From NCBI GenBank assembly GCA_049512075.1, contig JBEKXL010000004.1, positions 1 to 64,000 of the forward strand: 64,000 bases of DNA. Direction: 5' to 3'. How positions within the stretch are numbered: position 1 is the stretch's first letter; every line of letters begins with the position of its first letter. The notes under the pieces were generated by a model, which had not been told where the DNA came from, ran no database searches, and was given only the letters and a program-made list of their open reading frames with translations. Positions 1 through 64,000 of this stretch are shown here, piece after piece. The position numbers were made by a program, and so were the translations under genes. Source of the stretch: Candidatus Bathyarchaeia archaeon. GTDB lineage: Archaea > Thermoproteota > Bathyarchaeia > Bathyarchaeales > Bathycorpusculaceae.

Positions 1-854
1 AAGTTACTGCGCTACTCAAAAAAGAAGACGGAAGAGTCGGGAATCTCCATATCAAAGGTAGACTCGTAGAGATTGAGCCGACAGGCGAGGCTTTGGTCGT
101 CGGCGACTTGCACGGAGATCTTGAGAGCCTGATCGAAATCCTGCAGCAGAGCAACATTCTGAATAGAATGGAGAAGTCTTCCGAATCAATCCTTATCTTT
201 TTAGGAGACTACGGTGACCGGGGAGTATATCCTGCGGAAACCTATTACACGGTTTTACAGTTGAAGCTGCTCCATCCAGAGCAGGTTGTCCTGATGCGTG
301 GAAACCATGAGGGCCCCGAAGATCTCATGCCGTCCCCGCACGACCTGCCAGAGCAGTTTCAGGCAAGATTTGGGAAGAAATGGACAGAGGCATACGCCAA
401 TACTCGTGGACTGTTTCAGCACCTCTACAATGCGCTACTCGTTGACGAACGGTACTTGATGTTGCACGGCGGATTACCGAAAGAACTGAGCACGGTCGAG
501 GACATGGCCTACGCGCACGTCCTGCACCCTAAACGTTCTCTGTTGGAGGAGATTCTATGGAGCGACCCGGACGAAGCCGTTGAAGAAACGATTACATCGC
601 CCAGAGGCGCAGGAAATCTATTCGGCAGAAACGTAACGAAAAGGACGCTGGCGAAGTTGAACGTGAAGATTCTCATAAGAGGACACGAACCGTGCGAGGA
701 TGGCTTCAAGATTAGCCACAACGGCAGAGTTTTGACCCTGTTTTCGCGGAAGGGGCCACCATACTTCAATGCTTACGGAGCTTACCTGGACGTGAAGCTC
801 GACAAAGAGTTTGAAGATGCTGGTGAGCTGATCCCGTACATTCACAAATTCTAG
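1..854 (+). CDS. PPP-family Ser/Thr protein phosphatase / metallophosphoesterase (5' end outside window)
   Basis: GDLHG, GDYGDRG, RGNHE, HGG, WSDP and RGHE motifs; frame open back to the window start. Confidence 0.9.
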   Translation, partial: VTALLKKEDGRVGNLHIKGRLVEIEPTGEALVVGDLHGDLESLIEILQQSNILNRMEKSSESILIFLGDYGDRGVYPAETYYTVLQLKLLHPEQVVLMRGNHEGPEDLMPSPHDLPEQFQARFGKKWTEAYANTRGLFQHLYNALLVDERYLMLHGGLPKELSTVEDMAYAHVLHPKRSLLEEILWSDPDEAVEETITSPRGAGNLFGRNVTKRTLAKLNVKILIRGHEPCEDGFKISHNGRVLTLFSRKGPPYFNAYGAYLDVKLDKEFEDAGELIPYIHKF

Positions 855-933
855 GGGCACACTCGTTCACGGAAACTTTAAGAAGACAGCCAAGTAGCAT
901 CTTTCAAAGACTCAGCCTACGGAAGGATCGCTT

Positions 934-1812
934 TTGAAAATTGGAATCGCGACAAGGAACCCAAACTCCTACAGTTCAGCCCAACTCCAACAAGCCCTAG
1001 GCAAGCGCGGCACTCCGTACGTGTGTTTCAGCTTTCCACAAATCTTGGCTCGCGTGGGGTACAAGCCCCCCGTAGCATCTGGAAACCTCAAACTCAGCGA
1101 AGAGCTGGACTGCTTGATAATCCGTCCGATTGGAAAGGGGTCGCTAGAGGAGTTGGTGTTCCGGATGGACGTTCTGTACAGGCTTCGACGTTTAGGGTTG
1201 TACGTGATAAACCCGCCAGAGGCCATTGAACACTGTGTTGACAAGTACGACATTCTTGCCATCATTGAGGAAAACGGTCTGCCCGTTCCACGGACAGCGG
1301 TGACTGAAAACACTGATGAAGCGCTAAAGGCTTTCGATGAGCTCGGCGGGGATGTCGTCGTCAAGCCTGTATTCGGTTCTAGGGGCGTTGGAGCGACGAG
1401 AATCAATGATCGTGAAGTCGCTTCCACGGTTTTTACGGCCATAAGGTTTTCTCATGGGGTCATTTATCTTCAAGAATTCGTGCATCATGGCTTTTCCGAC
1501 ATACGAGCCTTCGTCGTCGGCAACCGAGTCGTGGCCGCCATGAGACGTGTTGCACAAGATTGGAAAACCAACTACAGCCAAGGAGCCCGCCCAATAGCAA
1601 TAAGCCTTGACAAACAGCTTGAAGAAATGGCGGTCAAGTCGGCTGACCTTGTAGAGTGCAAGATAGCAGGCGTAGACATACTCGAAAGCCCAAAAGGACC
1701 AGTCGTTGTCGAAGTAAACAGTCAACCAGGATGGAGGGGCTTGCAATCAGTCACGCGTGTCAAGATTGCTGATGAGATTCTGGATTTCGTGTTCTCTGAA
1801 CTGAAGGAGTGA
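934..1812 (+). CDS. RimK-family ATP-grasp alpha-L-glutamate ligase (possibly MptN/CofF type)
   Basis: DK, VVKP.FGS.G.G, QEF, DIR, NYSQGA, GVD and EVN..PG motifs. Confidence 0.88.
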   Translation: MKIGIATRNPNSYSSAQLQQALGKRGTPYVCFSFPQILARVGYKPPVASGNLKLSEELDCLIIRPIGKGSLEELVFRMDVLYRLRRLGLYVINPPEAIEHCVDKYDILAIIEENGLPVPRTAVTENTDEALKAFDELGGDVVVKPVFGSRGVGATRINDREVASTVFTAIRFSHGVIYLQEFVHHGFSDIRAFVVGNRVVAAMRRVAQDWKTNYSQGARPIAISLDKQLEEMAVKSADLVECKIAGVDILESPKGPVVVEVNSQPGWRGLQSVTRVKIADEILDFVFSELKE

Positions 1813-1818
1813 CCTCCC

Positions 1819-2607
1819 GTGTCCAAGGTTAACATCATCAGAATTGACGTCTCAACCAGAAAGGCCGAGAAGACGACAGACTACGTGGCTGAAGAAAAGC
1901 CCCTGCACATATTCCTGAATCGAACTCGACTTGTCACAGTTTTCTGTTCACCATCAAACTTAAAGGAGCTGGCGGTTGGGCACGTTATTTCAGAAGGAAT
2001 AGTCAAGTCGATAGAGGAGATTGAACGAATGGACCTGAAAGAAGAGGAAGGAGTCTGTAGAATTAATCTGAAACCTGACGTCAAGATTGACGAGAGGCTG
2101 AAACTGTCGCAGCATTTCTCTCGCGTAATCTTCTCAGCTTGTGGAAGCAAGACACCGTATCAGCCAACCCTAGGACTTGTCAAGGTCCAGTCAGACTTGA
2201 AGGTCAAGGCTGAAATAGTCTTGAACTGTGTCAATCGCCTTAACTTTATTGCGGAGACTTTCAGAAAGACGGGCGGCGTGCACGTTGCCGCAATTTACAA
2301 GAGTGACGGAACGCTTGTAACGTTCGCTGAAGATGTTGGGCGTCATAACGCTGTTGATAAGACAATCGGTTCCTGCATCTTGGAAGGGATTAATTTTGAC
2401 AATTGCTTTCTCGCCTTGAGCGGGCGACTGACGGGAGATATTGTCTTTAAAGCAGCAAGAGCGGGTTTGCCAATGGTGGCTTCTATGGCCGCTGCAATAG
2501 ATTCTGGAATAAGCATAGCCAAAGATGCGGGTATAACGTTGGTGGGGTTTGCACGCGGAAAACGCGTGAACATTTATACGTTCCCTGAAAGAATTCTCTC
2601 AGCCTAG
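1819..2607 (+). CDS. fdhD: Formate dehydrogenase accessory sulfurtransferase
   Basis: EEKPL, SACG, TGGVHVAA, EDVGRHNAVDK and SGR motifs. Confidence 0.92.
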   Translation: MSKVNIIRIDVSTRKAEKTTDYVAEEKPLHIFLNRTRLVTVFCSPSNLKELAVGHVISEGIVKSIEEIERMDLKEEEGVCRINLKPDVKIDERLKLSQHFSRVIFSACGSKTPYQPTLGLVKVQSDLKVKAEIVLNCVNRLNFIAETFRKTGGVHVAAIYKSDGTLVTFAEDVGRHNAVDKTIGSCILEGINFDNCFLALSGRLTGDIVFKAARAGLPMVASMAAAIDSGISIAKDAGITLVGFARGKRVNIYTFPERILSA

Positions 2608-3179
2608 CCAATTCTTATGACTTTGTCCATGAAAGCTGCTAGTTCATCTGTCAATCGTTTTTCCCTTGAGCTTATTCCCGTTCCAAAGTCCTTGGCTAGT
2701 TTAGAACCGTAGTATGCTGTGCCCAAAAACGTTTTGGCCAGTCTTGCACATTTTAGTATTTTTTGTAGTTTCCCGAGATGAAGATATAATGTAAGGTCAT
2801 TTATGATGAGCATTTCGGTAACATTGAGTATGAACTTGTTAAGTAATGGTTCCATCAGTTTTCGATTAAGTCTCGCCAACTGCAATACTTGTTCCTGTGA
2901 AATCCCAGTGAACCTAGGTGTGTAAACCTCTTTCGGTGTGAGATATTTGACTCCGCTGGCTACAGTCACATAATCGGTCAATTTTCCGCCCAGCTGATTG
3001 ATTCTCTTTGGCCCAAAATCAATGATAGTTATTCTGTCAGGTCTCTCAAAGGCCATCAGTCGTTCAACGAGCTCGGCTGCCACCTTGGTTTTTCCAGATC
3101 CCGACTCGCCTAATATCAATGTTTTTTTGCCCAGAATGTCTAGAGGTTTCAACTTCGGTTCCTGACTACTTTTGACCAA
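2604..3179 (-). CDS. Small P-loop NTPase of unknown function (DUF87/HerA-like N-terminus)
   Basis: Walker A GESGSGKT; overlaps the 3' end of thiW, last gene of the thiamine operon. Confidence 0.65.
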   Translation of the reverse strand: MVKSSQEPKLKPLDILGKKTLILGESGSGKTKVAAELVERLMAFERPDRITIIDFGPKRINQLGGKLTDYVTVASGVKYLTPKEVYTPRFTGISQEQVLQLARLNRKLMEPLLNKFILNVTEMLIINDLTLYLHLGKLQKILKCARLAKTFLGTAYYGSKLAKDFGTGISSREKRLTDELAAFMDKVIRIG

Positions 3180-3738
3180 ATAGCGTTTCCCTGCTTATTC
3201 CTACTCTTTTCAGAATCAGAAGTACAATAAATGCAAGGATGCATCCTGGAACGCAGCTTAAAGCCCATCCCGCTCCGAAAATCAAGAAAGCAGTGAACGT
3301 GCCATGTTTCGATACTAGCCCTATGAGGCTCTGTGTTCCTAACCAAGGAGCGAACACAAAAAGTGCAATGGGCACGCCTATTAATAACGTGCCTATCGGC
3401 TCGGTTAAGGCTGCTGTCAACCGTGTTTTTTCGCTTACTTTGAAACGTTCAAGAATCCAGTAAGTTGAGCCGACGACAAGTCCGCCAGGTATTCCCCCCG
3501 GAAATGCGAATAGTGTTCCTATTCCCAGCATATTCCTTGTTGTCCCGATAATGATTGCTGCTATCACTGCCCAAAACGGGCCCAGGAGCACTCCCAGAAT
3601 GGCGTTAATCATATGCTGTGTCGGATTGGCGATTGTGCCGAAAACCAAAAACCCTGCGAAGGGTGATATGGCTATTCCCAGACCTGCGAAAATGATGGCC
3701 ACGGTCAGTTTCTTGACGTGTACTGTTCTCATTTCCAT
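3166..3738 (-). CDS. thiW: ECF transporter S component ThiW
   Basis: P.QH.IN..GV.LGP, FPGGIPG and EPIGT motifs; hydrophobic; thiamine operon context. Confidence 0.9.
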   Translation of the reverse strand: MEMRTVHVKKLTVAIIFAGLGIAISPFAGFLVFGTIANPTQHMINAILGVLLGPFWAVIAAIIIGTTRNMLGIGTLFAFPGGIPGGLVVGSTYWILERFKVSEKTRLTAALTEPIGTLLIGVPIALFVFAPWLGTQSLIGLVSKHGTFTAFLIFGAGWALSCVPGCILAFIVLLILKRVGISRETLFGQK

Positions 3739-5093
3739 CTTGTGTCGTCTCTTGAAGCAATTCGTACAGCAAGTTCTGCTAGGTCCGAAGCCCGGTCACC
3801 AAAGACAACTATCATTGGTTCTTTGCCTATGTCTCCTGCATGGTAAATGACGTCAGGAGCCTTTCCGACTCTCTTTATGGCTTCTTTCACTCCCCATGGG
3901 ACAGTCATCCCTTCAACCTTTTTGATCTCTGCCGGCTCCTGTTTTCGATCGTAGAAAGAGAGCGTCATGCCCTTCTTTTTTAAGATTTCAAGTGTCTTTT
4001 CATCAAATTTCAGGTTGATTGCAGCCTTCTTTCTCTCGTCATGCTTCGTGATTTCCAGTATGTATTTGGCCAGGTGAGAGGAGCACCCAAATCTCGGGTT
4101 CCCCACCGCCATCGGACCACCCGATGCTTTCACGATTCTGCCCTCTATGGCCGCAACGTCGTCGATGCTCTCAGCCCGGGGAATTGCCAAGGCTATGTTC
4201 ATACCAACTTCAGGGATAAGCCTGCCTACTTCTGGAGTTTTTAGAATCAAATCTCTTGCCCGCTCAAGATTCATCAACACTTCATATCTTGACGATTCAC
4301 GGTAAAGATGTGCCATCGGATTCACAGGTCCGTAGCCCCTGCCAATTTCCAGTCCGAACTTTATGGCAAGCGTTACAATTCTTTTCGCATTCTCAACTGC
4401 TTTCACCACGTCCATTTTCTTTGCGATCTCAGCGGCTATCGCTGCCGAAAAACAACAACCTGTTCCATGCGTGGTCTTAACGTCAAGGCGGGGATAGGTG
4501 AACTTCTTCGTCTTTCCCCTGTAATATAGAAGGTCAACCGCGTCTCTTTCATCAAGATGCCCCCCCTTGATTACAACAGCCTCGGGGCCCATCTTAGCGA
4601 TTCTATTAGCGGCGATCTCTGCATCTTTCAAGCTTTTGATCGACATCTCTGAGAGTTTTTCGGCCTCAAACCTGTTGGGTGTTATCACGAGGGCGTTTGG
4701 CAACAGGTCGTTTTTCAAGGCGTCTACGGCTTCAGCCTTTAAGAGTTGCGCTCCAGACTTTGCAATCATGACTGGGTCAACAACTAAAGGAAACTCGTGT
4801 TTTGAAACCTCCGAGGAAACAACTTTGATTATCTCCTCGGTGTGGAGCATTCCTGTTTTCCCAGCGTCTATACCCAAGTCTTCAGCGACCGCTTTGATCT
4901 GCATTCTGACCATTTCAGGTGTCAGATCTTCAACAGCAGCAACCGAAAAAGTGTTTTGCGCCGTGACGGATGTAATTGCCGTCGTGCCATGAACACCCAG
5001 GGTTGCGAAGGTCTTAAGGTCAGCTTGTATTCCAGCTCCTCCGCCAGAATCGCTTCCCGCTATCGTTATGGCGACAGGAATCTTGACTTTCAC
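3729..5093 (-). CDS. thiDN: Bifunctional HMP/HMP-P kinase - thiamine-phosphate synthase ThiDN
   Basis: [23 protein letters not shown] and THGTGC, plus C-terminal ThiN domain (IPEVGMN, SSHLA, GKEPMI). Confidence 0.95.
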
Positions 5094-5112
5094 CTTTTCT
5101 AGTTGAGTCGTG

Positions 5113-6405
5113 TCAGGTCACCCTCTCAAGAGCATAAAGAATGGCCGCCGAGACTATGAATGACAGTATGCTTGAACCCAGCGTCGTAAAAAGATATAAT
5201 ATGAAATAGACAACCACTCCTACCAGCCAAGAGACTATCGATTTTATCCTGAAGCTGTTTTCCGACGAATAGAAGTCTTTCGGTTCATATTGTCTTTTCC
5301 TGATAATGTAGAAGTCCATTGCGAGCACGCCTAGTAGAGGCACGAAGATAGCTCCTATGTATATTAGGAAGCTTTCGTAGGCTCCTTGCCAGTTTTGAGG
5401 CATCAACGCCGCCAAGAAAACACTGACTAGCGTTATTAACGTGAAAAGTTTCCACTGCTTGGTTTTGGGCGATATGTTCTGTATCGACACCGCGCTGGAA
5501 TATATATCTGCGAAACAGTTGTCTGTTTCGTCAACCACCAATAGGACAAGGGCTAGGCCTCCGAAAGTGATGGAGACTATAGAGGAGATTATCTGTTCTC
5601 CTGAGTAGGCTAAGACAAGGAAGGCGCCCAAAACGTAGAACCATGAATTGGCGAAAGCGTAGCCTGTGAAGGTTCCCCAAAAAGCTCCTCTTTCATCTTT
5701 TGAGAACCTGTTATAGTCTGATATCAGGGGCCACCATGATATCGGCATTGCTATGACTAGGTCAAGGGCTAATGTTATTGGTAGCGACCCCCCTCCGCGA
5801 AGTGTAAAAAGCTGAGGAAATCTTGTGAGCACGGTATAGGTTAAGAAAGCTGCTGTTCCAAAAGTGATCCATATTGCAAACTTCTCCAGCCACTGTCTTA
5901 CAACCACTAGCGGGCCCCCTATGCAGAGAAGATAGCAGAAAACAGCAAAGACGGCGATCCAAAAATAAATGGTATATGAACCCACAAACGGGCCCGTGAC
6001 AATCAAGGCAGAGTTGGCCATTATCAATATCTCGAATGCGGTCCATCCAACCAGTTGAACAGCATTAAGCAATGCCGGTACGTAAGATCCCTTCAATCCG
6101 AGGGTTGCTCTTAGACTCACCATTGTAGGTATGCCATATTTGCTTCCCAGACCGCCTGCCAATGCTAACATGAGAGAACCTATTATCGAACCTAACACAG
6201 CAATAAGTACTACTTCCACCAATGAAAGGCCCTGAGTGAGAAATCCGCCGGCTTGAAGCACGAGTAAACCAACCGAGAGACTTGACCAAAGAATAAAGTA
6301 ATCGAATGACCTTAGAACTCTCTTATCTTTTGGTACTGGTTCTGTCCCCCATTCGGGAGGCAGCCTAACAGTCAGCTTCCCTTGATGGTCCTCTGCTTCC
6401 CCCAT
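5113..6405 (-). CDS. cytX: NCS1/cytosine-permease family transporter, CytX-like (HMP uptake)
   Basis: Multi-TM, DYNRF motif; ATG at 6405 immediately after the TPP aptamer. Confidence 0.85.
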   Translation of the reverse strand: MGEAEDHQGKLTVRLPPEWGTEPVPKDKRVLRSFDYFILWSSLSVGLLVLQAGGFLTQGLSLVEVVLIAVLGSIIGSLMLALAGGLGSKYGIPTMVSLRATLGLKGSYVPALLNAVQLVGWTAFEILIMANSALIVTGPFVGSYTIYFWIAVFAVFCYLLCIGGPLVVVRQWLEKFAIWITFGTAAFLTYTVLTRFPQLFTLRGGGSLPITLALDLVIAMPISWWPLISDYNRFSKDERGAFWGTFTGYAFANSWFYVLGAFLVLAYSGEQIISSIVSITFGGLALVLLVVDETDNCFADIYSSAVSIQNISPKTKQWKLFTLITLVSVFLAALMPQNWQGAYESFLIYIGAIFVPLLGVLAMDFYIIRKRQYEPKDFYSSENSFRIKSIVSWLVGVVVYFILYLFTTLGSSILSFIVSAAILYALERVT

Positions 6406-6500
6406 TTTCCCTCCGCCAGCATTATCTGGGTCAGGTTCCAAGGGTCGACGATGTTCAACCGTCCTCTCAGCCGGGTCACCTTCCCAGCTCCCCTAAACCT
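6404..6500 (-). promoter_or_regulatory. TPP riboswitch
   Basis: Minus strand reads AGGGGAGCTGGG..CCCGGCTGAGAGG..GACCCTTGGAACCTGACCCAGATAATGCTGGCGGAGGGAA, matching the TPP aptamer consensus; upstream of thiamine genes; TTTTATA box at about 6525-6531. Confidence 0.93.
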
Positions 6501-6659
6501 TTGGAGGACAGTTGTACTTATCGGTATAAAAGCGTTCTGTGTGAAACTCTATATTTCAATGGGTTCTCTTTTGCATTTAGCAGCTCTCTCCTCATCATAT
6601 CTTTCAACGCTGGGCTTAAACTTTTAACTTGTTCTTCGTCGCAAGACGTAGGCGCGCGC

Positions 6660-6850
6660 TTGCCAGACCTATCCATTCTGTCTTTATACCCATGGCAACA
6701 CTACCTACAATCCCTGACTACTGCAATGAAAATTACATCTGACATTACAAATAAAAGGGCTGAGTCCACTCTGAACAGTAGTCCAGCCTGATTTTCTCCA
6801 TGGTTTGTTACCACACACATTACATCGGACATTACAAGTGAAGGGGGGGG
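6660..6850 (+). repeat. Dispersed intergenic repeat, copy A
   Basis: Aligns by eye with 33707-33850 (+) and 42135-42325 (-); ATTACATC(T/G)GACATTACAA at 6732 and 6819. Confidence 0.9.
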
Positions 6851-7080
6851 GGACCGCGCGCGCTATTCAAAGCATAGCCAAGCTTAACGCAGATTGCTCA
6901 TTCACCGCGCGAGCCTTGCTAATACTGGGTTCACATCTACTAGCTTCAATTTCCTCCAAGACTTGAACAAAAAAGAAAAAAAGAGGGTGTTATAGAGTCG
7001 CGTCCAGAAGGCTTTTTATTCGGTATATTTACTTTTCCTAGACATAATCCAAAACTTACGTCAGGATGCGACGAGTAAAG

Positions 7081-9543
7081 ATGAAGAAACTGCCAAAGGC
7101 ATTCGACGTTCTGGAGACTGAGAAGAAGTGGGAGAGCCAGTGGGAAAAAATGGGAGTGTACCGTTTTGATCGCAACGACTCGAAACGCACAGTTTTTTCC
7201 ATCGACACCCCTCCTCCATACCCTTCTGGCGAGTTTCATGTGGGATGCGTCCTCAACTGGGCGTACTTTGACATAGTTGCCCGATACAAGCGTATGAGAG
7301 GCTACAACGTTCTTTTCCCACAGGGCTGGGACTGCCACGGCCTGCCCATTGAGGTGGAGGTCGAAAAGGAGCACAAGATCAAAAAAACCGACGTCCCGCC
7401 TGACGAGTTCCGAAGACTCTGCGAACAGCTCGTCAACAAATACATAGGCGCGATGAAAGAAGCCATCATCCGGCTTGGATACTCAATCGACTGGACGACA
7501 GAGTACAAAACTATGGACCCCGACTATTGGAGACGCACTCAACTATCCTTCATCCTGCTTTACAAGAAGGGGTTCATCTACCGCGGAACTCACCCAGTGA
7601 ACTGGTGTCCAAGATGTGAGACCGCCATAGCCGATGCTGAAGTCGAGTATGGAACGAGAAACGCAAGGCTCTATCACGTGAAATTCAAACTCGATATTGG
7701 CGGCTTCCTGGAAATCGCCACAACAAGGCCTGAACTGATTCCGGCGTGCGTGGCATTGGCTGTCAACCCAGAAGACACGCGCTACGCAAGGTACGTTGGC
7801 TCGAAGGTTCATGTGCCAAGGACCGACAGAAAAGTCGAAGTAGTAGCTGATGAAATGGCAGATCCAAAGTTTGGAACTGGAGTAGTGATGATATGCACTT
7901 ACGGGGATAAGGCAGACGTGAAGACTGTGGTCAAGCACCGTCTCCCAGTGATAATGTGCATTGACGAGAGGGGGAGAATGACGAAGAACGCTGGAAAGTA
8001 CGCCGGTTTGAGCACTGAAGAAGCGAAGGAAGCCGCGGTTAAAGACCTGAGAACTGAAGGCCTGCTGGATCGAATCGAGCAAACGACTCAAGAAGTGAGC
8101 CTCTGCTGGCGATGCCACACCCCAATTGAGATCCTCGAAAGAGAACAGTGGTTCATGAAAACACGCATGTTAACCGAACAGGTGGAAAAGACGGCTCTGG
8201 AAATCACATGGTACCCGGACTACATGAAACACCGCCTAATAGACTGGGCAAAATCACTGGAATGGGACTGGGTGATTTCAAGGCAGAGGGTGTTTGCCAC
8301 GCCAATACCGCTATGGTACTGCAGGAAATGCGGTGAAATACTTCTCGCCGAGCAGGATTGGGTGCCGATAGACCCGCGCACGGAGAAGCCGAGGATTGGC
8401 AAGTGCTCCAAATGCGGCTCAACAGAGTTCAAGCCTGAGAAGGACGTTCTGGACACTTGGTTCGACTCGTCAATCACGTGTGCAGTACACGCGGGTTGGC
8501 CTGACAAGAAAGACTGGAAAAAACGGTTTCCAGCCGACGTACACCCTTCAGGCGTTGACATTATCCGAACATGGGCTTACTACCTAATGGTCAGACACCT
8601 AGCTCTGTTTAACGAAAAACCTTACAAGAGCTGCTTAATCAACGGGATGGTTCTCGGTTCTGATGGACGTGAAATGCACAAGTCTCTGGGCAACTACGTG
8701 GCCTCGCAGGATGTCCTCGCAAAATACGGAGCCGACGCGACAAGACAATGGGCTGCGGGCGGCGGCGCAACTGGCTCCGACGTACCGTTCCGTTGGCCAG
8801 ATGTCGAGTACGGCTGGCGTTTTCTGATTAAACTGTGGAACGCTTCAGGCTTCGTAAGCAACCTGCTCACAGACTACACCGCAGACGACAAAACAAAACA
8901 CGTTCTCCAACCCCTGGACAGGTGGATTTTGAGCAAGTGTGAAAGATTAACAGCGAAAGTTACTGATGCCCTCGAAAAGTGTCAGTTCAACATGGCCTTG
9001 GAGGAACTACGCAATTTTACTTGGCACACCTTCTGCGACTGCTACTTGGAAGCTGTGAAAGACAGGTTGTATAATCCAGAGGTCTACGGACAAGAAAAGA
9101 GGAAAGCGGCTCAGTTCACCCTTTATGTAGTTCTAGAGAGGGTTCTGAAACTACTTGCACCCATAATACCACATGTGACGGAAGAGATATTCCAAACCAT
9201 GTACGCCGACGAGAAGAGTCCCCAGAGCATACACGTTTCACCTTGGCCGACGACTGATGAGAAACTCATGGATGAGGAGGCTGAGAAGCACGGAGACCTG
9301 GTGATGGCAATCATAACCGAGGTCCGCAGAGAAAAAGCAGAAAAACACTTGCCGCTCAACGCGAAGATTGCAAAATTGACAATCTGTGCCGGCGAAAAAA
9401 CCACTGCAGAAATGATAACACAGGGCCAGGAGGACATAGCTGGAACGTGTAAAGCCGTAGACATTCAAGTATTGTCCGAGAAAGGCAAGGGGCGAGAAGT
9501 CAAACCATACGACGTTTGCTTCATCGCCGAATATTCGCAATGA
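7081..9543 (+). CDS. valS: Valine--tRNA ligase
   Basis: DTPPPYPSG, GWDCHGLP, WCPRCETAIA, ATTRPE, DWVISRQR, DTW.DS; variant HIGH (HVGC) and KMSKS (EMHKS). Confidence 0.96.
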   Translation: MKKLPKAFDVLETEKKWESQWEKMGVYRFDRNDSKRTVFSIDTPPPYPSGEFHVGCVLNWAYFDIVARYKRMRGYNVLFPQGWDCHGLPIEVEVEKEHKIKKTDVPPDEFRRLCEQLVNKYIGAMKEAIIRLGYSIDWTTEYKTMDPDYWRRTQLSFILLYKKGFIYRGTHPVNWCPRCETAIADAEVEYGTRNARLYHVKFKLDIGGFLEIATTRPELIPACVALAVNPEDTRYARYVGSKVHVPRTDRKVEVVADEMADPKFGTGVVMICTYGDKADVKTVVKHRLPVIMCIDERGRMTKNAGKYAGLSTEEAKEAAVKDLRTEGLLDRIEQTTQEVSLCWRCHTPIEILEREQWFMKTRMLTEQVEKTALEITWYPDYMKHRLIDWAKSLEWDWVISRQRVFATPIPLWYCRKCGEILLAEQDWVPIDPRTEKPRIGKCSKCGSTEFKPEKDVLDTWFDSSITCAVHAGWPDKKDWKKRFPADVHPSGVDIIRTWAYYLMVRHLALFNEKPYKSCLINGMVLGSDGREMHKSLGNYVASQDVLAKYGADATRQWAAGGGATGSDVPFRWPDVEYGWRFLIKLWNASGFVSNLLTDYTADDKTKHVLQPLDRWILSKCERLTAKVTDALEKCQFNMALEELRNFTWHTFCDCYLEAVKDRLYNPEVYGQEKRKAAQFTLYVVLERVLKLLAPIIPHVTEEIFQTMYADEKSPQSIHVSPWPTTDEKLMDEEAEKHGDLVMAIITEVRREKAEKHLPLNAKIAKLTICAGEKTTAEMITQGQEDIAGTCKAVDIQVLSEKGKGREVKPYDVCFIAEYSQ

Positions 9544-9562
9544 CTTCTGGAAGCGGTGGAAC

Positions 9563-10303
9563 TTGAGAAAAGTTGGCATAATAGGCTGCGGCGCAATCGG
9601 CTCACTGATCGCTGAGGCAGTTGAAAAAGGAATTGTCGATTGCGACGAATTGATTCTATACGACCGCGACATGGAAAAGGCGGAACACCTCCAAGAATCA
9701 TTGGGTACTGCCAGCATAGTTGTCACGAACCTCGACGAAATGCTCAGATTGCATCCTACAGTCATCGTGGAAGCGGCGTCACAAGAAGCCGCCCGCGAAT
9801 ACATCAGCGCAATCGTTGGCAACAACATCGAACTAATAGTCATGAGCGTTGGCGCCCTTCTAGATTCCCAATTGAAGAACAGCAGGATTCACACACCCTC
9901 AGGGGCCCTCGGGGGTCTAGATGCCATTTCAAGCGCTGCACTAGCAGGGATCAAAGAGGCTATTTTGACCACGAGAAAAAATCCCATGACTCTGGACATG
10001 GACAACCAACAGGAAAAGCTGGTGTACGAGGGAAGCGCCCTAGAGGCGGTTAGACGTTTTCCAAAAGAGATGAACGTAGCGGCCACTTTGGCACTGATAA
10101 CTCCGCCTGACAGATTATTGGTCAGAGTGATTTCAGACCCTAAGACGAGCAGAAACACACATGAGATAACGGTCAAGTGGGCACATGGCGACATGTTTTT
10201 GAGATTTGCAAACGATCCGCATCCAGATAATCCTAAGACGAGCGCGCTCGCGGCATGGTCTGCGATTAAACTGCTGAAGGACATTCTTGAAAAGCATGTC
10301 TAG
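9563..10303 (+). CDS. nadX: L-aspartate dehydrogenase
   Basis: GCGAIG, VEAAS, MSVGAL, PSGALGGLD, NVAA, NPKTS.LAA. Confidence 0.9.
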   Translation: MRKVGIIGCGAIGSLIAEAVEKGIVDCDELILYDRDMEKAEHLQESLGTASIVVTNLDEMLRLHPTVIVEAASQEAAREYISAIVGNNIELIVMSVGALLDSQLKNSRIHTPSGALGGLDAISSAALAGIKEAILTTRKNPMTLDMDNQQEKLVYEGSALEAVRRFPKEMNVAATLALITPPDRLLVRVISDPKTSRNTHEITVKWAHGDMFLRFANDPHPDNPKTSALAAWSAIKLLKDILEKHV

Positions 10304-11091
10304 GGTTTCAAGCCTGTTCCAACGTCTACCCAGACTTTTTCACCCATTTTTCTGTACCCGATTTTTTCGTAGGCCTTTATGGCTGGGCGATTGTCTGATC
10401 TCGTGAACAGAGCGGCTGCCTCTGCCGTTCTCAGCGCCTCTTCTGTGATGGCCGAGATAGCTATTGTTGCGTACCCCTTGTTTCGGTGTTCGGGATGGGT
10501 GTAAACTCCTCCGATGAACCACACTTGTGGCAATTGAACGAATGACCCCGCGTATGAAACGAGTTGGTCTTCTTTGAAGACGCCGTAGATGGGCATCTTG
10601 CTTATCCATTCTGCATATTTCCTCAGCGTATTCGTAGGTCGGTCTTTTCGGCTTAGAAGAAGATCAGCCAGTTTCAAAGCGTCTTCTTCAGTGTGCAATC
10701 GCTTCACCAGTTCTGACTCGAAAAACCTTGCTTCGTTCTCCCTGACCCGCATCCAATCTTCAACATAGTGTTTTGCATCTGGAAACCTCTTCTTTATGGC
10801 TGGAAGAAGGCTAGGCGGTGCATGGACGACAAACTTGCTGGGCGGGGCCTCTTCAAGCAGTCTCTCGGCGACCTTGTCTTCACACTCCAAAATCACGCTT
10901 GGAACATCTGCAGCCGTGTAAATGAGGATGTATCCTTCAAGCTCTCCATCTTCAAAAGCTGCGTAAGCGACTGTGTGTTGTGGATCGTTCTGGAGGTCGT
11001 TGATAGCGAAGACGTGTCTGATGACGTCGGACTTGAGGGACGCTATGACGCGCGGTCTGTTTTCTTCGTTGATTTCTTCGATCCTAACCAT
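10300..11091 (-). CDS. GNAT-family acetyltransferase
   Basis: GVYTHPEHRNKGYA and N.PA..AYEKIGY. Confidence 0.88.
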   Translation of the reverse strand: MVRIEEINEENRPRVIASLKSDVIRHVFAINDLQNDPQHTVAYAAFEDGELEGYILIYTAADVPSVILECEDKVAERLLEEAPPSKFVVHAPPSLLPAIKKRFPDAKHYVEDWMRVRENEARFFESELVKRLHTEEDALKLADLLLSRKDRPTNTLRKYAEWISKMPIYGVFKEDQLVSYAGSFVQLPQVWFIGGVYTHPEHRNKGYATIAISAITEEALRTAEAAALFTRSDNRPAIKAYEKIGYRKMGEKVWVDVGTGLKP

Positions 11092-12223
11092 TGGAGTTTA
11101 ACCATCGTCTGCTTTCTTTCATCAACGAGTCGATTTCTTCCTCAGTGTTGTAGAAGTGCGGTGAGATCCGTATTCCGTTTGCTCGGGCAGACACAACAAT
11201 TCCCTTCTTCCCCAGTTTTTCAACAAGCTTCTGAGGTTTGTCTATTTTGAAGTTGACTATACCGGAGCGGCACTGCTTTTCTTTCGGAGTCTGAAGCTTG
11301 AGCCCCAAGTCTTCAGCGGCTTCTATCACCCGGTCTGTCAGTTTCATGATTCTTTTTCGAACGTTTTCAATTCCATAGTTGAGCAGCATTTTCATTGCCT
11401 CTCTTGCGCCTATCAGGCTTATTGTGCAGGATGTGCCGACTTCGAAGCGGCTCGCGGTCTTTGAAAGGTTCAGGTTCCAGATGTCGTAGAAATCTGCGGT
11501 GTCGAACGTTTCTTGTTTGACGCTCGCCCAGCCGACGAACGGTGGTTCAAACTTATCTATCAGCTCGTCCTTGACGTAGAGGTACGCGGCCCCGTGAGGA
11601 CTCAGCAGCCACTTGTAGCAAGCGGCCATCAGAAAGTCAACGTCGTCTCGTTTGACGTCCAGATGCATTGTGCCGACTGATTGTATTGCGTCAACGATAA
11701 GGTATGCTCCGTGTTCATGGACTATTTCGCTCAGAACCCTTAGGTCGTTACGGAAGCCGTTTGCGTATTCAACGTGGCTTATTGCAACCGCCACGGTCTT
11801 GTCGTCCACAGCCTTCTCCATGTCGTCCAACAGTATTCTTCCGTCAACGTTCTTCACGTAATGAACTTTGACGCCTAGGCTCTTGCGTAGCCAAGGATAG
11901 ACCACTGAAGGGTATTCGAGATCTGTTGTGACGATTTTTGATCCTTGCGGGTAATCTAGCACGTTTGCGGCTATGTTCAGCCCCACGGACGTGTTTTCGA
12001 CTAGGGCAATTTCTCCGGCTTTCGCTCCGACCAGTCTTGCAAAGTAGGGTTTGCCGCCATCTGAACAGTCGAACGAGGTCTTGCCGGTATTTGAGAACTC
12101 GTTCGCGTATTTCCTGACGGCTTCGGCGACAGGCTTCGGAAGCGGAGACTCTGCGGCATGGTTCAAGAAGACTTTCTTCTTGGTCACCGGAAACTGTTCT
12201 CGTATCTTCTCAACGTCGTCCAT
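11084..12223 (-). CDS. Class V PLP aminotransferase / cysteine desulfurase-like
   Basis: LNHAA, VDAIQSVG, YKWLLSP, RISPHFYN. Confidence 0.9.
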   Translation of the reverse strand: MDDVEKIREQFPVTKKKVFLNHAAESPLPKPVAEAVRKYANEFSNTGKTSFDCSDGGKPYFARLVGAKAGEIALVENTSVGLNIAANVLDYPQGSKIVTTDLEYPSVVYPWLRKSLGVKVHYVKNVDGRILLDDMEKAVDDKTVAVAISHVEYANGFRNDLRVLSEIVHEHGAYLIVDAIQSVGTMHLDVKRDDVDFLMAACYKWLLSPHGAAYLYVKDELIDKFEPPFVGWASVKQETFDTADFYDIWNLNLSKTASRFEVGTSCTISLIGAREAMKMLLNYGIENVRKRIMKLTDRVIEAAEDLGLKLQTPKEKQCRSGIVNFKIDKPQKLVEKLGKKGIVVSARANGIRISPHFYNTEEEIDSLMKESRRWLNSNG

Positions 12224-12335
12224 GCGGAATTATCCTCGATGCTATGTTATGAATACTTCACTAATAGCGATTACTGTTGAGGTTGGGATTTGCTCTCTGA
12301 GCAGATTTGTAGTCGTTTCTTATGATTTTGCTGCT

Positions 12336-13433
12336 TTATTGGATGCCGGATATTGTGAAGCCGCCGAAGCACGCCCATTTTTTCCTCAATAACCTCTTCA
12401 ACTCGTCAATCGTTTTTTCAACTGTTCTGCGGCATGCAGAAGGTTCCTCGGGCGGTGCGCAGGGCTCTTTGACGTTTATTTGGCTGAGGCCGGCTGCTCC
12501 CGCCACTAGTGCGTACCAGCAGAGTGGCAGGATTTCCGGGTTGTACCCGCTTCCGGGCATCAGCACTAGTTTTCCATCGCAGACTCTGTCAGCTGTATTC
12601 CTGACAATGTGCGATAGTTCAAAGAAGCCTTTGACAGTTAAGGCCAAGTTTCCCAGAGTGTCTGCGAAATGTGGATCACTTCCGCCGTTCGCAATTATGA
12701 CCTGAGGCTTAAACTCTTCGGCGAGGGGGACGAAGACTTCGTTCAAAGCGTAGAGGTATGTGTTGTCGCTTGTGCCTGGCGGCAACGGGACGTTGACGTT
12801 GTAGCCTTCTCCCATGTCCTCTCCGATTTGCCACACGAATCCGGTCCCAGGATAAAGCGTGCGTGGGTCTTGGTGCAGAGAGATGTAGAGCACTGTGGGA
12901 TCTCGGTAGTAGATGTCGCTCGTGCCGTTTCCAAAGTGGACATCGTGATCTAGTATTAAGAAGCGTTCAACGCCGTGTTTCGCCCTCAGATATTCAACTA
13001 AGACGGCGACATCGTTGAAGAGACAGAATCCGCCGCCGTAGTTTCTTCCTGCATGGTGATGGCCGCCGCCCAAGGAGACCGCCAGCTTTGCTCTGTTTTC
13101 AAGAACGGTCTTGCCGCACAAGATTGCGCTGCCGGAGATAAACAATGCTCCTTCAAGAATCATTGGAGAAACGGGAGTTTCAATGTCGTACGGCCTGCTT
13201 TCTGTGGCCAAGTTGAAGATAACGTTTACATACTCTTTGTCGTGAACCCTAAGCAAGTCCTCTTTTGTTGCGCGTTGCGGTTGAATGAGAGTAACTTCAG
13301 GCGTGCTGAACAAGTTTTGGTTTTCGAAGAACTCTATGGCGTTGACGAAGCGGTCGCCTCTGAAAGGGTGGCCTTCGCCTAGATCGTAATGCTTGAGCTT
13401 TTCGTTGAAACTTATCACTGTCTTCTGGATCAA
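12336..13433 (-). CDS. Histone deacetylase / AcuC-family deacetylase
   Basis: GGGHHHA, GFCLFND, D.DVHFGNGT, SLHQ, PGTG, G.D.H. Confidence 0.92.
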   Translation of the reverse strand: MIQKTVISFNEKLKHYDLGEGHPFRGDRFVNAIEFFENQNLFSTPEVTLIQPQRATKEDLLRVHDKEYVNVIFNLATESRPYDIETPVSPMILEGALFISGSAILCGKTVLENRAKLAVSLGGGHHHAGRNYGGGFCLFNDVAVLVEYLRAKHGVERFLILDHDVHFGNGTSDIYYRDPTVLYISLHQDPRTLYPGTGFVWQIGEDMGEGYNVNVPLPPGTSDNTYLYALNEVFVPLAEEFKPQVIIANGGSDPHFADTLGNLALTVKGFFELSHIVRNTADRVCDGKLVLMPGSGYNPEILPLCWYALVAGAAGLSQINVKEPCAPPEEPSACRRTVEKTIDELKRLLRKKWACFGGFTISGIQ

Positions 13434-13536
13434 TCGGACGCGCTCTCAGAACGAAGGTGAATCTTGTGAGATATAAAATCGTATCCAAGGGGCTAGCAGG
13501 GCTCAAAAAGGAAAAAAGGGGAGCTGTTGTTGATTG

Positions 13537-14136
13537 TTATGCTTGCTGCTTCTCTTCGGCTTTGGCTTCTGTTTCAGAATGTTGTGTTTCTTCTTTGCAC
13601 CGGATTGTCTCTACGACGGCTTCCACGGGTTCAATCTGTTCCTTTTCCGCCGTCTGGGGAGGCTCTTCTGAGAACTTCACTTCTGGTTCTGGAGCTTGGA
13701 TTTGTGGCGGTTCAGCGTCTTGCTGCGTATTCAACTCATCGTTTGAAAGCTGGTTCACCGCGTATTGAACGTCATCCAGTTCTTTCTTTGCTGTCTCGAG
13801 TCCTGTGCCGAGGAGCTCGGTTTCTCGGTGGTATGTTTCTTCGTCCACTTCGTCGGTCACGTGTTGAATCTCAAAGTTTGCAAGAAGAATCTCCAACGTC
13901 CTAATCTGTTCCTCGAGTTCCATCGCTTTCGAGGCCATTTTTCCCAGCAAAGCTTTACGCTGGCCGTCGATTTCCGCGACGGCTTCGTCTATCTCACGAG
14001 TGAAAAGGCTGTGCGTTGTCTGTGAAATCTTGCCAGTTTCCAGTAAATTGCCCAAAGCTTGTTTCTTTTTCTTCGCTAGCTCGTATTCTTCGTTCAACCT
14101 GCTAAATGAGTGTTTCCACGATATCAATTTTTGCAC
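13537..14136 (-). CDS. CdvA-like coiled-coil protein
   Basis: Coiled coil with KKKQAL..LL..GKIS and LE.LLAN.EI.H pattern recalled from CdvA-like proteins; acidic tail. Confidence 0.65.
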   Translation of the reverse strand: MQKLISWKHSFSRLNEEYELAKKKKQALGNLLETGKISQTTHSLFTREIDEAVAEIDGQRKALLGKMASKAMELEEQIRTLEILLANFEIQHVTDEVDEETYHRETELLGTGLETAKKELDDVQYAVNQLSNDELNTQQDAEPPQIQAPEPEVKFSEEPPQTAEKEQIEPVEAVVETIRCKEETQHSETEAKAEEKQQA

Positions 14137-14511
14137 CGTGCAACTGGTTACTATGAAAGAAGCAGATAATCTTTGCTAACATGCAGGTATATCTCTGACT
14201 GTTAGGTTCACCAGTTTCTGCAACTTAACAGTAAGACTGACCTTTAAAAACCAACACACCCGCTGACATTTCAATGCGTTAAAAAGTGCAAAATCTCCCG
14301 CCAATAATTGAAAACCTCGAACATTTCGTGTGCCGCTTCGCCAGAAATCGCAGGAAGAACGTATGCCAAGCTCGAAAATGAACTTCAAAAGTTCAGTGAT
14401 TATCCGTTTAAGGCCTAATTCTAACCTCAGACTTGCTTGGACAGCTAATCGGATCGAAACACTAAAAAACACCTTGTCCTCAACTCTAGACCCTAAACAC
14501 ACAGCTCAGAA

Positions 14512-14610
14512 GGGCCCGTAGCTCAGTAAGGACAGAGCACCGGACTTTTAGGCTCAATGCTAAGCATGGAAATCCGGGGGTCCCGGGTTCAATTCCCGGC
14601 GGGCCCGCCA
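14512..14610 (+). tRNA. tRNA-Lys(UUU) with 21-nt intron at 37/38 (14551-14571), CCA encoded
   Basis: GGGCCCG/CGGGCCC acceptor stem, CCGGA-CT-TTT-A..A-TCCGG anticodon arm, CCGGG-TTCAATT-CCCGG T arm. Confidence 0.93.
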
Positions 14611-15510
14611 TTCATTGTGCGAATGTGCACCGTCTGCAAGGCGTCTGCGGCGCCTTTGTGTATGAGTTCACTTAGCATCTTGCTTAGAGTCTGAAGTTCA
14701 CTGTTCTGGCATTCGTCCAAGTTTAGCGCGCATGCCTGTTCCTAAATTCATTCGCGAGCTGGTTTTTGTTATAGGCTCGCTTGGTTCGTGGATGACCGTG
14801 TGACTATTGATGCGAGAAGTATCGTCTGTAGGACATGGACCAACTCGTCACGCCCAAAAAAGGGAATTTAGGAACACGCTAGCGCGCTAGCTCCTATGAT
14901 AGGCAACATACAAAGCGGCCAAAATCTGCCCCTCAAACAAGTCGTATCGGACGCAAACAGGCAAGAGAAGAGCAAAAACCGCTTTACTCCAGCTCAGGAA
15001 CACACATGCGCGCCACCTCACACCCACACCCAACAAATCATATTTGGCCCCAAATAGAGGGCCCTACACCCGTTGCGCGCACACAGCGCGCGCTAAACCA
15101 ACTATTGCTACCATGAAAAACGCCACGATTAAATGTGACGGAAACGGCAGCTGAGCTGGCTTTTACTTCTTATAGCTTCTTCTGATGTACTCTGAAGGTG
15201 TCCTAGCGTCAACCTTCACGGAATCAGCCACAGGTTTTCTTCTGGCGTTGGCTTACCCCGAATCATCGTTCTGGATGCAGTAATTCCTCCTATGGCACCA
15301 TAGTGCCTTCGCTGTTAGGCTTGCATTCTTTTTGGTTCCATAAAGATTCAGTGCGCGCTGTGTGTTTCATGTCTTTTCTGTGGGGCTATATGGGCAATTC
15401 AATCGTACAATGCTCGGGCGGCTTTGGAATAGAAGTTACTTCCATAAGTGTTTATTTAGTGAGAAAGTGTTAGAAATGTCAGGAGGAGATATGAGGATAG
15501 ATACCTCAAC

Positions 15511-15774
15511 GTGGAGGAGGTGAGGATATTGGAGATTACGATAAACACGAAGCAGGCGATTGCCCTCGTGTGGACTTTGATTGCTATTGTACTGTCTCTG
15601 ATCGTTGTGCTAGCAATGGGCCTTCCGTACACAATCCTAGGCAGTGGGTACTATTCCGGCGTACCCTGGTGGCTGATGATTGTAGCATTTTTTGGAGTTT
15701 TCTTGGTGATAACTCTTCCAGTGTATCTGCTCATTGCTCTATGGGGAATAGCGACCAGATGCGAAAACGAGTAG
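15511..15774 (+). CDS. Small two-TM membrane protein
   Basis: Two hydrophobic helices; GGAGG/GAGGTGA-type RBS nearby. Confidence 0.55.
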   Translation: MEEVRILEITINTKQAIALVWTLIAIVLSLIVVLAMGLPYTILGSGYYSGVPWWLMIVAFFGVFLVITLPVYLLIALWGIATRCENE

Positions 15775-16162
15775 CAAAAACAGGCAATGGTCGACGCCCC
15801 TGTGATGAGGAAACACGTTTCAAGGTTGAGAAGTGAGCAGTTGCTCTATGCGACAGTGCCAAGTGCTCCGTCACAAGTCTTCTGATGAGAGCTTATTTCT
15901 TTTATCTTTCAGTAGATCCGCAATTATTCGCCTTGGTAGCAAGTTCCATATCAGCTCTCCATGTACTTTGATTGGACGAGAGCATGTTCTTCAGGCTGGC
16001 AACAGCCTGCGTGGTCCCACAGGTTCTGTTCACATGAAGCTTTGCTCGCACGCAATAATTCGTATTTTGGACAGCGATGATTATACGAGAGGAATAGTTC
16101 CACCATTCTTGAACTGGAAGACTGCTTCATAACACATAAATGAAACGATAGAGTTACAAGAA

Positions 16163-16390
16163 TTGGGAGTGCAGTTGAGCCTGGACGAAATTGAGAATTT
16201 TCGCAAATCTCTAAAGAACTGTCCAGATTGCGGTTCGACAGAAGGCTTCTGGCTCATTGCAAAACGCGACAAAACCTATTTCCAATGCAAGCACTGTGCA
16301 GCTATTCTAGAAGTCTGCGAGGTACATCCACCTTCGAAGACCACTAGAGACTCCAAAAAGTTTCTGGCAAGGATAAAGCTAGTTCGATGA
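16163..16390 (+). CDS. Small zinc-ribbon protein
   Basis: CPDC..CKHC. Confidence 0.6.
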   Translation: MGVQLSLDEIENFRKSLKNCPDCGSTEGFWLIAKRDKTYFQCKHCAAILEVCEVHPPSKTTRDSKKFLARIKLVR

Positions 16391-16863
16391 CATAACCACA
16401 GATAGCGCGCGCGCTTCACTAGAGGATATATGCTTGGTGGCCACTCTCATTCACACCGATTCAACGTAGGCTTCTGAGCATTCTGAACCTAATGTTTGCC
16501 CTTACGGTCGTCTTTTCCAGCTCAAGTTCACACGAGCGAGGCCTAAGCTTCTTTGAGTCAGGGAACTTTTCCTAAACCTGGGACAAATCGGGATTGGGAA
16601 AATCTTTGTAGACAATTAAGACTGAGGTAATGGTGAGAGAAGCCTTCTCCTTTTCTCACGCCACTACTAATACGAAAGTATGCTCAAGCTTTATAATGCG
16701 TTGTTGCCTTGCTTGGCATATATCGCTTTTCATCGTATATTTCCTTTCATACTAGCGTACAGGGTTAAGCAGTATTTCGAATCTTTATTCGAATGCCGTA
16801 AGCTTTACTTTTGTTGGATGCCAATGTCTCACCTAGGCCGCAAGGGCCTCGTGTGGGAATTTA

Positions 16864-17241
16864 TTGTCTTTCCAAGAGTGGCTTTACCGCAAGGCGGAGC
16901 AGAACGCTCACAGCGAAATTCTAGCCTTTCTAATGATGGTTCTTGGCATGAATCTTCTGATGGGAGGCCTCATCGTTACGGTCATCACCGCAGGTGAGCC
17001 GAATCTGCTCTTCTACCTCACCCAGCCCCTGAGCCAGTCTGCTGTCCTAGGGCTTATCCTAACCATCACGGGCTTCTTGGTCCTTTCAGCCGGCTTCATA
17101 ATGGTTGTCCACTACGACAGGCAAAGGTCTTGGCATCTGAAGGAAATAGAAAAATCCACCCACTCCAGAAACAGGAAGATCACCATCAAGACACAAGATG
17201 AACTCCTCAAAGGATTGGCAGACGAAAGCAGTGAGAAATAG
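16864..17241 (+). CDS. Hypothetical two-TM membrane protein
   Basis: Two TM helices and a charged tail. Confidence 0.65.
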   Translation: MSFQEWLYRKAEQNAHSEILAFLMMVLGMNLLMGGLIVTVITAGEPNLLFYLTQPLSQSAVLGLILTITGFLVLSAGFIMVVHYDRQRSWHLKEIEKSTHSRNRKITIKTQDELLKGLADESSEK

Positions 17242-17526
17242 TCCCCCCGCACCAAGGCCTGCGACATGTCGTCAATTGGCAATTCTTCGCCTTTAATCTA
17301 CCTCAACCTAGCATTTTTGATCGGCTTTACCACATGTTTTTGGTGAATTTTCCTCGTTCGAGAAGGAGTTCACCAGAGTTTCCATTATAATTTTCTTATG
17401 ACCCAGTTTCTAGACTCCCTGGCAACTGTGGATTTTCATATGTGAATATTGATGCTGAATTCATAAGCTAAATAAGTAGTAGCGCTGAACTGGTAAGGCG
17501 TCTTGCGCAAACGGTAGGAGATATCG

Positions 17527-17676
17527 ATGACGAGTGACGACCGGATTTCAACGAAGAACATCAGTGGGGAACTCTTACAACTTGAAGCGAAAAGGATGGA
17601 ATTGGGCTTTCTAAAAATGGTCGTCTCAGATCTTAGAAGCTACAGAAAAATGATAGGTGTTAAAAAGTACGATTAG
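17527..17676 (+). CDS. Possible 49-aa hypothetical protein
   Basis: GGAG RBS then ATG; MTSDDRIS..KKYD; below the ORF-track cutoff. Confidence 0.3.
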   Translation: MTSDDRISTKNISGELLQLEAKRMELGFLKMVVSDLRSYRKMIGVKKYD

Positions 17677-17716
17677 AATCCTTCGGCTTCAAATCATACA
17701 TTAGTTTTGCAAGCCT

Positions 17717-18133
17717 CTACATGCTGAACCGTCTTCTCAGCGTTTCTACGATCATTTCAGAACCGCGCATATCCGTCTGCAACGCCTGTTTCGCCGTTGC
17801 TTCTCGTATCATTTCTTTTTCTTTTCCAATAATGCGACATTGATCCTTGATGGCATTGTTGGTCTCATCTATCGTCTTTTCAACCCATTCCAGTTTTTCC
17901 ACAAATTCGTCTGCCGTGGTGACGAGCCTCACTTTATCATCGATCAGCAAAAGCTTCCTATCCCACAAGTCTCTGCTTGACTTCCATTTCAAATCAAAGG
18001 CGTCTCGCCATTCTTGATCAGGTACAGAGTCCAACGGGAGGTCAACAATGTATGCGTCGGGAAACGTAGGATTCTGGCTTACACAAATTTCGCTCGCGTC
18101 AAAAGGAGTCATGATCCGTACACTTTTAGCCAT
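17717..18133 (-). CDS. Hypothetical protein
   Basis: 138-aa ORF preceded by GGAGGG RBS. Confidence 0.65.
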   Translation of the reverse strand: MAKSVRIMTPFDASEICVSQNPTFPDAYIVDLPLDSVPDQEWRDAFDLKWKSSRDLWDRKLLLIDDKVRLVTTADEFVEKLEWVEKTIDETNNAIKDQCRIIGKEKEMIREATAKQALQTDMRGSEMIVETLRRRFSM

Positions 18134-18590
18134 ATCCCTCCGGTCACCTCTATGAGATGCTATCTCGCTTTCACCCTAAGAATTCTGCCCTGCCAAAACA
18201 ATGGCTCATTCTGCGGCTTTCAATTTCGAATTAGACTAAAAATGTCAACTGACTTCATTTCGAACCATTGACTCCAGTCTTGAGTTTAAACGAATACGGC
18301 AATCCGTGCAAATGTGGCTGCGATAAAGCCAACCGCGCCCGCAAATGGTGGTAAAAAACCAAAATCATTAAAACCACGAAGCCGAAGGAGAAAGAGGCAA
18401 GCTTCTCGCAAAAATGTTACGCCCTGGTTGCCTCGCCATAATAGTATTCCAATGCACGCGTGTGCGCGAAGGATCGCCTGCGGATTAAGGTTATATGCCG
18501 AGGACGATGGAGATGTCTCCCGCAAATCCCCCTTTTTCTTTTTTTGATGCGGTCTGGTCGGCGAATTAGGAAAGTCTGAGGTGAATTTTT

Positions 18591-19475
18591 TTGGCTGGGG
18601 CTCGTGGAAGTAAAAATTCTCGCCGTTCAAAGTACAAAGTAAAATTTGACTTCACTACTGTTCGCACGTGGATCCTTCCTATCTTACGTAGAATCCAGGC
18701 CGGGGACTACCCGACTAAGATTGGGCGCTTGGTAGGCCTGAGCCGGCAACACGTTCACTACTATCTCAAGAAACTTGAGGAGTGCAAGCTGATTCATAGA
18801 GAGAAACGGTCCAGTGTGGTGTTCTATGAGTTGACTGGCGGCGGTACAAACTTTCTCAGGTCATGTGAGGGTGTGGTTTTTCCTGGGGAGCTATACAGAT
18901 TGGATAAGTGTCAGGTTGGTTTTGGGATAAGGGTTGAGGGTATCGTGCCGTCGGATGGGTTTAGGCGGGTGGAGATGCAGAATTGGACGGCTTTGTTGGG
19001 GCTGGAGCAGGGTGTGAAGGTTCGGCATACTAGTAGGAGTTGGATTGTGCACGTGGAGGTTATTCGGGGTAAGAGCCCGGCTGAGGTTTACGGTTTAGCG
19101 TTGAACGTTGCCAATCGGGTTGCTGTAGCCTTGTGCAGGAAGTACGGTTGCGTGTTGAGTGAGGGCAGGTTTATGGCGGGTGAGCTGGCTGTTGAGGACC
19201 CTGTGGCAAAATTGTTCGGCCGCTACTTCACTGTAAGTACGCCAAGGCGAGAGATTGATCACAGTTGGAAGGTCGGTGAGCTCGAAAACTTGCAGAAGGA
19301 TGCGGTTATCGAGTACCTTCAGATGCCGGAACGCGTGAAAAAGATGGAAGGACAAGTTGAGCGTTTGCACGCGGATCTCGAGGAACTCACTGGAGCTCTG
19401 AAAAGATTTCTTGGCTTGGAAGGCGCTGCGCAGCCGAGCGCTGATCAAAGTCGCCTTGACAGGTGTGTGGCTTAG
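18591..19475 (+). CDS. N-terminal wHTH protein with uncharacterised central domain and C-terminal coiled coil
   Basis: PTKIGRLVGLSRQHVHYYLKKLEECKLI helix-turn-helix; GAGGTGA RBS. Confidence 0.75.
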   Translation: MAGARGSKNSRRSKYKVKFDFTTVRTWILPILRRIQAGDYPTKIGRLVGLSRQHVHYYLKKLEECKLIHREKRSSVVFYELTGGGTNFLRSCEGVVFPGELYRLDKCQVGFGIRVEGIVPSDGFRRVEMQNWTALLGLEQGVKVRHTSRSWIVHVEVIRGKSPAEVYGLALNVANRVAVALCRKYGCVLSEGRFMAGELAVEDPVAKLFGRYFTVSTPRREIDHSWKVGELENLQKDAVIEYLQMPERVKKMEGQVERLHADLEELTGALKRFLGLEGAAQPSADQSRLDRCVA

Positions 19476-19649
19476 GGGGTGTTTTGGAAGTGAAGTCGTG
19501 TTCAAAGGCGGTTTTGGGGCTAGTGTTGGGGTATGGTAAAAGTCCATGCTTTTGGGCGTGTGCTCTTCTTGTCTCTGTTGATGTGGGTTGTGGAAGCTCT
19601 GGTTTCGCTGTCTTCAACATGGCCATTATGCTGGAGTGAGCGTTTCTGA

Positions 19650-20120
19650 ATGGAGACTAACGCTGAACCTGTTCAAACATCGAGAAAAAAGCGTTTACAA
19701 GAGGTGAAAGTGGGTAGGGTCAAGTACACTTTGCAGTTGGTCAAGGGGATTCAGCGTGACATTGAAGAGATTAAACTTGCGCAGCGCACTATCTTAGCAG
19801 GCTTAAAGGGTCTTTTCCATTTTGAACGGCCTGTGATTCAGAGAATTGCGTGCGCAAATGAGGTTGATGTTGAGATCCTGGAGCTTTTGTATGAGTCTGG
19901 ATCCGCCGGTATGCTGCCGAAGAATTTGGCTGCCGGTTTGATTGATTTCAGGGTTAGGCGCCATCAGGTTAGCCGCAGGATCCTGCGCATGAACAAGCGC
20001 TTAGAGAAGGAAGTGGGTGAGCGATTGGTTGAGAAAAGAGGTTGGCACTGGGCGCTTACAAGTTTCGGGTTCAATGTTTGGGGAGAAACTGAAGAAATAA
20101 GGAAACCACAGGCGAAGTGA
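19650..20120 (+). CDS. Hypothetical protein with probable C-terminal wHTH
   Basis: DVEILELL..PKNLA..RHQVSRRI..VEKRGWHW pattern. Confidence 0.65.
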   Translation: METNAEPVQTSRKKRLQEVKVGRVKYTLQLVKGIQRDIEEIKLAQRTILAGLKGLFHFERPVIQRIACANEVDVEILELLYESGSAGMLPKNLAAGLIDFRVRRHQVSRRILRMNKRLEKEVGERLVEKRGWHWALTSFGFNVWGETEEIRKPQAK

Positions 20121-20323
20121 AGGGTTAGCGCGCACTGTAAGCTGTAGGACCCAATAAATCTGAAAGGGGAAAAGAGAATATGAACAACGAACAGGAGAAA
20201 GCAAAATCGAGTTTAGCGCTCTGCGCTAAAACAAGAAAAGCTCTGCTTCTGCTCTTCCTCGTGTATTGTTACAGAAACTCCTGATTTCATCATTTATTAT
20301 TAGGGCACGCGCGTGCTGTCTCA

Positions 20324-20638
20324 TTACTCTCCGGGCGGCATGCCCAACAGAGCGAGTATCAATAGGATTATTATCACAGCATAAGTCACTATTATGGTCC
20401 AGAAGAATATCTGGGCAACGTTCGTTAGGATTTTCGCCTTTTTCGACTGTTGCCTCCAATGGTGAGCGCAGGACGATATTATGGCAAGCGCGAAGATGGC
20501 AAGCGCGAAGATGGCAAGCAACAGTAGCCCATTCATAAAAACATACCACAGCGGGAACAGGGCAGAGCCAATTCCCGCCAAAACAGCAACCACGTACAGG
20601 GCAAACCTGTATCTTTCAATAGTGCTCACATTGCTCAA
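20324..20638 (-). CDS. Small membrane protein
   Basis: Three hydrophobic segments; internal 15-bp tandem repeat. Confidence 0.5.
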   Translation of the reverse strand: MSNVSTIERYRFALYVVAVLAGIGSALFPLWYVFMNGLLLLAIFALAIFALAIISSCAHHWRQQSKKAKILTNVAQIFFWTIIVTYAVIIILLILALLGMPPGE

Positions 20639-22961
20639 ATCCTAGCGGGCGCTTCCTGGTGTGCACCTTGACGGATTTCTTCTTCGCCAAAATGATAACT
20701 GTTGGCAAGCTGACGCATATTAGTAAAACGACAAAACACGAAAATTCAGGTATAGTTCTCCAAGGTTCTGGCGGCTTATTCAGTACATAGAGAGCTAGGC
20801 ATGTTGTTTCAACATTTTCTGTTGCGTTTCGATCTGGAATTATGCCTGGTAGGTAATCTGTTCTAAATCCTCCATTCGGCATCTGCATTTGACAAAGTAT
20901 CTGAGTATAGTTGTAAGGAATGCTTTGTCCCAAAATCTGGCTACAGATCAGGACCAAAGCGACCTTGTAAGTCTGGTATTCATCCCCAGATTTGCCGTCG
21001 TTGACGCCTTCTGGCGTGCACATAGTATTAACCAATGTTGCAAAATCTGTGAGAGCTTTCGTTCTGTTGTTGAGCCACCATTCATCAATGATTCCGTACA
21101 CGAATAAGTCGGCATAGCTTTGCCAATCCGGTATCTGTATGTATTTTCGGTCATTTCTGACGATGAAACTACCGCTATCGATTATTCTCTCCGCTTCAAA
21201 ATCATCCGCATACAACTCGCCAGTTCCGTTCGTTGTCAAGAATCTCACATCTGCATAGCGAGCTTCGGATGGGCAAGTAAAATTGAACAGCACCAGTTGT
21301 GTCCAATTAGAATAGGTTCCGGGGCATATCTGTGTGAAGTTCTCTCCGATCCATTGTTGCGAGCTGTTGAACCATCGAAGATAGATGTACCAGTTGCCAC
21401 CGGTTACGTTGCCTTCCACGTAACATCTGACCAAGTAGTTTCCTAGGGGTTCTACAGTGAAAATGCTGGATGTCCAATCAGCGTCATCGGAAGTGACATT
21501 GAGCCCAATACTCTTCAGTCCTGATCGCGCATAATCTGATGACCAAGGCGTCGCAATCGGATTTGGAACTAAGTGAGACCAGTTATATGGACTCTGAGAA
21601 CCATTCTCCACGCTTGGATTGAGAATTAAGTTAGCGGTCAGATTCATATCGTCTGCGATGATCGGTGAGTAGTAATCTCCTGTGCTTGTGTAGGGTGGGT
21701 AGAGGATTGTTTTGTTGTTGAAAAGAACTTCGATTCTGTCGTTACCGTCATCGTAGTCTTCACCCACATACTTGCTGTAGTTATCTATAGTACGTCCGAT
21801 TTTGTCTCTAGTATCGTAATGCCCGTAAATGTTGAAGATTTGAAGAAGCAGCGCATTGTCGTTGTATATCCAGTAGGTTTTTGAACCATTGTACTCGCTG
21901 GCTAATCCCACACTATCATTGTAAAGCGACTCAAGAAACTGCAGCGCTTTGTCTCTGTCAAATGTGACAGTTGAACCCTGCGCGCGCGCACACATAATCA
22001 AACTTCTGTGGTAGCCAGTTAGGTCATATATGTATGAGCTACTGTATGCTGATGTAGAGTCGTTACAAGGTTCTATTTGCGTTCTTTCGTGGTACTCGTT
22101 CCAAGTAGAGATCATAATTATAGATGTATTGCCAGAGTTTGCCTCTGTGATGGCTTTGCTCCATTGTTTGTCGTAATAACCTTGTTCATATGTGACGTCG
22201 AATGTTGAATTGGGATTGCGTTGATGTCTGTCATCATATCTTGGACAAACGTCAATTTCCTCGTTTTTGCATACAGGTTGACCTCTTGGAAGATAGGGTT
22301 GGGGCATAGAAGATTGATCATCGAAAGACCAGTAGACCCAGTCAGTATAGTTTTGATGTCCAGATATTCTGGTTGTGAACCTATCATCTTTGGGATATGT
22401 TCCGTTTGGAGTAAAGTAGTCCTGTTGGTTGTATAGAACTATTAAAGGCTTGTCAAGGAAATGGAAGTAGATGCTTTGAAAAGGAGTTACGAATGTATCA
22501 TAGATATAATCATATACGATTGGAAAGTTGTACACTCCACTGGATTGGTTAAAGGTCTCAAATAGTATGGCTGCTTGTATGCTTAGATTGTTGTCCTTGA
22601 TTACCTGAAACACTTTCTTAGCATTGTCGTCAATATAATGGTTCGATGGGTCAGTAAAATTGCCTGCACCCCACCAAGAAATCAGTACAAAATCAATGTG
22701 AATGGCTATCATCTGCTCCAATTGGTTATATAAGGTTACATTGGAATTGGAATCATAGAATCCTATGTCTGGGGTGTCCACAACTTTGTTGAAAGAATCA
22801 TTCCAATGTGCAGTGTCCAAACCGGTACTCCCATTGCCATACCAGACATAATAGTAAATTCCAACCTTCACATTCACTGTAGAGGCAGCAGAGACATAAG
22901 GTTTAGGAACAGAAGCAAAAAAAACAAGTGCTAATATGACTAGTGCAGCTACTTTGGTCAT
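20616..22961 (-). CDS. Secreted, surface-anchored GH99-like glycoside hydrolase with CBM-like domain and PEF-CTERM-like tail
   Basis: Signal peptide; YYVWYG, SWWG, PRYDD and WNEYHERTQIEP motifs; NLILNPSVE..YADDF CBM4/9-like segment; IPEF + TM + KKK. Confidence 0.8.
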   Translation of the reverse strand: MTKVAALVILALVFFASVPKPYVSAASTVNVKVGIYYYVWYGNGSTGLDTAHWNDSFNKVVDTPDIGFYDSNSNVTLYNQLEQMIAIHIDFVLISWWGAGNFTDPSNHYIDDNAKKVFQVIKDNNLSIQAAILFETFNQSSGVYNFPIVYDYIYDTFVTPFQSIYFHFLDKPLIVLYNQQDYFTPNGTYPKDDRFTTRISGHQNYTDWVYWSFDDQSSMPQPYLPRGQPVCKNEEIDVCPRYDDRHQRNPNSTFDVTYEQGYYDKQWSKAITEANSGNTSIIMISTWNEYHERTQIEPCNDSTSAYSSSYIYDLTGYHRSLIMCARAQGSTVTFDRDKALQFLESLYNDSVGLASEYNGSKTYWIYNDNALLLQIFNIYGHYDTRDKIGRTIDNYSKYVGEDYDDGNDRIEVLFNNKTILYPPYTSTGDYYSPIIADDMNLTANLILNPSVENGSQSPYNWSHLVPNPIATPWSSDYARSGLKSIGLNVTSDDADWTSSIFTVEPLGNYLVRCYVEGNVTGGNWYIYLRWFNSSQQWIGENFTQICPGTYSNWTQLVLFNFTCPSEARYADVRFLTTNGTGELYADDFEAERIIDSGSFIVRNDRKYIQIPDWQSYADLFVYGIIDEWWLNNRTKALTDFATLVNTMCTPEGVNDGKSGDEYQTYKVALVLICSQILGQSIPYNYTQILCQMQMPNGGFRTDYLPGIIPDRNATENVETTCLALYVLNKPPEPWRTIPEFSCFVVLLICVSLPTVIILAKKKSVKVHTRKRPLGFEQCEHY

Positions 22962-23052
22962 ATAAAATCCCTCATAAAGCGCGCGTATCTAATACAAGCT
23001 GAGAGGAAACAAGTTGTTTCAAAAAAACGAGTTAGCGCGCGTGCCTAGCAAT

Positions 23053-23790
23053 TTAATCCCTTCCTCTGCAAGCCTCATATCTCGAATCATACAAGTGCCC
23101 CAATACGTAAAAACAAAAGTAGTTTCTCCACCACACCTTGTAGCTCTTTAACAATCCCCATTGTCTAAGTCTTCGACTGGACTCAAAAACGGGAGTTGAC
23201 AACACCTTTGTCCTTCCATAAGACGATGCTTTCAGCAACATATCCGTTATCTCAAGCATGTGAAGTTTTTCGTTAAACCCTTTTATCTTGTAAAAGATGT
23301 CTTTCCTTATTGCAGTCATGTCTCCTCTGTTGTAGAACTTCAATAGAACACTCAGATGAGCGCATAACCTGACGTATAATCCATCTAACACATAGAACAA
23401 GACAGCAGAGAGCGTTTTTCGTCGAGATGAAGGTAATACGCGCGAGATTACTGAAACCACTGCCGTATCTCTGAACTCTTTGGCGACATCAATGAGCGAA
23501 GACTTCTGCAACGTTGTATCTGCATCCATGAAGATCAAGATGCTTCCTTTGGCAAGACTCGCGCCGAAATTCCTTGCTCTAGAAACACCACTGGGAAGAA
23601 ACGTGTACACGTTTTTGACGTATTTCCTTGCTTCTCTAAACGTGTCGTCAGTACTACTGTCTACAACGATTATCTCTGTACTGACCCCGTGTCTTCCAAC
23701 TTGGTCGCTTGCTTCAAGCACCTTCCTCAAAGTTTTTCCTATATACTTCCTCTCATTCCTAGTGGCCAAAATAACTGAAAAGTCTACCAT
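23053..23790 (-). CDS. Family 2 glycosyltransferase
   Basis: SVILATRNE, VVDS.TD, ARNFG, DAD, GFNE. Confidence 0.9.
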   Translation of the reverse strand: MVDFSVILATRNERKYIGKTLRKVLEASDQVGRHGVSTEIIVVDSSTDDTFREARKYVKNVYTFLPSGVSRARNFGASLAKGSILIFMDADTTLQKSSLIDVAKEFRDTAVVSVISRVLPSSRRKTLSAVLFYVLDGLYVRLCAHLSVLLKFYNRGDMTAIRKDIFYKIKGFNEKLHMLEITDMLLKASSYGRTKVLSTPVFESSRRLRQWGLLKSYKVWWRNYFCFYVLGHLYDSRYEACRGRD

Positions 23791-23856
23791 TCAACCACAT
23801 CCCAAAACTGCATTAAGAAGTAAGTGGCAGTTAATTCCTGTCTTCTTGACTACCTT

Positions 23857-23916
23857 GTCAACGATTGTTGACCTACAGCCTGTTTTTCATAAGTGTTGTT
23901 GTCAACAACTGTTGAC
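23857..23916. promoter_or_regulatory. Two GTCAAC-N4-GTTGAC palindromes (putative operators)
   Basis: 23857-23872 and 23901-23916, between the divergent GT2 and ArsR-like genes. Confidence 0.55.
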
Positions 23917-23988
23917 TACCGATTCGGTGATGGTTGATATGGCAAGGATTAATTACAAGTGGTTTACAGAAGGGTTTCAGGACTTGCA

Positions 23989-25122
23989 ATGGTAGATCCT
24001 GCGGAACTCTTTGAGGCTATCTCGCATCCTGAGCGAATAAAAATTCTCAAAATCCTTGAGAAGCAACCTACCAGCTTTGCTTCTCTGAAGAGACAGCTGG
24101 GTATTGACAGCAGCGGGAACCTCGACTACCATCTCAAGAAACTCGGAGAACTAGTGGCAGTCAGAGGGGATGGGTTGTATGGGTTGACAGACGCAGGAAA
24201 AGAAGCACTCCTTTCCATTGACGCAGTAGAAACGTGGGCGGAAATGGAGAGGCGCAAGGTAAAGATGTTCAGGAAAATGCCCAAGGAAGCGTTTGCCTTG
24301 GGGTTGCTGGAAATTTGCACGGCAGCTTTAATCTTCTTGTTCTTCTTGGCGCCAGGGCAATGGCCTTTTAACGGGAGGGACAGCTTATGGGGATATGTCT
24401 TTTTTGGAGCCCTGTTACTCACAGGCTTTCGTTCTGGCCTTGGCGTATTCTTCCGTTGGAGATGGAGTTGGACGATGGTTCTGGCCAAATCAGCCCTGAT
24501 CATGTCAATGAGTCTCTTTCTACTGGACTACATATGGAAACCAGGGGCAGTCACACAATCAAGCTTCGTGGCGCTTTCGTACTTGGCGTTCGTTGCTGCA
24601 GAAATAGCTGCTGTAATCCTGGCATTGAGACGTCCCCTGAAGGATTACCTTGGAATAATAAATTGGGCCAAACTGCCCCGCCGTGACCTCATCGGCAGCC
24701 TACTATGCATCTCCGGCGGAATACTGCTAATTCTTCTTGCAAATGCAGTTCGCTTTCTTGTCCTTCCGCACGCACCAGACTTACAACTACTACCCGACCA
24801 TGTTAGCACAGTTTTCGCCTCTATGTCCGACACATCCATCCTATGCGGCTTACTCATAATGGTTGGAGGCGTTCTAATTCTGCTAAGAAGCAGCATCCTG
24901 GGCGCCGCAATCAGCATTATCTTCGGGCTTTTCCCCACTCAACTTCCACTTTCTATTCCATCCTGGCTTCCACAACAAACCACCCACCACGCTTTCGAGC
25001 TCATTACGGGAATAGACAAATCATCAGCATATCTCTTCGTGATCGCCGCAGTAGTCTATTCTCTACCCATAGTTGGAGGGCTACTTGCTCTATCCAGTGC
25101 GTGGCGAAAAATCCGAACATAG
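23989..25122 (+). CDS. ArsR-like wHTH fused to a multi-pass membrane domain
   Basis: FEAISHPERIKIL..SSGNLDYHLKKL..YGLT..G followed by several TM helices. Confidence 0.8.
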   Translation: MVDPAELFEAISHPERIKILKILEKQPTSFASLKRQLGIDSSGNLDYHLKKLGELVAVRGDGLYGLTDAGKEALLSIDAVETWAEMERRKVKMFRKMPKEAFALGLLEICTAALIFLFFLAPGQWPFNGRDSLWGYVFFGALLLTGFRSGLGVFFRWRWSWTMVLAKSALIMSMSLFLLDYIWKPGAVTQSSFVALSYLAFVAAEIAAVILALRRPLKDYLGIINWAKLPRRDLIGSLLCISGGILLILLANAVRFLVLPHAPDLQLLPDHVSTVFASMSDTSILCGLLIMVGGVLILLRSSILGAAISIIFGLFPTQLPLSIPSWLPQQTTHHAFELITGIDKSSAYLFVIAAVVYSLPIVGGLLALSSAWRKIRT

Positions 25123-25307
25123 CGCGCGTTAGTGAGCGGGAAACAGGTTGAAAGGGCGATAAAAAAGGGGATAATTGCGACCTCAGCCTTGACTGCTTGA
25201 TGTTACTTGAGCGCGCGCTGTCGCTATGGCCCTGCCTTTTCGAAAATCTTGACCCTTCAAGCGCGTGCGAATGATTGGTTTATATGAATTTAAGCAGAAA
25301 GCGAGTG

Positions 25308-25467
25308 CTAAGAAGGCAAGATTTCGTTGCAGACGCGGTAGTGTGCTAGGAATGTTCGTCCTTTGTCTGTGATACTTACTTTGGTGTGTCTCTTTCCTAT
25401 TCGCTCAGATATTATCAAATCGTTCTCGACTAGGGTTCTTGCGAAGAAATAGTTGATGCGCGCGCGC
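25308..25467 (-). pseudogene. 3' half of a small archaeal wHTH regulator
   Basis: ARINY..LVENDLI..ITDKGRTFL is a recognition helix plus wing; N-terminus lost at GCGCGCGCGC 25458-25467. Confidence 0.6.
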
Positions 25468-26129
25468 TCAAAATTGACTGGGATCCACCAAAATACAAGC
25501 AAGAAGAAACATTGCCGTTCGTCCCCGAAGAAAGCGAACTTGACCAGCTTATCGCCGCGTCACGAGGCAAGAGAATAACCGCTTTCCTCCAATGCCTCAA
25601 AGAAACCTACGCGGATCCAGGAGAAGTTCTTGCGCTTCGATGGATAGACATCTCAGGAAACATAATAACAATAAACAAGCCAGTCAAAGGCCATCTCCCA
25701 GGACAAATCCAAGTCTCCAACAAACTGCTCGCAATGCTGAACAGCCTACCCAAAACTTCAGAACGCATCTTTCCAGTAAGATATCAAAGCATTCTTCAAT
25801 CCTACTGGAACCTCCGAAAAAGAGCTGCCCGACTTCAACAGAACCCGAGGCTCCTGGCCATACAGTTCAGATCCTTCAGGCACTGGGGCGGAAGCATGCT
25901 TGCCCACTATACGAACGGAAACGTTCTCACAGTAAAGAAACTGCTAAGGCACAAAAGAATCGAGAGCACGATGAAATACATCAGCATGATACACTTCAAA
26001 GACGACGAATTCGAGGTCACATCGGCCACGACCACAGAAGAGGCCAAGCAGATTCTGAGCGCAGGCTTCGACTACGTAACCCAAAAAGACGGCATAATGC
26101 TCTTCAGAAAACCCAAAAGATTCCGCTAA
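25467..26129 (+). pseudogene. 5'-truncated tyrosine recombinase/integrase (catalytic domain only)
   Basis: LKIDWDPPKY..LPFVP, FRSFRH, LLRHK.I.ST.KY; integrase-like sequence begins at the GCGC run; no N-terminal domain. Confidence 0.82.
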
Positions 26130-26208
26130 AAAACCAGTGGTATACACGCAAAACTAGTCGGATTAAGGTTATATACTATTTCGGTTTTTGTTATTGTCGG
26201 TCGGGCAA

Positions 26209-26372
26209 CGGGCGGTAGCTCAGCCTGGCAGAGCTTCCGAGCCAGCGTAGGTCAAAGGATTTTAGCTGGCGGAGACGCTGTAGACGTCTGCCAAAGGTGG
26301 GCGTCACCCAGCCTACCAGGCGTACACGCAGATACCGGATTGTCGCAGGTTCAAATCCTGCCCGCCCGACCA
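26209..26372 (+). tRNA. tRNA-Tyr(GUA) with two introns (30/31: 26240-26276; 37/38: 26284-26333), CCA encoded
   Basis: C1-G72 acceptor CGGGCGG/CCGCCCG; spliced arm TCCGG-CT-GTA-GA-CCGGA; GCAGG-TTCAAAT-CCTGC T arm; TTATATA box about 26169. Confidence 0.88.
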
Positions 26373-26538
26373 CTCCAAGATATGGCCAAAGATGCTGTGA
26401 AAGCCCAGTGGAGGAAACTCGGAAGGGCTCTGTCTCTTCGACAACCCTCTTTTTTGCTCGGCACTTGCCAAGTCTTATATTATTTTACGCATACAAGTGC
26501 CCTTAAATGTGCGATTTGCAGGGTTGTGGGTGGAAATA

Positions 26539-27702
26539 TTGTCACGGTCTTCTAACAGGGTTGGCTGGATAAAGCCGTCGGCGATTAGGAGAATGCTTGA
26601 GTATTCTGCTGGCATGGAAAATCTGGTTCACTTCGAGCAGGGAGAGCCTGACTTCATAACGCCACACCACATTGTTGAAGCTGCTGTCAAGGCTGCTAGA
26701 AACGGTTTTACGCATTACACTGAGGTTGAAGGGACTTTGGAACTGCGTCAAGCCATTGCGGAGAAGGTTAAGAACGAAAACTGTATTGACGCTGATGCCA
26801 AAACGGAGGTGACCGTCACTTCCGGCTCTCAAGAAGCCATGCTTATCACTGCCTTGGGATTTCTGGATCGGGGGGACGAAGTTCTCATTCTTGACCCTTA
26901 TTACCCCGCGTATTTTGAGGACACGCTGATAGCAGAAGCGACGCCCGTGGCGGTCCGGCTTTACGAAGGTGGAAAATATGGCGTAGAACTCGACGTTCTA
27001 GAAAAGAAAATAACAGAAAAAACGAAGATGATATGGATGTCCAACCCTTGCAATCCAACGGGTCACGTATTCTCAAAACGAGACTTAGAAAACATTGCAG
27101 AGGTGGCACAGGAACATAACCTGATAGTTTTTGCAGACGAAATATATGAAAAACTAACTTATGACGGTGTTAAGAACATCAGCATCGGTTCCCTGCCAGG
27201 CGTGGAAGACAGAACTATCACGGTGAACGGTTTCTCTAAAGCTTACGCGATGACTGGGTGGAGAATCGGTTACATAGTGGCAGAAAAGAAGCTCTCTGCA
27301 ACCTTGCGCAAACTGCATTACTACGCAGCTTTGTGTCCAAACTCAATATCCCAGAAAGCAGCCGTTGCCGCACTGTCAGGGCCGCAAGACTGCGTTCAAG
27401 AAATGCTGAGAGAATACAGCAGAAGAAGAAGACTCATGATGGATGAGCTTAACCTGATTGAGTCTCTGCCCTACACGGTGCCAAACGGGGCGTTCTACGT
27501 CTTTCCAGACTTCTCAGCCTTCGAAAAATCGGATGAGGCTCTTGCCTTGCGTCTGCTAAAGGAGGATGGGGTGGTTACCGTGCCTGGATCCGGCTTCGGA
27601 GCAACTGGTGAAGGGCATCTGCGAATATCCTACTCCATTTCTTACGAACAAATCCAAGAAGGAATGAAGCGTCTCAGAACGTGTCTCAGACGTAAGGCAT
27701 AG
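26539..27702 (+). CDS. Class I/II PLP aminotransferase (aspartate aminotransferase-like)
   Basis: GEPDF, NP.NPTG, DEIY, FSKAYAMTGWRIGY. Confidence 0.92.
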   Translation: MSRSSNRVGWIKPSAIRRMLEYSAGMENLVHFEQGEPDFITPHHIVEAAVKAARNGFTHYTEVEGTLELRQAIAEKVKNENCIDADAKTEVTVTSGSQEAMLITALGFLDRGDEVLILDPYYPAYFEDTLIAEATPVAVRLYEGGKYGVELDVLEKKITEKTKMIWMSNPCNPTGHVFSKRDLENIAEVAQEHNLIVFADEIYEKLTYDGVKNISIGSLPGVEDRTITVNGFSKAYAMTGWRIGYIVAEKKLSATLRKLHYYAALCPNSISQKAAVAALSGPQDCVQEMLREYSRRRRLMMDELNLIESLPYTVPNGAFYVFPDFSAFEKSDEALALRLLKEDGVVTVPGSGFGATGEGHLRISYSISYEQIQEGMKRLRTCLRRKA

Positions 27703-27720
27703 ACTGTGCCATGGTTTATG

Positions 27721-28146
27721 CTAGGAGATATTCCTTTTTACCGTGACCATTCCTTTTTCTGCATCCACCTTCACCATGTCACCCGTGTGAATCGCCTCAA
27801 ACGGGTCTTTTTCCAGCCTGTCCACCAGAGGAACCTTTGCCAGAACCGCACTGACTATAAGCACAGTTTCGACGTCTTTGACTATCATCGCTTTGGGCGC
27901 CAGCTTGTGCGATGCCAGCTTGAAGAGGCCGTCTATCTGCACCACCGAGCTGGCCTTTCCTGATGGAAACACAAGCACCTTGTTTGCAAGATTCTTTCCC
28001 GCAAGTTCATGGGTTTTCTCCCTAACTATGCCCGTTCTTGGGTCTGTGAGGTAAAAACAGATTGGCTCATGAGAAACCAGAGCCTCGCCTTCACCGCAAC
28101 CTCCCACAATCTTGTGACATTTCAGTCTAGTTTCCTCGCCTTTCAT
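27721..28146 (-). CDS. Aconitase X swiveling-domain subunit (DUF126)
   Basis: G.GEGEALVS, L.GK....KVLVFP.GK.SS; ATGA overlap with the upstream AcnX gene. Confidence 0.88.
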   Translation of the reverse strand: MKGEETRLKCHKIVGGCGEGEALVSHEPICFYLTDPRTGIVREKTHELAGKNLANKVLVFPSGKASSVVQIDGLFKLASHKLAPKAMIVKDVETVLIVSAVLAKVPLVDRLEKDPFEAIHTGDMVKVDAEKGMVTVKRNIS

Positions 28147-29348
28147 TCGTATTTCCCCTTGATCGCGGCTTCCACGCAGTCTTCCAGTCCAGCCACAACA
28201 ACATCTTTGAACCTTCGGTAATAGGCGCATTTGGGCGAATCGGTCATGCCGACCTCGTCCCTGTAAACGGTCCAGCACGGTTCGTCAATGCACGTGTCCA
28301 CCACGACGCCTCCGCCAGCCTTCTCTATGGTGTCCACATAGCCCATTCTCTTGGCCAGAGCCTTGGTCGTAGCGGACGTGCAAATCCAGAACGAAACTCC
28401 GCTGTGAATCTTCTTTCCTTCTAACAGTTTTGCGGCTTCAGCCATCTGTTTGAGAGTGTAGTGAGGGCATCCGAGCATAACAAAATCTATCCTCCCACTT
28501 GCCGTCTGCATCTCTTCCCAACTGCGCTTGAGTTCGGCGCCGGTGACAGTGATCTTGTCCTCTGGGACGTCACCTTGAAAAGCCTCTTCGACGGTTTGGG
28601 CTTCCACAGTGAAGCCTGGCATGTAGAACATGGGCACTGCTCCGGACGTGTTCGACATTGCGCAGAAGTTTATGAGCTCTTCCGTGTTCGGACGCTTCGT
28701 TATGCCAGTTAACACTGGGATTCCGTAACCTATCTGCTCCCCAACGAACTGGCCCAAAAGAGTGTAGTCGAAGCTGTCTCTCAAAGTTGCCTCAACCTTG
28801 ATTAGGACCGTGCCTTTTCGATTTTCTTTTATGTGCAGCCCGTATCTGGGGGTCTTGCCGACAACTCCCGCTGCAAGCGCGCTCTGAGCTGCTTCTCGAT
28901 TGGTTGTTGCGCCGATCACAGAGTTTACATAGGGCGTGGCACTTGATTCGGAGAAGGCCACGGTTTCACCGAACAGAGGAATGTTTTCTGTCAGGTACGG
29001 CAGGCAACTCCAGCTTAGAATGGCGCCCACTTTCTTGTAGGCCTCCATAACTCTCCGGGCTACTTCAGCTTCGTCGCCCGGAATTTCGAACAATTTGTGG
29101 AAAAACTCGATGTCGTACACTGGATTTGTGCTGGTTGGAACTCGGCACTCAGCACCTCCATTTGCCAATAGCTCAACGAAGTACAGGTCTCCTTCCTGGC
29201 CGCTTGAGGCAGCATGTGCACGGCTGATGGGAATCATTTTTTCAGCGTCGTATGCGTCTCCTATGGCTACAAGCAGTTCCATCGCCCCTTTTGTTCCTTG
29301 TCCCAGTTCCCCATTAAGCATTTCTTCTTCTTCTTTGGTTAAATTCAT
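28143..29348 (-). CDS. Aconitase X catalytic subunit (DUF521)
   Basis: L..EEE.ML.GE.G, T.NP, SC.PY, ESSA..Y.NSV.GA.TNRE, GCPH, DTC. Confidence 0.9.
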   Translation of the reverse strand: MNLTKEEEEMLNGELGQGTKGAMELLVAIGDAYDAEKMIPISRAHAASSGQEGDLYFVELLANGGAECRVPTSTNPVYDIEFFHKLFEIPGDEAEVARRVMEAYKKVGAILSWSCLPYLTENIPLFGETVAFSESSATPYVNSVIGATTNREAAQSALAAGVVGKTPRYGLHIKENRKGTVLIKVEATLRDSFDYTLLGQFVGEQIGYGIPVLTGITKRPNTEELINFCAMSNTSGAVPMFYMPGFTVEAQTVEEAFQGDVPEDKITVTGAELKRSWEEMQTASGRIDFVMLGCPHYTLKQMAEAAKLLEGKKIHSGVSFWICTSATTKALAKRMGYVDTIEKAGGGVVVDTCIDEPCWTVYRDEVGMTDSPKCAYYRRFKDVVVAGLEDCVEAAIKGKYE

Positions 29349-29390
29349 CCGAACTCACCTTTTTCATACTGAAAACATGCCCTTGCCGCG

Positions 29391-30329
29391 CTAGCAAAGG
29401 TTCTGAGGATGGCCCTCCAAGAACCTAACGACATTGTCGATGCAAATGTCAGTGCATCTCTTGACGGCTTCAACAGTGTGGAATCCTACGTGAGGCGAGA
29501 GTACCGTGTTACCCAAGGCGAACAGATGGTTGTTTTTAGCGGGAGGCTCCTCTTCGAAAACATCGAGTCCTGCATATGATATTCTGCCCGATTTCAAAGC
29601 CTTTATCAAAGCTTTCTCATCGATTACCTTCCCCTGCGATGTGTTGACTATGACAGCACCGTTTTTCACAGCTTCGAACTCCTTTTCACCGAGAAGCCTC
29701 TCAGTCTCAGGTGTTAACGTGACGTGTAGCGTTATGAAGTCACTCTTCTTAAGCAGTGTGGAGAGGTCCACGTAATCCATTCCGAGCTCTTTGGCTCTCT
29801 TAACATTCGGGTACTTGTCGTAGCCTAAAACCTGCATTTCAAAAGCCTTGGATATCTCTGCGACTCGGCAGCCGATTGTGCCAGTGCCGATGACTCCAAG
29901 AGTTTTCCCACTAAGTTCGACGCCCCCAAACGGTCTCCAATCAAAACCCCCTCTTCTCACGTGTTTATCGGCCAAGAGCAGCTTTCTGGCCCCTGCCAAC
30001 ATCAAAGCGAAGGAGTGTTCAGCAACAGCTTCCGTGGCATAGCCCGGAATATGCGTGACAGTGATTCCCTTTTCTTTCGCTGCCCGAACGTCCGCGTAAT
30101 GACAGCTGGTTGCCCATATCGAAATCATCTTGAGCTTCTCAGCGGAGTTCATGACATCTCTGCTCAATTTGCTCCATCCAACTATTACGACGTCAGCACC
30201 TGTTATTCTTCGCTTCAGATCATCAACTGATCTAGGTGGCCGTTTGAAAATTTTAAGATTGCCGAGTGATCGTAACTTGTTAATGTGCTCTTCTTCGAGA
30301 TAAACGTGGTCCACGACAACTATATTCAT
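29391..30329 (-). CDS. D-isomer-specific 2-hydroxyacid dehydrogenase
   Basis: AVAEH, GVIGTGTIG, AGLDVFEEEP, SPHVG. Confidence 0.9.
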   Translation of the reverse strand: MNIVVVDHVYLEEEHINKLRSLGNLKIFKRPPRSVDDLKRRITGADVVIVGWSKLSRDVMNSAEKLKMISIWATSCHYADVRAAKEKGITVTHIPGYATEAVAEHSFALMLAGARKLLLADKHVRRGGFDWRPFGGVELSGKTLGVIGTGTIGCRVAEISKAFEMQVLGYDKYPNVKRAKELGMDYVDLSTLLKKSDFITLHVTLTPETERLLGEKEFEAVKNGAVIVNTSQGKVIDEKALIKALKSGRISYAGLDVFEEEPPAKNNHLFALGNTVLSPHVGFHTVEAVKRCTDICIDNVVRFLEGHPQNLC

Positions 30330-30480
30330 TTTTCATCATTTTGTAGCATGTGGGCGTTCACTTAAATTTTATGTTAATGAAGGTCTCCGGCCCGATGGGG
30401 GGGTCTCGCTGTGAATTTCTCGAGAATTTCTGACCGCTTCGTCATCTAGCCTCACGCAAGAAAACAGGGAATGACGAGTC

Positions 30481-31176
30481 TCAGCGTGCTCTTGACTGTA
30501 CTCTGGGTTCAAGCAGCGTCCAGAGCCAATCGACGAATTCCTTAAGGTTCTTTGTCTGTATATAGATGTCCCCTGGTCCTGTGATGTTTGTTACCAGTCC
30601 CTCTCCACCCAGTAAGGTTTCTTTCAGTCCGCCGAATTTTGTGACTTTGTAGCTGCATGTGCTGCTGAAGGCCACGAGGTGGAAGTTGTCGACTATCATT
30701 GACTGTCCAGCTTTAAGCGTGTGTTTGTCGATGGCTCCGAAAGTGTTTATGAAGAGATTTCCAGTGCCTGTGACTCTTATCATGAAGAGACCTTGACCGA
30801 ACAGTCCCTTCGTGAAGCCTTCCCACTGAACGTCCAAGTCCACGCTTTGCGTCGAAGCTACGTAGGCGGCTTTCTGCATCACGTAGCCTTGGTCAGGTTT
30901 GATATCAAGCATCTCAATATCGCCTACTGGGGCAGAAACGAGTCCCAATTCTCCAGGTCCCTGCGTCGCTGTGTAATCGTTGACCCAGAAAGACTGTCTT
31001 CCAACGAGCGCCAGACCTAAGCTGCCGAGAAGGCTTTTCTCTCTCTTGCGGGTATGCACTTCTATGCCCGGGTCCATGTAAGTCATCGCACCGGCCTCAG
31101 CTGTTATCGTCTCGCCCTGTTCCAAGCTCACGACAAGCATTGAATAAGAGGGTTTATACTTTATCTCATACCGCAA
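30481..31176 (-). CDS. TIGR00266 / AIM24-family protein
   Basis: AEAGAM, VDNFHLVAF, GGEGLV....GPG. Confidence 0.88.
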   Translation of the reverse strand: MRYEIKYKPSYSMLVVSLEQGETITAEAGAMTYMDPGIEVHTRKREKSLLGSLGLALVGRQSFWVNDYTATQGPGELGLVSAPVGDIEMLDIKPDQGYVMQKAAYVASTQSVDLDVQWEGFTKGLFGQGLFMIRVTGTGNLFINTFGAIDKHTLKAGQSMIVDNFHLVAFSSTCSYKVTKFGGLKETLLGGEGLVTNITGPGDIYIQTKNLKEFVDWLWTLLEPRVQSRAR

Positions 31177-31440
31177 TTGAAGTCCTCCACTCTCAACAAT
31201 GCATCAACTCTGCTTATAGTTTGCGCAAGAACCTCGATTACACAACTAGCGCGCGCGACGAGGATCAGGACCGAAGGCATTCGGGGCTCAATCATGGTAG
31301 AAAAGTCAGTTTTTCGAAATCTGGGCAATTCTTGCGTTAATAGAGAAGATGCTTTTGAAATGGTGGGATTCATTTTCACAACACTTTTATATGTGTTGGC
31401 TCGTGGTATTGTGTAATTAAGTCTGGATTAGGGTGCTTTA

Positions 31441-31680
31441 ATGGAGCCTAGCAAGAAGCCGTTGAACGTTCTTGTCAAGCAGTTGAACGCAGGAATTGCC
31501 GTGGTGCTGAAAAATGGCGGCGAATACAAGGGCAAGATGATTAAGTGCGATGGCCACATGAACATTCTTTTGGAAGGAGCCACAGAGTCTAAGGATGACC
31601 AGCTGATAACGAACTATGGGAATGTTTTGCTGCGGGGAAACAACGTCCTCTACATCATGCTGGATGTGCCTGTAAGGTAG
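31441..31680 (+). CDS. Sm-like (LSm) protein
   Basis: LKNG.EY.G....D.HMNI.L and LLRGNNV Sm motifs. Confidence 0.9.
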   Translation: MEPSKKPLNVLVKQLNAGIAVVLKNGGEYKGKMIKCDGHMNILLEGATESKDDQLITNYGNVLLRGNNVLYIMLDVPVR

Positions 31681-32575
31681 CGGTCCTTCTGGTTCCAGTG
31701 ACGTATTCTATTGTTTCTTTAAGGTTAGCATTGAGCTTGTGCTTGCGCTTGAAGTATTGCAGAATGTTTTGAACGTCGCGTGTTAGCAGCTCTTCGGCGT
31801 TTGGATGTTCCTTGGTGACGTATTGGGGCCAGTCAATTATCAGTATGTGTCTATCGGGTTTCAAGATGATGTTGTATTCGCTCAGATCGGCGTGGATGAC
31901 GCCTGCCTTCAGGTAGGCTTTGCGTGCGTTGCGGAGAATCTCTCCCAGGATTTTGTCCGGTCTGGATATTTCCTTGTATTCTGCGAGTTCTGCGCCTTCA
32001 ATCATCCCCATGGCTACGACGTGGCGGTTTTGGCTTATCGGTTCAGGAACGGCTATGTGGTACGGGAAAAGGAATTGCAGGGCCTGGTATTCCCTTTCTG
32101 CCGCAAGCCTAGACTGATAAAGCCAACTTGCACTGCGTTGTGTCGAATAGCTTCTTCTTCTGATGATTTGGCGAAAGCTGATTCTGCCTAAGCGATGAAA
32201 TTTCACTGCTATGCGCTCGCCATGGGGGTTTAGCGCGTCGTAAACGTCAGCTTCCTTGCCCACGCCCAGCGATTTGCCGAAAGCCTCAAGCACGTTGGCT
32301 TTGACCAAACCGTTTATCGCGAGGCAATCATAACCAGCGTAGTTAAGAGTGTAGCCTGTGTAGGCCCCCCGCATTCGGTAGATTAGCCCTAGTCTGCTGA
32401 GGCGGTTTATCCGAAAGTCCGTGTCCCGTGCCAAGTCCAGCTTGGTGAATCTCGCTATTTGTTCTTTGGGAACGAATTCATGCTCGCTCATGGCCGTTTC
32501 TATAGCTTGGAGGACTCTGAAGTCCTCGTTCTTCAATTCGCGAAACACGCTGACTGCAACATCGGCTGACGACAT
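31655..32575 (-). CDS. rio2: RIO2 kinase
   Basis: N-terminal wHTH, GVGKEADV, KFHRLGR.SF, IHADLSEYNI, IDWPQ. Confidence 0.93.
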   Translation of the reverse strand: MSSADVAVSVFRELKNEDFRVLQAIETAMSEHEFVPKEQIARFTKLDLARDTDFRINRLSRLGLIYRMRGAYTGYTLNYAGYDCLAINGLVKANVLEAFGKSLGVGKEADVYDALNPHGERIAVKFHRLGRISFRQIIRRRSYSTQRSASWLYQSRLAAEREYQALQFLFPYHIAVPEPISQNRHVVAMGMIEGAELAEYKEISRPDKILGEILRNARKAYLKAGVIHADLSEYNIILKPDRHILIIDWPQYVTKEHPNAEELLTRDVQNILQYFKRKHKLNANLKETIEYVTGTRRTATLQAHPA

Positions 32576-32642
32576 ACATTCTACAGATAGCGCACTTCAT
32601 ATTAAAAGCCAGAACGCTGTTACCCGCGTGCAGTTCCTTTTT

Positions 32643-33632
32643 TTACGTGATTCTCAGCTTTTCCACTTCTTCCTTGCTCAGTCTGACCACCTTCGTCGCC
32701 TTGTTTAAGCTGTTCTTTCCAAATCTTACTAAAACTTCAGAGCTTTTTTCGTCCGAATAGTAGGCTGTTAGGCTTGCTGCTTTCTCGATAGCTTCTTTCG
32801 TTTTTGTTCCCTGAAGAATCGTGATTGGGCTGCCGCAGTTCGGAACTTCAAAGTAGTAGTCGCTCGGCGATTTCATTTGGACAAGAGCCTTGTTTTCAGA
32901 TTCGTTTCTGCCTACGATTATCTTGTTGTCCGTGAATCGGAAATGTCTGCCCAGTTTCAGCAGGGCTATGTCCTTCAGAGTGACTCGTTTCTTGTACTTG
33001 AATAGATCTCTCACCTTGTCTGCATATTCCTTGTAGGTGAGCAAGCAACCTCCTGCAGGGCAAGGGTAATCTGCTATACTGAACACTTTGGCGAGTTCAA
33101 TCTGCTTCTTTCTCGACCTACCATGAACATCCAAGAGCTTCTGGCGGTCTACGAGTCCTCTTTTTTCAATGGACGTTTCTGGAAGCAGTCTCGCTGACAA
33201 AGGCCTCAACACCCTGTTTTTCAGCCCTGCTTCCTCTTCTATCATTTTCAAGGCCTTGAAGTGTTGGCTCATCGGTCTCTCGTCCAGCACTTCGCCCGTG
33301 AAGATGAACGAGGCTCCAGTTTCTCGTGCGTATTTTTTTGCTTTTTTTAGCATGAAGATTCTACAATCGATGCAGGGATTCATGTTCTTTCCGTAACCAT
33401 GTCTCGGTTTTCTAACCACTCTCAGGTAGTCCTCGCCTACACTGACGACTTTCAAGGGTATGCGAAATCTCTCTGCCACTGCTGAAGCTCCACATCCACC
33501 TTTACCGCAAAGGCAGAAGGGAGACACGAAGTTTATTGCCTCAACGCTTATGCCTTGCTCAAGAAGTAGCTTCACCGCTAACGTGCTGTCCAAACCACCT
33601 GACAAAAGTGCAAGAGCTATACCTTTTTTCAT
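32643..33632 (-). CDS. ThiI/MnmA-like PP-loop tRNA thiolation protein (DUF814-type)
   Basis: SGGLDS, NPCIDC, GEVL..RPMSQ, PAGGCLLT, GRHFR. Confidence 0.8.
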   Translation of the reverse strand: MKKGIALALLSGGLDSTLAVKLLLEQGISVEAINFVSPFCLCGKGGCGASAVAERFRIPLKVVSVGEDYLRVVRKPRHGYGKNMNPCIDCRIFMLKKAKKYARETGASFIFTGEVLDERPMSQHFKALKMIEEEAGLKNRVLRPLSARLLPETSIEKRGLVDRQKLLDVHGRSRKKQIELAKVFSIADYPCPAGGCLLTYKEYADKVRDLFKYKKRVTLKDIALLKLGRHFRFTDNKIIVGRNESENKALVQMKSPSDYYFEVPNCGSPITILQGTKTKEAIEKAASLTAYYSDEKSSEVLVRFGKNSLNKATKVVRLSKEEVEKLRIT

Positions 33633-33706
33633 TTCAATGCTTAACAATTTCAGGCCTTTATTTAAACACCTACGGCAGGTAGAGTCATTCGGCGCGCGCG
33701 CTAACT

Positions 33707-33850
33707 CTGCCTACAGTCCCTGACTCATACATTGAAAATTACTTCTGACATTACAAACAAAAGGGCTGAGTCCACTCTGAACGGTAGTTCAGCCTGTTTT
33801 TCTTCATGGTTTGTAATAATACAGATTACATCTGACATTACAAGTGAAAA
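33707..33850 (+). repeat. Dispersed intergenic repeat, copy B
   Basis: Homologous to 6700-6845; flanked by GCGC runs at 33692 and 33910. Confidence 0.9.
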
Positions 33851-33980
33851 AAGGAAGCGACTTTGAAGAGCTATGATTCAAAAGGTGTTTCAGCATACTT
33901 GAACTAGCAGCGCGCGCGAGTAAAATCGAGTGCCGCTTGCAAGAGGATTTTCTGCAAGCTAATCGGACAAGATATTGTTT

Positions 33981-34901
33981 CTAAGGGATATGAATCTCCG
34001 TTGCTGTGGCCATTATCAAATAGAAACCTGCCAAACCCTTCCATGTCCCCCATTTCTCGGCGATTTTGCGTGCTTCTTCACTTGAAATTTTCCTATTTCC
34101 GCAATAATAGTGTGAGATTACTCTTCTGAGCCCCAGGTCATCTGCGGGGAACGCTTCCAGCCTCTGCATTCCTCTGACCATAGTCAGCTCGGCTGTCCAA
34201 ATGCCGATGCCCCTTATCCTATCAAGCTCTGCGATGATATCCTTTGCATCTTCGTAATCTTTGAGCTTCTCGAGGCTTAGTTTCCCATCAATTATCATCT
34301 TAGAGACGTCTTTGATGTACTCTGCTTTTTTCTGACTCAACCCACAACTGCGGAGTGTGTGAACGCTTGCAGAAGCGAGCTCTCGCGGGGTCGGAAAAGC
34401 GTGATAGGCTTCTTTGTCCAAGCTGAGCACTTCACCGAAGGATTTGATCAGTCTCTCCTCCATCATATTTGCTATGCTTAGGGAGATCTGCTGTTCAACG
34501 ATCGAGTCGATTAATGCCTCAAAAACTGTTGGGGTTGTCGGGCTTTTCAGGCCTCTCAGTCTGTGAGTCAAATCTGCCATTACGCTGTCCTCTTTAACTT
34601 GCTCGTAGAAGGGTTTGAGATCAAAGTCGAGGTTGAAAAGGGTGCGGATGACTTCTTCAGCCTTCTCTCTGTCACTGTTGGATATTTTTTGATTAGATTC
34701 CAGTTTGATTGGAAGTCTCGGCTGTTCAACCGTTCCCGTAGTTGTAATGCACGCGAGTAGGAGCTTGTCGTTAACTCTTATTACTTGCCAGAACTTTCCG
34801 TTTTCGTATTTTCGAATATGTGAGTCTCCGTCTGAAAAAATCATGGCACTCAGTCTGAAGTCGAAGGGCGGAAGTGGGTTGACTGTTGCGGTTGTGAACA
34901 A
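33981..34901 (-). CDS. alkA: AlkA-like DNA-3-methyladenine glycosylase (HhH-GPD)
   Basis: FEAL..SI.EQQIS, FPTP, IRGIG.WTA, FPADDLG. Confidence 0.88.
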   Translation of the reverse strand: MFTTATVNPLPPFDFRLSAMIFSDGDSHIRKYENGKFWQVIRVNDKLLLACITTTGTVEQPRLPIKLESNQKISNSDREKAEEVIRTLFNLDFDLKPFYEQVKEDSVMADLTHRLRGLKSPTTPTVFEALIDSIVEQQISLSIANMMEERLIKSFGEVLSLDKEAYHAFPTPRELASASVHTLRSCGLSQKKAEYIKDVSKMIIDGKLSLEKLKDYEDAKDIIAELDRIRGIGIWTAELTMVRGMQRLEAFPADDLGLRRVISHYYCGNRKISSEEARKIAEKWGTWKGLAGFYLIMATATEIHIP

Positions 34902-35138
34902 ATCTTTCCCCTTTTCCGTTCTTTGACTCTTTATACGGTGAGGCTAAAAACGCTTTTCATCGTTGTAACAAGAATGTCCGTGCGAAACTGTGCTTTGCCT
35001 ATTTGAAGGCTATGGTGGCGCTCTAAAGGGCAGCTGCAAAATGAGAATTGAAAGGGAGGCTTCCAAGGGCATGCGCTCTTACATAGAGGATTTTTAAATG
35101 CGAAGGCATGCATAGAGAACGGTGAAGGAGTTGTAACT

Positions 35139-35813
35139 GTGCGAATTGTGCTGAGAGTAGGTGGTTCGGTTGTGGCCTCGCCAGTCAATCCTGAACTGAT
35201 TGGCGAATATGCAGACATGATGAAGGCTATGAGAACGCAAGGTCATCAGGTTGTGGTCGTGGTTGGTGGCGGCGCCTTAGCAAGAGAATTCATAGGTGTT
35301 GCGAGAAGCTTGGGGCTCAGCCAGAAGGATCAAGATGGAATTGCAATATCAGTTTCGAGGATTTTCGCTCAGTTGCTCCTGAAGAGGATTGGGAATTCGG
35401 GTTGCGAGGATGTCTCGCTAAGCGTCGAAGAAGCAGTCCGCTGCACGAGCAAGGGTAAGGTTGCGGTCATGGGCGGTTTGAAGCCGGGAATGACGACGGA
35501 TGCCGTAGCGGCCATGGTAGCTGAAGCGTTGAAAGCAGATTTGCTCGTGAAAGCCACTGATCAGGAAGGCATTTTCGACAAAGACCCTAAAAAACATACA
35601 GACGCGGTGAAGCTTGACCACCTGAGATTTGAGGACTTGACTCGTGTTTGCGTGGAAGATAGGCACAAAGCCGGTATCCATCAAGTCATAGATCCTGAAG
35701 GCATCAAAATCCTGCAGCGCACGAGGGTAAAAGTTGTCGTCGTAAACGGGTTCAATCCCAAAAATGTGCTAACAGCGGTTGAGGGCAAACGTGTCGGAAC
35801 GTTAGTGGACTGA
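35139..35813 (+). CDS. pyrH: UMP kinase
   Basis: GGS, VGGG..AR, PG.TTDAVA, D..G..DKDP. Confidence 0.93.
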   Translation: MRIVLRVGGSVVASPVNPELIGEYADMMKAMRTQGHQVVVVVGGGALAREFIGVARSLGLSQKDQDGIAISVSRIFAQLLLKRIGNSGCEDVSLSVEEAVRCTSKGKVAVMGGLKPGMTTDAVAAMVAEALKADLLVKATDQEGIFDKDPKKHTDAVKLDHLRFEDLTRVCVEDRHKAGIHQVIDPEGIKILQRTRVKVVVVNGFNPKNVLTAVEGKRVGTLVD

Positions 35814-35893
35814 ACTTGATTTTTTTCGGTTTTGATGTTCTGGAGCATAAATGACGCGGTCGAAATCAACGGGTCAACGCAACAACACTTCCG

Positions 35894-36389
35894 GTGGTAA
35901 ATGAGACTTACACTGGCCATGTTGCTGGTGTTCTCAAAGAAATAGGAGGCTTCGGCGTCGGCGCCGTCGTAATCTGTTCTGGCAACATCTTGCTTGAAAA
36001 AAGAAAGAACGAGCCGGGAAAGGGAAAATGGAGTATCTCCGGCGGCATTGTAGAGTTGGGTGAGGAGGCAGAGCAGACGGCGGTAAGGGAAGTTAGGGAA
36101 GAAACAAACCTCACAGTCGAGAAGCCAGAACTCATAGACGTCGTGGACAACGTGGAACTGGACGAAAATGGAAAGGTCAAGTACCCATTTTGTTATAATC
36201 GACTATCTTGTGCGACTCAAAGGTGGAAGGCTCAAGGCTTCGAGTGATGCTGCGGAACTAAGATGGGTCAGACTGGACAATGTGGAAAACTATGCTCTGA
36301 CTAGGACTTTTCGGGAATTTTTTACTAAAAACTACGAAAGACTAAAGAATTTTGATTCGTGCAAGCGCCAATCAAACCACAAGAACTAG
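35894..36389 (+). pseudogene. Frameshifted Nudix hydrolase
   Basis: Nudix box GG.VE.GE....A.RE..EET; removing one C from CCC at 36184-36186 restores KYHFVIIDY..SSDA..LRW. Confidence 0.78.
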
Positions 36390-36459
36390 GCCGGCTGCAT
36401 TCATGCCTCCGGATGGCACGCGAGTTCCAGAGTGTTGGCAGGTGTTTCCCTTTGTTCGT

Positions 36460-37926
36460 TTATTGATTGGTGGCGGATGTGAAGAAGAGTCTTGTTTCTC
36501 CCATTGTTTTCACGTCCAGAGCCTTGACTCTTGCGACTATTGGAAAGTCCCTCACAGCTCTCCCGAGTGCTAGGCAGTAGTGAGGTGGAAGGTCTCGGGC
36601 GATGGACCTTACTGTCTCAGCGTCCACGCGGGCGGCTCGGGAAACTACGTCCAGATCGTGTTCGTTTGTGAAGTTGAAGAGGAAAATGTTGTCGGCTTGG
36701 CGGTAGATGTTCTCGCGTATGGTGTCGGGCTGGTTGGTTATGAACGTGGTGAAGATTCCGAAGTGACGCATGCGCGTTACGATGTCGTCCCAGTAGGTTT
36801 CACGAAGGTAGAGGTGTGCTTCTTCGGCGAAGAGGAATACAGCCTTGAGTTTCGAGCTGCTCAAAGATTCAACGAGTTTTCCTAGAACGTATTCAACCAC
36901 TATCTGTCGATCAATAGATGAGGTATTTCGGAGGTTCATTATTATGGCGCCGCCGTGGTCTCTGGTCTTAAGCAGGTACTCTTCGAGTGATGTGGCTTCG
37001 GCGATATTGTCCGTGAAAATTCCTGAGTTGACTAGAGCATGGTAGCGTGAGAACAGTGCGTCTCGGACGTGTTGGTTGCAGTTCCAGCTTCGGATTGTTT
37101 CGCCCAACTCATGGAGTGTAAGGTTGTCCCTCTCTTTGAGCGCTATCCATATCCCTCTGAACTCGCGGGCGGACGTTCCTGGCAAGTGAAGTGCGTGTAT
37201 GAGAATCCCGAGCATCACGTGGAGGTTCAACTCTTTGAGGGCCAGTTTGAAGTTTTGGGAAGGCGTCAGGACGTGAATCTTGTCGTAGTTTGCGTTTCTC
37301 TTTCCGTCGCCTGTTAATCCGAGGCTCAGATATTCGCCGTTGAGGTCGAAGACCACTATCGTTGCTTTGTATCCGACCAGGTTTACCATTAGAAGCTTCG
37401 ACAAGTGGGACTTGCCTGTTTCCTTCTTTCCAGTTATTATGTTCAATCTTCCGTCAAGCGACGTGGCGTCAATCGTTAGCAGCGATGAGTCTTTTGTTCC
37501 ACCTATCACTATTGGGAGTTTGCCGTCAATCTTGGCGAGTTTCAGCAGAGTTGGAAGTGGAAGCTTTTTTATCGTCGACTGGGAACGTGAGGGAAGCCAT
37601 GAGCTGCTCGGGTTTAAACCGTCATTCTCGGCTGTTGCACGGATTTTGCAGATGAGTAAACTGGCGTCCTGAATATACGAGATATGTGGGGCAATCTCCA
37701 AGGGGTCAACGTCTTCACCTTTGATTAATTCTTCCCCGTCTGGGAGGCTTCGAAGCAGTTCTTCAAGCACGCCGGGAATGCTGGCAAACTGCACGTCGAT
37801 GACCTGCACGATGAGTGCTCTTCCAGCATCGGCATCCTCGACGAGCAGATAGTCGCCCTTCTCAACTGTCTCACCGGGGAAGCTTAAAATCTGAAGGACG
37901 TTGCCTTCTTTCCTGTAGAGTTTCAT
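36460..37926 (-). CDS. HerA/FtsK-like ATPase
   Basis: Variant Walker A GKKETGKS, FD.NGEY, Walker B FAEEAH, R.RH.G, TNQP. Confidence 0.85.
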   Translation of the reverse strand: MKLYRKEGNVLQILSFPGETVEKGDYLLVEDADAGRALIVQVIDVQFASIPGVLEELLRSLPDGEELIKGEDVDPLEIAPHISYIQDASLLICKIRATAENDGLNPSSSWLPSRSQSTIKKLPLPTLLKLAKIDGKLPIVIGGTKDSSLLTIDATSLDGRLNIITGKKETGKSHLSKLLMVNLVGYKATIVVFDLNGEYLSLGLTGDGKRNANYDKIHVLTPSQNFKLALKELNLHVMLGILIHALHLPGTSAREFRGIWIALKERDNLTLHELGETIRSWNCNQHVRDALFSRYHALVNSGIFTDNIAEATSLEEYLLKTRDHGGAIIMNLRNTSSIDRQIVVEYVLGKLVESLSSSKLKAVFLFAEEAHLYLRETYWDDIVTRMRHFGIFTTFITNQPDTIRENIYRQADNIFLFNFTNEHDLDVVSRAARVDAETVRSIARDLPPHYCLALGRAVRDFPIVARVKALDVKTMGETRLFFTSATNQ

Positions 37927-39008
37927 GAGTAGCCTTCTCCCTTGCCGAACAATCCAAACAGAAGCCTATGCATGTCTGGCCTGTTGATGATTTGAAGCCC
38001 AAATCTCCTCGTGACGAAATGCTGCATCGCTAGCACTTCATTGGCCGTGAACGTGCACAAAATGTGAGCCAGACGCAGAGTTTCGGGATAGCTTTCCGCA
38101 AACAGGTCGTTTCCTAGGAGTTTTTCAACGGCCTCGATCCGCGGCTCAGGCGGAACTTCTTTATCTATGTCCAGTCTGAAAGCAAGGTTCCCCTTGGTCA
38201 ACCTGGCCACATAAACGTCGCCGAGCAGGACCATTGGGGGCTTGAGCCTCAAGCCTTCTGTCTCAAGCAGAAAGGGAGGCTTATGCTCCGGCAGCAGGTC
38301 TGTTATGCGGTGTCCGTTCACCCTCAGGTTCGTCATTTTCGAAAAGGCTAGAACGACGTTGTCTCCCTTTCTTGCCGTGTCAAGTATTTCTCTCATGCGA
38401 TGCGTTGGAGTTTCAGCGGTTCCCGCTGTTAGTGAACCGTCGAAGAGTATTAGTCCGTTGTTCATGGTTTTCGCGGCCATCGTTTGAAGCCAACGTTCGA
38501 GGAGGCTCGCTATCCGTGTGGGCATCTGGAGAATGCTTGGTGCGCCTTGGTGGCTGTGCTCGTGTAGGGAATTGAAGTACGTTCTTTCCAGCGTTTCGTA
38601 GACTTGTTTCTTGTTTTCCTCGGTGACGTGGAATATGAATGGCCCGAATCGCATGTACCTGTAGCGTCTGTTTTGCTTCCAAACGTTTGCACCCCTGACG
38701 GCTATCACGATGCCCGTGCTTGTTTCGCCAATCTTTATGGTCGACGTGTCCACGGCCGCGACGATTTTTTCCTTGCGGGATGGATTTAGAGGCAATGGTT
38801 CAAGCTTAAGCCTTAGTGTTTCGTTGTGCATGTCTGCGCTGTTGAATTGTTGAACGCTTTGTTGATTTAGTTGAAATGCATGGTCGTGTGCGTGTTTGAG
38901 TGAGTGCAGGCTTAATTCGATGAACTGATGGGGTAATGTTGTGTCCATGGTGGATTGTGGAAAGTTATATTTTGGTGTTGTTGCAATAGGGTATTGTTCA
39001 ATCACCAA
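37923..39008 (-). CDS. NurA-like nuclease-fold protein
   Basis: AAVDTS, LFDGSL, SK, RLD and YPETLRLAH motifs; ATGA overlap with the HerA-like gene. Confidence 0.75.
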   Translation of the reverse strand: MVIEQYPIATTPKYNFPQSTMDTTLPHQFIELSLHSLKHAHDHAFQLNQQSVQQFNSADMHNETLRLKLEPLPLNPSRKEKIVAAVDTSTIKIGETSTGIVIAVRGANVWKQNRRYRYMRFGPFIFHVTEENKKQVYETLERTYFNSLHEHSHQGAPSILQMPTRIASLLERWLQTMAAKTMNNGLILFDGSLTAGTAETPTHRMREILDTARKGDNVVLAFSKMTNLRVNGHRITDLLPEHKPPFLLETEGLRLKPPMVLLGDVYVARLTKGNLAFRLDIDKEVPPEPRIEAVEKLLGNDLFAESYPETLRLAHILCTFTANEVLAMQHFVTRRFGLQIINRPDMHRLLFGLFGKGEGYS

Positions 39009-39098
39009 GATTCACCAATAGCCAATTGTTTAGGGAAGGTATATTTAAGTGTTGCGCATGAACAAGATGCGCAATACAATAAACAACAAGGTGAGAGG

Positions 39099-39500
39099 TT
39101 GGTAGACAAAGAAACAAAGCCGCCGATACGAGTAAAAATGAAGATAGGAGAAGTCGAATTCGAAATCGAATGCCAAGAAGACCAGCTGCAGTCGACGGTG
39201 GACAAAATCCTTTCAACAGTAACCGACAAACTAAAAGAAACATCATTGATGACGGAAAGGGCCGCACAGCCGCGTAGGGCAGAAACCTGCAAGGGCATAA
39301 TACAGAAGCTATGGGAGGAAGGCTGGTTCTCCACTGCAAAAGGCCTCAGCGAAGTCCATAGCGAACTGGCAAGACGTGGGTTCCACTACGACCGCACTGC
39401 CGTCGCCCATGCTCTCATAGACCTAGTCAAAGACGGAATACTGACAAGAGAAGGAAAACCACGCAGGTATCAATACGCCCAGAAAAGGCCGCCTCCATAA
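39099..39500 (+). CDS. Small wHTH protein with N-terminal beta-hairpin/helix module (paralog 1)
   Basis: AGGTGA RBS + TTG; IRVKMKIGEVEFEIE; C-terminal wHTH (AL..LV..GIL.R.G....Y.Y). Confidence 0.75.
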   Translation: MVDKETKPPIRVKMKIGEVEFEIECQEDQLQSTVDKILSTVTDKLKETSLMTERAAQPRRAETCKGIIQKLWEEGWFSTAKGLSEVHSELARRGFHYDRTAVAHALIDLVKDGILTREGKPRRYQYAQKRPPP

Positions 39501-39595
39501 CCTGCTTCATCCATCAAGTTTTCCCAACATGTCAGGCGAGGCTAGTTTCTGTCGCCTGTTCAGCATCCTGAAAGCAGATTGGAAACACGAAAGGC

Positions 39596-40168
39596 TTAGT
39601 AGTCCATTTTCACCCTGATTCTTGGAATAGTATCCTTCTGCATCTGCATAAGACCGAAGGTTGTGATCCTGTATTTTTCGTCGGGAGTCTTCGCGGCTGT
39701 CTGGTTCTTGACCAGTTCTCCCAGCCGGGTGCTTGCAATCTTTGCGTCTTTGCCGAGCTTGCCCTGCAGTTCCTCTTTCGAAAGCGCGTCTGTTTCAGCA
39801 TTGCCCAGCTGATGGGCAAGGTAACCTGCCAGAAGTAGCAGGCTTAAGGTCTCGTTGTCTGTCAGCTTATTCCTCGGAACAAGCAGGCATGGCCCTTCCT
39901 TCGCAAAAGTGATGATGCCTTCAGAGTCTTTGGCCAGCTTCTGCAGGTCAACGTTCAGCATCAGCTTCTGTGCAACCTCAAAAGACGGCAAGAACTCGTT
40001 GAAAAACCTGTTTAAACTCAACCAAACCGATTCAACGTTTCCAGAAAACTTCTTCTCAACACCCCTATACCTGACCTCCACGGTCAACTCGTCCTTATCT
40101 TCGCCTCTGCGACTCTGAGGAGGCTCGCTTGCGGAGGCGGCGCAGTCTTTACCCAACTTCCATTCCAC
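39596..40168 (-). CDS. wHTH protein (paralog 2)
   Basis: VEVRYRGVEKKFSG; TRLGELVK..YRITTFG. Confidence 0.7.
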   Translation of the reverse strand: MEWKLGKDCAASASEPPQSRRGEDKDELTVEVRYRGVEKKFSGNVESVWLSLNRFFNEFLPSFEVAQKLMLNVDLQKLAKDSEGIITFAKEGPCLLVPRNKLTDNETLSLLLLAGYLAHQLGNAETDALSKEELQGKLGKDAKIASTRLGELVKNQTAAKTPDEKYRITTFGLMQMQKDTIPRIRVKMDY

Positions 40169-40274
40169 CCTGCCAGCTCTGATTGTTGGCGATGGTTAAA
40201 AAGCGTTGTCAAACGCCGTGACGAGGCGATTCAAATCAAGAAAGCATGAACCACGATGCGTTTGCCGAGGCTTT

Positions 40275-40748
40275 TCATTGGCCTATTTTGCTTTTGAGCT
40301 TGTTTAGAACGTCGTCTTCTACCCATCTCTCGCCCTGCATGGTGAGCTTGAACTCGGGTCTGTTCGGGTCCGGCTTGAACACTTGGCCTCTCTTGGTCAT
40401 CTCGTTTAAGCGTGCGGGGACCATGCATTTTATTCCGCTTGATTCTAGAAGCTTCGTTATCTGCGCTGCTGTTCTCTTCTTCCCCTCTGAGGCGTACAGC
40501 GTCAAACCTATTGCTTCATAGTGAGTCAGGTTTTCGCGGGCTATGATGACGGGACCTTCGGTCGTGGACTCAACGATGCCTTTGAGTTGAACGCCTGAGG
40601 GCATCAAACGGTTCTGGACGAAACCTCCAACCTTTTCCACGAAACCTTCGGGGAAAGCCTCAAGAATCTTCAGTATTTCTTGCGGGTTTTCAGCCTCGAC
40701 AACGATTTCGCCGAAGGGCGTCTTAACTCGTACTTCAACCTTGCTCAT
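40275..40748 (-). CDS. wHTH protein (paralog 3)
   Basis: GAGGAGAGG RBS; VRVKTPFGEIVVEA; ARLNEM..FKLT.QG. Confidence 0.75.
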   Translation of the reverse strand: MSKVEVRVKTPFGEIVVEAENPQEILKILEAFPEGFVEKVGGFVQNRLMPSGVQLKGIVESTTEGPVIIARENLTHYEAIGLTLYASEGKKRTAAQITKLLESSGIKCMVPARLNEMTKRGQVFKPDPNRPEFKLTMQGERWVEDDVLNKLKSKIGQ

Positions 40749-41411
40749 TTGCGCCTCTCCTCAAGCCGAAAGCTTCCTTCTCAGCCAGAAACTCAACAAA
40801 TGGCGACATCTCCCACATTAACCCCTCTTTTTCTTTTCCTATTCATTCCAATGATGGTAATAACGTTTTTGTCCTAACAGGCGTTTTGCGCGTGCCCTTT
40901 TTTTGTTTCGTTCAATGCTCAGGCAAGTATGAGCTTTTTTCTAAGTTCCTGAACTTGATGTCCCTGGACTAAGAGTGCTCCGTGTTGCAAGTGTGACTTC
41001 TGTAACCAGCGCACACCTTCAACGCTATCCATCAATTCAGCAACAAGCACAGAGAAACAGGAGTGGAAACGTCCCAAGCGTCCTAAGCGTCCAGCGTAGT
41101 CCCCTCAGAGCCCGTGACCCGCGCGGGCGAAATGAATGCTAGTAAGATTGGCGCGCACTGACTAACTGCCGGAAGCATCGTTCGCATAGGTCCTGTCCAG
41201 ATATTTGAATGATCTCAGAGTCTGAAAGCATCTTTCCGCACCTGTCACAAGCTATTTCCCTCGGAATTGGCGTGCTTCCCATGTTCCTCACAATTCGGAT
41301 AGGGCCTTTCTAGCGCTTAAACAACATTCCGAGGCCGTCAATATATCAAAGTGCGTTCGTCAGCTGGCGCACGCTCGCGCGCTATCTTAGGAAGACGAAA
41401 CGATGGGAGTG

Positions 41412-41903
41412 CTAACGTTTCGATTGGAAAACTTCGGTTTCAGCCAGAATGTAAACGTAGCCAGAATCGGTGTTCCACCGCCTAATTTTCTCCTTCTTAA
41501 CCAGATCAAGCAGAACTCCTGCGAGCGTCCGCCCGGGATACTCCAGGCCGTTGGCCTTCAAAGCGTCCCTCAACTCCTCAACCGTGCGTGGACGCCACTT
41601 TCCCCAATCAGTCTCGAGAAGCCTCAGGATGGCCTCGTCGCAGGTTTCCGCGGCTGAAATCCTGGGGTATTTTTCGGAGGCGGTCTTCTCGTCCTTTGGT
41701 GCCTCCGTCTTCACTGTGAGTGTTGCGAACTTTTTGGGTCTCACAGCGTCGAAAGCCTTTTGGACATTGCTGATTAGGCTGGATAAATCCTCGATGGTCT
41801 TTAGAACTTCGTCGCGGGTGCCTCCGACCTCAATTTCGCACTCGCCCAGCTTCACCCGAAAAACGAAACTGCTGCCCACTGCTTTCCCCTTCTTCGCCCT
41901 CAA
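41412..41903 (-). CDS. wHTH protein (paralog 4)
   Basis: FRVKLGECEIEVGG; PRTVEEL..L.DLVKK..IRR....GYVY. Confidence 0.75.
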   Translation of the reverse strand: MRAKKGKAVGSSFVFRVKLGECEIEVGGTRDEVLKTIEDLSSLISNVQKAFDAVRPKKFATLTVKTEAPKDEKTASEKYPRISAAETCDEAILRLLETDWGKWRPRTVEELRDALKANGLEYPGRTLAGVLLDLVKKEKIRRWNTDSGYVYILAETEVFQSKR

Positions 41904-42134
41904 ATCAATCCCGCATATAGCATGGGGCTAACCGCTTTTAGCATTTACGTATATCGGTGTTTTTTCACTGTATTCCGAGAGTTTCTTCAGCGCGCGCGAC
42001 GATTCCGCGTTGTACATCAAAGGCGACGACAGAAAAACCAGCATCAGCAAACAGGGTAGCGGCGCGCTCTACTGCAACTCTCAGAATTTTCTCGACTAAG
42101 ATCTCAAGCCAGCCATACATGCCCTTCAAGGTCG

Positions 42135-42325
42135 CCCCCCTTTCATTTGTACTGTCAGATGTAATGTTGCATTGTTACAAACCATGAAGAAAAACACACT
42201 GGGCTATCCTTCAGAGTCGACTCAGCCCTTTTGTTTGTAATGTCAGATGTAATGTGTATTGTAATAGACCAGGGATTGCAGGTAGTTGCCCGTGGCACAA
42301 AGACAGAATGGCTAGGTCTGGCAGG
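42135..42325 (-). repeat. Dispersed intergenic repeat, copy C (inverted)
   Basis: Reverse complement aligns to copy A, including GCCAGACCTA.CCATTCTGTCTTT. Confidence 0.9.
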
Positions 42326-42350
42326 CCTACTACGCCGTTGCCGTCTGCGT

Positions 42351-43070
42351 TCAGGTTTCATTTGCTTTCGCCTGCGCGCTAGCGTGTTGCCAAATTCGGG
42401 GAATTGAAATGAACTTGTTCGATCGCGCTTGGGCTTGGACAGACACACATGATCTGGTATGTAAAAGTTTCATGAGAACGCAACCATGCTTGGACGGTGA
42501 GCAGAAATTGACACAAACAATTCGATTTAGCAACGCCCTAGCGCGCGCTGATGTTTGTTGTTCCTTTGTCACTCCATTTAGTACGAAGGCAAACATGAAC
42601 AAGGCAAGTGAAGGAAAAATCAAGTAGTAGCCTTGTTGATATTCTCCAAGACCTCCAAGTACTATTTGTCCTGCATAAATCATCAAACCCAGAACTCCGA
42701 GACACAGCAAAACTGGAACAAATGATAGAATTCTTCTATTGAAGAAGACAAAGCCTACGCCAAAGACCAGCGTCAAAACCTGAATTATGAACATCGATAC
42801 TAATGCCCAAGACATCGGTTGGAATTCTGCCAAACCAGTAGTTCCCCAGTAATTAGAGAACCAATACTGCCTTGGTCCCTGTTGCAAGTTACCGTAGAAG
42901 TCACGTCTATATGACCAATAATAATTCGACATTCCGCCCAATACTGACATGTAGAGAAAAAAGGGAGAAATGACAGAAAACAAAAACACTAAGCACCCAA
43001 TTACCACCAGAGCCTTCTTAAGAATATCCAAGACCGATAACTTTGTAGACACACTCTTGAGTTTAAACAA
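42351..43070 (-). CDS. Four-TM membrane protein, probably with an aberrant C-terminus past the GCGC junction at 42541
   Basis: Four hydrophobic helices; tail reads SARARA through the motif. Confidence 0.6.
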   Translation of the reverse strand: MFKLKSVSTKLSVLDILKKALVVIGCLVFLFSVISPFFLYMSVLGGMSNYYWSYRRDFYGNLQQGPRQYWFSNYWGTTGLAEFQPMSWALVSMFIIQVLTLVFGVGFVFFNRRILSFVPVLLCLGVLGLMIYAGQIVLGGLGEYQQGYYLIFPSLALFMFAFVLNGVTKEQQTSARARALLNRIVCVNFCSPSKHGCVLMKLLHTRSCVSVQAQARSNKFISIPRIWQHASAQAKANET

Positions 43071-43223
43071 GCACTGTCACATAGAATATGAGCACAAAGC
43101 CTTAAAAGTTCAGCGCCCGCTAATTCAGGGACAAGCCAGCGCGCGACCTGACTTTGTGTCATCTGTTGATATTGTGAGAGTATTTTACTAATTCAATTGC
43201 GTAGCCGATTTGACCTTTCTCTT

Positions 43224-43673
43224 TCAACGATAACGCGGGTTGGAGCAATCAGCACAGATTTCTTTATTCGATCCGCTATCTTTGTGACCCCTCTTACAGG
43301 GCTGATATTCTCCATTACTCGTTCTAGCTCGATAGTTGCATGGCTCACAGCATCCCTTGGATTTCTCATTCGCCGCACCTAAAACCTCTTCGAATTTCCT
43401 CGCGCGCTCAGACACTTGGAACTCTCTATCGCCTCTGTTCTTTTCTGTTTTATCTTGCTCAGCTTTCTTTTGGATTTTTCTATCGCTTTTGTCCTTCTCT
43501 TTTCTACCCTTCTCAGCTTTATCTTGGAGTTTTTTATCGCTCCTAGCCTTCTCTTTTTTATCTTTCTCAGCTTTGTCTTGAAGTTTCTTGTCACCCTTGT
43601 CCTTTTCTTTTCTAACGTTCTCAGCTCTACCTCTTTCAGCCTTTTCAGCGCGTTCAATCTCTTTTCTGCTCAT
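43224..43673 (-). CDS. Highly charged protein with ~18-aa repeats
   Basis: Unit like KEKDKGDKKLQDKAEKD repeated 3-4 times (54-bp tandem period). Confidence 0.45.
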   Translation of the reverse strand: MSRKEIERAEKAERGRAENVRKEKDKGDKKLQDKAEKDKKEKARSDKKLQDKAEKGRKEKDKSDRKIQKKAEQDKTEKNRGDREFQVSERARKFEEVLGAANEKSKGCCEPCNYRARTSNGEYQPCKRGHKDSGSNKEICADCSNPRYR

Positions 43674-43905
43674 TCAATTCCCTAATTCTCTACTTGCAGA
43701 AGAGGATTTAAACTCGTCGTTATCTGTCAATTTCCAAATCAAAAATGGCCTGTCAATTTTAGGAGCACTCGACGGCACGCGTTATTGAAGACCAGTATTC
43801 TCTCTTGCCATCAACTCGGGTTTGGGATAAAACTCTGCCCCAAACCAACCATGTGTTGCAGCGCGTGCTAGTCGCTACATTGGGCAGCGTGGGAAAAACC
43901 AGGAT

Positions 43906-44171
43906 CTAGTAACAAATCATCTTGTCATAGGTTTCCAGAAACTTCTGTCCAGCTTCTGTTCTACAATACTTCACTCTTCCCGTTATTGCGTCTGTCTGGA
44001 TAAGATCGCTTGACTTCATGAAACTCAAGTGATACCCTGACTTTTGAAGCTCATATTACACTTGGATAGGATATTTGTAACGCCTGTTGGTTCCAGCAAC
44101 TCTCTCAGAATTTCCGCTACTATGTCAAATGTGTAACGGTTTCTTCCAAGCAACCTTCTTATTTTTAACAT
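43906..44171 (-). pseudogene. Frameshifted small archaeal wHTH regulator
   Basis: RNRYTFDIVAEIL..TNILSKCNMSF, then one base missing, then YHLSFM..DLI..Y.RTEAG.KFL. Confidence 0.65.
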
Positions 44172-44548
44172 GTTTGTAACCTCTGAGGCAAAACAAGCCA
44201 TTTCTAAGCAAAAGCGAAATATTGCAATAACCTATCGGCGTGCCTTTCCTCATATATACATCGCAAGTTTACCTTACAAGGATGAGCTGCCCAAGATCGC
44301 TTCTCTACCTTCTCTTCTGTTTCTTTCCCCCACGAGCTCTTCTCGTTTGATGACCCTTCGCTTTGTCACGGCGAGCGCTCTCGATGACTTTTCTACGGGA
44401 ATTCTGTCCTCCACCCATGTCTTGTCACCTCACCCTTCAATCGTCAATAGTACCTTTTCTCAAATAAACCTGTTGGCAATAGTCCATCCACATTTTTATG
44501 TTTAATCAAGCCATAAAAGGGCAGACTTATAAAGGTATAACGGTAGAC

Positions 44549-44732
44549 ATGACCGACATGCCGAAGAAGAAGACCAGCCTAAACATAGAGGAAGACACTT
44601 GGAAACAATGGTCTGCTCTTTGTCATTCAAAAGCACGGATCAAGCCGGAGAGTAAGCGAAGAAACGGCCAGAGCTGTCAAAGAATACATGAAAAAGCATG
44701 GAGATGAAAGAATAGATGACAAAGGAGACTGA
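44549..44732 (+). pseudogene. Frameshifted ribbon-helix-helix protein
   Basis: KKKTSLNIEEDTWKQW, one extra base, then LLFVIQKHGSSRRVSEE..RAVKEYM. Confidence 0.55.
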
Positions 44733-44964
44733 TCAAACCGCAAACTCGCACAAACTAGTTAATGTGACCTTCGACGAAGACCAGATGAAGATTATCCGGT
44801 CATTGAAAGGCTTTGGAACAGAAGACGCAGAAATAGTCAGATCAATCGTGATAGCCTACCTAAGCGAACACAACTATATCAAGCAAGCGTCCATAGATCG
44901 CGATCGCTCAATCGAGGAATCAGATAGAAAGTACAAACTTGCTCGCGCAGGCGGCAACTTCTGA
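44716..44964 (+). CDS. CopG/RHH-like protein
   Basis: VNVTFDEDQM..I..L.GFG..DAEIVRSIV.AYL. Confidence 0.65.
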   Translation: MTKETDQTANSHKLVNVTFDEDQMKIIRSLKGFGTEDAEIVRSIVIAYLSEHNYIKQASIDRDRSIEESDRKYKLARAGGNF

Positions 44965-45182
44965 ATCGACCTATTGCAAAACTCAAGGCTACAACGCATT
45001 AAAGATAAACTTCAGAAAAGATCGCAGAAAAGCACACGCTCTAGTCTCATCTATTTCAAGGTTTCTTTTCTCATCGAATCTTGAAGTGCTCGGCCTATTC
45101 CTATGCTGGAGTAAAGCAACAAGAGCAGGTTATAGAAAAAGAGAGATGAGATTTGTTTGACTAGGCACTCTGCGGATGATAA

Positions 45183-45524
45183 CTATCGTTGACTTTGCCC
45201 GTGCGCCATCTTTGCTTGAGCTTTCCAGAGAGCCCCCAGGATTTCCTTGCCTTTCTCGTAGGGCACTATTTCATGTACGCTCGAAGTGTAGTAGGGCAAG
45301 AACATGCTTATGTTTCTAAAGGTAGTTTCTGAATCTTTTTCGCCAATTGCGTACCCTGATGTTCCGTCCAGAAAGAAGCCGAACTCTTTGATTTCGCCCT
45401 TCTTCAGGAGGCTGTCTATACCGTCCCAAATTCCTTCTCTCAATTTTGAAAGCTCAGCGGGTTCCTTGGGCCATGATGCTAACGGGTTCTGATGCCACAA
45501 TATCAAGAATCTGGTCAAAAACAC
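45183..45524 (-). CDS. Hypothetical protein (DUF3303/GYD-like)
   Basis: RFLILW..WP..P, EFGFF.DG.SGYAI pattern. Confidence 0.55.
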   Translation of the reverse strand: MFLTRFLILWHQNPLASWPKEPAELSKLREGIWDGIDSLLKKGEIKEFGFFLDGTSGYAIGEKDSETTFRNISMFLPYYTSSVHEIVPYEKGKEILGALWKAQAKMAHGQSQR

Positions 45525-45880
45525 CCCTACTATTCCTTGCTATAACTAGTATTTATAATAAGCAGGGACAATGCGCGCGCGTCTGGTGACACTCTATGCA
45601 CATAACATCTAGCGTGCGCTCTTTCTTTTGCTGTTCGCGGAAATAAGATCGCATGTCTCCAGATGACGACTTAAGCCGCTTAAACGCGTAAACCGATACC
45701 CGTATAAGGGTGTATGCACATTATATCATATAAGGATAAGCTAAAAGGATGGATGTACAATGATAACCGAAACAAGAGCAATACTTTGGCATATGGCAAT
45801 TTGCTTATTGGAAGAACCTCTGACACGTGCGAATCGTGACTAACAAATTGAAGCAATACAAAAACAGGTTGGTAATTGAA

Positions 45881-46024
45881 ATGGGGCGAATTTGCGTGGA
45901 GCTCCCAGATGAACTGGAGAAGAAGCTCAGGTTCAAAGCAATCGAGAGATTTGGCGGCAAGAAAGGCGACCTATCTAAGGCTGTCGAAGAATCTGTAAGA
46001 ACATGGGTTGCCCAAGACAAATAG
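45881..46024 (+). CDS. Small RHH DNA-binding protein
   Basis: MGRICVELPDELEKKLR..KKGDLSKAVEE. Confidence 0.7.
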   Translation: MGRICVELPDELEKKLRFKAIERFGGKKGDLSKAVEESVRTWVAQDK

Positions 46025-46249
46025 ACGCACGAACAAGCCATGCATTATGATTGGCCTTTCAACAAAAGCTCCACGGTTCGAGTTTGTCTTCACCCCCACC
46101 ACCCAGCAATTTTCTTGGGAGAAAGGGCTGTTCCGGCTCGGCGAAAGACTCTTTTTCGGCTTTCTTTCGCTTCAAGCACAGTTATATGCTGCTCTTTATT
46201 CCACTACTCGCGCGTTTTGGGTTTTGGGCAAAACTTTAGCCGCACACAC

Positions 46250-46483
46250 TTACTCGTCTTGAGTTTCAAGTTCCGAGACTATGTCTTCTGCAGTCTTTTT
46301 GTTAGCAAGCCAGTCAAAGAACAGTTGCCAAGACCTCTCACGTTCGCCGTTCATAATTGATTCCAAAAGCTTCTGAAAGAACAAAAATGTTACGTCTTCT
46401 GGCAGTTTCATAAGTTTTTCATGCGCTGCGTTTTCCAAGTCCTCGAAGAATTTCACTTGAGCCTCCTTAGTCTCCTTTTCCAT
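46250..46483 (-). CDS. Hypothetical protein
   Basis: 77-aa ORF with GAGGGG RBS. Confidence 0.45.
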   Translation of the reverse strand: MEKETKEAQVKFFEDLENAAHEKLMKLPEDVTFLFFQKLLESIMNGERERSWQLFFDWLANKKTAEDIVSELETQDE

Positions 46484-46903
46484 TTCATCCCCTCTTCTTA
46501 ACCAGCATTTGGCGGACGCTCGAAGTGCTGCATGAAGATTCTTCCATAAAGTACTTAGTTAGACCCTGGTTACTCTTTTGAGTTTGGATTTGGGTAAAAC
46601 TTTCCACCAAACCAACGATTTCTGAATATTATTTACCGAGATAGTCTTATTAGAGGCGGGCGGCAGAGCTATCCTTGGGGAAGACTATCTTGGGGATTGA
46701 CCCTTTGGTCTTGGTAGTCATTGTTCTGGTAATCGGCATAGTTCTGGCGGTATTAGCCTTTGTTTTTTATCGGAGGAGTTTTGCCAGACGGGAAGCTACC
46801 CACTCGCCTTCACGACCCCCGCCAAGGCCTCAATAGGCAGCGTCGTTGGTTGGACAAAGCTTTACCCCGGAAGAGTTCCTGAAAAAACTAGCTGAACTGG
46901 AGG

Positions 46904-47131
46904 ATGGCAATGACGTCAAGAGGATACATAGATTTCAACTGCGATTACTGGTGCGCGTTCTGCGGGCGCAAAGTTCCTAAAGGACAGGAAAAACATGACA
47001 GCCTAGGCCGTCCGATAGACTGGAAATGCGGGCACCTGCTCCGCTACAAAGTAAGAAACAAAAATCAGGGAAAAGACAAAACTTTACCCCCAACCAAACC
47101 AAAATTGGGGACTTCACAAAAACTTTTTTGA
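46904..47131 (+). CDS. Small putative zinc-binding protein
   Basis: CAFC..CGH.LR; GGAGG RBS. Confidence 0.45.
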   Translation: MAMTSRGYIDFNCDYWCAFCGRKVPKGQEKHDSLGRPIDWKCGHLLRYKVRNKNQGKDKTLPPTKPKLGTSQKLF

Positions 47132-47453
47132 CCACGCTTTTTGTGACAATCTGAATTTTTGTAAATGAAACTTACCGTAAGAATACTAGCGTGCGCTGGG
47201 CATCCAACCTTTGACGCTGACCGTTGAGAATGTCAAAGCAGAGTTGAGCAATCTGAAGAGAATAGTCAGGAGAATTGAAGAAAAAAGATGGCTCCCGCTG
47301 TTATGTGCAACATGTGAAAAACCGTTGTCGCTAGAATTCAAGCTATGCCCAAAGCATACAGGTAAACACGCTATTCTCAACTTCAGTCAGCCCAAAAGAA
47401 GTGCCTTGAACAGAAAGCGCGCCTGTGTTGCCATCTTCTTAAGCACCTCCCTT

Positions 47454-49361
47454 TCACTTTTTGCAGGCGTGTTCCAGTCTCTTCTTGACGAGTTCACTCA
47501 CTGATGCCGCGTTGGCTTTGCCTCGAACTTCTTTCATGACCATGCCTATCAGTGGTCCGAAGGCGTTTGCTCTCCGCTCTTGAATCATGCTTCTGTTTCG
47601 TTCTATTAAAGAGTCGACGACCTTTTCAAGTTCTTCGCTGGAAAGCATCTTCAGGCCAATCTTGTTGATTGCGTCTTTCACGGTGCTGTTTTCATGTTGT
47701 GAAAGCCAGCTGACGATTCCAGGGACAGCCTCTTTTGTCAATCTTCCCGAACCCACGGCTCTGAAGACTTCTCTTATTTGATTGTCAGAGACCTTTTCAA
47801 CGCGGACACCGTCACGTTTCAGTGCTTTCGCCGTTTCTGTCATGAAAGCGGCCACGGTCGTCGGCGAAACGTTACTCTCTTTAACGGTGGTTTCGAACAA
47901 TTCACCGTACTCGGAATCAAGAATTTGCTTGGCCAATTTCTGATTCAGATTATACGTTTTGGTCAGCCGCTCAAGTTTCTGTTCTGGAAGTTCTGGCAGC
48001 CTGAGGCTAACGCTTTTCACGTAGTCTTCGGCTATCTGTATGGGCGGGATGTCAGTTTCGGGATACATTCGTGCTGCTCCCGGGCGGGGCCTCATGTACC
48101 TCGTCGTTCCGTCAGCGTTTGGCGCACGAGTCTCCGCCGGCACGCCGTTCAAAGCTTCTCGTGCTCTTTCCACAACGGCCTTTAACGCGTCTCTAGCGTT
48201 TTCAGCCTTGTCGGCAACGAACACCACGGCGTCCTCATCCTCTGCTTTGACCGTTTTCCTCAGTTCTTCAACTTCTTCTGCCGTTATGTCGTACGCTGGC
48301 ATTTCATCTGTATGGAATATGCCGCCGACTCTTCCCCAGAATCTGGCTTTGTCAGCCATTTCTGTTCCGAGGCGGAACCCTGGCATCAGCTCCCGCTTCA
48401 AGAAACCTCTGAATTTTGTCAGTTTAACCGCTAGGACTTGTTGGTTGGCATCTAGGGCTTTACGGATAACCTTGCACTTTGTCTGCTTGAACACGCGGCT
48501 GATGTCGAAGAATTCTTCTTTCAGATTCTCCTGTTTCACCGCTGTTTTGTTCAGTTCTACAGCTATTCCTATGAGGTTTATTTGTCGCTGAACTTCGTAC
48601 TCCACGACCAGAGGGACAAGGTCAAGCTCTTGGAGCCCCTTGATCTCCATGAGCGCACCGTTAGGAATCGATATGTTTATGTCCTGGCGTATAGTGCCCA
48701 AACCTCGAATCACTTTTCCAGTAGCCCTCAAGATTCTTCCGATGGCAAGAGCAACTTCCTCTGCTTCCTTCGGCGACTTTATGACAGGCGCGGTCGCAAT
48801 CTCTATCAGCGGTATGCCCAACCGATCGATGCGATAACGGGTTAGATTCCCTCCTTCCTCGCTGGTCTTTCTCGCCGCGTCCTCTTCCAAGCCGGCGTGT
48901 TGAATCGGAACGGTTTTTTCTCCCACTTTTATTTCGCCGTCTAAGGCTATTACACAGGTTCTTTGGAAGCCCGTCGTGTTGGATCCGTCTATCACCGTCT
49001 TGCGCATCACGTGAATCTCGTCAACAGGTTTGGCCTTCATCATCAGAGCCACGGTCAGAACTGTTTCGACGGCTTCGGGATTCAGCGGGTGAGGCGGCTC
49101 CTCGTCCATTTCAACAAGGCATGAGGTTGCCCTGTTGGCTTCGTAGAGGATTTTCACTCCTTTCTGAAACTCAAAATAAGCCGCGGGATCAACTTGGCCG
49201 AGCTCGCTTTGAGTGGGTCTGAGTCCGCGGAGAAAAGTTATCTCTGGCTCTTCCTTGAAGAGTTCCGGCCTGCAACTGCAGAACAACTTCGCAGAAGTAT
49301 CAAGTTGCTGGTGGATTTCCAGCCCGACTTTCAACCCGACCTTCTCATAGTCTATTTCCAT
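47454..49361 (-). CDS. gatE: Glu-tRNA(Gln) amidotransferase subunit E
   Basis: GLEIHQQL, MRK.VIDGSNT.GFQRT, GLGTIRQD, RPGAARMYPETD. Confidence 0.97.
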   Translation of the reverse strand: MEIDYEKVGLKVGLEIHQQLDTSAKLFCSCRPELFKEEPEITFLRGLRPTQSELGQVDPAAYFEFQKGVKILYEANRATSCLVEMDEEPPHPLNPEAVETVLTVALMMKAKPVDEIHVMRKTVIDGSNTTGFQRTCVIALDGEIKVGEKTVPIQHAGLEEDAARKTSEEGGNLTRYRIDRLGIPLIEIATAPVIKSPKEAEEVALAIGRILRATGKVIRGLGTIRQDINISIPNGALMEIKGLQELDLVPLVVEYEVQRQINLIGIAVELNKTAVKQENLKEEFFDISRVFKQTKCKVIRKALDANQQVLAVKLTKFRGFLKRELMPGFRLGTEMADKARFWGRVGGIFHTDEMPAYDITAEEVEELRKTVKAEDEDAVVFVADKAENARDALKAVVERAREALNGVPAETRAPNADGTTRYMRPRPGAARMYPETDIPPIQIAEDYVKSVSLRLPELPEQKLERLTKTYNLNQKLAKQILDSEYGELFETTVKESNVSPTTVAAFMTETAKALKRDGVRVEKVSDNQIREVFRAVGSGRLTKEAVPGIVSWLSQHENSTVKDAINKIGLKMLSSEELEKVVDSLIERNRSMIQERRANAFGPLIGMVMKEVRGKANAASVSELVKKRLEHACKK

Positions 49362-49389
49362 TCAATCACCCCTTCCAATCCACGCTGGG

Positions 49390-50712
49390 TCATTCTGGAA
49401 CGGTCCGCGCTGAGATTTCTCCCGCAACATTGGTCTTCAGAAGTCTCTTTGCGCCGTCCACATCTTTTGTCTGACCTAAGACCCACATGAGCTTAACAAG
49501 AGCTGTCTCGGGAAGCATGTCCTCTAACGGGATCACACCCTGAGCCTGCAGGTCGCGGCCTGCGTCATAAACGTTCATGTTCACCCTCCCCCAGATGCAC
49601 TGAGATGTCATTGCTACAACAACATCTCTTGCGACGGCTTTTCGTACAGCTCCGAAACTCTTCATGCTGATGTGGCCGAGACCTGTTCCTTCGAGGATTA
49701 TTCCCCTGTAATCTTGGTCCACAAGCCAATCTATCACAGCCGGGTTCATGCCTGGATAGAATTTGACCAGGGCAACTTTGTCGTTGAATTCAGGCTTTAA
49801 CGCAGGTCTCCCTGAGTCGCTGCGTTTCTTGTAGTCCTGTGTCAGCATGGTCAGTTCTCGGTTCTTCATTCTCGCTATTGGAGTTGCGTTCACGGATTTG
49901 AAGGCGTCCCTTCTGCTCGTGTGGCATTTGCGGACTTTCGTGCCTCTGTGAAACACTATAGAGTCGTCTGAGGTTGTTTCGTGCATGGCAACTGTCACTT
50001 CTGCGAAGGGTGCTCTTGCTGCTGCTGAAACGGCGCCTATGAGGTTTGTGGCCGCATCCGAGCTCGGCCTGTCTGCTGAGCGCTGTGAACCCACGATTAC
50101 GACTGGAAAGGGAAGATTTTGCAGAGCGAAGCTGAGGGCTGCCGCCGTGTAGCCCATCGTGTCTGTTCCATGAGCTATGACAACCCCGTTCACGCCCTCA
50201 GCAGCCTGGTCGGCTATAGCCTTCGCGAGTTCTCCCCATTGCTGCGGGGTTATGTTCTCGCTGAAGAGACTGAAAAGAATCTGGGCGTTGATTCGCGCAA
50301 TTTCTGCTAGTTCGGGCACGACGCTGTATAGGTCGCCAGCTGTCAATGCGGGTCGCACACCACCTGTTCTATAATCCACTCGGCTCGCTATGGTTCCCCC
50401 CGTGCTTAATATGGTGACCCTTGGCAGTTGCGGGTTCTGTTCAGGTTGAGGTGGAGCTGCAAACGTGGGCTTCGTTCCTTTCCCGACTCTCTCTATCGCA
50501 GTGTCGGATGTTATTTCTATACCGATGTTGTAGCCGTTTTTCAACTTCACGACGATATGAGTTTCGTCGCCGTATTCCGACCGTGGAATCAGGATTCCTT
50601 CGTAGACCTCCTTTTTTCTGGTTACGCGTATCATGTCACCCACATCTGCCCCGACTTTTCTTATGCTAGCCAAGGCTTCTCCCTTGTAGCCTGAAAACTC
50701 CTTCTCACTCAT
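49390..50712 (-). CDS. gatD: Glu-tRNA(Gln) amidotransferase subunit D
   Basis: TGGTIASRVDY, HGTDT, SQRS.DRPSSD, KCHTSRRDAF. Confidence 0.96.
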   Translation of the reverse strand: MSEKEFSGYKGEALASIRKVGADVGDMIRVTRKKEVYEGILIPRSEYGDETHIVVKLKNGYNIGIEITSDTAIERVGKGTKPTFAAPPQPEQNPQLPRVTILSTGGTIASRVDYRTGGVRPALTAGDLYSVVPELAEIARINAQILFSLFSENITPQQWGELAKAIADQAAEGVNGVVIAHGTDTMGYTAAALSFALQNLPFPVVIVGSQRSADRPSSDAATNLIGAVSAAARAPFAEVTVAMHETTSDDSIVFHRGTKVRKCHTSRRDAFKSVNATPIARMKNRELTMLTQDYKKRSDSGRPALKPEFNDKVALVKFYPGMNPAVIDWLVDQDYRGIILEGTGLGHISMKSFGAVRKAVARDVVVAMTSQCIWGRVNMNVYDAGRDLQAQGVIPLEDMLPETALVKLMWVLGQTKDVDGAKRLLKTNVAGEISARTVPE

Positions 50713-52307
50713 TCTTGATTCTCCAAAGTCTTTGACATATAAACTCCATCGCGCTCGTAACCAAGCCGCTTGTAGTACTGTTTTGTGCCGAGCGCACTTA
50801 TAACTAAAATCTTTCTTAAACCATAATCCTCTCTCGTTATTCTTTCCGCCGTGGCCAGCAGGATTTTGCCGAAACCCTTGTGCTGCCACGCTTGGTCAAA
50901 ATGTTTGCCGACAGGAACTAGGGATCCGTACACGTGGAGTTCCCGGACTATGGAACACGGCTTCGCTTTTACCTCCTTTCTGTGGGCCTTTTCCGAAGGG
51001 ATCCTCAGCCTCAGATAGCCTATCAAAACGTCATTCTTCGAGTCCTCTGCTGAGATGAAGATTTCCTCGCCTTCAGAAGCGTTATATTCTGCAGTCAGGA
51101 TGTCGACTTCCTTTGGCTCGGGCCTCACGCCCCCTTCTGTTCGGTGCCCTACTTCCCTGCAACGTACGCATTTGCACTTCTTGCCTTTCTCAGCCATTTT
51201 CTGTTGTACCAGTTGTCGCAGATTGCTTCTGTTCACGCCCGCAACGATTAGTGGGGCAGGGATGTCGCGTTGGACGCGCATAATACGCATCCATCTTGGA
51301 ACGTTCTCTTTGATTTCTGCGATAAGATCAGCTGCCTCCTCGTTCGTATACGGTCTGAATTCCTTTTCCATATACCATTTGTGGGCTCTTGTGTTCTTCA
51401 AGACCAAGCACGGATAGATCTTCATCATGTCGGGCCTGAAACGGCGGTCTGCGAATATCTTCTTGAATGCCTGCAAGTCTTTTTTTCTGTTCGAGCCGGG
51501 AAGCCCAGGCATCATGTGGTAGACTATCTTCAGTCCTGCATCTTTCATTATTCGTGTAGATTCAACAACGTCTCGAACCGTGTGTGTTCTGCCGACCAAG
51601 CGGTAGATCTTGTCGCTTGGGTTTTGGACGCCCATTTCCACGCGGGTTACGCCCATGTTCAACATATGGTCTACGTGGGTCTCCTTGGCCCAGTCTGGCC
51701 GTGTTTCCACCGTTATGCCGACGTTGCGGATCCTGCTCTCTTCCGCGTTCTCTTCGGCCTCTTCAAGACTGCCTGATTCTTTTCCCGTTATTGCGTCGAG
51801 GCAACGTTGTACAAACCAGGTTTGATAATCCGGGGGCGTGGCGGGGAAAGTTCCGCCCATTATTATGAGTTCTATCTTGTCAACGTTGTGTCCTATGGCT
51901 TGCAATTGTTCGATGCGGGATTTGACTTGTAGGAATGGGTTGAATTCGTTCTGCAGTCCGCGCATGGCCGCAGGTTCGAAACCAGTATAGCTTTGTGGGA
52001 CACCCATAGCAGGTCCTCCGGGACAGTACGCGCAGGGTTCGGCTTGTGGACAAGGATACGGCTTCGTCATTGCAGCTACCACTGTGACCCCGGAGATTGT
52101 ACGTGTGGGCTTCCTTCTCAAGAGCGGCAATAGTCTGCGTTTCTCTTCGGCCTTAAGCAAGCGTATTATCTCGGAATTTGAGGGCACTTTCTGCAGGTGA
52201 TGTTTGAGGGCAGCCTGTTTTTTTAGATAGCCCAAATCGTGATGGCTAGGAGAGGGGCTACCCATCAGAATTTCAATGATTTCTCTCAGGGGCTTATCTG
52301 AATTCAC
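50709..52307 (-). CDS. elp3: Elp3 tRNA U34 carboxymethyltransferase (radical SAM + GNAT)
   Basis: RTISGV, C.YCPGG, QSYTG.EP, ETRPD, RELHVYG, QH.G.G. Confidence 0.96.
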   Translation of the reverse strand: MNSDKPLREIIEILMGSPSPSHHDLGYLKKQAALKHHLQKVPSNSEIIRLLKAEEKRRLLPLLRRKPTRTISGVTVVAAMTKPYPCPQAEPCAYCPGGPAMGVPQSYTGFEPAAMRGLQNEFNPFLQVKSRIEQLQAIGHNVDKIELIIMGGTFPATPPDYQTWFVQRCLDAITGKESGSLEEAEENAEESRIRNVGITVETRPDWAKETHVDHMLNMGVTRVEMGVQNPSDKIYRLVGRTHTVRDVVESTRIMKDAGLKIVYHMMPGLPGSNRKKDLQAFKKIFADRRFRPDMMKIYPCLVLKNTRAHKWYMEKEFRPYTNEEAADLIAEIKENVPRWMRIMRVQRDIPAPLIVAGVNRSNLRQLVQQKMAEKGKKCKCVRCREVGHRTEGGVRPEPKEVDILTAEYNASEGEEIFISAEDSKNDVLIGYLRLRIPSEKAHRKEVKAKPCSIVRELHVYGSLVPVGKHFDQAWQHKGFGKILLATAERITREDYGLRKILVISALGTKQYYKRLGYERDGVYMSKTLENQE

Positions 52308-52445
52308 GTTGAAGCAACCACAGCTAACTAGTGCAAAGCGTGCAAATAAACCACGCTGGGAACCAAGTTTCTCAGGGTCACTTCATTTCAAAAGCGAAAA
52401 AACGAAAGATGCAGAGAAGTCATGTTGAACTGGAGGGATCTTCAT

Positions 52446-53048
52446 TTATCTTGAAGCTTGAGCTACTCTCTCAATTTCGTGTCTTTTTGCGACCGCGAAG
52501 CTCTTCATGTCGTTGTTGCCTGCCAATATTAGTTCTTCGGCGAGGCATTCTTCTATGGAGCGCGGGTTGTTTACTGCCGCTTGTCTTGCTCCATCCGCGA
52601 GGTGTCGTAAAGCCAGATCCACTCTTCTTTGAGGTGCGACGTCCACGGACAGGTGGTAGGCGATGCCGCCCATGCTGATGCGCGTCGTGTCTTCGCAGGG
52701 TGCGGAGTTCTCGACGGCTTTGACCAACACTTCTATCGGGTTTTTGCCTGTGCGCAGGTTGACAATCTGAAACGCGTGGTGCACCATGTTCATTACTTTG
52801 GCTTTTTTTCCAGCGTTCTTGCCAGGACGCATGAGATTGTTTGCAAGTCTTTCGACGATGTTTATGCTTGCCTTGCGGAAGCGCTTGTGCTCATGTCTTC
52901 CCATGCTGTGGGGAATAACAACGGGCTTCAGTGAAACATATCTTTGCAAGCCTAAGTCTTTGACTTCGATGCCCTTGAAACTCCATTCTCCGAAAAGTTT
53001 TACTTCTTTCTCCTGTTTTTCTTCCTGCTTCTGACTCAAAACTCTCAC
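52446..53048 (-). CDS. rps7: 30S ribosomal protein uS7
   Basis: PHS.GRH, IVERL.N, NP..VL..A.EN, DVAP.RR.D.AL, ERVA.ASR. Confidence 0.96.
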
Positions 53049-53485
53049 CGGGCCGGCTTCTGTTTCCTTCCGTACACGAGTTCGTTCAAAGACACGCCGT
53101 TGACTGTTATGACCTTCCAGCGCACTCCTGGGATGTCGCCCATGCTTCTTCCGCGTGAGCCGCCTATTCCTTCGACCAGGACTTCATCGTGTTCATCCAC
53201 GACGTTCAATGCACCGTCTCCGGGCAAAAATGCAGTGATTAATCTCCCATTCTTTATGAGCTGCGTTCTGACACATTTCCTAATGGCACTATTGGGCTGT
53301 TTACTTTCTACGCCGACCTTTTCAAGAACAATGCCGCGTGCCATGGGAGACCCTTGAAGCGGGTCCGCCTTGACGTCCAGTCTCAAGATTCTGCGGTTGT
53401 AATACATGCTGCTCCAGCGGAACTTCTTGCGTTTCTTAACAAGCGCTCTCGCAGCGAATTCGCCTCTTGGAGACTTGGAACCCAT
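53045..53485 (-). CDS. rps12: 30S ribosomal protein uS12
   Basis: [21 protein letters not shown]. Confidence 0.97.
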
Positions 53486-53705
53486 GGACCAATTTTCCTC
53501 TCGCTACGTCTAATCGCAATCCTAATATTTAAACTGAGCTACGAAGGTTGGAAAGGTCTCCCACATCATCCCGTCCTTTTTCTCCATTCGGTCCTTGAAT
53601 GGCTCACGCTGTTTCCATTCGTACGCGTTGACTTTCAACTATCATTCGAGGGTCCTCTGCAGGTCTCGGACTGAGCATGGTCCAGAAAGGTTGAACGTGT
53701 GGTCT

Positions 53706-53870
53706 TCAGCCTTGTTTACACCATTCTGAACCAGTTATTTTCTTGAAAATGCTCTGCAACATCCTGTCTGTGTGTGAATCAGGGTCATAACCGTAAACTT
53801 CAAAGTTCTCCTTTACGAGCTCCGCGATCTGGGCGAGTTCTTCATCAGTGAATTCCACCTTGGATTTCAT
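53706..53870 (-). CDS. Possible 54-aa hypothetical protein
   Basis: MKSKVEFTDEELAQIAELV..; G-rich RBS-like sequence upstream. Confidence 0.35.
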   Translation of the reverse strand: MKSKVEFTDEELAQIAELVKENFEVYGYDPDSHTDRMLQSIFKKITGSEWCKQG

Positions 53871-54273
53871 GCTTTCATCATCCACCCCCTAATTCGAGTG
53901 CCAACCATAATCCCCTTTAAGAGAATGATTGCAGTCAGTTGGACATTTAGCGGGTGTGCATATAAATGTGATTCTATCTTCAAGCTTTCTTGTGTTGGCT
54001 TTTTTTGTCTCAGGTCCGCGTCCCGTGAAAGCTTGGATGATATATATAAAGTGCGCCTAGGCGTCCTACGTGGACATACTAATTAAGTCTGGAAAGGGCT
54101 TCAAGAAAGAGAAATGGACTGCTGACATCAGAAACAGATCCCAGGCTGCGTCATAGAGGTACGAGCATAGCTTGATGCATGGGGCGAGCAACGTAGCGTA
54201 CTCAACGACGCTGAAACGATTATAAGCAGTTGGCAACAAAGACAGAGCTACAGCTTCCTTTGAGGTTTGCAGT

Positions 54274-55032
54274 GTGATCGAGACTGAATATTGGAAGAAG
54301 TATATCGCAGAACTGATTGGCACGTTTATTCTAGTCTTCGTGGGTTGTGGAACTAGAGTTATCGCCGGCGGCTACATAGGCATTGAGGGAGTATCACTGG
54401 CTTTCGGTCTCTCTGTTCTAGCGTTGATGTACGCCATAGGAGGTCTTTCTGGATGCCACATAAACCCAGCAGTGTCCATTTCAATGTTGGCCGCAGGCAA
54501 AATGAAGCTCAAAGATGCAGTATTCTACGTAGTTATGCAGTGCTTGGGCGCAGTAGTCGGAGCTGCACTGCTCTACGGGATAGTCACTGGCAACGCAGCC
54601 TACAATCTGGCGTCTAATGGCTTGGGCCAGAATGGATACGGCGCGACGATAGGCGGGTTCTCAGTGGCGTCCTGTTTTGCGGCTGAGGTCGTGTTGACCT
54701 TTGTTTTCTTGCTAGTCTTCTTCGGTTCCACAAGCGAAAAGGCGCCGAAAGGTTTTGCAGGCGTCGCTGTGGGCTTTACTTTTGTCATGATATATCTTGT
54801 AAGTATGCAAATAACAGGCGGATCGGCTAATCCAGCAAGAAGCCTAGGCCCTGCAGTAATTCTTGCAGTGTTTGGCGGTGGTGCTGGAGTGGACGCTTGG
54901 AGCCAGCTCTGGCTATTCTGGGCAGCACCCATACTCGGTGCGCTCATAGCCGCAGGTGCCTGGCGGCTTCTGGGGCAAGAGCGAAGCATCTTGGCCTGCG
55001 AACCCGCTTCAGACGCGGGGCGCGTTGATTAG
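54274..55032 (+). CDS. Aquaporin (MIP family, AqpZ-like)
   Basis: AE..GTF, SG.HINPAVS and SANPARS. Confidence 0.92.
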   Translation: MIETEYWKKYIAELIGTFILVFVGCGTRVIAGGYIGIEGVSLAFGLSVLALMYAIGGLSGCHINPAVSISMLAAGKMKLKDAVFYVVMQCLGAVVGAALLYGIVTGNAAYNLASNGLGQNGYGATIGGFSVASCFAAEVVLTFVFLLVFFGSTSEKAPKGFAGVAVGFTFVMIYLVSMQITGGSANPARSLGPAVILAVFGGGAGVDAWSQLWLFWAAPILGALIAAGAWRLLGQERSILACEPASDAGRVD

Positions 55033-55105
55033 TGTAAGCGCACTATTGAACGCTAGAAAAGAAGCTTTGACGAGTATGTGGACCTAGTGCCTGGGATGAG
55101 GTTGC

Positions 55106-55855
55106 ATGAGTCGAAGAATAGTCAACGCATATCATTTGGAACTCATTTCCGAGGTCAAGGCACATGCCAACCAATTGTCACAATCTCATAAAGAAAGACT
55201 TGAACGCTACATTGGAACAGACAAGACCTGCTACGTGATCGGGGCCGATACGCAGAGGGCAATCATCAAGGAATGGATTAGGAAACATCCGAGCCTCACT
55301 GAAGCTGAATACATCGAATTGCTGAACTCTTTATGTCAGGGGAAATCTGTCAACGAGATTTCTATCGCGGGCGAGTTGCTCGATTCGTTGCCAAAGCTGA
55401 GGAAAACTGTCGAGCCAAGATATCTTGACGTGTGGCTGAACAATGCGCACGGTTGGGCTGAAGTTGACTCCCTATGTCAGTCAAAATTCCCTGCATCTGA
55501 GGTCTTGGCCAACTGGAAAGAATGGGAAGGTCTCCTGACCAAACTGGCCTCGAACGATAATGTCAACAAGAAACGTGCTAGTCTAGTTCTGCTCACGAAA
55601 CCAGTCAGAGACTCAGAGGACACAAGATTGGAAAATTTGGCTTTCATGAACATCAACAAACTGAAGAATCATCGAGACATATTGATCACAAAAGCTATTT
55701 CATGGCTGCTGAGAGATCTGATCAAACACAACAGACAGAGAGTGGAATCCTACCTGAAAGAAAACGAAGACACGCTCCCGAAAATCGTTTCCAGAGAAAC
55801 CAAGACAAAACTGCTTACTGGAAGGAAAACGCCTCGTCGTACCAAACGTGGTTGA
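55106..55855 (+). CDS. AlkD-like DNA alkylation repair protein
   Basis: WAEVD, KAISWLLR and RE..TK HEAT-like pattern. Confidence 0.78.
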   Translation: MSRRIVNAYHLELISEVKAHANQLSQSHKERLERYIGTDKTCYVIGADTQRAIIKEWIRKHPSLTEAEYIELLNSLCQGKSVNEISIAGELLDSLPKLRKTVEPRYLDVWLNNAHGWAEVDSLCQSKFPASEVLANWKEWEGLLTKLASNDNVNKKRASLVLLTKPVRDSEDTRLENLAFMNINKLKNHRDILITKAISWLLRDLIKHNRQRVESYLKENEDTLPKIVSRETKTKLLTGRKTPRRTKRG

Positions 55856-56020
55856 GGCTTTGTTTGCCCACGTTGCTTTTGGTCTCCAATCGACTAGCGT
55901 GATGGCCGATTATCGTTCTGCCACGCGAACCATCTGCGCTGAAGGTATAGGTATTTGAGAGACGTTTGTTAATCCATCTTCACATACAGCCAATTTTCAT
56001 GCACCAAGAGTGATGATGAA

Positions 56021-56878
56021 TTGAACGAAATGAAAGACAAGGTCTGCATTGTTACAGGCAGCAACTCTGGGATTGGAAAGGAAACAGCTCTGGCTTTGGC
56101 AAAAATGGGCGCATGGGTCATTATGGTCGTACGTAACCCAGAACGGGGAGAAAAAGCGAGATTCGAAATACTCAGCCAGAGCGGAAGCAATACAGTTGAT
56201 CTGATGGTATGCGACGTGTCATCAATGGGTTCAATACGGCATTTCGCAGAGTCATTCAGGCAAAAGTACGACAGACTGGACGTGCTCATAAACAATGCCG
56301 GAGCTGTCTTCAATAAGCAGGAGATCACCGTGGAGGGTTTTGAGCGAACACTGGCTGTGGATTATCTTGGACCATTTTTCCTCACACATCAACTCATGGA
56401 TTTGTTGAAATCGAGTGCTCCATCCAGAGTAATCAACGTGACTTCTGGGCTTCACAGATCAGGTAAAATAAGTTTCGACGATTTGCAGAGTGAAAAGAGT
56501 TTTAACGGAATGAAGGTGTATGCTAACGCGAAATTGATGGTGTTAATGTTCACTTATGAACTTGCCAGACGGCTTGAGGGTACAGGACTCACGGTAAACG
56601 CGCTTGAACCAGGCTTTGTGGCTACCAATCTTGGAAGAAGCAGCGGAAGTCTCCGTTCGGCTATACTCTTCAAGATGGTCCGTCCGATGCAAATTAACGC
56701 GAAGAAGGGAGCTGAAACTTCCGTGTACTTGGCATCTTCAGACGAAGTTAAAGGCGTAACGGGCAAATGCTTCGCAAAAATGCATGAAACCACCACCGCC
56801 CCCATATCACACGATCAGCAACTGCAGAAGCAATTATGGGACAAGACAGTGGAACTGATTGGCTTGGCCCCAGACTAA
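56021..56878 (+). CDS. Short-chain dehydrogenase/reductase (retinol dehydrogenase-like)
   Basis: TGSNSGIG, NNAG, YANAK, PG.V.T. Confidence 0.92.
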   Translation: MNEMKDKVCIVTGSNSGIGKETALALAKMGAWVIMVVRNPERGEKARFEILSQSGSNTVDLMVCDVSSMGSIRHFAESFRQKYDRLDVLINNAGAVFNKQEITVEGFERTLAVDYLGPFFLTHQLMDLLKSSAPSRVINVTSGLHRSGKISFDDLQSEKSFNGMKVYANAKLMVLMFTYELARRLEGTGLTVNALEPGFVATNLGRSSGSLRSAILFKMVRPMQINAKKGAETSVYLASSDEVKGVTGKCFAKMHETTTAPISHDQQLQKQLWDKTVELIGLAPD

Positions 56879-57056
56879 TTCGTGCACTGTTTAAGGTGCT
56901 CTTTGCGGCCAAAACGATATACGTGCTGCGCGAGCTAGACTCTTGAAAGCAGGAACCAAGCTTACGCATGATTTGGCGCCGGCGAAGTTCCAGCTGCAGA
57001 CTATCAAAGGTTTTAAGGAACAGGTGACATTCACAGAACAAGGAAGGTCAGATAGA

Positions 57057-58286
57057 TTGAGGTACAGAGATTTCGTTGATTTGAAATACGAACCGAACGA
57101 AACAGACCTTATTTGCAGTTTTCGCGTTGAGCCGGCTGGCATTGATATTGAGGAAGCGGCAGGAGGCGTTGCTGCGGAGAGCTCAGTAGGGACGTGGACA
57201 GAGCTCTCAACAGTGAAACCTTACGTACTCAAACTCGCGGCTCACGTTTTCAGCATAGAAGGCAACGATGTCAAAATAGCATATCCACTGCAACTCTTCG
57301 AGCCAGGAAGCATGCCCAATATACTGAGCAGTGTCGCGGGGAACGTTTTCGGGTTGAGGGCCTTGAAAAACCTAAGACTTAACGATATCCTTTTTCCGCG
57401 GAAGCTCATCCGAAGCTTCGAAGGCCCGAAATACGGTGTTGAAGGAATACGGAAGCTGATGAAAGTTTATGATAGGCCGCTCGTGGGCACGATAATCAAG
57501 CCTAAGCTTGGGCTCAAAACGGTGGATCATGCGAAGGTTGCTTATGATGCTTGGGTGGGAGGTTGTGACATAGTCAAAGATGATGAGAATCTCGGCAGTC
57601 AGAAGTTCAATCCTTTTGAAGATCGCCTAATGAAGACCTTGGAGAGCAGAGATCGTGCTGAAGGAGAAACTGGGGAAAAGAAGGTCTACATGGTCAACAT
57701 CACGGCTGAAACGGATGAAATGTTGAGAAGAGCAGAGGCCGTTGTGAATCACGGGGGAGAATACGTGATGATAGACATTCTAACCTGCGGTTTCGCTGCT
57801 CTGCAAACGCTTCGAGATAGATGCTTCAATCTTATGATTCATGCCCACAGGGCCGGCCACGCGGCGTTCACCAAGGATCCCAAGCATGGAATTGCAATGC
57901 GCGTAGTGGCTAAAGTCGCAAGAATGGTGGGTGTGGATCAGCTTCACGTGGGGACTGTTGTTGGGAAAATGTTTGAAACTGCGGAAGAAGTGGCAGAGAA
58001 TAGGGACGCGTTGACGATGGAAATGGGCGGACTGAAACCTGTGTTGCCTGTCGCCTCAGGAGGGCTGCACCCAGGACTTGTTCCCGCACTTGTCAAGTTC
58101 TTCGGAAAGGATCTTGTGATCCAGGCTGGAGGGGGTATCCACGGCCATCCCAACGGAACGACTGCGGGAGCCATGGCCATGCGACAAGCGGTTGATGCAG
58201 CAATGCGCGGTGTGTCACTGGACACGTACGCTATGAAACACAAGGAATTGGAAGCAGCCCTGGAAACATGGGGACACACCGCCTAG
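57057..58286 (+). CDS. rbcL: Form III ribulose-1,5-bisphosphate carboxylase
   Basis: AAESS.GTW, GTIIKPKLGL, GG.D..KDDE, HAHRA.H, GK, SGG, GGG..GHP; TTG start at 57057 inferred. Confidence 0.95.
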   Translation: MRYRDFVDLKYEPNETDLICSFRVEPAGIDIEEAAGGVAAESSVGTWTELSTVKPYVLKLAAHVFSIEGNDVKIAYPLQLFEPGSMPNILSSVAGNVFGLRALKNLRLNDILFPRKLIRSFEGPKYGVEGIRKLMKVYDRPLVGTIIKPKLGLKTVDHAKVAYDAWVGGCDIVKDDENLGSQKFNPFEDRLMKTLESRDRAEGETGEKKVYMVNITAETDEMLRRAEAVVNHGGEYVMIDILTCGFAALQTLRDRCFNLMIHAHRAGHAAFTKDPKHGIAMRVVAKVARMVGVDQLHVGTVVGKMFETAEEVAENRDALTMEMGGLKPVLPVASGGLHPGLVPALVKFFGKDLVIQAGGGIHGHPNGTTAGAMAMRQAVDAAMRGVSLDTYAMKHKELEAALETWGHTA

Positions 58287-58293
58287 TGCCTCT

Positions 58294-59223
58294 TCACTTG
58301 AAAACCCATGGATATTTCCTGTGCATTACCTCTGTTATCGAGTGCGGCGATATTATTCCCTCTTCGCATATTATGCCGTGAATGAAGTCTCTCCGCGTCA
58401 CGTCAAAGGCCGGGTTCCTAACGGTCAGGTCCTTCGGTGCGTCCTTCCAAATCTCACGTGGGTCTCTTTCCTCTATCTTCTCGTAGTCTCCGTACATTGT
58501 TGCTGGGTCGAATTTCAAGAGTTCTGAAACCACGTAGAACGGGGTCCTCGCCTCTTGAGCCACGAGCGCGACCATGCTTGTTCCAATCTTGTTTATCACG
58601 TTTCCTTCAGAAGTTATCGCGTCCGCTCCGACGACTACCATGTCAACCTGGTTCATGAAGAACCTTGTGGCTGAATCAACGATGAACGTTGTTTTAACGC
58701 TTAGGTCTAACATTTCTTTTGCCGTGATCTTTCCTTGAAAGACAGGTCTGGTTTCGGTGCAGATGACTTCGAAGACTTTCCCATCATGCCTAGCTTTCTT
58801 CAGGAGGTGAGTGACCGTGGAAGAGTGGCAGTGGGTCAATATCGTGGAGTTGTTCCTGATCCTTCGGGCTCCCATTTCAGCAATTCTTTCCTTCGAGTTT
58901 TCGAGATCTTTCAGAAACTGTTGCGAGGCCATCGAGACTGTCTCGCTTAGCTTTTTGACGCTTTTCTCGGTGCTCTTTTCTACTTGATTTATGATTAATC
59001 TGATAGCGTTCCTCATCAGCGGTTCAGTCTCTCTTGAAGCGAAAAGAGTTTCCTTGGCCTTCAGGAGTTCTTTCAGGAATTCCCTTTTGGTTTTGGCTCT
59101 TGTCTGGTTTGCCTCCGTCTGTGTCGCAGTTATCGCAGCTATGGCGACGTTCCTTGCTCCTTGGACTTCAAGCTTTCTTATTTTTTCAGCCGCAATCCAT
59201 ACTGGGTCCTGCAATGCTTTCAC
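58294..59223 (-). CDS. Ribose-1,5-bisphosphate isomerase (eIF-2B family)
   Basis: THCHS, ETRP..QG, GADA, NKIGT, NPAFDVT; convergent with RuBisCO. Confidence 0.88.
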   Translation of the reverse strand: MKALQDPVWIAAEKIRKLEVQGARNVAIAAITATQTEANQTRAKTKREFLKELLKAKETLFASRETEPLMRNAIRLIINQVEKSTEKSVKKLSETVSMASQQFLKDLENSKERIAEMGARRIRNNSTILTHCHSSTVTHLLKKARHDGKVFEVICTETRPVFQGKITAKEMLDLSVKTTFIVDSATRFFMNQVDMVVVGADAITSEGNVINKIGTSMVALVAQEARTPFYVVSELLKFDPATMYGDYEKIEERDPREIWKDAPKDLTVRNPAFDVTRRDFIHGIICEEGIISPHSITEVMHRKYPWVFK

Positions 59224-59380
59224 CTAAACAAATCACAATCTTATTTGTGAACACACTATAAACTTTCGGTGACAGTCTCTTTCGCTCGCGACAAGGTCCA
59301 GCTCTTGTCGGCTCTCGTGAACAGAAAAACATAACTCCCTTTGTGAAACTATTGTAAAGGGACTTCAGGGTGGTTGTGAC

Positions 59381-60631
59381 TTGAGAATCGGCTTCTTCGT
59401 GTGGGAGTATCCGCCTAGGCTCGTTGGCGGTCTAGGGACATATGCTCAGTACATAACGCGTGAGTACGTTCAGCTTGGACACGACGTCTCAGTCTTCACG
59501 CTTAATTCGGGTGACTTGAAGACAACTGAGATTCTGGAGGGCGTGGACGTCCAACGGCCGTTGATTGCGGATGCAAGTAATGTTTTTCCGATGTTCGTGG
59601 TGGACGATTTGAAAAGGTGGGGGACTAACATACGGTTTTTCAACGACATATTCATCTACAACATTCTGAGCTCGACGAAGTTCTTGAACGAGCTTGTGAG
59701 GAAGAAGGGCTATCACTTCGATGTGGTGTGCGTTCACGACTGGCTGAGCTGTATTTCAGGGTTGATAACGAAGAATGAGACCAAGATACCTGTGGTTTTC
59801 CACGTTCACAGTACTGAGTGGGGCAGGAGCGGGGGACATGGCTCCGAGGTTGTCTCGCATCTTGAAGAGGCAGCGGCTCAGAATGCGGACAGAATAATAA
59901 CGGTAAGTAATGCGATGCAGGACGATTTGACAAGACATGGCTGGCCTCAGTCAAAGATAAGTGTAGTGTGGAATGGCGTGGACCCTGACCAGTATGATCC
60001 GAAGGAGTGCAGAAATGAAGATGTGCAGCAGTTCAGGCAAGAGTGCGGAATCCCGGCGGACTGGAACATGGTTCTTTTTCTTGGAAGGCTGACGTGGGTG
60101 AAAAGCGTCAAGAACCTCGTTCAAGCAATGCCCATGGTTTTCGAGGAGTTTCCAAAGACGAAACTGGTGATTCTGGGCAAGGGTGAAGAGCAGAGTGACA
60201 TCATCGAAACGTCGAACAGGCTTGGAATAAGAGACAACGTCGTTTACCGTTTTGACTTCGTCCCAGAGGATGAGAGGATATTGTACTATGCCGCGTCAGA
60301 CGTGTGTGTATTCCCCTCAGTCTACGAACCCTTCGGCATAGTAAGCTTGGAAGCAATGTCCCTGGCAAAACCCGTTGTCGTCGGCGCTCGAGGAGTGGTC
60401 GGCTTCCGCGAGCAAGTCATTAACTCAGGCCCATATCAAAACGGAGTCCACGTTAACGGGGAGGACCCCGCGGACATAGCATGGGGAATCAAAGAAGTGC
60501 TTAGAGACCCAAAAAGGGCAAGGCTCTGGGGCCAAAACGGCCGAAAACGGGTTCTGAACTATTTCACATGGAAAAAAGTTGCTGAACAGACGTTAGAAGT
60601 ATATGGCGCACTTGCTCAAAAAGGAAGCTAG
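59381..60631 (+). CDS. GT4 glycosyltransferase (glycogen synthase-like)
   Basis: WEYPP..VGGLG, HDW, HSTE.GR, PS.YEPFGIV.LEAM. Confidence 0.9.
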   Translation: MRIGFFVWEYPPRLVGGLGTYAQYITREYVQLGHDVSVFTLNSGDLKTTEILEGVDVQRPLIADASNVFPMFVVDDLKRWGTNIRFFNDIFIYNILSSTKFLNELVRKKGYHFDVVCVHDWLSCISGLITKNETKIPVVFHVHSTEWGRSGGHGSEVVSHLEEAAAQNADRIITVSNAMQDDLTRHGWPQSKISVVWNGVDPDQYDPKECRNEDVQQFRQECGIPADWNMVLFLGRLTWVKSVKNLVQAMPMVFEEFPKTKLVILGKGEEQSDIIETSNRLGIRDNVVYRFDFVPEDERILYYAASDVCVFPSVYEPFGIVSLEAMSLAKPVVVGARGVVGFREQVINSGPYQNGVHVNGEDPADIAWGIKEVLRDPKRARLWGQNGRKRVLNYFTWKKVAEQTLEVYGALAQKGS

Positions 60632-60666
60632 ACCCAAAGACTGCTATCTTACTAACGCGCTGCTCT

Positions 60667-61269
60667 TCACCTGGAAAACCTATCGTTCTTCCAGACGTCT
60701 GCCGAGTCGCTGTATCCTCTTTTTTCCCAGAAGCCAGCTTCTTTTTTCACGGTGAATCTTATCCGCGTCACCCACAAAGCGCTCTTGTACCCATACTTGC
60801 CAGGAACAACAAGCCGCAGAGGGAAACCATAGCCTTCTTCCAGGGGCTTTCCGTCAAGTCCATACGCCAAAAGTACGTCGTCACCTGAAAGCTCCGGCAG
60901 AGAAAGCGAGGTTGGGTAACCGTCTGCACATTCAAACGTGACAAACCTTGCGCTTTCTTTAGGCCCGACCAGACTGGCTATATCTCCGAAACGAATGCCC
61001 TCCCACTTGCAGTTGAGAACACTCCATCCTTCAACGCAGTGAAAATCACTAACAGACTGGACTCTGGGAAGTTGGGCAATTTCATTCCAACTGAGCTTCA
61101 ACGGTTTTTCAACTTCACCATCTATAGTCAGAGTATATGTTTTCAAGTCGATTTTGGGGTTGGACCGTGTAATGCCGGGGTGATCTATTCCCCATCTTAG
61201 AAGCCTCTTGATTGGGGCTTGACCCGGCGGCAGACTGTCAAGGTGATTTCCTTTTTCGTCTGAAGTCAT
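60667..61269 (-). CDS. Sulfite oxidase-family molybdopterin-binding oxidoreductase
   Basis: DFHCVEGW, G.PLRLVVP..YGYKS..W, GFWE.RGY. Confidence 0.88.
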   Translation of the reverse strand: MTSDEKGNHLDSLPPGQAPIKRLLRWGIDHPGITRSNPKIDLKTYTLTIDGEVEKPLKLSWNEIAQLPRVQSVSDFHCVEGWSVLNCKWEGIRFGDIASLVGPKESARFVTFECADGYPTSLSLPELSGDDVLLAYGLDGKPLEEGYGFPLRLVVPGKYGYKSALWVTRIRFTVKKEAGFWEKRGYSDSADVWKNDRFSR

Positions 61270-61338
61270 GCTTGTTCAACAGGAAATGGGTTTACATTGA
61301 AAATAAAGGTTGCTGGAATCTCCGATAAAACAGTGGAG

Positions 61339-62448
61339 TCAGCCTTTGCTCTCTTTAATGAAACTCGTGAGTTGCCTTTGATTCTTCTGTTCCTTGGCAA
61401 AGTTTGAGATTTTGACCCCTATTCTGCGTGCCTCAGACCCTGTTTGATCTAAGAACTTCTCGAGCAGTTCCTTCACAGTTCCTTTCAAAGCTTCAAGGCT
61501 GTCTATGGGGTTTTCGAGGGTTTTTGATCTCGTGTGGATGCTCATGTCTGTTGTGATTACAATTATCCCGACAGTCTTGTACTCAAGCCTGTCCTTTGCG
61601 ATTGTGGCGTGTATTTCATTGCATAGTTGATCCGTTTTTTCCAGTATGAAGCTAAGCACACGAGAGTCATGTTTTAAGGTTGAGATTCTGCTGATTGACG
61701 TGGCCTCGCCTCTCTCTTGAACCGGTTCGTCGTCCATTCCTAGGGAGGCATTGTGGAAATACGTCGCCAGAGTCTTGCCGAAAACGGCGATTAGCTTCTG
61801 CATGTCATAGTTTGACAGGTCAAAGATTGTGTTAATCCCTAGCGCTTGCATTCTCTCTCTAGTTTTCGTTCCGACACCTATGAGTCGGCTCACGGGCAGC
61901 GGTGCTAGAAAGACTATGACCTGTTCGGGCGTGACGACGGTTAGGCCGTCGGGTTTTTTCGTGTCGGCCGCAATTTTTGCGACGAGTTTGTTAGGTGCCA
62001 CGCCGATTGAACACGCGAGTTTCTGTTGGCGTAGTACTTCGCTCTTAACGCTTTCAGCAAGCTTTCGGCCCTCTTCGAAACTTCCATTTGCTCTTTGGGT
62101 CACGTCAAGATAGGCTTCGTCTATCCCAACCTGTTCAAAACGGTCTGCGAAGCCTTTCAGGGTGTCCATCACTTTCCCGGAGATTTCCTCGTAAAAAGCA
62201 TAGTCCACAGGCAGGAAAAGTGCATTGGCACTCTCCAGTTTTTTCTTGGCCAGGAAAATGGGCATTCCTGATTTCACGCTGTACTCCCTGGCGATATAGT
62301 TCGCCGTACTTACAGCTCCGCTGTCTTCTGTTCGTCCGGAATAGACGCACACTACAACAGGCCTGCCTTTTATAGAGGGATTCCTGAGCTCCTCGCACTG
62401 GGCAAAGAAATAGTCCAAGTCCACAAGCATAACTACCCTTGACTGCAA
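61339..62448 (-). CDS. dinB: Y-family DNA polymerase IV
   Basis: DLDYFFAQ, NY.AR, IDEAYLD, SIG..NK..AK.A, KPDG. Confidence 0.94.
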   Translation of the reverse strand: MQSRVVMLVDLDYFFAQCEELRNPSIKGRPVVVCVYSGRTEDSGAVSTANYIAREYSVKSGMPIFLAKKKLESANALFLPVDYAFYEEISGKVMDTLKGFADRFEQVGIDEAYLDVTQRANGSFEEGRKLAESVKSEVLRQQKLACSIGVAPNKLVAKIAADTKKPDGLTVVTPEQVIVFLAPLPVSRLIGVGTKTRERMQALGINTIFDLSNYDMQKLIAVFGKTLATYFHNASLGMDDEPVQERGEATSISRISTLKHDSRVLSFILEKTDQLCNEIHATIAKDRLEYKTVGIIVITTDMSIHTRSKTLENPIDSLEALKGTVKELLEKFLDQTGSEARRIGVKISNFAKEQKNQRQLTSFIKESKG

Positions 62449-62785
62449 TGGCTGCCCCCTAATTGAAAATTCTTGCTGGACATTTACGTCTTCTGATGTG
62501 CCAACTCAGCGCACACACTTGACAGATGGCTTTCTGTGCGAGAAAGCCACAATGGGTTACCGTTTATTAGCCTCTAAGAACCACCTTTCTTTTCAATTCA
62601 TGGACACGGACTTACCCGTAAATCCTCTGTTTGCAGCGCACGCGCATTTGCGTTTTCAGTCAGCCACTCGGTATCGCTGAGCAGCAAACATCGAAACTTC
62701 AGGTCCAATATTTGTCCATCCGAGGTTGAAATAGTGCTTTAACGAAAGATAACTCTTTTCGCGCGCGCCTAAATCCGCGTGCCAA

Positions 62786-63202
62786 TCACGGTGTCGTTAC
62801 CTGTAGTGCTAGTTTCTCTCCGTTGCGATTATAGACTGCAACGTTTTTTTCATCGGTAAATGGGAAGCCTACGATCATGAGTATGGGTCCGAAAAAGTGG
62901 TTCAGATCGGCGTGGGAGGGTGTCAGATTGCCGGAAGGATGAGAATGTGCTGTTCCGACGATTGAGAAATCCATTGGTAACATGTGAAGCCGAATGTTGG
63001 CAAAGCCTCGCCCGTAGTTCGCAAGCGGAGGAACAAGGAGTTCCGTTATCGCGATGATGTCTTTCTTCTTCTCGCCTCTGAGCATTAGAATGGTTTCCTT
63101 GGGATAGAGGCTCTTGGCGCCCTCGAAAATCGTTTGTAGCAACTCCTGACTGATAGAGATGGCGCTGTATTTTGGCACAAACCCTTTGAAGCCTTCCCGC
63201 AC
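62786..63202 (-). CDS. JAMM/MPN+ domain metalloprotease
   Basis: YP.E and HSHPSG...PS..D. Confidence 0.88.
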   Translation of the reverse strand: MREGFKGFVPKYSAISISQELLQTIFEGAKSLYPKETILMLRGEKKKDIIAITELLVPPLANYGRGFANIRLHMLPMDFSIVGTAHSHPSGNLTPSHADLNHFFGPILMIVGFPFTDEKNVAVYNRNGEKLALQVTTP

Positions 63203-63418
63203 TTAAGTGCCTTTCGAAGCGTGCGCATCAAGACAATATCACATAATCCTTTTGTTTTTTGTGCGTTCCCTTGTTCTTCAGCTCTTGAAAGATTGCTCCA
63301 AAAATCGAATTAGAGGCGGGGTTGCATTATTGATTCTGCGACATTGCAAGACGGTCATCTCGGTCAAAAGCAATGCCAAACAGTAAAATAGTCAAAATCT
63401 CTGTCTAAGAACTGGAAG

Positions 63419-64000
63419 TTGAGGGAGAGAAGACTGAGAAGGATAAGAATAGCGTCTTTTGATCTGGATGGGACTCTTACGGACATTTCATTCGTGGATT
63501 CCGTGTGGTTAGAGGGAATTCCTCGTTTGTATGCCCTTAAGTACGGTCTTGCGTTTGAAGATGCTAAAAGTTTCGTGACGCGCGAATACGGCAAGGTTGG
63601 CAGGGAGAGGCTTGAGTGGTATGATTTGAGTTATTGGATTGGTAAACTCGGTTTGGATGTTTCTCCTGGAGAGATTTTGAGTTCTTTTCAACATAGAATA
63701 GGGGTTTTCCCTGAAGTGACTGAAGTCTTGGAGGAGTTTAGGAACGTGGGATTAAGGCTGATAATAGTGACGAATGCTCGCAGAGAATTCGCTGATTTGG
63801 AGCTTGAAAAGACAAAGATTGGGCGTTATTTTGAGCGGGTTTTTTCTGCAACCTCCGATTTTGGACTTATCAAGAAAACGCCTAACCTTTACAAAAAAGT
63901 ATGCAGCATCTGCGAGGTTTCCCCCCAAGAAATGATTCATGTGGGCGATGATCAGTGTTTCGATTTTGAGGTCCCAAACAAAATTGGAATAGAGGCCTTC
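63419..64000 (+). CDS. HAD-superfamily hydrolase (3' end outside window)
   Basis: FDLDGTL, VTNA, K.P, HVGD...D; absent from the ORF track because it has no stop in the window. Confidence 0.88.
   Translation, partial: MRERRLRRIRIASFDLDGTLTDISFVDSVWLEGIPRLYALKYGLAFEDAKSFVTREYGKVGRERLEWYDLSYWIGKLGLDVSPGEILSSFQHRIGVFPEVTEVLEEFRNVGLRLIIVTNARREFADLELEKTKIGRYFERVFSATSDFGLIKKTPNLYKKVCSICEVSPQEMIHVGDDQCFDFEVPNKIGIEAF

Follow-up and report, generated by a model that had tools for sequence, protein, structure and literature searches.

REP elements are imperfect bacterial hairpins of 20–40 nt with a GTAG head, moved by RAYT (Y1) transposases; integron attC sites are structured sites of 60–150 bp found beside an IntI integrase; the palindrome HIP1 is conserved and frequent within genes; and PIF/Harbinger elements are the eukaryotic relatives of IS5. 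Tobes and Pareja (2006, PMC1525189) describe insertion sequences that specifically target REP elements, and the account of mPing, a PIF/Harbinger Tourist MITE, reports that it excises precisely and that its target preference is extended (PMC2836001). HIP1 (GCGATCGC) is presented as the highly iterated palindrome of cyanobacteria (PMC5861425; PMC4390886), tied to orphan methyltransferases (PMC4390886), and the mobile GC clusters of yeast mitochondria as elements that merge and shuffle and whose mechanism of transposition is unsettled (PMC4478555).

Here we analyze a 64,000-nt stretch of archaeal DNA (“the window”) in which the octamer GCGCGCGC recurs. Judging from sequence comparison, we consider it an evenly balanced proposition that genus-restricted IS5-type DDE transposons and their MITEs insert preferentially at this octamer, which would also be the signature of their empty sites; if so, octamers would be the points at which one archaeal genus gains, loses and swaps DNA segments.

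Abundance and form of the octamer

A scan of the whole window for alternating CG of 8 nt or more returned 14 maximal runs and no further ones, starting at 6652, 6855, 15086, 16405, 21980, 25211, 25458, 31249, 33692, 33910, 41990, 42541, 45573 and 62760; these are precisely the runs reported in a preliminary description, which had put the expectation at about one per 64 kb. Dinucleotide-preserving shuffles expect fewer than one: GCGCGCGC has 18 matches in the window versus 0.87 expected and CGCGCGCG has 10 versus 0.65, values reached in none of 100 shuffles. Runs of at least 6 nt number 39, and among the 25 that are 6–7 nt long are the shorter copies previously listed at 14726, 14882, 15008, 20128, 22979, 23035, 25122, 41376, 42374 and 43139; the run placed at 15352 is present too, its true start being 15353. 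Three others on that list (43861, 45612, 47189) are one-mismatch forms of the GCGTGCGC type.

Genome-wide, GCGCGCGC is the top over-represented 8-mer (646 observed versus 45 expected; 581 sites), with ~80% of its sites intergenic. The reported absence from housekeeping coding sequences agrees with a crude ORF caller, which places 11 of the 14 window sites in intergenic DNA, the others lying in a 781-aa ORF (21980) and in doubtful ORFs of 64 aa (25458) and 54 aa (41990). The length is sharply (GC)4, with (GC)5 rarer and longer forms almost never seen (core counts: (GC)3 680, (GC)4 451, (GC)5 93, (GC)6 3), and maximal 8-nt runs read GCGCGCGC in 250 cases versus CGCGCGCG in 34; so fixed a phase and length speaks against an origin as generic Z-DNA repeats or by slippage. 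As for the TAG or CTA said to be attached very often, a TA preference is real but weak: A stands at position −1 in 51% of (GC)4 and 69% of (GC)5 flanks and T at position −2 in ~40% of motif flanks, and base composition around the motif gave no flank signal beyond position −2.

An intergenic palindrome of 8–12 bp that is somewhat commoner after stop codons (146 within 60 nt downstream) than before start codons (72 within 60 nt upstream) might be a protein-binding, terminator or Z-DNA site under chromosome-wide selection, but its density is alike in tandem, convergent and divergent spacers (0.79–1.08 per kb), its decay products are abundant, and few sites are conserved between sister species. 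Since, of 66 sites on the sister species' contig, only 4 fall in conserved syntenic DNA, a chromosome-wide architectural or binding role, the latter offered earlier as an alternative, is unlikely, and we judge selection for such a functional site very improbable.

The octamer excess is limited to one genus, with 168–646 copies in each of its five genomes and 0–53 in each of 21 relatives outside it. Sites 31249, 41990 and 45573 are spanned in contigs of independent public runs, and the genus shows the enrichment in five genomes, each assembled separately; both indicate that the motif is not an assembly artefact.

Such a pattern might also reflect an autonomous iterated palindrome of the HIP1, REP or GC-cluster kind, spreading by a drive of its own (biased repair, a dedicated enzyme or selection), with the insertion sequences as secondary specialists; hundreds of identical GC-rich copies would then provide microhomology for ectopic recombination that shuffles the intervening segments. 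The genus-specific top rank among 8-mers fits this explanation, as does the enrichment of one-mismatch derivatives, greater for transitions (observed/expected 2.5) than for transversions (1.6), which points to continual birth and decay of the motif. We nevertheless regard it as unlikely: the motif, unlike HIP1, is under-represented in coding sequence and in conserved DNA and is too short for REP or GC-cluster hairpins, no driver enzyme was identified, and the IS200-type Y1 transposase that is present has hairpin ends of its own. A search of 26 genomes for C5 cytosine methyltransferases (PF00145) gave none above the cut-off, so that a HIP1-like methylase link is unsupported.

Insertion sequences and MITEs with GCGCGC ends

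All five genomes of the genus carry IS5-family insertion sequences of ~1.1 kb whose ends start with GCGCGC. Two related ~1.1-kb insertion sequences code for a transposase with DDE_Tnp_1 and DUF772 domains, and inverted repeats beginning with GCGCGC were present in every copy examined (contigs C32 and C39 of genome G000; G001, G002, G003 and G004). The inverted repeat of the G002 copy, GCGCGCATGCGTGTTCCTAAATT, is that of the MITEs. The MITE superfamily of G000 (92 repeat-like matches and 28 inverted pairs, the pairs spanning 131–1331 bp) is derived from these insertion sequences, and the two insertion sequences and at least 28 paired MITE copies have GCGCGC at both termini. Transposase orthologs are 83–100% identical in four of the five genomes; the fifth, G002, has a subfamily of 44% identity, which is also present in G000, and identity is at most 38% in the other 21 relatives. 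The close subfamily thus has the same genus-limited distribution as the motif enrichment.

Within the window, a 162-bp MITE (14724..14889 with its flanking dinucleotides) reads TA-GCGCGC-ATGCCTGTTCCTAAATTC...GAATTTAGGAACACGCTA-GCGCGC-TA. The element (14726–14887) is missing from the sister strain L076, which has TTTA-GCGCGCGC-TAGC at that place; one octamer at the empty site means that 6 + 6 − 8 = 4 bp were duplicated. A second empty site was found between species, where a MITE end of G002 (L082) faces TTA-GCGCGCGC-TA in contig C11 of G000. These two are the only empty-site comparisons obtained, a number that counts against the octamer as an insertion site, and 10 other loci with an IS or MITE in relatives gave no orthologous site in G000 that could be matched on both sides. 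Six near-identical 162-bp copies are flanked by TA/TA, TT/TA, TA/TA, AC/TA, CG/TT and GC/TA, so that the dinucleotides outside the GCGCGC ends are unduplicated, young copies included. Such mixed pairs indicate that TA is a target preference and not a duplication, leaving GCGC as the sole possible one. TA is found at ~70% of MITE ends versus ~20% of solo-motif flanks, and the lower rate at solo motifs also speaks against insertion at the octamer.

The preliminary description had listed a transposon footprint among several options, and of these a transposon fits best, given GCGCGC-ended IS5 elements and MITEs in every genome of the genus and a polymorphic MITE in the window. We propose that the transposase would cut the octamer with a 4-bp stagger (GC/GCGC/GC), its strand transfer preferring TAGCGCGCGCTA, such that the 4 bp GCGC would be duplicated on insertion; excision would be precise, as in the PIF/Harbinger relatives of IS5. 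Varied elements and DNA segments may then come in, go out and recombine at octamers, and this traffic would account for a motif that brackets mobile modules and marks the truncation points and the indel and synteny breakpoints of the flexible genome. For solo octamers at new places, our leading guess is a by-product of excision and end joining.

Breakpoints, captured segments and solo octamers

The earlier claim that the motif marks DNA junctions stands in part: its coincidence with breakpoints of indels, synteny and repeat homology exceeds chance, and it occurs at 21 of 65 homology-break ends in comparison with the sister species, but only some one in three to one in four breakpoints have it, the rest being IS200 insertions, an att-bounded island or unexplained. 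A 363-bp block (14732..15094), limited by GCGCGC (14726–14731) at its start and GCGCGCGC (15086..15093) at its end, stands where G002 has 2658 bp of other DNA, and homology with G002 restarts at the latter motif. An 873-bp block (42266..43138), holding the motif 42541–42548 and ending at GCGCGCG (43139–43145), is replaced in G002 by 68 bp between CGCGCGC and GCGCGCG, and a 142-bp block (45535..45676) that holds the motif 45573–45581 by 9 bp. A 7-nt run common to G002 (41376..41382) lies 6 bp from 4795 bp that are extra in that genome; the motif at 41990..41998 is kept in G002, and that at 62760..62768 is intergenic, 17 nt from the ORF 62786–63202.

The suggestion that the tyrosine integrase of the window uses the motif is contradicted by its 7.66-kb island (18497..26158; glycosyl hydrolase, transferase and HTH genes and an integrase fragment). 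Absent from G002 and strain L076, the island is flanked by a 16-bp direct repeat, CGGATTAAGGTTATAT (18481–18496 and 26159–26174), and not by the motif. The 205-aa Phage_integrase fragment (25512..26129, + strand; PF00589, E 2.3e-6) lies at its right end, with a (GC)5 motif directly upstream (25458..25467); a (GC)4 motif (25211..25218) is intergenic inside the island, and a (GC)5 motif (21980..21989) lies within the GH99-like 781-aa ORF (20616–22961) of this strain-specific DNA. Single genes do stand between motifs in flexible regions (TBP and Alba paralogs at C1:104777–106269; contig C35, with 23 separate motif sites in 17.8 kb), and one site in one genome can correspond to site, segment and site in another, as for a unique 110-bp segment between motifs in contig C26 of G000 where G002 has one motif. 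Both would suit a crossover core with which a tyrosine recombinase moves cassettes in integron-like fashion. This is nonetheless extremely improbable: the window's only integrase-bearing island has other boundaries, the lack of a conserved arm beyond 2 nt from the octamer leaves no more than 12 bp for a recombination site, fragments from a motif-free source are capped by motifs as well, and no integrase linked to motif arrays was found.

Several observations count against insertion at the octamer. The motif itself appears as clean indels of 7–11 bp, and four of these (+7, +8, +10 and +11 bp) are unpolarized, with no GCGC in the other allele. At 16405..16414, a (GC)5 motif is a clean intergenic 10-bp indel relative to G002, without target duplication in otherwise aligned DNA; the motif at 31249..31257 is strain-polymorphic, being absent (7 nt shorter) in L076 and GCGTGCATG in the contigs of run X2. 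A 101-bp internal gene piece (C35:3316–3416), 98% identical to C29:10319–10419 of G000, has a motif on each side while its large source gene has none, and a transposase dependent on inverted repeats should move neither this piece nor the 110-bp segment. For 96 unique motif-abutting repeat ends, a partner copy lacks any CG run at the corresponding point, and in 35 of them the partner boundary is within a called gene.

Repeat family 0 likewise has no inverted repeats apart from the motif that brackets it, and four of its copies are older than the species split. In the window, a 212-bp copy has a (GC)4 motif at its left edge (6652..6659) and CGCGCGCGC at its right (6855..6863), the truncated repeat between them (6660..6854, + strand) covering positions 34–218 of a 287-bp reference. 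A 227-bp copy is edged by a (GC)5 motif at a homology break relative to G002 (33692..33701) and by a motif that G002 keeps (33910..33918), and a long copy (42127..42350, − strand) adjoins a MITE-type inverted-repeat end at GCGCGC 42374–42379.

An end-joining or DNA-capture process that writes (GC)4–5 at every joint, with the insertion sequences and MITEs exploiting the resulting sites, would leave a solo octamer at a simple rejoin, a deletion plus octamer at a resected one and an octamer on each side of a captured fragment. The clean indels of +7 to +11 bp, which show no duplicated target, conform to this, as do the motif-flanked 101-bp fragment from a motif-free source, the ~10–20 nt replaced by the motif in the family-0 copy at 6652 and in C28, and the 279 bp (46955..47233) for which G002 has 19 bp, TG-GCGCGCGCG-AGAATCCC, with the motif at the deletion or replacement joint. 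The 105 adjacent motif pairs (73 8/8, 28 8/10, 3 10/10, 1 10/12) are close to the roughly 73/29/3 given by independence of neighbor lengths, which argues against simple full-site duplication and agrees with such filling. A complete operon of Ku, LigD primase-polymerase and ligase-phosphoesterase is present at C16:5124–8191 of G000. This Ku–LigD operon, however, does not track the motif: it occurs in three of the five genomes of the genus, was not recovered from G003 (93% complete, 253 octamers) or G001 (77% complete, 168), and G010, with only 7 octamers, has it. Tailing should also yield broad lengths and joints of mixed phase, but just 8 copies each of GCGCCGCGC and GCGCGGCGC are seen, the supporting indels are unpolarized, and no polymerase known to us writes a fixed (GC)4; the process is, in our estimation, distinctly unlikely.

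An octamer with its own drive draws further support from a route by substitution (GCGCGCGCG in the window versus GCGTGCATG in run X2, and single-base differences from G002), from the G002 octamer that is octamer, 110 bp, octamer in G000, and from repeats, which almost never extend through a motif.

Comparison with described systems

Integron arrays resemble the present loci in that flexible regions hold single-gene modules set between copies of a recurring site, but here there is neither a structured site of 60–150 bp nor an adjacent IntI integrase. As described, the yeast GC clusters are, like the octamer, short GC-rich intergenic palindromes whose presence varies between strains; GC42, an organellar hairpin of 42 nt, duplicates AG at its target, whereas the octamer is 8–10 bp long, forms no stem-loop and is chromosomal. 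HIP1 shares, in the published accounts, the form of a GC-rich octameric palindrome, tens- to hundreds-fold over-represented and lineage-specific; the archaeal motif differs in having no C5 methylase (PF00145) found with it, in avoiding genes and conserved DNA and in its quick turnover.

REP elements, as portrayed in their description as insertion targets, are also abundant intergenic palindromes, hot spots for particular transposases and linked to genome plasticity, whereas here a perfect (GC)n of 8–10 bp with no hairpin potential is found in an archaeal host with a specialist insertion sequence of the IS5/DDE type. For mPing, the account tells of MITEs mobilized in trans, of an extended target preference and of a target restored by precise excision. 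The element mPing duplicates TAA or TTA (3 bp), where the octamer would have GCGC duplicated within a GC-only palindrome; the restoration of the target by precise excision agrees with the finding, in this archaeal genus, that the octamer is intact where the element is missing.

A GC octamer in excess between genes

Exactly 14 starts of maximal alternating-CG runs of at least 8 nt were found in the window by pattern search and run finder; the 14 positions named in a preliminary description of this sequence were all recovered with none extra, and most of the shorter copies it listed are among 25 further runs of 6–7 nt. Dinucleotide-preserving shuffles predict 0.65 and 0.87 copies per window for the two octamer phases, and the observed counts were matched by 0 of 100 shuffles. 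The window is typical of its assembly (2.73 Mb in 86 contigs), since 581 runs of at least 8 nt amount to a genome-wide density of 13.6 per 64 kb. The genome-wide enrichment that the preliminary description had asked for is there as well: against a third-order Markov model, GCGCGCGC, that is (GC)4, ranks first among all over-represented 8-mers of the assembly (646 observed, 44.6 expected), a hyper-abundance of an octameric palindrome in the manner of HIP1. The motif observation is confirmed and statistically overwhelming.

Maximal runs in the assembly measure 8 nt (n = 284), 9 nt (n = 186), 10 nt (n = 105) or more (n = 6), and the (GC)n cores from (GC)2 to (GC)6 number 6938, 680, 451, 93 and 3; as (GC)3 matches its Markov expectation (~669), only (GC)4 and (GC)5 are in excess, and the excess ends abruptly. 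Phase, too, is fixed: maximal 8-nt runs read GCGCGCGC in 250 cases and CGCGCGCG in 34. Given the fixed GC-start phase, the near absence of (GC)6 and the excess of (GC)4, we rejected dinucleotide slippage and a generic Z-DNA repeat, the latter having been one of the options raised at the outset. Flanking bases are weakly informative: the base at -1 is A in 51% of (GC)4 and 69% of (GC)5, that at -2 is T in ~40%, and no conserved sequence was found in the motif flanks of the assembly farther than 2 nt from the 8–10 bp core.

By our own ORF calls, spanning 81% of the assembly, 468 of the 581 sites are intergenic, with a density of ~912 per Mb between ORFs and 47 per Mb within them. In the window our crude ORF caller places 11 of 14 sites between genes; site 21980 falls within an ORF of 781 aa that belongs to a strain-specific island, and two others within doubtful short ORFs. 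Tandem, convergent and divergent spacers have like densities (0.79–1.08 per kb), which speaks against a promoter-specific role, and a promoter or terminator element was rejected as the main explanation on the same ground. Among other features of the window, a TPP riboswitch at 6391-6504 (-) (Rfam RF00059, 65 bits) overlaps the first 51 nt of ORF 5113-6441, for which a TTG start was called, and ORF 43224-43673 (-) contains four tandem 54-bp repeats at 43416-43631 that are 63–74% identical to the reference copy.

One-mismatch derivatives of the octamer are enriched (observed/expected 2.5 for transitions, 1.6 for transversions), which fits an ongoing birth and decay of copies and does not fit strong purifying selection. 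The ratio of intact to one-mismatch copies, computed as a decay test for genomes without Ku, is 4.25 in the window's own assembly (G000), 3.4 in the sister species (G002), and 4.1, 2.8 and 1.9 in the congeneric genomes G004, G003 and G001, a comparison that background occurrences confound. Motif-site differences between strains are mostly CpG-type transitions (window 31252, 31255 and 31256 against public sequencing run X2; G002 143202 and 10918), three of them clustered in a 5-nt stretch of 31249-31257. They could reflect modified cytosines or a biased conversion.

The enrichment is confined to the genus. Counts of GCGCGCGC are 168–646 in all five of its genomes and 0–53 in 21 further relatives of its family and order, with 30 in G013 and 53 in G021; matches to TBP, Alba and archaeal flagellin domains show the host to be an archaeon. 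Contigs of the independent public runs X2–X5 bridge sites 31249, 41990 and 45573, and a metagenome contig is identical to window 10293-25180, three motif sites included; this evidence, drawn from contigs, shows both bridging and strain variants, and it disposes of the assembly artefact that the preliminary description had allowed for. The X2–X5 contigs break at repeated elements, as is expected of repeats.

Joints of variable DNA

The runs had been proposed to mark junctions between DNA segments, and comparison with the sister species bears this out in part. G002 is 88–96% identical to the window and syntenic over positions 1-53991. The syntenic blocks are separated by 11 gaps, 6 of which are flanked by a CG run on one side or on both in one of the two genomes. 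Of the 65 homology-break ends on a whole 245-kb contig of G002, 21 lie within 14 nt of a run of 6 nt or more in either genome, where ~3–8 would be expected by chance as estimated from intergenic density, and 8 have a run of 8 nt or more; at ~17 of these ends the motif lies within 4 nt, judged by eye. Only 4 of the 66 octamers on that contig lie in the 102 kb of long syntenic alignment, and 62 in 143 kb of variable DNA. Within G000, 115 of 2475 unique repeat-alignment ends abut the motif (random intergenic mean 39, maximum 51), and repeat alignments hardly ever pass through one. The excess at synteny breaks and repeat ends upholds the proposal in part; many breakpoints have other causes, including a 557-bp IS200-like element and an att-bounded island.

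The IS200-like element (G000 C21:29284-29840, and at ~20 contig ends) encodes a Y1_Tnp protein of 139–144 aa, has end hairpins CCCCGGGG-CTTG-CCCCGGGG, uses insertion points preceded by CTATT and is responsible for many contig breaks; with hairpin ends and boundaries of its own, its Y1 transposase was rejected as a REP/RAYT-like mover of the octamer. The island (window 18497-26158), absent from both G002 and the sister strain L076, contains a Phage_integrase fragment and has the 16-bp direct repeat CGGATTAAGGTTATAT at its bounds. It represents att-type integration of the ordinary kind, without relation to the octamer, and the suggestion that a tyrosine integrase uses the motif fails here, the island being bounded by CGGATTAAGGTTATAT. 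No integrase was found beside the motif arrays in the stretches examined of C35, a flexible 17.8-kb contig of G000 with glycosyltransferase and flippase-like genes and 23 separate motif sites.

Accessory TBP and Alba paralogues are each bracketed by motifs (for example C1:104777-106269). At 50% identity or more within a family, G000 has eight TBP, six Alba and eight winged-helix regulator paralogues, many of which sit in flexible regions between motifs (for example C1:104874-105974, C21:1776-2336 and C4:131096-131656). A second joint-marking repeat, GGATAAAACTTTACCCCAAACC..., occurs at window 43820-43850 and 46600-46630 and at C39:3069-4117, and contigs of run X5 skip window 43844-47077.

IS5-type elements and their derivatives

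A multi-copy 348-aa protein (G000 C39:6585-7631) matches PF01609 DDE_Tnp_1 (E 5e-12) and PF05598 DUF772 (E 1e-8), and is a DDE transposase of the IS4/IS5 type, encoded within an element of ~1.11 kb with inverted repeats GCGCGCTG(G/C)CTTGTCCC(T/G)AAATTA. Across six IS copies from five genomes the terminal inverted repeats have arms of 23–38 nt lying 1026–1067 nt apart, and every arm begins GCGCGC, those of the four IS copies examined in relatives included. Orthologues of the transposase at 83–90% identity are present in G003, G001 and G004, a subfamily at 44% identity in G002 (C7:99699-100670) and G000, and the best match outside the genus is at 38%.

Short non-autonomous derivatives (MITEs) share the GCGCGC ends. 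The copy at window 14724-14889 (162 bp) has inverted repeats of 24–26 nt, GCGCGCATGCCTGTTCCTAAATTC, a repeat with 92 repeat-like matches and 28 inverted pairs in G000; six 162-bp copies are 96–99% identical to one another. The repeat of the G002 IS copy is the MITE repeat, and this IS is therefore likely the autonomous partner of the MITEs. At C7:18443-19773 a candidate autonomous element between MITE-type repeats proved to have no transposase gene and only a hydrophobic-looking ORF of 235 aa. A single large MITE family behind all sites was rejected, as 410 of the 581 have unique flanks. A tRNA gene (window 14512-14610 (+), 96–99 nt, Rfam 60 bits) lies ~115 nt before the window MITE; ARAGORN gave no clear anticodon for it, and it may contain an intron.

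The window MITE has moved recently. The occupied site reads TTTA-GCGCGC-[150 bp]-GCGCGC-TAGC and the corresponding site in L076, with flanks 99–99.7% identical, reads TTTA-GCGCGCGC-TAGC; in a second, interspecies case, a G002 MITE end is placed where G000 C11 reads TTA-GCGCGCGC-TA. GC amounts to 6 + 6 nt at the occupied site and 8 nt at the empty one, which implies a 4-bp GCGC duplication, although in so repetitive a sequence a TA duplication with 4 + 4 nt left fits the single case too. The dinucleotides outside the GCGCGC ends are unlike on the two sides in 4 of 6 near-identical copies, which argues that TA is preferred at the target rather than duplicated. A Tc1/IS630-type origin of the MITEs, suggested by the TA flanks, was rejected for an IS5-type one, since the outer TA is unduplicated in young copies; nor does an IS630-type transposase fit as a candidate, the sole DDE_3 match in G000 (C58, a 1.9-kb self-overlapping contig) being without GCGCGC ends. 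This contig (1927 bp), with its IS630-type gene, is by eye more GC-rich than the genome and may be a binning contaminant.

For 4 IS and 6 MITE copies of relatives no two-sided orthologous empty site was found in G000 (MITE flanks for loci L077–L082 were taken ~100 nt farther from the element); at several of these ten loci the best left- and right-flank matches were on different G000 contigs. At one of them, L082 (G002 C7:13303-15051), the left inverted repeat of the MITE is interrupted at ~660-965 by a second short element, GAGACTGTG...CACAGTCTC, a nested insertion.

The simplest reading of these sites would be that the element inserts at the octamer centre with duplication of the 4-bp GCGC, and that its excision is precise. 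We put the chances at about even that the motif is explained by a genus-specific IS5-type transposon and MITE system with the octamer as its site. The transposon option raised in the preliminary description gains from the GCGCGC-ended elements and the empty octamer in L076, and leaves unexplained both solo octamers and a gene fragment of 101 bp.

Octamers without a transposon and comparison with known systems

Solo octamers are seen as clean indels of +10 bp at window 16405 relative to G002, of +8 and +11 bp at G002:17911 and G002:139848 relative to G000, and of +7 bp at window 31249 relative to L076, where X2 contigs read GCGTGCATG; no target duplication was found at these four. G003 and G004 have diverged too far in their intergenic DNA to serve as outgroups for the polarity of gain and loss, and a metagenome scan for polarity returned two loci, both with the motif-bearing spacing. 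An origin by doubling of a GCGC target (GCGC to GCGCGCGC) is unsupported, with clean indels of +7 to +11 bp at sites without GCGC; TAGCGCTA is not enriched in G000 (12 observed, 16 expected) and AGCGCT is depleted (469 observed, 658 expected). Solo octamers at sites without GCGC count against the IS5-type explanation, as such a transposase should not produce them there; they may be by-products of excision and repair.

Other events involve whole segments. A 279-bp stretch at window 46955-47233 has as its G002 counterpart TG-GCGCGCGCG-AGAATCCC, and 873 bp at window 42266-43138 are replaced in G002 by 68 bp bracketed by motifs; at a further G002 locus (L096) one run corresponds to a 110-bp segment enclosed by two runs on G000 C26. 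Of a 287-bp reference repeat that is multi-copy in G000 (family 0), six copies of 279–287 bp are known, with the motif on both sides on C13, C8, C26, C3 and C6 and with only the right-hand motif intact on C1. Truncated copies have the motif at many different truncation points, namely left-hand reference positions 9, 29, 34, 43, 73, 75, 79 and 85 and right-hand positions 218, 231 and 265, and four family-0 copies lie at orthologous places in G002 and are therefore old. The family core, in which the box ATTACATCTGACATTACAA is twice repeated, is found at window 6697-6846, 33703-33848 and 42138-42275 (-) and at 45 loci in G000, and is well conserved between species; rather than a transposon, family 0 could represent a gene for a small RNA or a module with a regulatory role.

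Some fragments are capped by the motif. The 101-bp piece at C35:3316-3416, internal to a gene and 98% identical to C29:10319-10419, has the motif directly on both sides and its source gene has none; a transposase dependent on inverted repeats should not move such a fragment. Across the genome, the partner copy of 96 unique motif-abutting repeat ends is without a CG run at the corresponding point, and 35 of these 96 partner boundaries are inside a called gene. Motif pairs at most 140 bp apart enclose unrelated short sequences in 64 cases, some of them tRNA 3' pieces. Neighbouring motifs vary independently in length, 105 adjacent pairs comprising 73 of 8/8, 28 of 8/10, 3 of 10/10 and 1 of 10/12.

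The capped gene fragment, the tRNA 3' pieces, single accessory genes and truncated repeats would all be accommodated if a genus-specific joining or capture process put (GC)4-5 at every joint, so that captured DNA received an octamer on each side and deletions left a single octamer as scar, the IS5-type elements having evolved as scar specialists; we nevertheless hold this to be unlikely. A candidate agent would be Ku-LigD end joining, whose operon is uncommon in archaea. The complete operon at G000 C16:5124-8191 encodes a primase-polymerase of the LigD type (280 aa), a Ku protein of 270 aa, and a 467-aa ligase carrying a fused 3'-phosphoesterase; the modules are PF21686, PF02735, and PF01068 together with PF04679 and PF13298. 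Among 26 genomes searched it is present in four (G000 C16, G002 C3, G004 C9 and G010 C53, the last a relative with 7 octamers) and was not found in the octamer-rich G003 (253) or G001 (168); it fails to track the octamers, and therefore cannot alone be their writer. Capture by Cas1, as in CRISPR or casposons, was rejected, there being no Cas1 match in the octamer-rich G002 (97% complete, 460 octamers) and G001. G000 itself has four to six Cas1 homologues (C2:64761-67585, C1:348834-349859, C43 and C37), at least one of which (C2) adjoins one of three multi-copy ParB_N-ASCH genes. The octamer might instead be an autonomous iterated palindrome whose copies double as microhomology.

We found no description of the motif in the literature on archaea, on insertion sequences and transposases, or on Bathyarchaeia insertion sequences and MITEs, supplementary files apart. 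If the transposon explanation is true, the motif is a clear example from archaea of a short, hyper-abundant palindrome on which a dedicated family of transposons and MITEs lands and which is a marker of flexible-genome rebuilding, with a candidate transposase whose target would be a defined 8–12 bp. If the motif is written at joints, it would reveal a new repair or capture mechanism, a sequence-tagged illegitimate recombination as yet undescribed. The motif provides a sequence handle for locating variable islands and the joints of rearrangements in this group's metagenome-assembled genomes, and a tractable system for studying how HIP1, REP elements, mitochondrial GC clusters and other iterated palindromes originate, a matter that portions of the papers on HIP1 (PMC5861425; PMC4390886) and on GC clusters (PMC4478555) present as an open question.

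The octamer differs from HIP1 in its placement, as it does not spread through coding and conserved DNA (468 of 581 sites intergenic, 4 of 66 in conserved synteny). Nor did a search of 26 genomes with PF00145 find, above cut-off, a cognate orphan DNA methyltransferase of the m5C type, and C5 methylase drive was rejected on that count, for m5C only. A hairpin-forming imperfect palindrome with a domesticated Y1 transposase flanked by REPs, as in REP/RAYT systems, was not found, nor, for the window's island and the motif arrays examined on C35, was an integrase acting at the recurrent site in the manner of integron cassettes and their tyrosine recombinase. The PIF/Harbinger superfamily is related to IS5. 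It includes mPing, for which precise excision and an extended target preference are described in sections of PMC2836001, and the insertion and precise excision that we infer at the octamer would resemble this behaviour. A bacterial precedent is given by insertion sequences specialised on REP palindromes, as set out in part of PMC1525189.

Follow-up and report, generated by a model that had tools for sequence, protein, structure and literature searches.

How do two divergently oriented genes come to begin in mid-protein at one and the same ten-base run of alternating G and C? The locus lies in a stretch of 64,000 nucleotides (hereafter the window), positions 1 to 64000 of the forward strand of contig JBEKXL010000004.1 (C4) of Candidatus Bathyarchaeia archaeon, assembly GCA_049512075.1. 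This genome (G000) is metagenome-derived and comprises 2.73 Mb in 86 contigs. At positions 25458 to 25467, the (GC)5 run GCGCGCGCGC has the 3' tail of an integrase gene on its right (plus strand) and the 3' tail of a winged-helix regulator gene on its left (minus strand), and for both genes nucleotide homology to full-length relatives ends at the edge of the run. An earlier note, made from the sequence alone, had proposed that this run is the joint between the two genes, and that the motif marks breakpoints. The alignments agree with the first proposal, the homology of the two genes stopping at the two edges of the run; the second is considered below at the scale of the genome. In the window as a whole, GCGCGCGC occurs 18 times, in 14 separate runs, against 0.87 expected, and none of 100 shuffles reached 18.

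Two gene remnants and the joint between them

The joint is present as real DNA, including in an independent sample. The assembly of this genome from a metagenome, in 86 contigs, would favor a chimeric origin of the joint. However, a 280-nt Logan contig of run X5, which carries a sample and study code different from those of the possible source runs, covers positions 25306 to 25585 with 0 differences and extends 152 and 118 nt to either side of the joint. An 11.4-kb Logan contig of run X1, which may itself be the source sample, covers positions 24800 to 26243, likewise with 0 differences. A contig from X6 over positions 25177 to 25327 spans the neighboring GC run at 25211 with 0 differences, and another contig spans the run at 25122; those parts of the window that lie outside the cover of X5 to X7 are uninformative. 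Independently assembled genomes, moreover, have GC runs at orthologous places, which also argues against an artefact.

The integrase remnant (25466 to 26129, plus strand) consists of a catalytic domain and a C-terminal extension, without the N-terminal Zn-ribbon and core-binding domains, as indicated by Pfam, by relatives and by nucleotide alignment. Its frame reads ARA-LKIDWDPPKYKQEETLPF... (in a fuller reading, ARA-LKIDWDPPKYKQEETLPFVPEESELDQL...) and ends in a stop codon at 26127 to 26129; there is no in-frame ATG at the joint, and the first in-frame start is a TTG at 25512. The sole Pfam match is to PF00589 (Phage_integrase), at 27.6 bits against a cut-off of 27.1, with residues 25-175 aligned to profile positions 5-166 of 172. 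The catalytic domain of tyrosine recombinases is therefore recognizable, and the N-terminal core-binding domain of full-length members of this archaeal subfamily is not. Given the absence of this DNA-binding domain, we classify the fragment as a gene remnant, not as a working integrase. Selection may still be acting on the remnant, since an open frame of 223 codons has been kept.

The same genome contains 17 matches to PF00589, and its nine long integrase paralogs, whose open frames span 314-446 aa, match the profile at their C-terminal end. The closest full-length relatives examined, 17 loci from genome and metagenome collections with 72-90% amino-acid identity, carry 175-298 extra N-terminal residues ending ...AYDAFTRMLKI.W; this extra part is made up of the Zn ribbon and the core-binding domain and ends ...FVYAYDAFTRMLKI.W. 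Compared with these relatives, the frame in the window lacks at least 175 N-terminal codons and so does start mid-protein, as the earlier note had it. None of the 17, all of which have their 5' sides inside contigs, starts at this position, which argues against a naturally short gene. In the nucleotide alignment, GCGCGCGCGC|tcaaaatt in the window stands opposite ...aggatGC|tgaagatt... in the relatives; integrase homology extends back as far as the final GC of the run and no farther. The sequence atGC|t.aa is found at the break in all four homologs listed, and atgct in 10 of 11 aligned relatives.

Split integrases are known in archaea, and the remnant could in principle be the C-terminal half of one of the SSV type. 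Yet its 5' end abuts the regulator remnant, and not an att site or a tRNA gene; the att-like direct repeat lies after its 3' end; and neither an N-terminal half at the other end of the surrounding island nor an N-domain fragment anywhere within it was found. These points leave little room for this candidate. Taking a chimeric assembly, a split integrase and a naturally short gene together, we regard the chance that any of them accounts for the locus as very slight.

The regulator remnant (25308 to 25469, minus strand, with its stop codon at 25308 to 25310) is derived from an HTH_45-like winged-helix gene and lacks about 29-32 N-terminal codons, as judged from the profile match, homologs and relatives at the DNA level. 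Its frame reads (E)RAR-INYFFARTLVEN...ILPS*, and across the joint the minus strand reads ...F-ERAR-INYFFARTLVENDLIISERIGKRHTKVSITDKGRTFLAHYRVCNEILPS. The match to HTH_45 (PF14947) spans positions 42-74 of 77 at 17.4 bits against a cut-off of 25.5, short of a full winged-helix domain, and a full 83-aa paralog on contig C2 of the same genome spans profile positions 6-75. Seven homologs with 77-94% identity were found, four of 82 aa, two of 69 aa and one of 55 aa. The four 82-aa homologs start about 29-32 residues earlier than the break, with MSRRSRKDAAAEVLEQI..SPN.APSR.FARAG preceding INYFFA, and by this comparison the minus-strand gene, too, begins mid-protein as had been claimed for it. The 55-aa homolog, from a protein database, starts 3 residues before the break in the window and may be a partial gene call. 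Two DNA-level relatives read GCC AGA/AGG GCA GGC|ATC/GTC AAC where the window reads GAG CGC GCG CGC|ATC AAC, and the homology of the regulator reaches back to ATCAAC or, at the farthest, to the GC that precedes it. A match in the related genome G004 is distant (34% identity) and was unusable as a nucleotide reference. On its 3' side the remnant is bounded by a (GC)4 run at 25211 to 25218, also free of differences in the X6 contig; bracketed by this run and the one at 25458 to 25467, the regulator piece looks like one patch in a run-bounded mosaic.

These alignments also bear on the origin of the bases at the joint. The parental DNA at the break is ...atGC|t.aa in integrase relatives and ...GGC|ATCAAC in regulator relatives. 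Neither parent can account for more than one terminal GC, so that 6 or more of the 10 bases in the run come from neither gene; these bases were either added or derived from a third DNA. A plain two-base microhomology joint would be expected to contain a single GC, whereas the window has (GC)5. The earlier note had asked whether the GC was native to both parents or added, and the answer falls between: one GC from each parent at most is native, and at least six bases are non-parental. That the locus is a rearrangement joint carrying non-parental GC is, in our judgment, highly probable.

The earlier note had further stated that the 5' halves of both genes and the promoter region between them are missing. 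The 5' parts of both genes are indeed missing. A single deletion that removed the shared promoter of adjacent divergent genes, however, finds no counterpart among relatives, none of whose loci pair the two genes: the 3-4 kb flanks of 104 related integrase loci (25 + 79) are free of regulator relatives, and the 9 loci examined for regulator relatives contain no integrase. The lost promoter is therefore unsupported, and to judge from these loci the integrase and the regulator were probably never neighbors originally.

A decaying island beside a tRNA gene

The locus is part of a decaying mobile-element island of a peat archaeon. A 7.66-kb segment (18497 to 26159) is absent from G002, a genome of the same genus with about 95% identity to G000, in which the flanks of the segment are 95% identical. 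This island is the remnant of an integrated element together with cargo, and is a mosaic of run-bounded modules. It lies between two copies of the att-like 15-bp direct repeat GGATTAAGGTTATAT, at 18482 to 18496 on the left and at 26160 to 26174 on the right, and the empty site in G002 has a single copy. The right copy is located 30 bp after the integrase stop codon and 35 bp before a gene for tRNA-Ile(GAT) (26209 to 26372, plus strand) with an 89-nt intron at position 31/32, so that the island lies in the upstream region of this gene. The intron-bearing tRNA was found by ARAGORN with introns allowed and was missed by default ARAGORN and by Rfam. This layout fits an integrase element inserted beside a tRNA gene.

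Two HTH-type ORFs form the left end of the island. Farther in, a (GC)5 run (21980 to 21989) lies in frame (CARA) inside a 781-aa GH99-like ORF, about 20 residues past the end of the GH99 match. A two-gene module (23044 to 25121) follows, encoding a GT2 glycosyltransferase (minus strand) and an ArsR/DUF7347 membrane protein (plus strand), with 86% identity to a different, unrelated locus of the related genome G003; in G000 it is bracketed by GCGCGCG runs at 23035 to 23041 and 25122 to 25128. The second of these overlaps the stop codon of the 387-aa HTH-membrane gene, and homology to G003 ends here. An 82-bp spacer (25129 to 25210) separates it from the run that brackets the regulator remnant.

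Bracketing of this kind, seen for both the regulator piece and the module shared with G003, would be consistent with mobile cassettes that use the run as a target and duplicate it on insertion, or that have it as their minimal ends, in which case the 239-bp regulator piece would have been inserted into the integrase gene. On such an account, the 5' part of the integrase would be expected beyond the insert, but there is none in the island.

GC runs across the genome and among relatives

The genome contains 581 alternating GC runs of at least 8 nt (284 of length 8, 186 of 9, 105 of 10 and 6 of 11 or more), and GCGCGCGC occurs 646 times, compared with 20-21 occurrences for GGCCGGCC and GCGGCCGC. 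The base before a run is A, and the base after it T, in 58% of cases each; no further position is conserved, which yields the consensus A(GC)4-5T. Only 60 of the 581 runs lie inside ORFs of at least 150 aa, though such ORFs make up 72% of the genome, and about 90% thus lie outside them. Run-to-run spacing has no peak, with clustering below 300 bp only, and a single element betrayed by run spacing was accordingly rejected.

Runs coincide with breakpoints far more often than their share of the genome would predict. Among 3498 endpoints of intragenomic repeat HSPs, 220 fall within 6 bp of a run, a distance within which 0.44% of the genome lies; the value for shifted controls is 0.6-2%. Such endpoints accompany 100 of the 581 runs, and only 3 have an HSP extending across them. 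Truncated 3' fragments of integrase genes present the same picture, 6 of 7 in the genome beginning at a run and no two of these at the same codon (the window copy, C40, C18 at ~45.1 kb, C1 at ~336.2 kb, C12 at ~17.9 kb and C1 at ~2.85 kb); the fragment on C18 at ~40 kb does not begin at a run. An N-domain-only integrase fragment on C12 ends at GCGCGC. The proposal that the motif marks breakpoints is strengthened by these fragments and by the enrichment of runs at repeat and synteny breakpoints genome-wide. Run-cut integrase fragments are also found in other Bathyarchaeia contigs (L083, L085, L098, L136, L142 and L145), although among 23 N-truncated integrase loci on other contigs we read 17 as having no run at the break. 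Ten junctions could be evaluated for native sequence at the break. In 3 of them (the window, L083 and L136) all four listed homologs have a GC there; three more have one native base and the rest none.

Comparison with G002 gives a view of runs at closer range. Of the 66 runs on its contig C1, 5 lie in the 105 kb aligned with G000. Seven run loci fall inside aligned blocks of the two genomes, 2 conserved and 5 polymorphic, the latter including clean 8-bp and 11-bp indels and a three-base patch, GCGTCTGCG versus GCGCGCGCG. Block borders lie within 5 bp of a run in 7 of 57 cases, against about 1% at random, and 50 of the 57 are not at runs. At several runs common to both genomes, one flank is conserved and the other is replaced from the edge of the run. 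Several other large indels have ordinary direct-repeat ends without runs; the runs are thus the mark of only one class of events. When G001, G003 and G004 were used as outgroups to polarize the gain and loss of runs, homology ended before the variable spots.

With hundreds of identical 8-10-bp palindromes in the genome and segments flanked by runs on both sides common, the joint might be the product of a deletion by recombination between two pre-existing runs, one in or beside each gene, of which one was left. The runs would then behave as short repeats in many identical copies, as has been reported for the cyanobacterial palindrome HIP1. A 4.8-kb segment found only in G002, which encodes surface proteins and no recombinase, would fit a deletion of this type in G000, with CGCGCGC at one side and a degenerate GCGTGCGC at the other. 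Several observations nevertheless make this explanation unlikely. The nine long integrase paralogs have runs nearby (listed within 1.5 kb) but none inside, and no run is present at the break in 11 nucleotide-aligned relatives; relatives of the regulator, for their part, read GCC AGA/AGG GCA GGC at the site. The gene cannot have carried all of these runs ancestrally, given that in at least 11 cases integrase fragments are each cut at a different codon. Finally, a 279-bp coding-like stretch of G000 is replaced by a run (tgGCGCGCGCGag) in G002, and G000 has no run at either breakpoint.

The idea of mobile cassettes draws further support from a MITE-like element of about 290 bp, six full copies of which are bounded by runs at both ends, and from run-flanked segments that replace other DNA between G000 and G002. 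Partial copies of the element, however, are cut by runs at various internal points, and its ends have no inverted repeats or similarity to each other beyond the run. The longest repeat families, considered as candidate transposons, included no multicopy transposase and proved instead to be TBP paralogs, surface proteins and similar genes. Judged on the 290-bp element and the long repeat families, the terminal inverted repeats and cognate transposase of a MITE or insertion sequence are lacking. In addition, what was inserted consists of ordinary genes and fragments of genes and does not belong to one element family. We hold cassettes to be about as improbable as recombination between pre-existing runs.

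The distribution of runs among relatives is patchy and lineage-specific. All 5 genomes of the genus have 168-646 matches to GCGCGCGC, and counts of 227 and 439 were obtained in two further genera of the family; in the rest of the family, a few genomes have 30-53 and most have 0-7. This HIP1-like spread, together with the strong intergenic bias, the palindromic consensus, the sharp length cut-off at 10 and the one polymorphism that resembles a three-base patch, could also suggest that runs serve a function between genes, as sites of protein binding, structural DNA elements or highly iterated palindromes kept by biased repair, and that the truncations are coincidental. Yet only 2 of 7 run loci are conserved between G000 and G002, the cutting of 6 of 7 integrase fragments exactly at runs is unexpected for a passive signal, and none of the 5 genomes of the genus gave a C5 methyltransferase (PF00145) match above the cut-off. 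A coincidence of this kind appears to us quite improbable.

Other enzymes that might accompany the runs were sought among relatives. Ku is encoded in G000, G002 and G004, but also in the run-poor G010, G020 and G040, and its presence does not follow run density across 41 relatives; we rejected it as a run-tracking enzyme. If the runs were filler left by Ku and LigD, Ku would be expected wherever the scar is abundant, and G003, G018 and G021, all run-rich, yielded none (genomes 93-98% complete, in which absence is not proven). An N6/N4 methylase (PF01555) is present in 38 of 41 genomes and is therefore uninformative. Resolvases of the ResT/TelK type (PF16684) were found in 0 of 41 genomes at E values up to 0.1.

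A possible joining process and its known likenesses

Together, these observations make it rather probable that the joint is the scar of a lineage-specific, run-associated DNA-joining process, acting inside a decaying integrated element. That this process is a specific mechanism of breaking and rejoining anchored at runs is a narrower claim, to which we would give somewhat less than an even chance. Under the broader reading, an element with a tyrosine integrase would have inserted next to the tRNA-Ile gene, creating the 15-bp direct repeats, and its interior would later have been rebuilt piecemeal. In the course of this, the 3' two-thirds of the integrase gene would have been joined through (GC)5 to an unrelated patch, namely the 3' two-thirds of a winged-helix gene. 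A process belonging to this Bathyarchaeia lineage and a few others may leave (GC)4-5 runs at joints or make use of them. Runs would then be recurrent points of breakage or recombination, from whose edge the flanking DNA is lost or replaced exactly, and the run itself would survive or be regenerated, sometimes absorbing native GC as 1-3 bases of microhomology. Self-complementary GC ends might be joined by end-joining or by microhomology annealing. Deletions that extend from a run into the element would be bounded on the far side by the essential tRNA gene, which would explain why 3' tails of integrases survive.

The order of these events, the breakage at runs and the joining by either route are inferred. 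What the data require is that at least one partner of many joints was without a prior run, that runs are recurrent breakpoints, and that units of 8-11 bp come and go.

A bolder form of this reading, which we offer tentatively and think doubtful, is that some Bathyarchaeia possess a dedicated way of sealing broken DNA in which ends are given, or regenerate, a self-complementary (GC)4-5 tail. The tail could arise by slippage synthesis or by hairpin opening across the palindrome, after which any two ends might pair and be ligated. Each cut at a run would produce two run-bearing ends, so runs would multiply. As fragile and joining sites, they would cut elements down to dead integrase tails and redistribute gene modules within the flexible genome.

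In the literature searched, we found nothing linking the motif to Bathyarchaeia or to archaeal intergenic DNA, and the locus is a clean, well-controlled example of a lineage-specific junction signature that is apparently undescribed. If runs are indeed made or used by joining, they would provide a readable footprint of breakage and repair in an abundant but barely cultivated class of archaea, and would show where integrated elements were disabled and gene modules swapped. They would also point to a sequence-defined filler, or to a palindrome-anchored joining activity, of a kind not described for prokaryotes. For annotation, genes that start or end at a GC run in such genomes should be treated as fragments or fusions.

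Several known systems resemble the GC runs in part. The filler of end joining, including the N- and P-nucleotides of V(D)J recombination, NHEJ and bacterial Ku/LigD, is like the joint in its non-parental bases and its 0-3 bases of microhomology; a palindromic run is what the opening of a hairpin would give, and Ku is encoded in G000. Known end-joining fillers vary in sequence or copy nearby DNA. The filler in GC-run joints differs from them in that it is always the same alternating GC of 8-10 bases, and in that Ku does not track run density.

In deletions adjacent to insertion sequences, and in the scars of telomere fusion in Borrelia, a fixed short sequence stays in place while the neighboring DNA is lost or exchanged. 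GC runs are similar to both in forming mosaics of unrelated modules joined at one sequence, but no insertion sequence adjoins them, no multicopy transposase was seen, and the 41 genomes yielded no ResT/TelK. REP elements, the short intergenic palindromes associated with RAYT transposases (PMC2817692), likewise number in the hundreds and are distributed patchily and by lineage. REPs, however, are imperfect hairpins of 20-35 nt with a conserved head, whereas GC runs are 8-10 nt long and have no conserved flanks.

The closest likeness in sequence is to HIP1 (GCGATCGC) of cyanobacteria. HIP1 and the GC runs are GC-rich octameric palindromes that differ only in their two central bases, and both are many-fold over-represented and lineage-specific (for the motif studied here, 18 against 0.87 in the window and 646 against 20-21 in the genome). 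HIP1 also occurs within genes, and its positions are conserved; GC runs, unlike HIP1, are about 90% outside long ORFs, and their positions are poorly conserved at 95% identity. A deletion ending at HIP1 was reportedly described by Gupta et al. in 1993. In the HIP1 literature, the function of this over-represented, lineage-specific octamer is unsettled, and it has been linked to methyltransferases, to recombination and to DNA uptake (PMC4390886, PMC5861425), to orphan methyltransferases in particular (PMC4390886), and to the insertion of tiny mobile repeats (PMC4390886, PMC5861425, 10.1101/2024.09.10.611283, PMC13756078). The GC runs differ here as well: the 5 congeneric genomes gave no C5 methylase over the cut-off, and the runs are located at the ends of truncated genes. 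Were the runs made or used by joining, they would constitute a second, archaeal case, beside cyanobacterial HIP1, of a genome filled with one short palindrome, and their position at breakpoints would be a handle that HIP1 lacks.

Gene fragments joined or ended at GC runs

Besides the truncated integrase, other genes meet alternating GC stretches (GC runs). A 781-aa ORF with a GH99-like match occupies 20616-22961 on the minus strand and carries an in-frame (GC)5 (21980-21989) shortly after the GH99 match, a placement suggesting that the ORF is possibly a gene fusion at the run. A fragment reading KDDRFTTRISGHQNYT, words that this GH99-like ORF also contains, is present at about 2700-2800 of another metagenome contig (L145), where it is linked through (GC)5 to a truncated integrase. 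Elsewhere in the same genome as the window, a fragment comprising only the integrase N-domain (contig C12, 67508-67708, minus strand) stops at the same linker position (ISWTP); the GCGCGC hexamer at which it ends precedes a TAG.

Repeats and large indels

A repeat that resembles a MITE, is about 290 bp long and has ATTACATCTGACATTACAA twice in its interior gave 37 blastn hits; those in the window lie at 33703-33917, 6697-6842 and 42121-42285, and an example of a full copy is found on contig C8 (6406-6697). GC runs border the full copies and truncate the partial ones, the latter at differing points. GC runs also terminate several repeat blocks of TATA-binding-protein genes, of which this single genome holds at least five paralogs (C27, 11817-12961; C1, 104869-105483; C4, 130996-131676; C21, 1673-2363; C32, 6582-7270). 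GC runs were absent from the borders of four large indels between the genome and G002, its relative of the same genus (C30, 13482-19122, and C18, 31915-34891, here; C1, 130180-130883 and 159604-164804, in G002). Short direct repeats, e.g., TTATAAATA and AAGCTTAATT, were found at the ends of three of them, and the four are probably ordinary integrated elements.

tRNA genes and a riboswitch

The tRNA-Ile(GAT) gene (26209-26372) is interrupted by an intron of 89 nt, which sits non-canonically at position 31/32. Its orthologue in G002 (locus L023, C1 at about 210770-210880) lacks ~78 nt in the assembly, including the entire 3' half, which could mean that the sequence was deleted, that the tRNA is split or that the assembly has a gap here. 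Another tRNA (14512-14610, plus strand; Rfam, 60 bits) was given no identity by ARAGORN, which reported a two-base 'anticodon'; an intron or loop of an unusual kind is therefore probable. A separate match, to the TPP riboswitch (6391-6504, minus strand; 65 bits versus a gathering score of 54.3), sits in archaeal DNA, with GC runs close by at 6652 and 6855.

Ku, ResT/TelK and HIP1

A Ku homolog is encoded in the genome (C16, 6054-6590; 140.7 bits) and in five of 40 other relatives. The catalytic-domain family of ResT/TelK, the hairpin-telomere resolvases, matched just one of the 14 control genomes, that of Synechococcus elongatus. This organism is a cyanobacterium rich in HIP1, the over-represented octamer palindrome; the ResT/TelK match in such a genome may be a coincidence.
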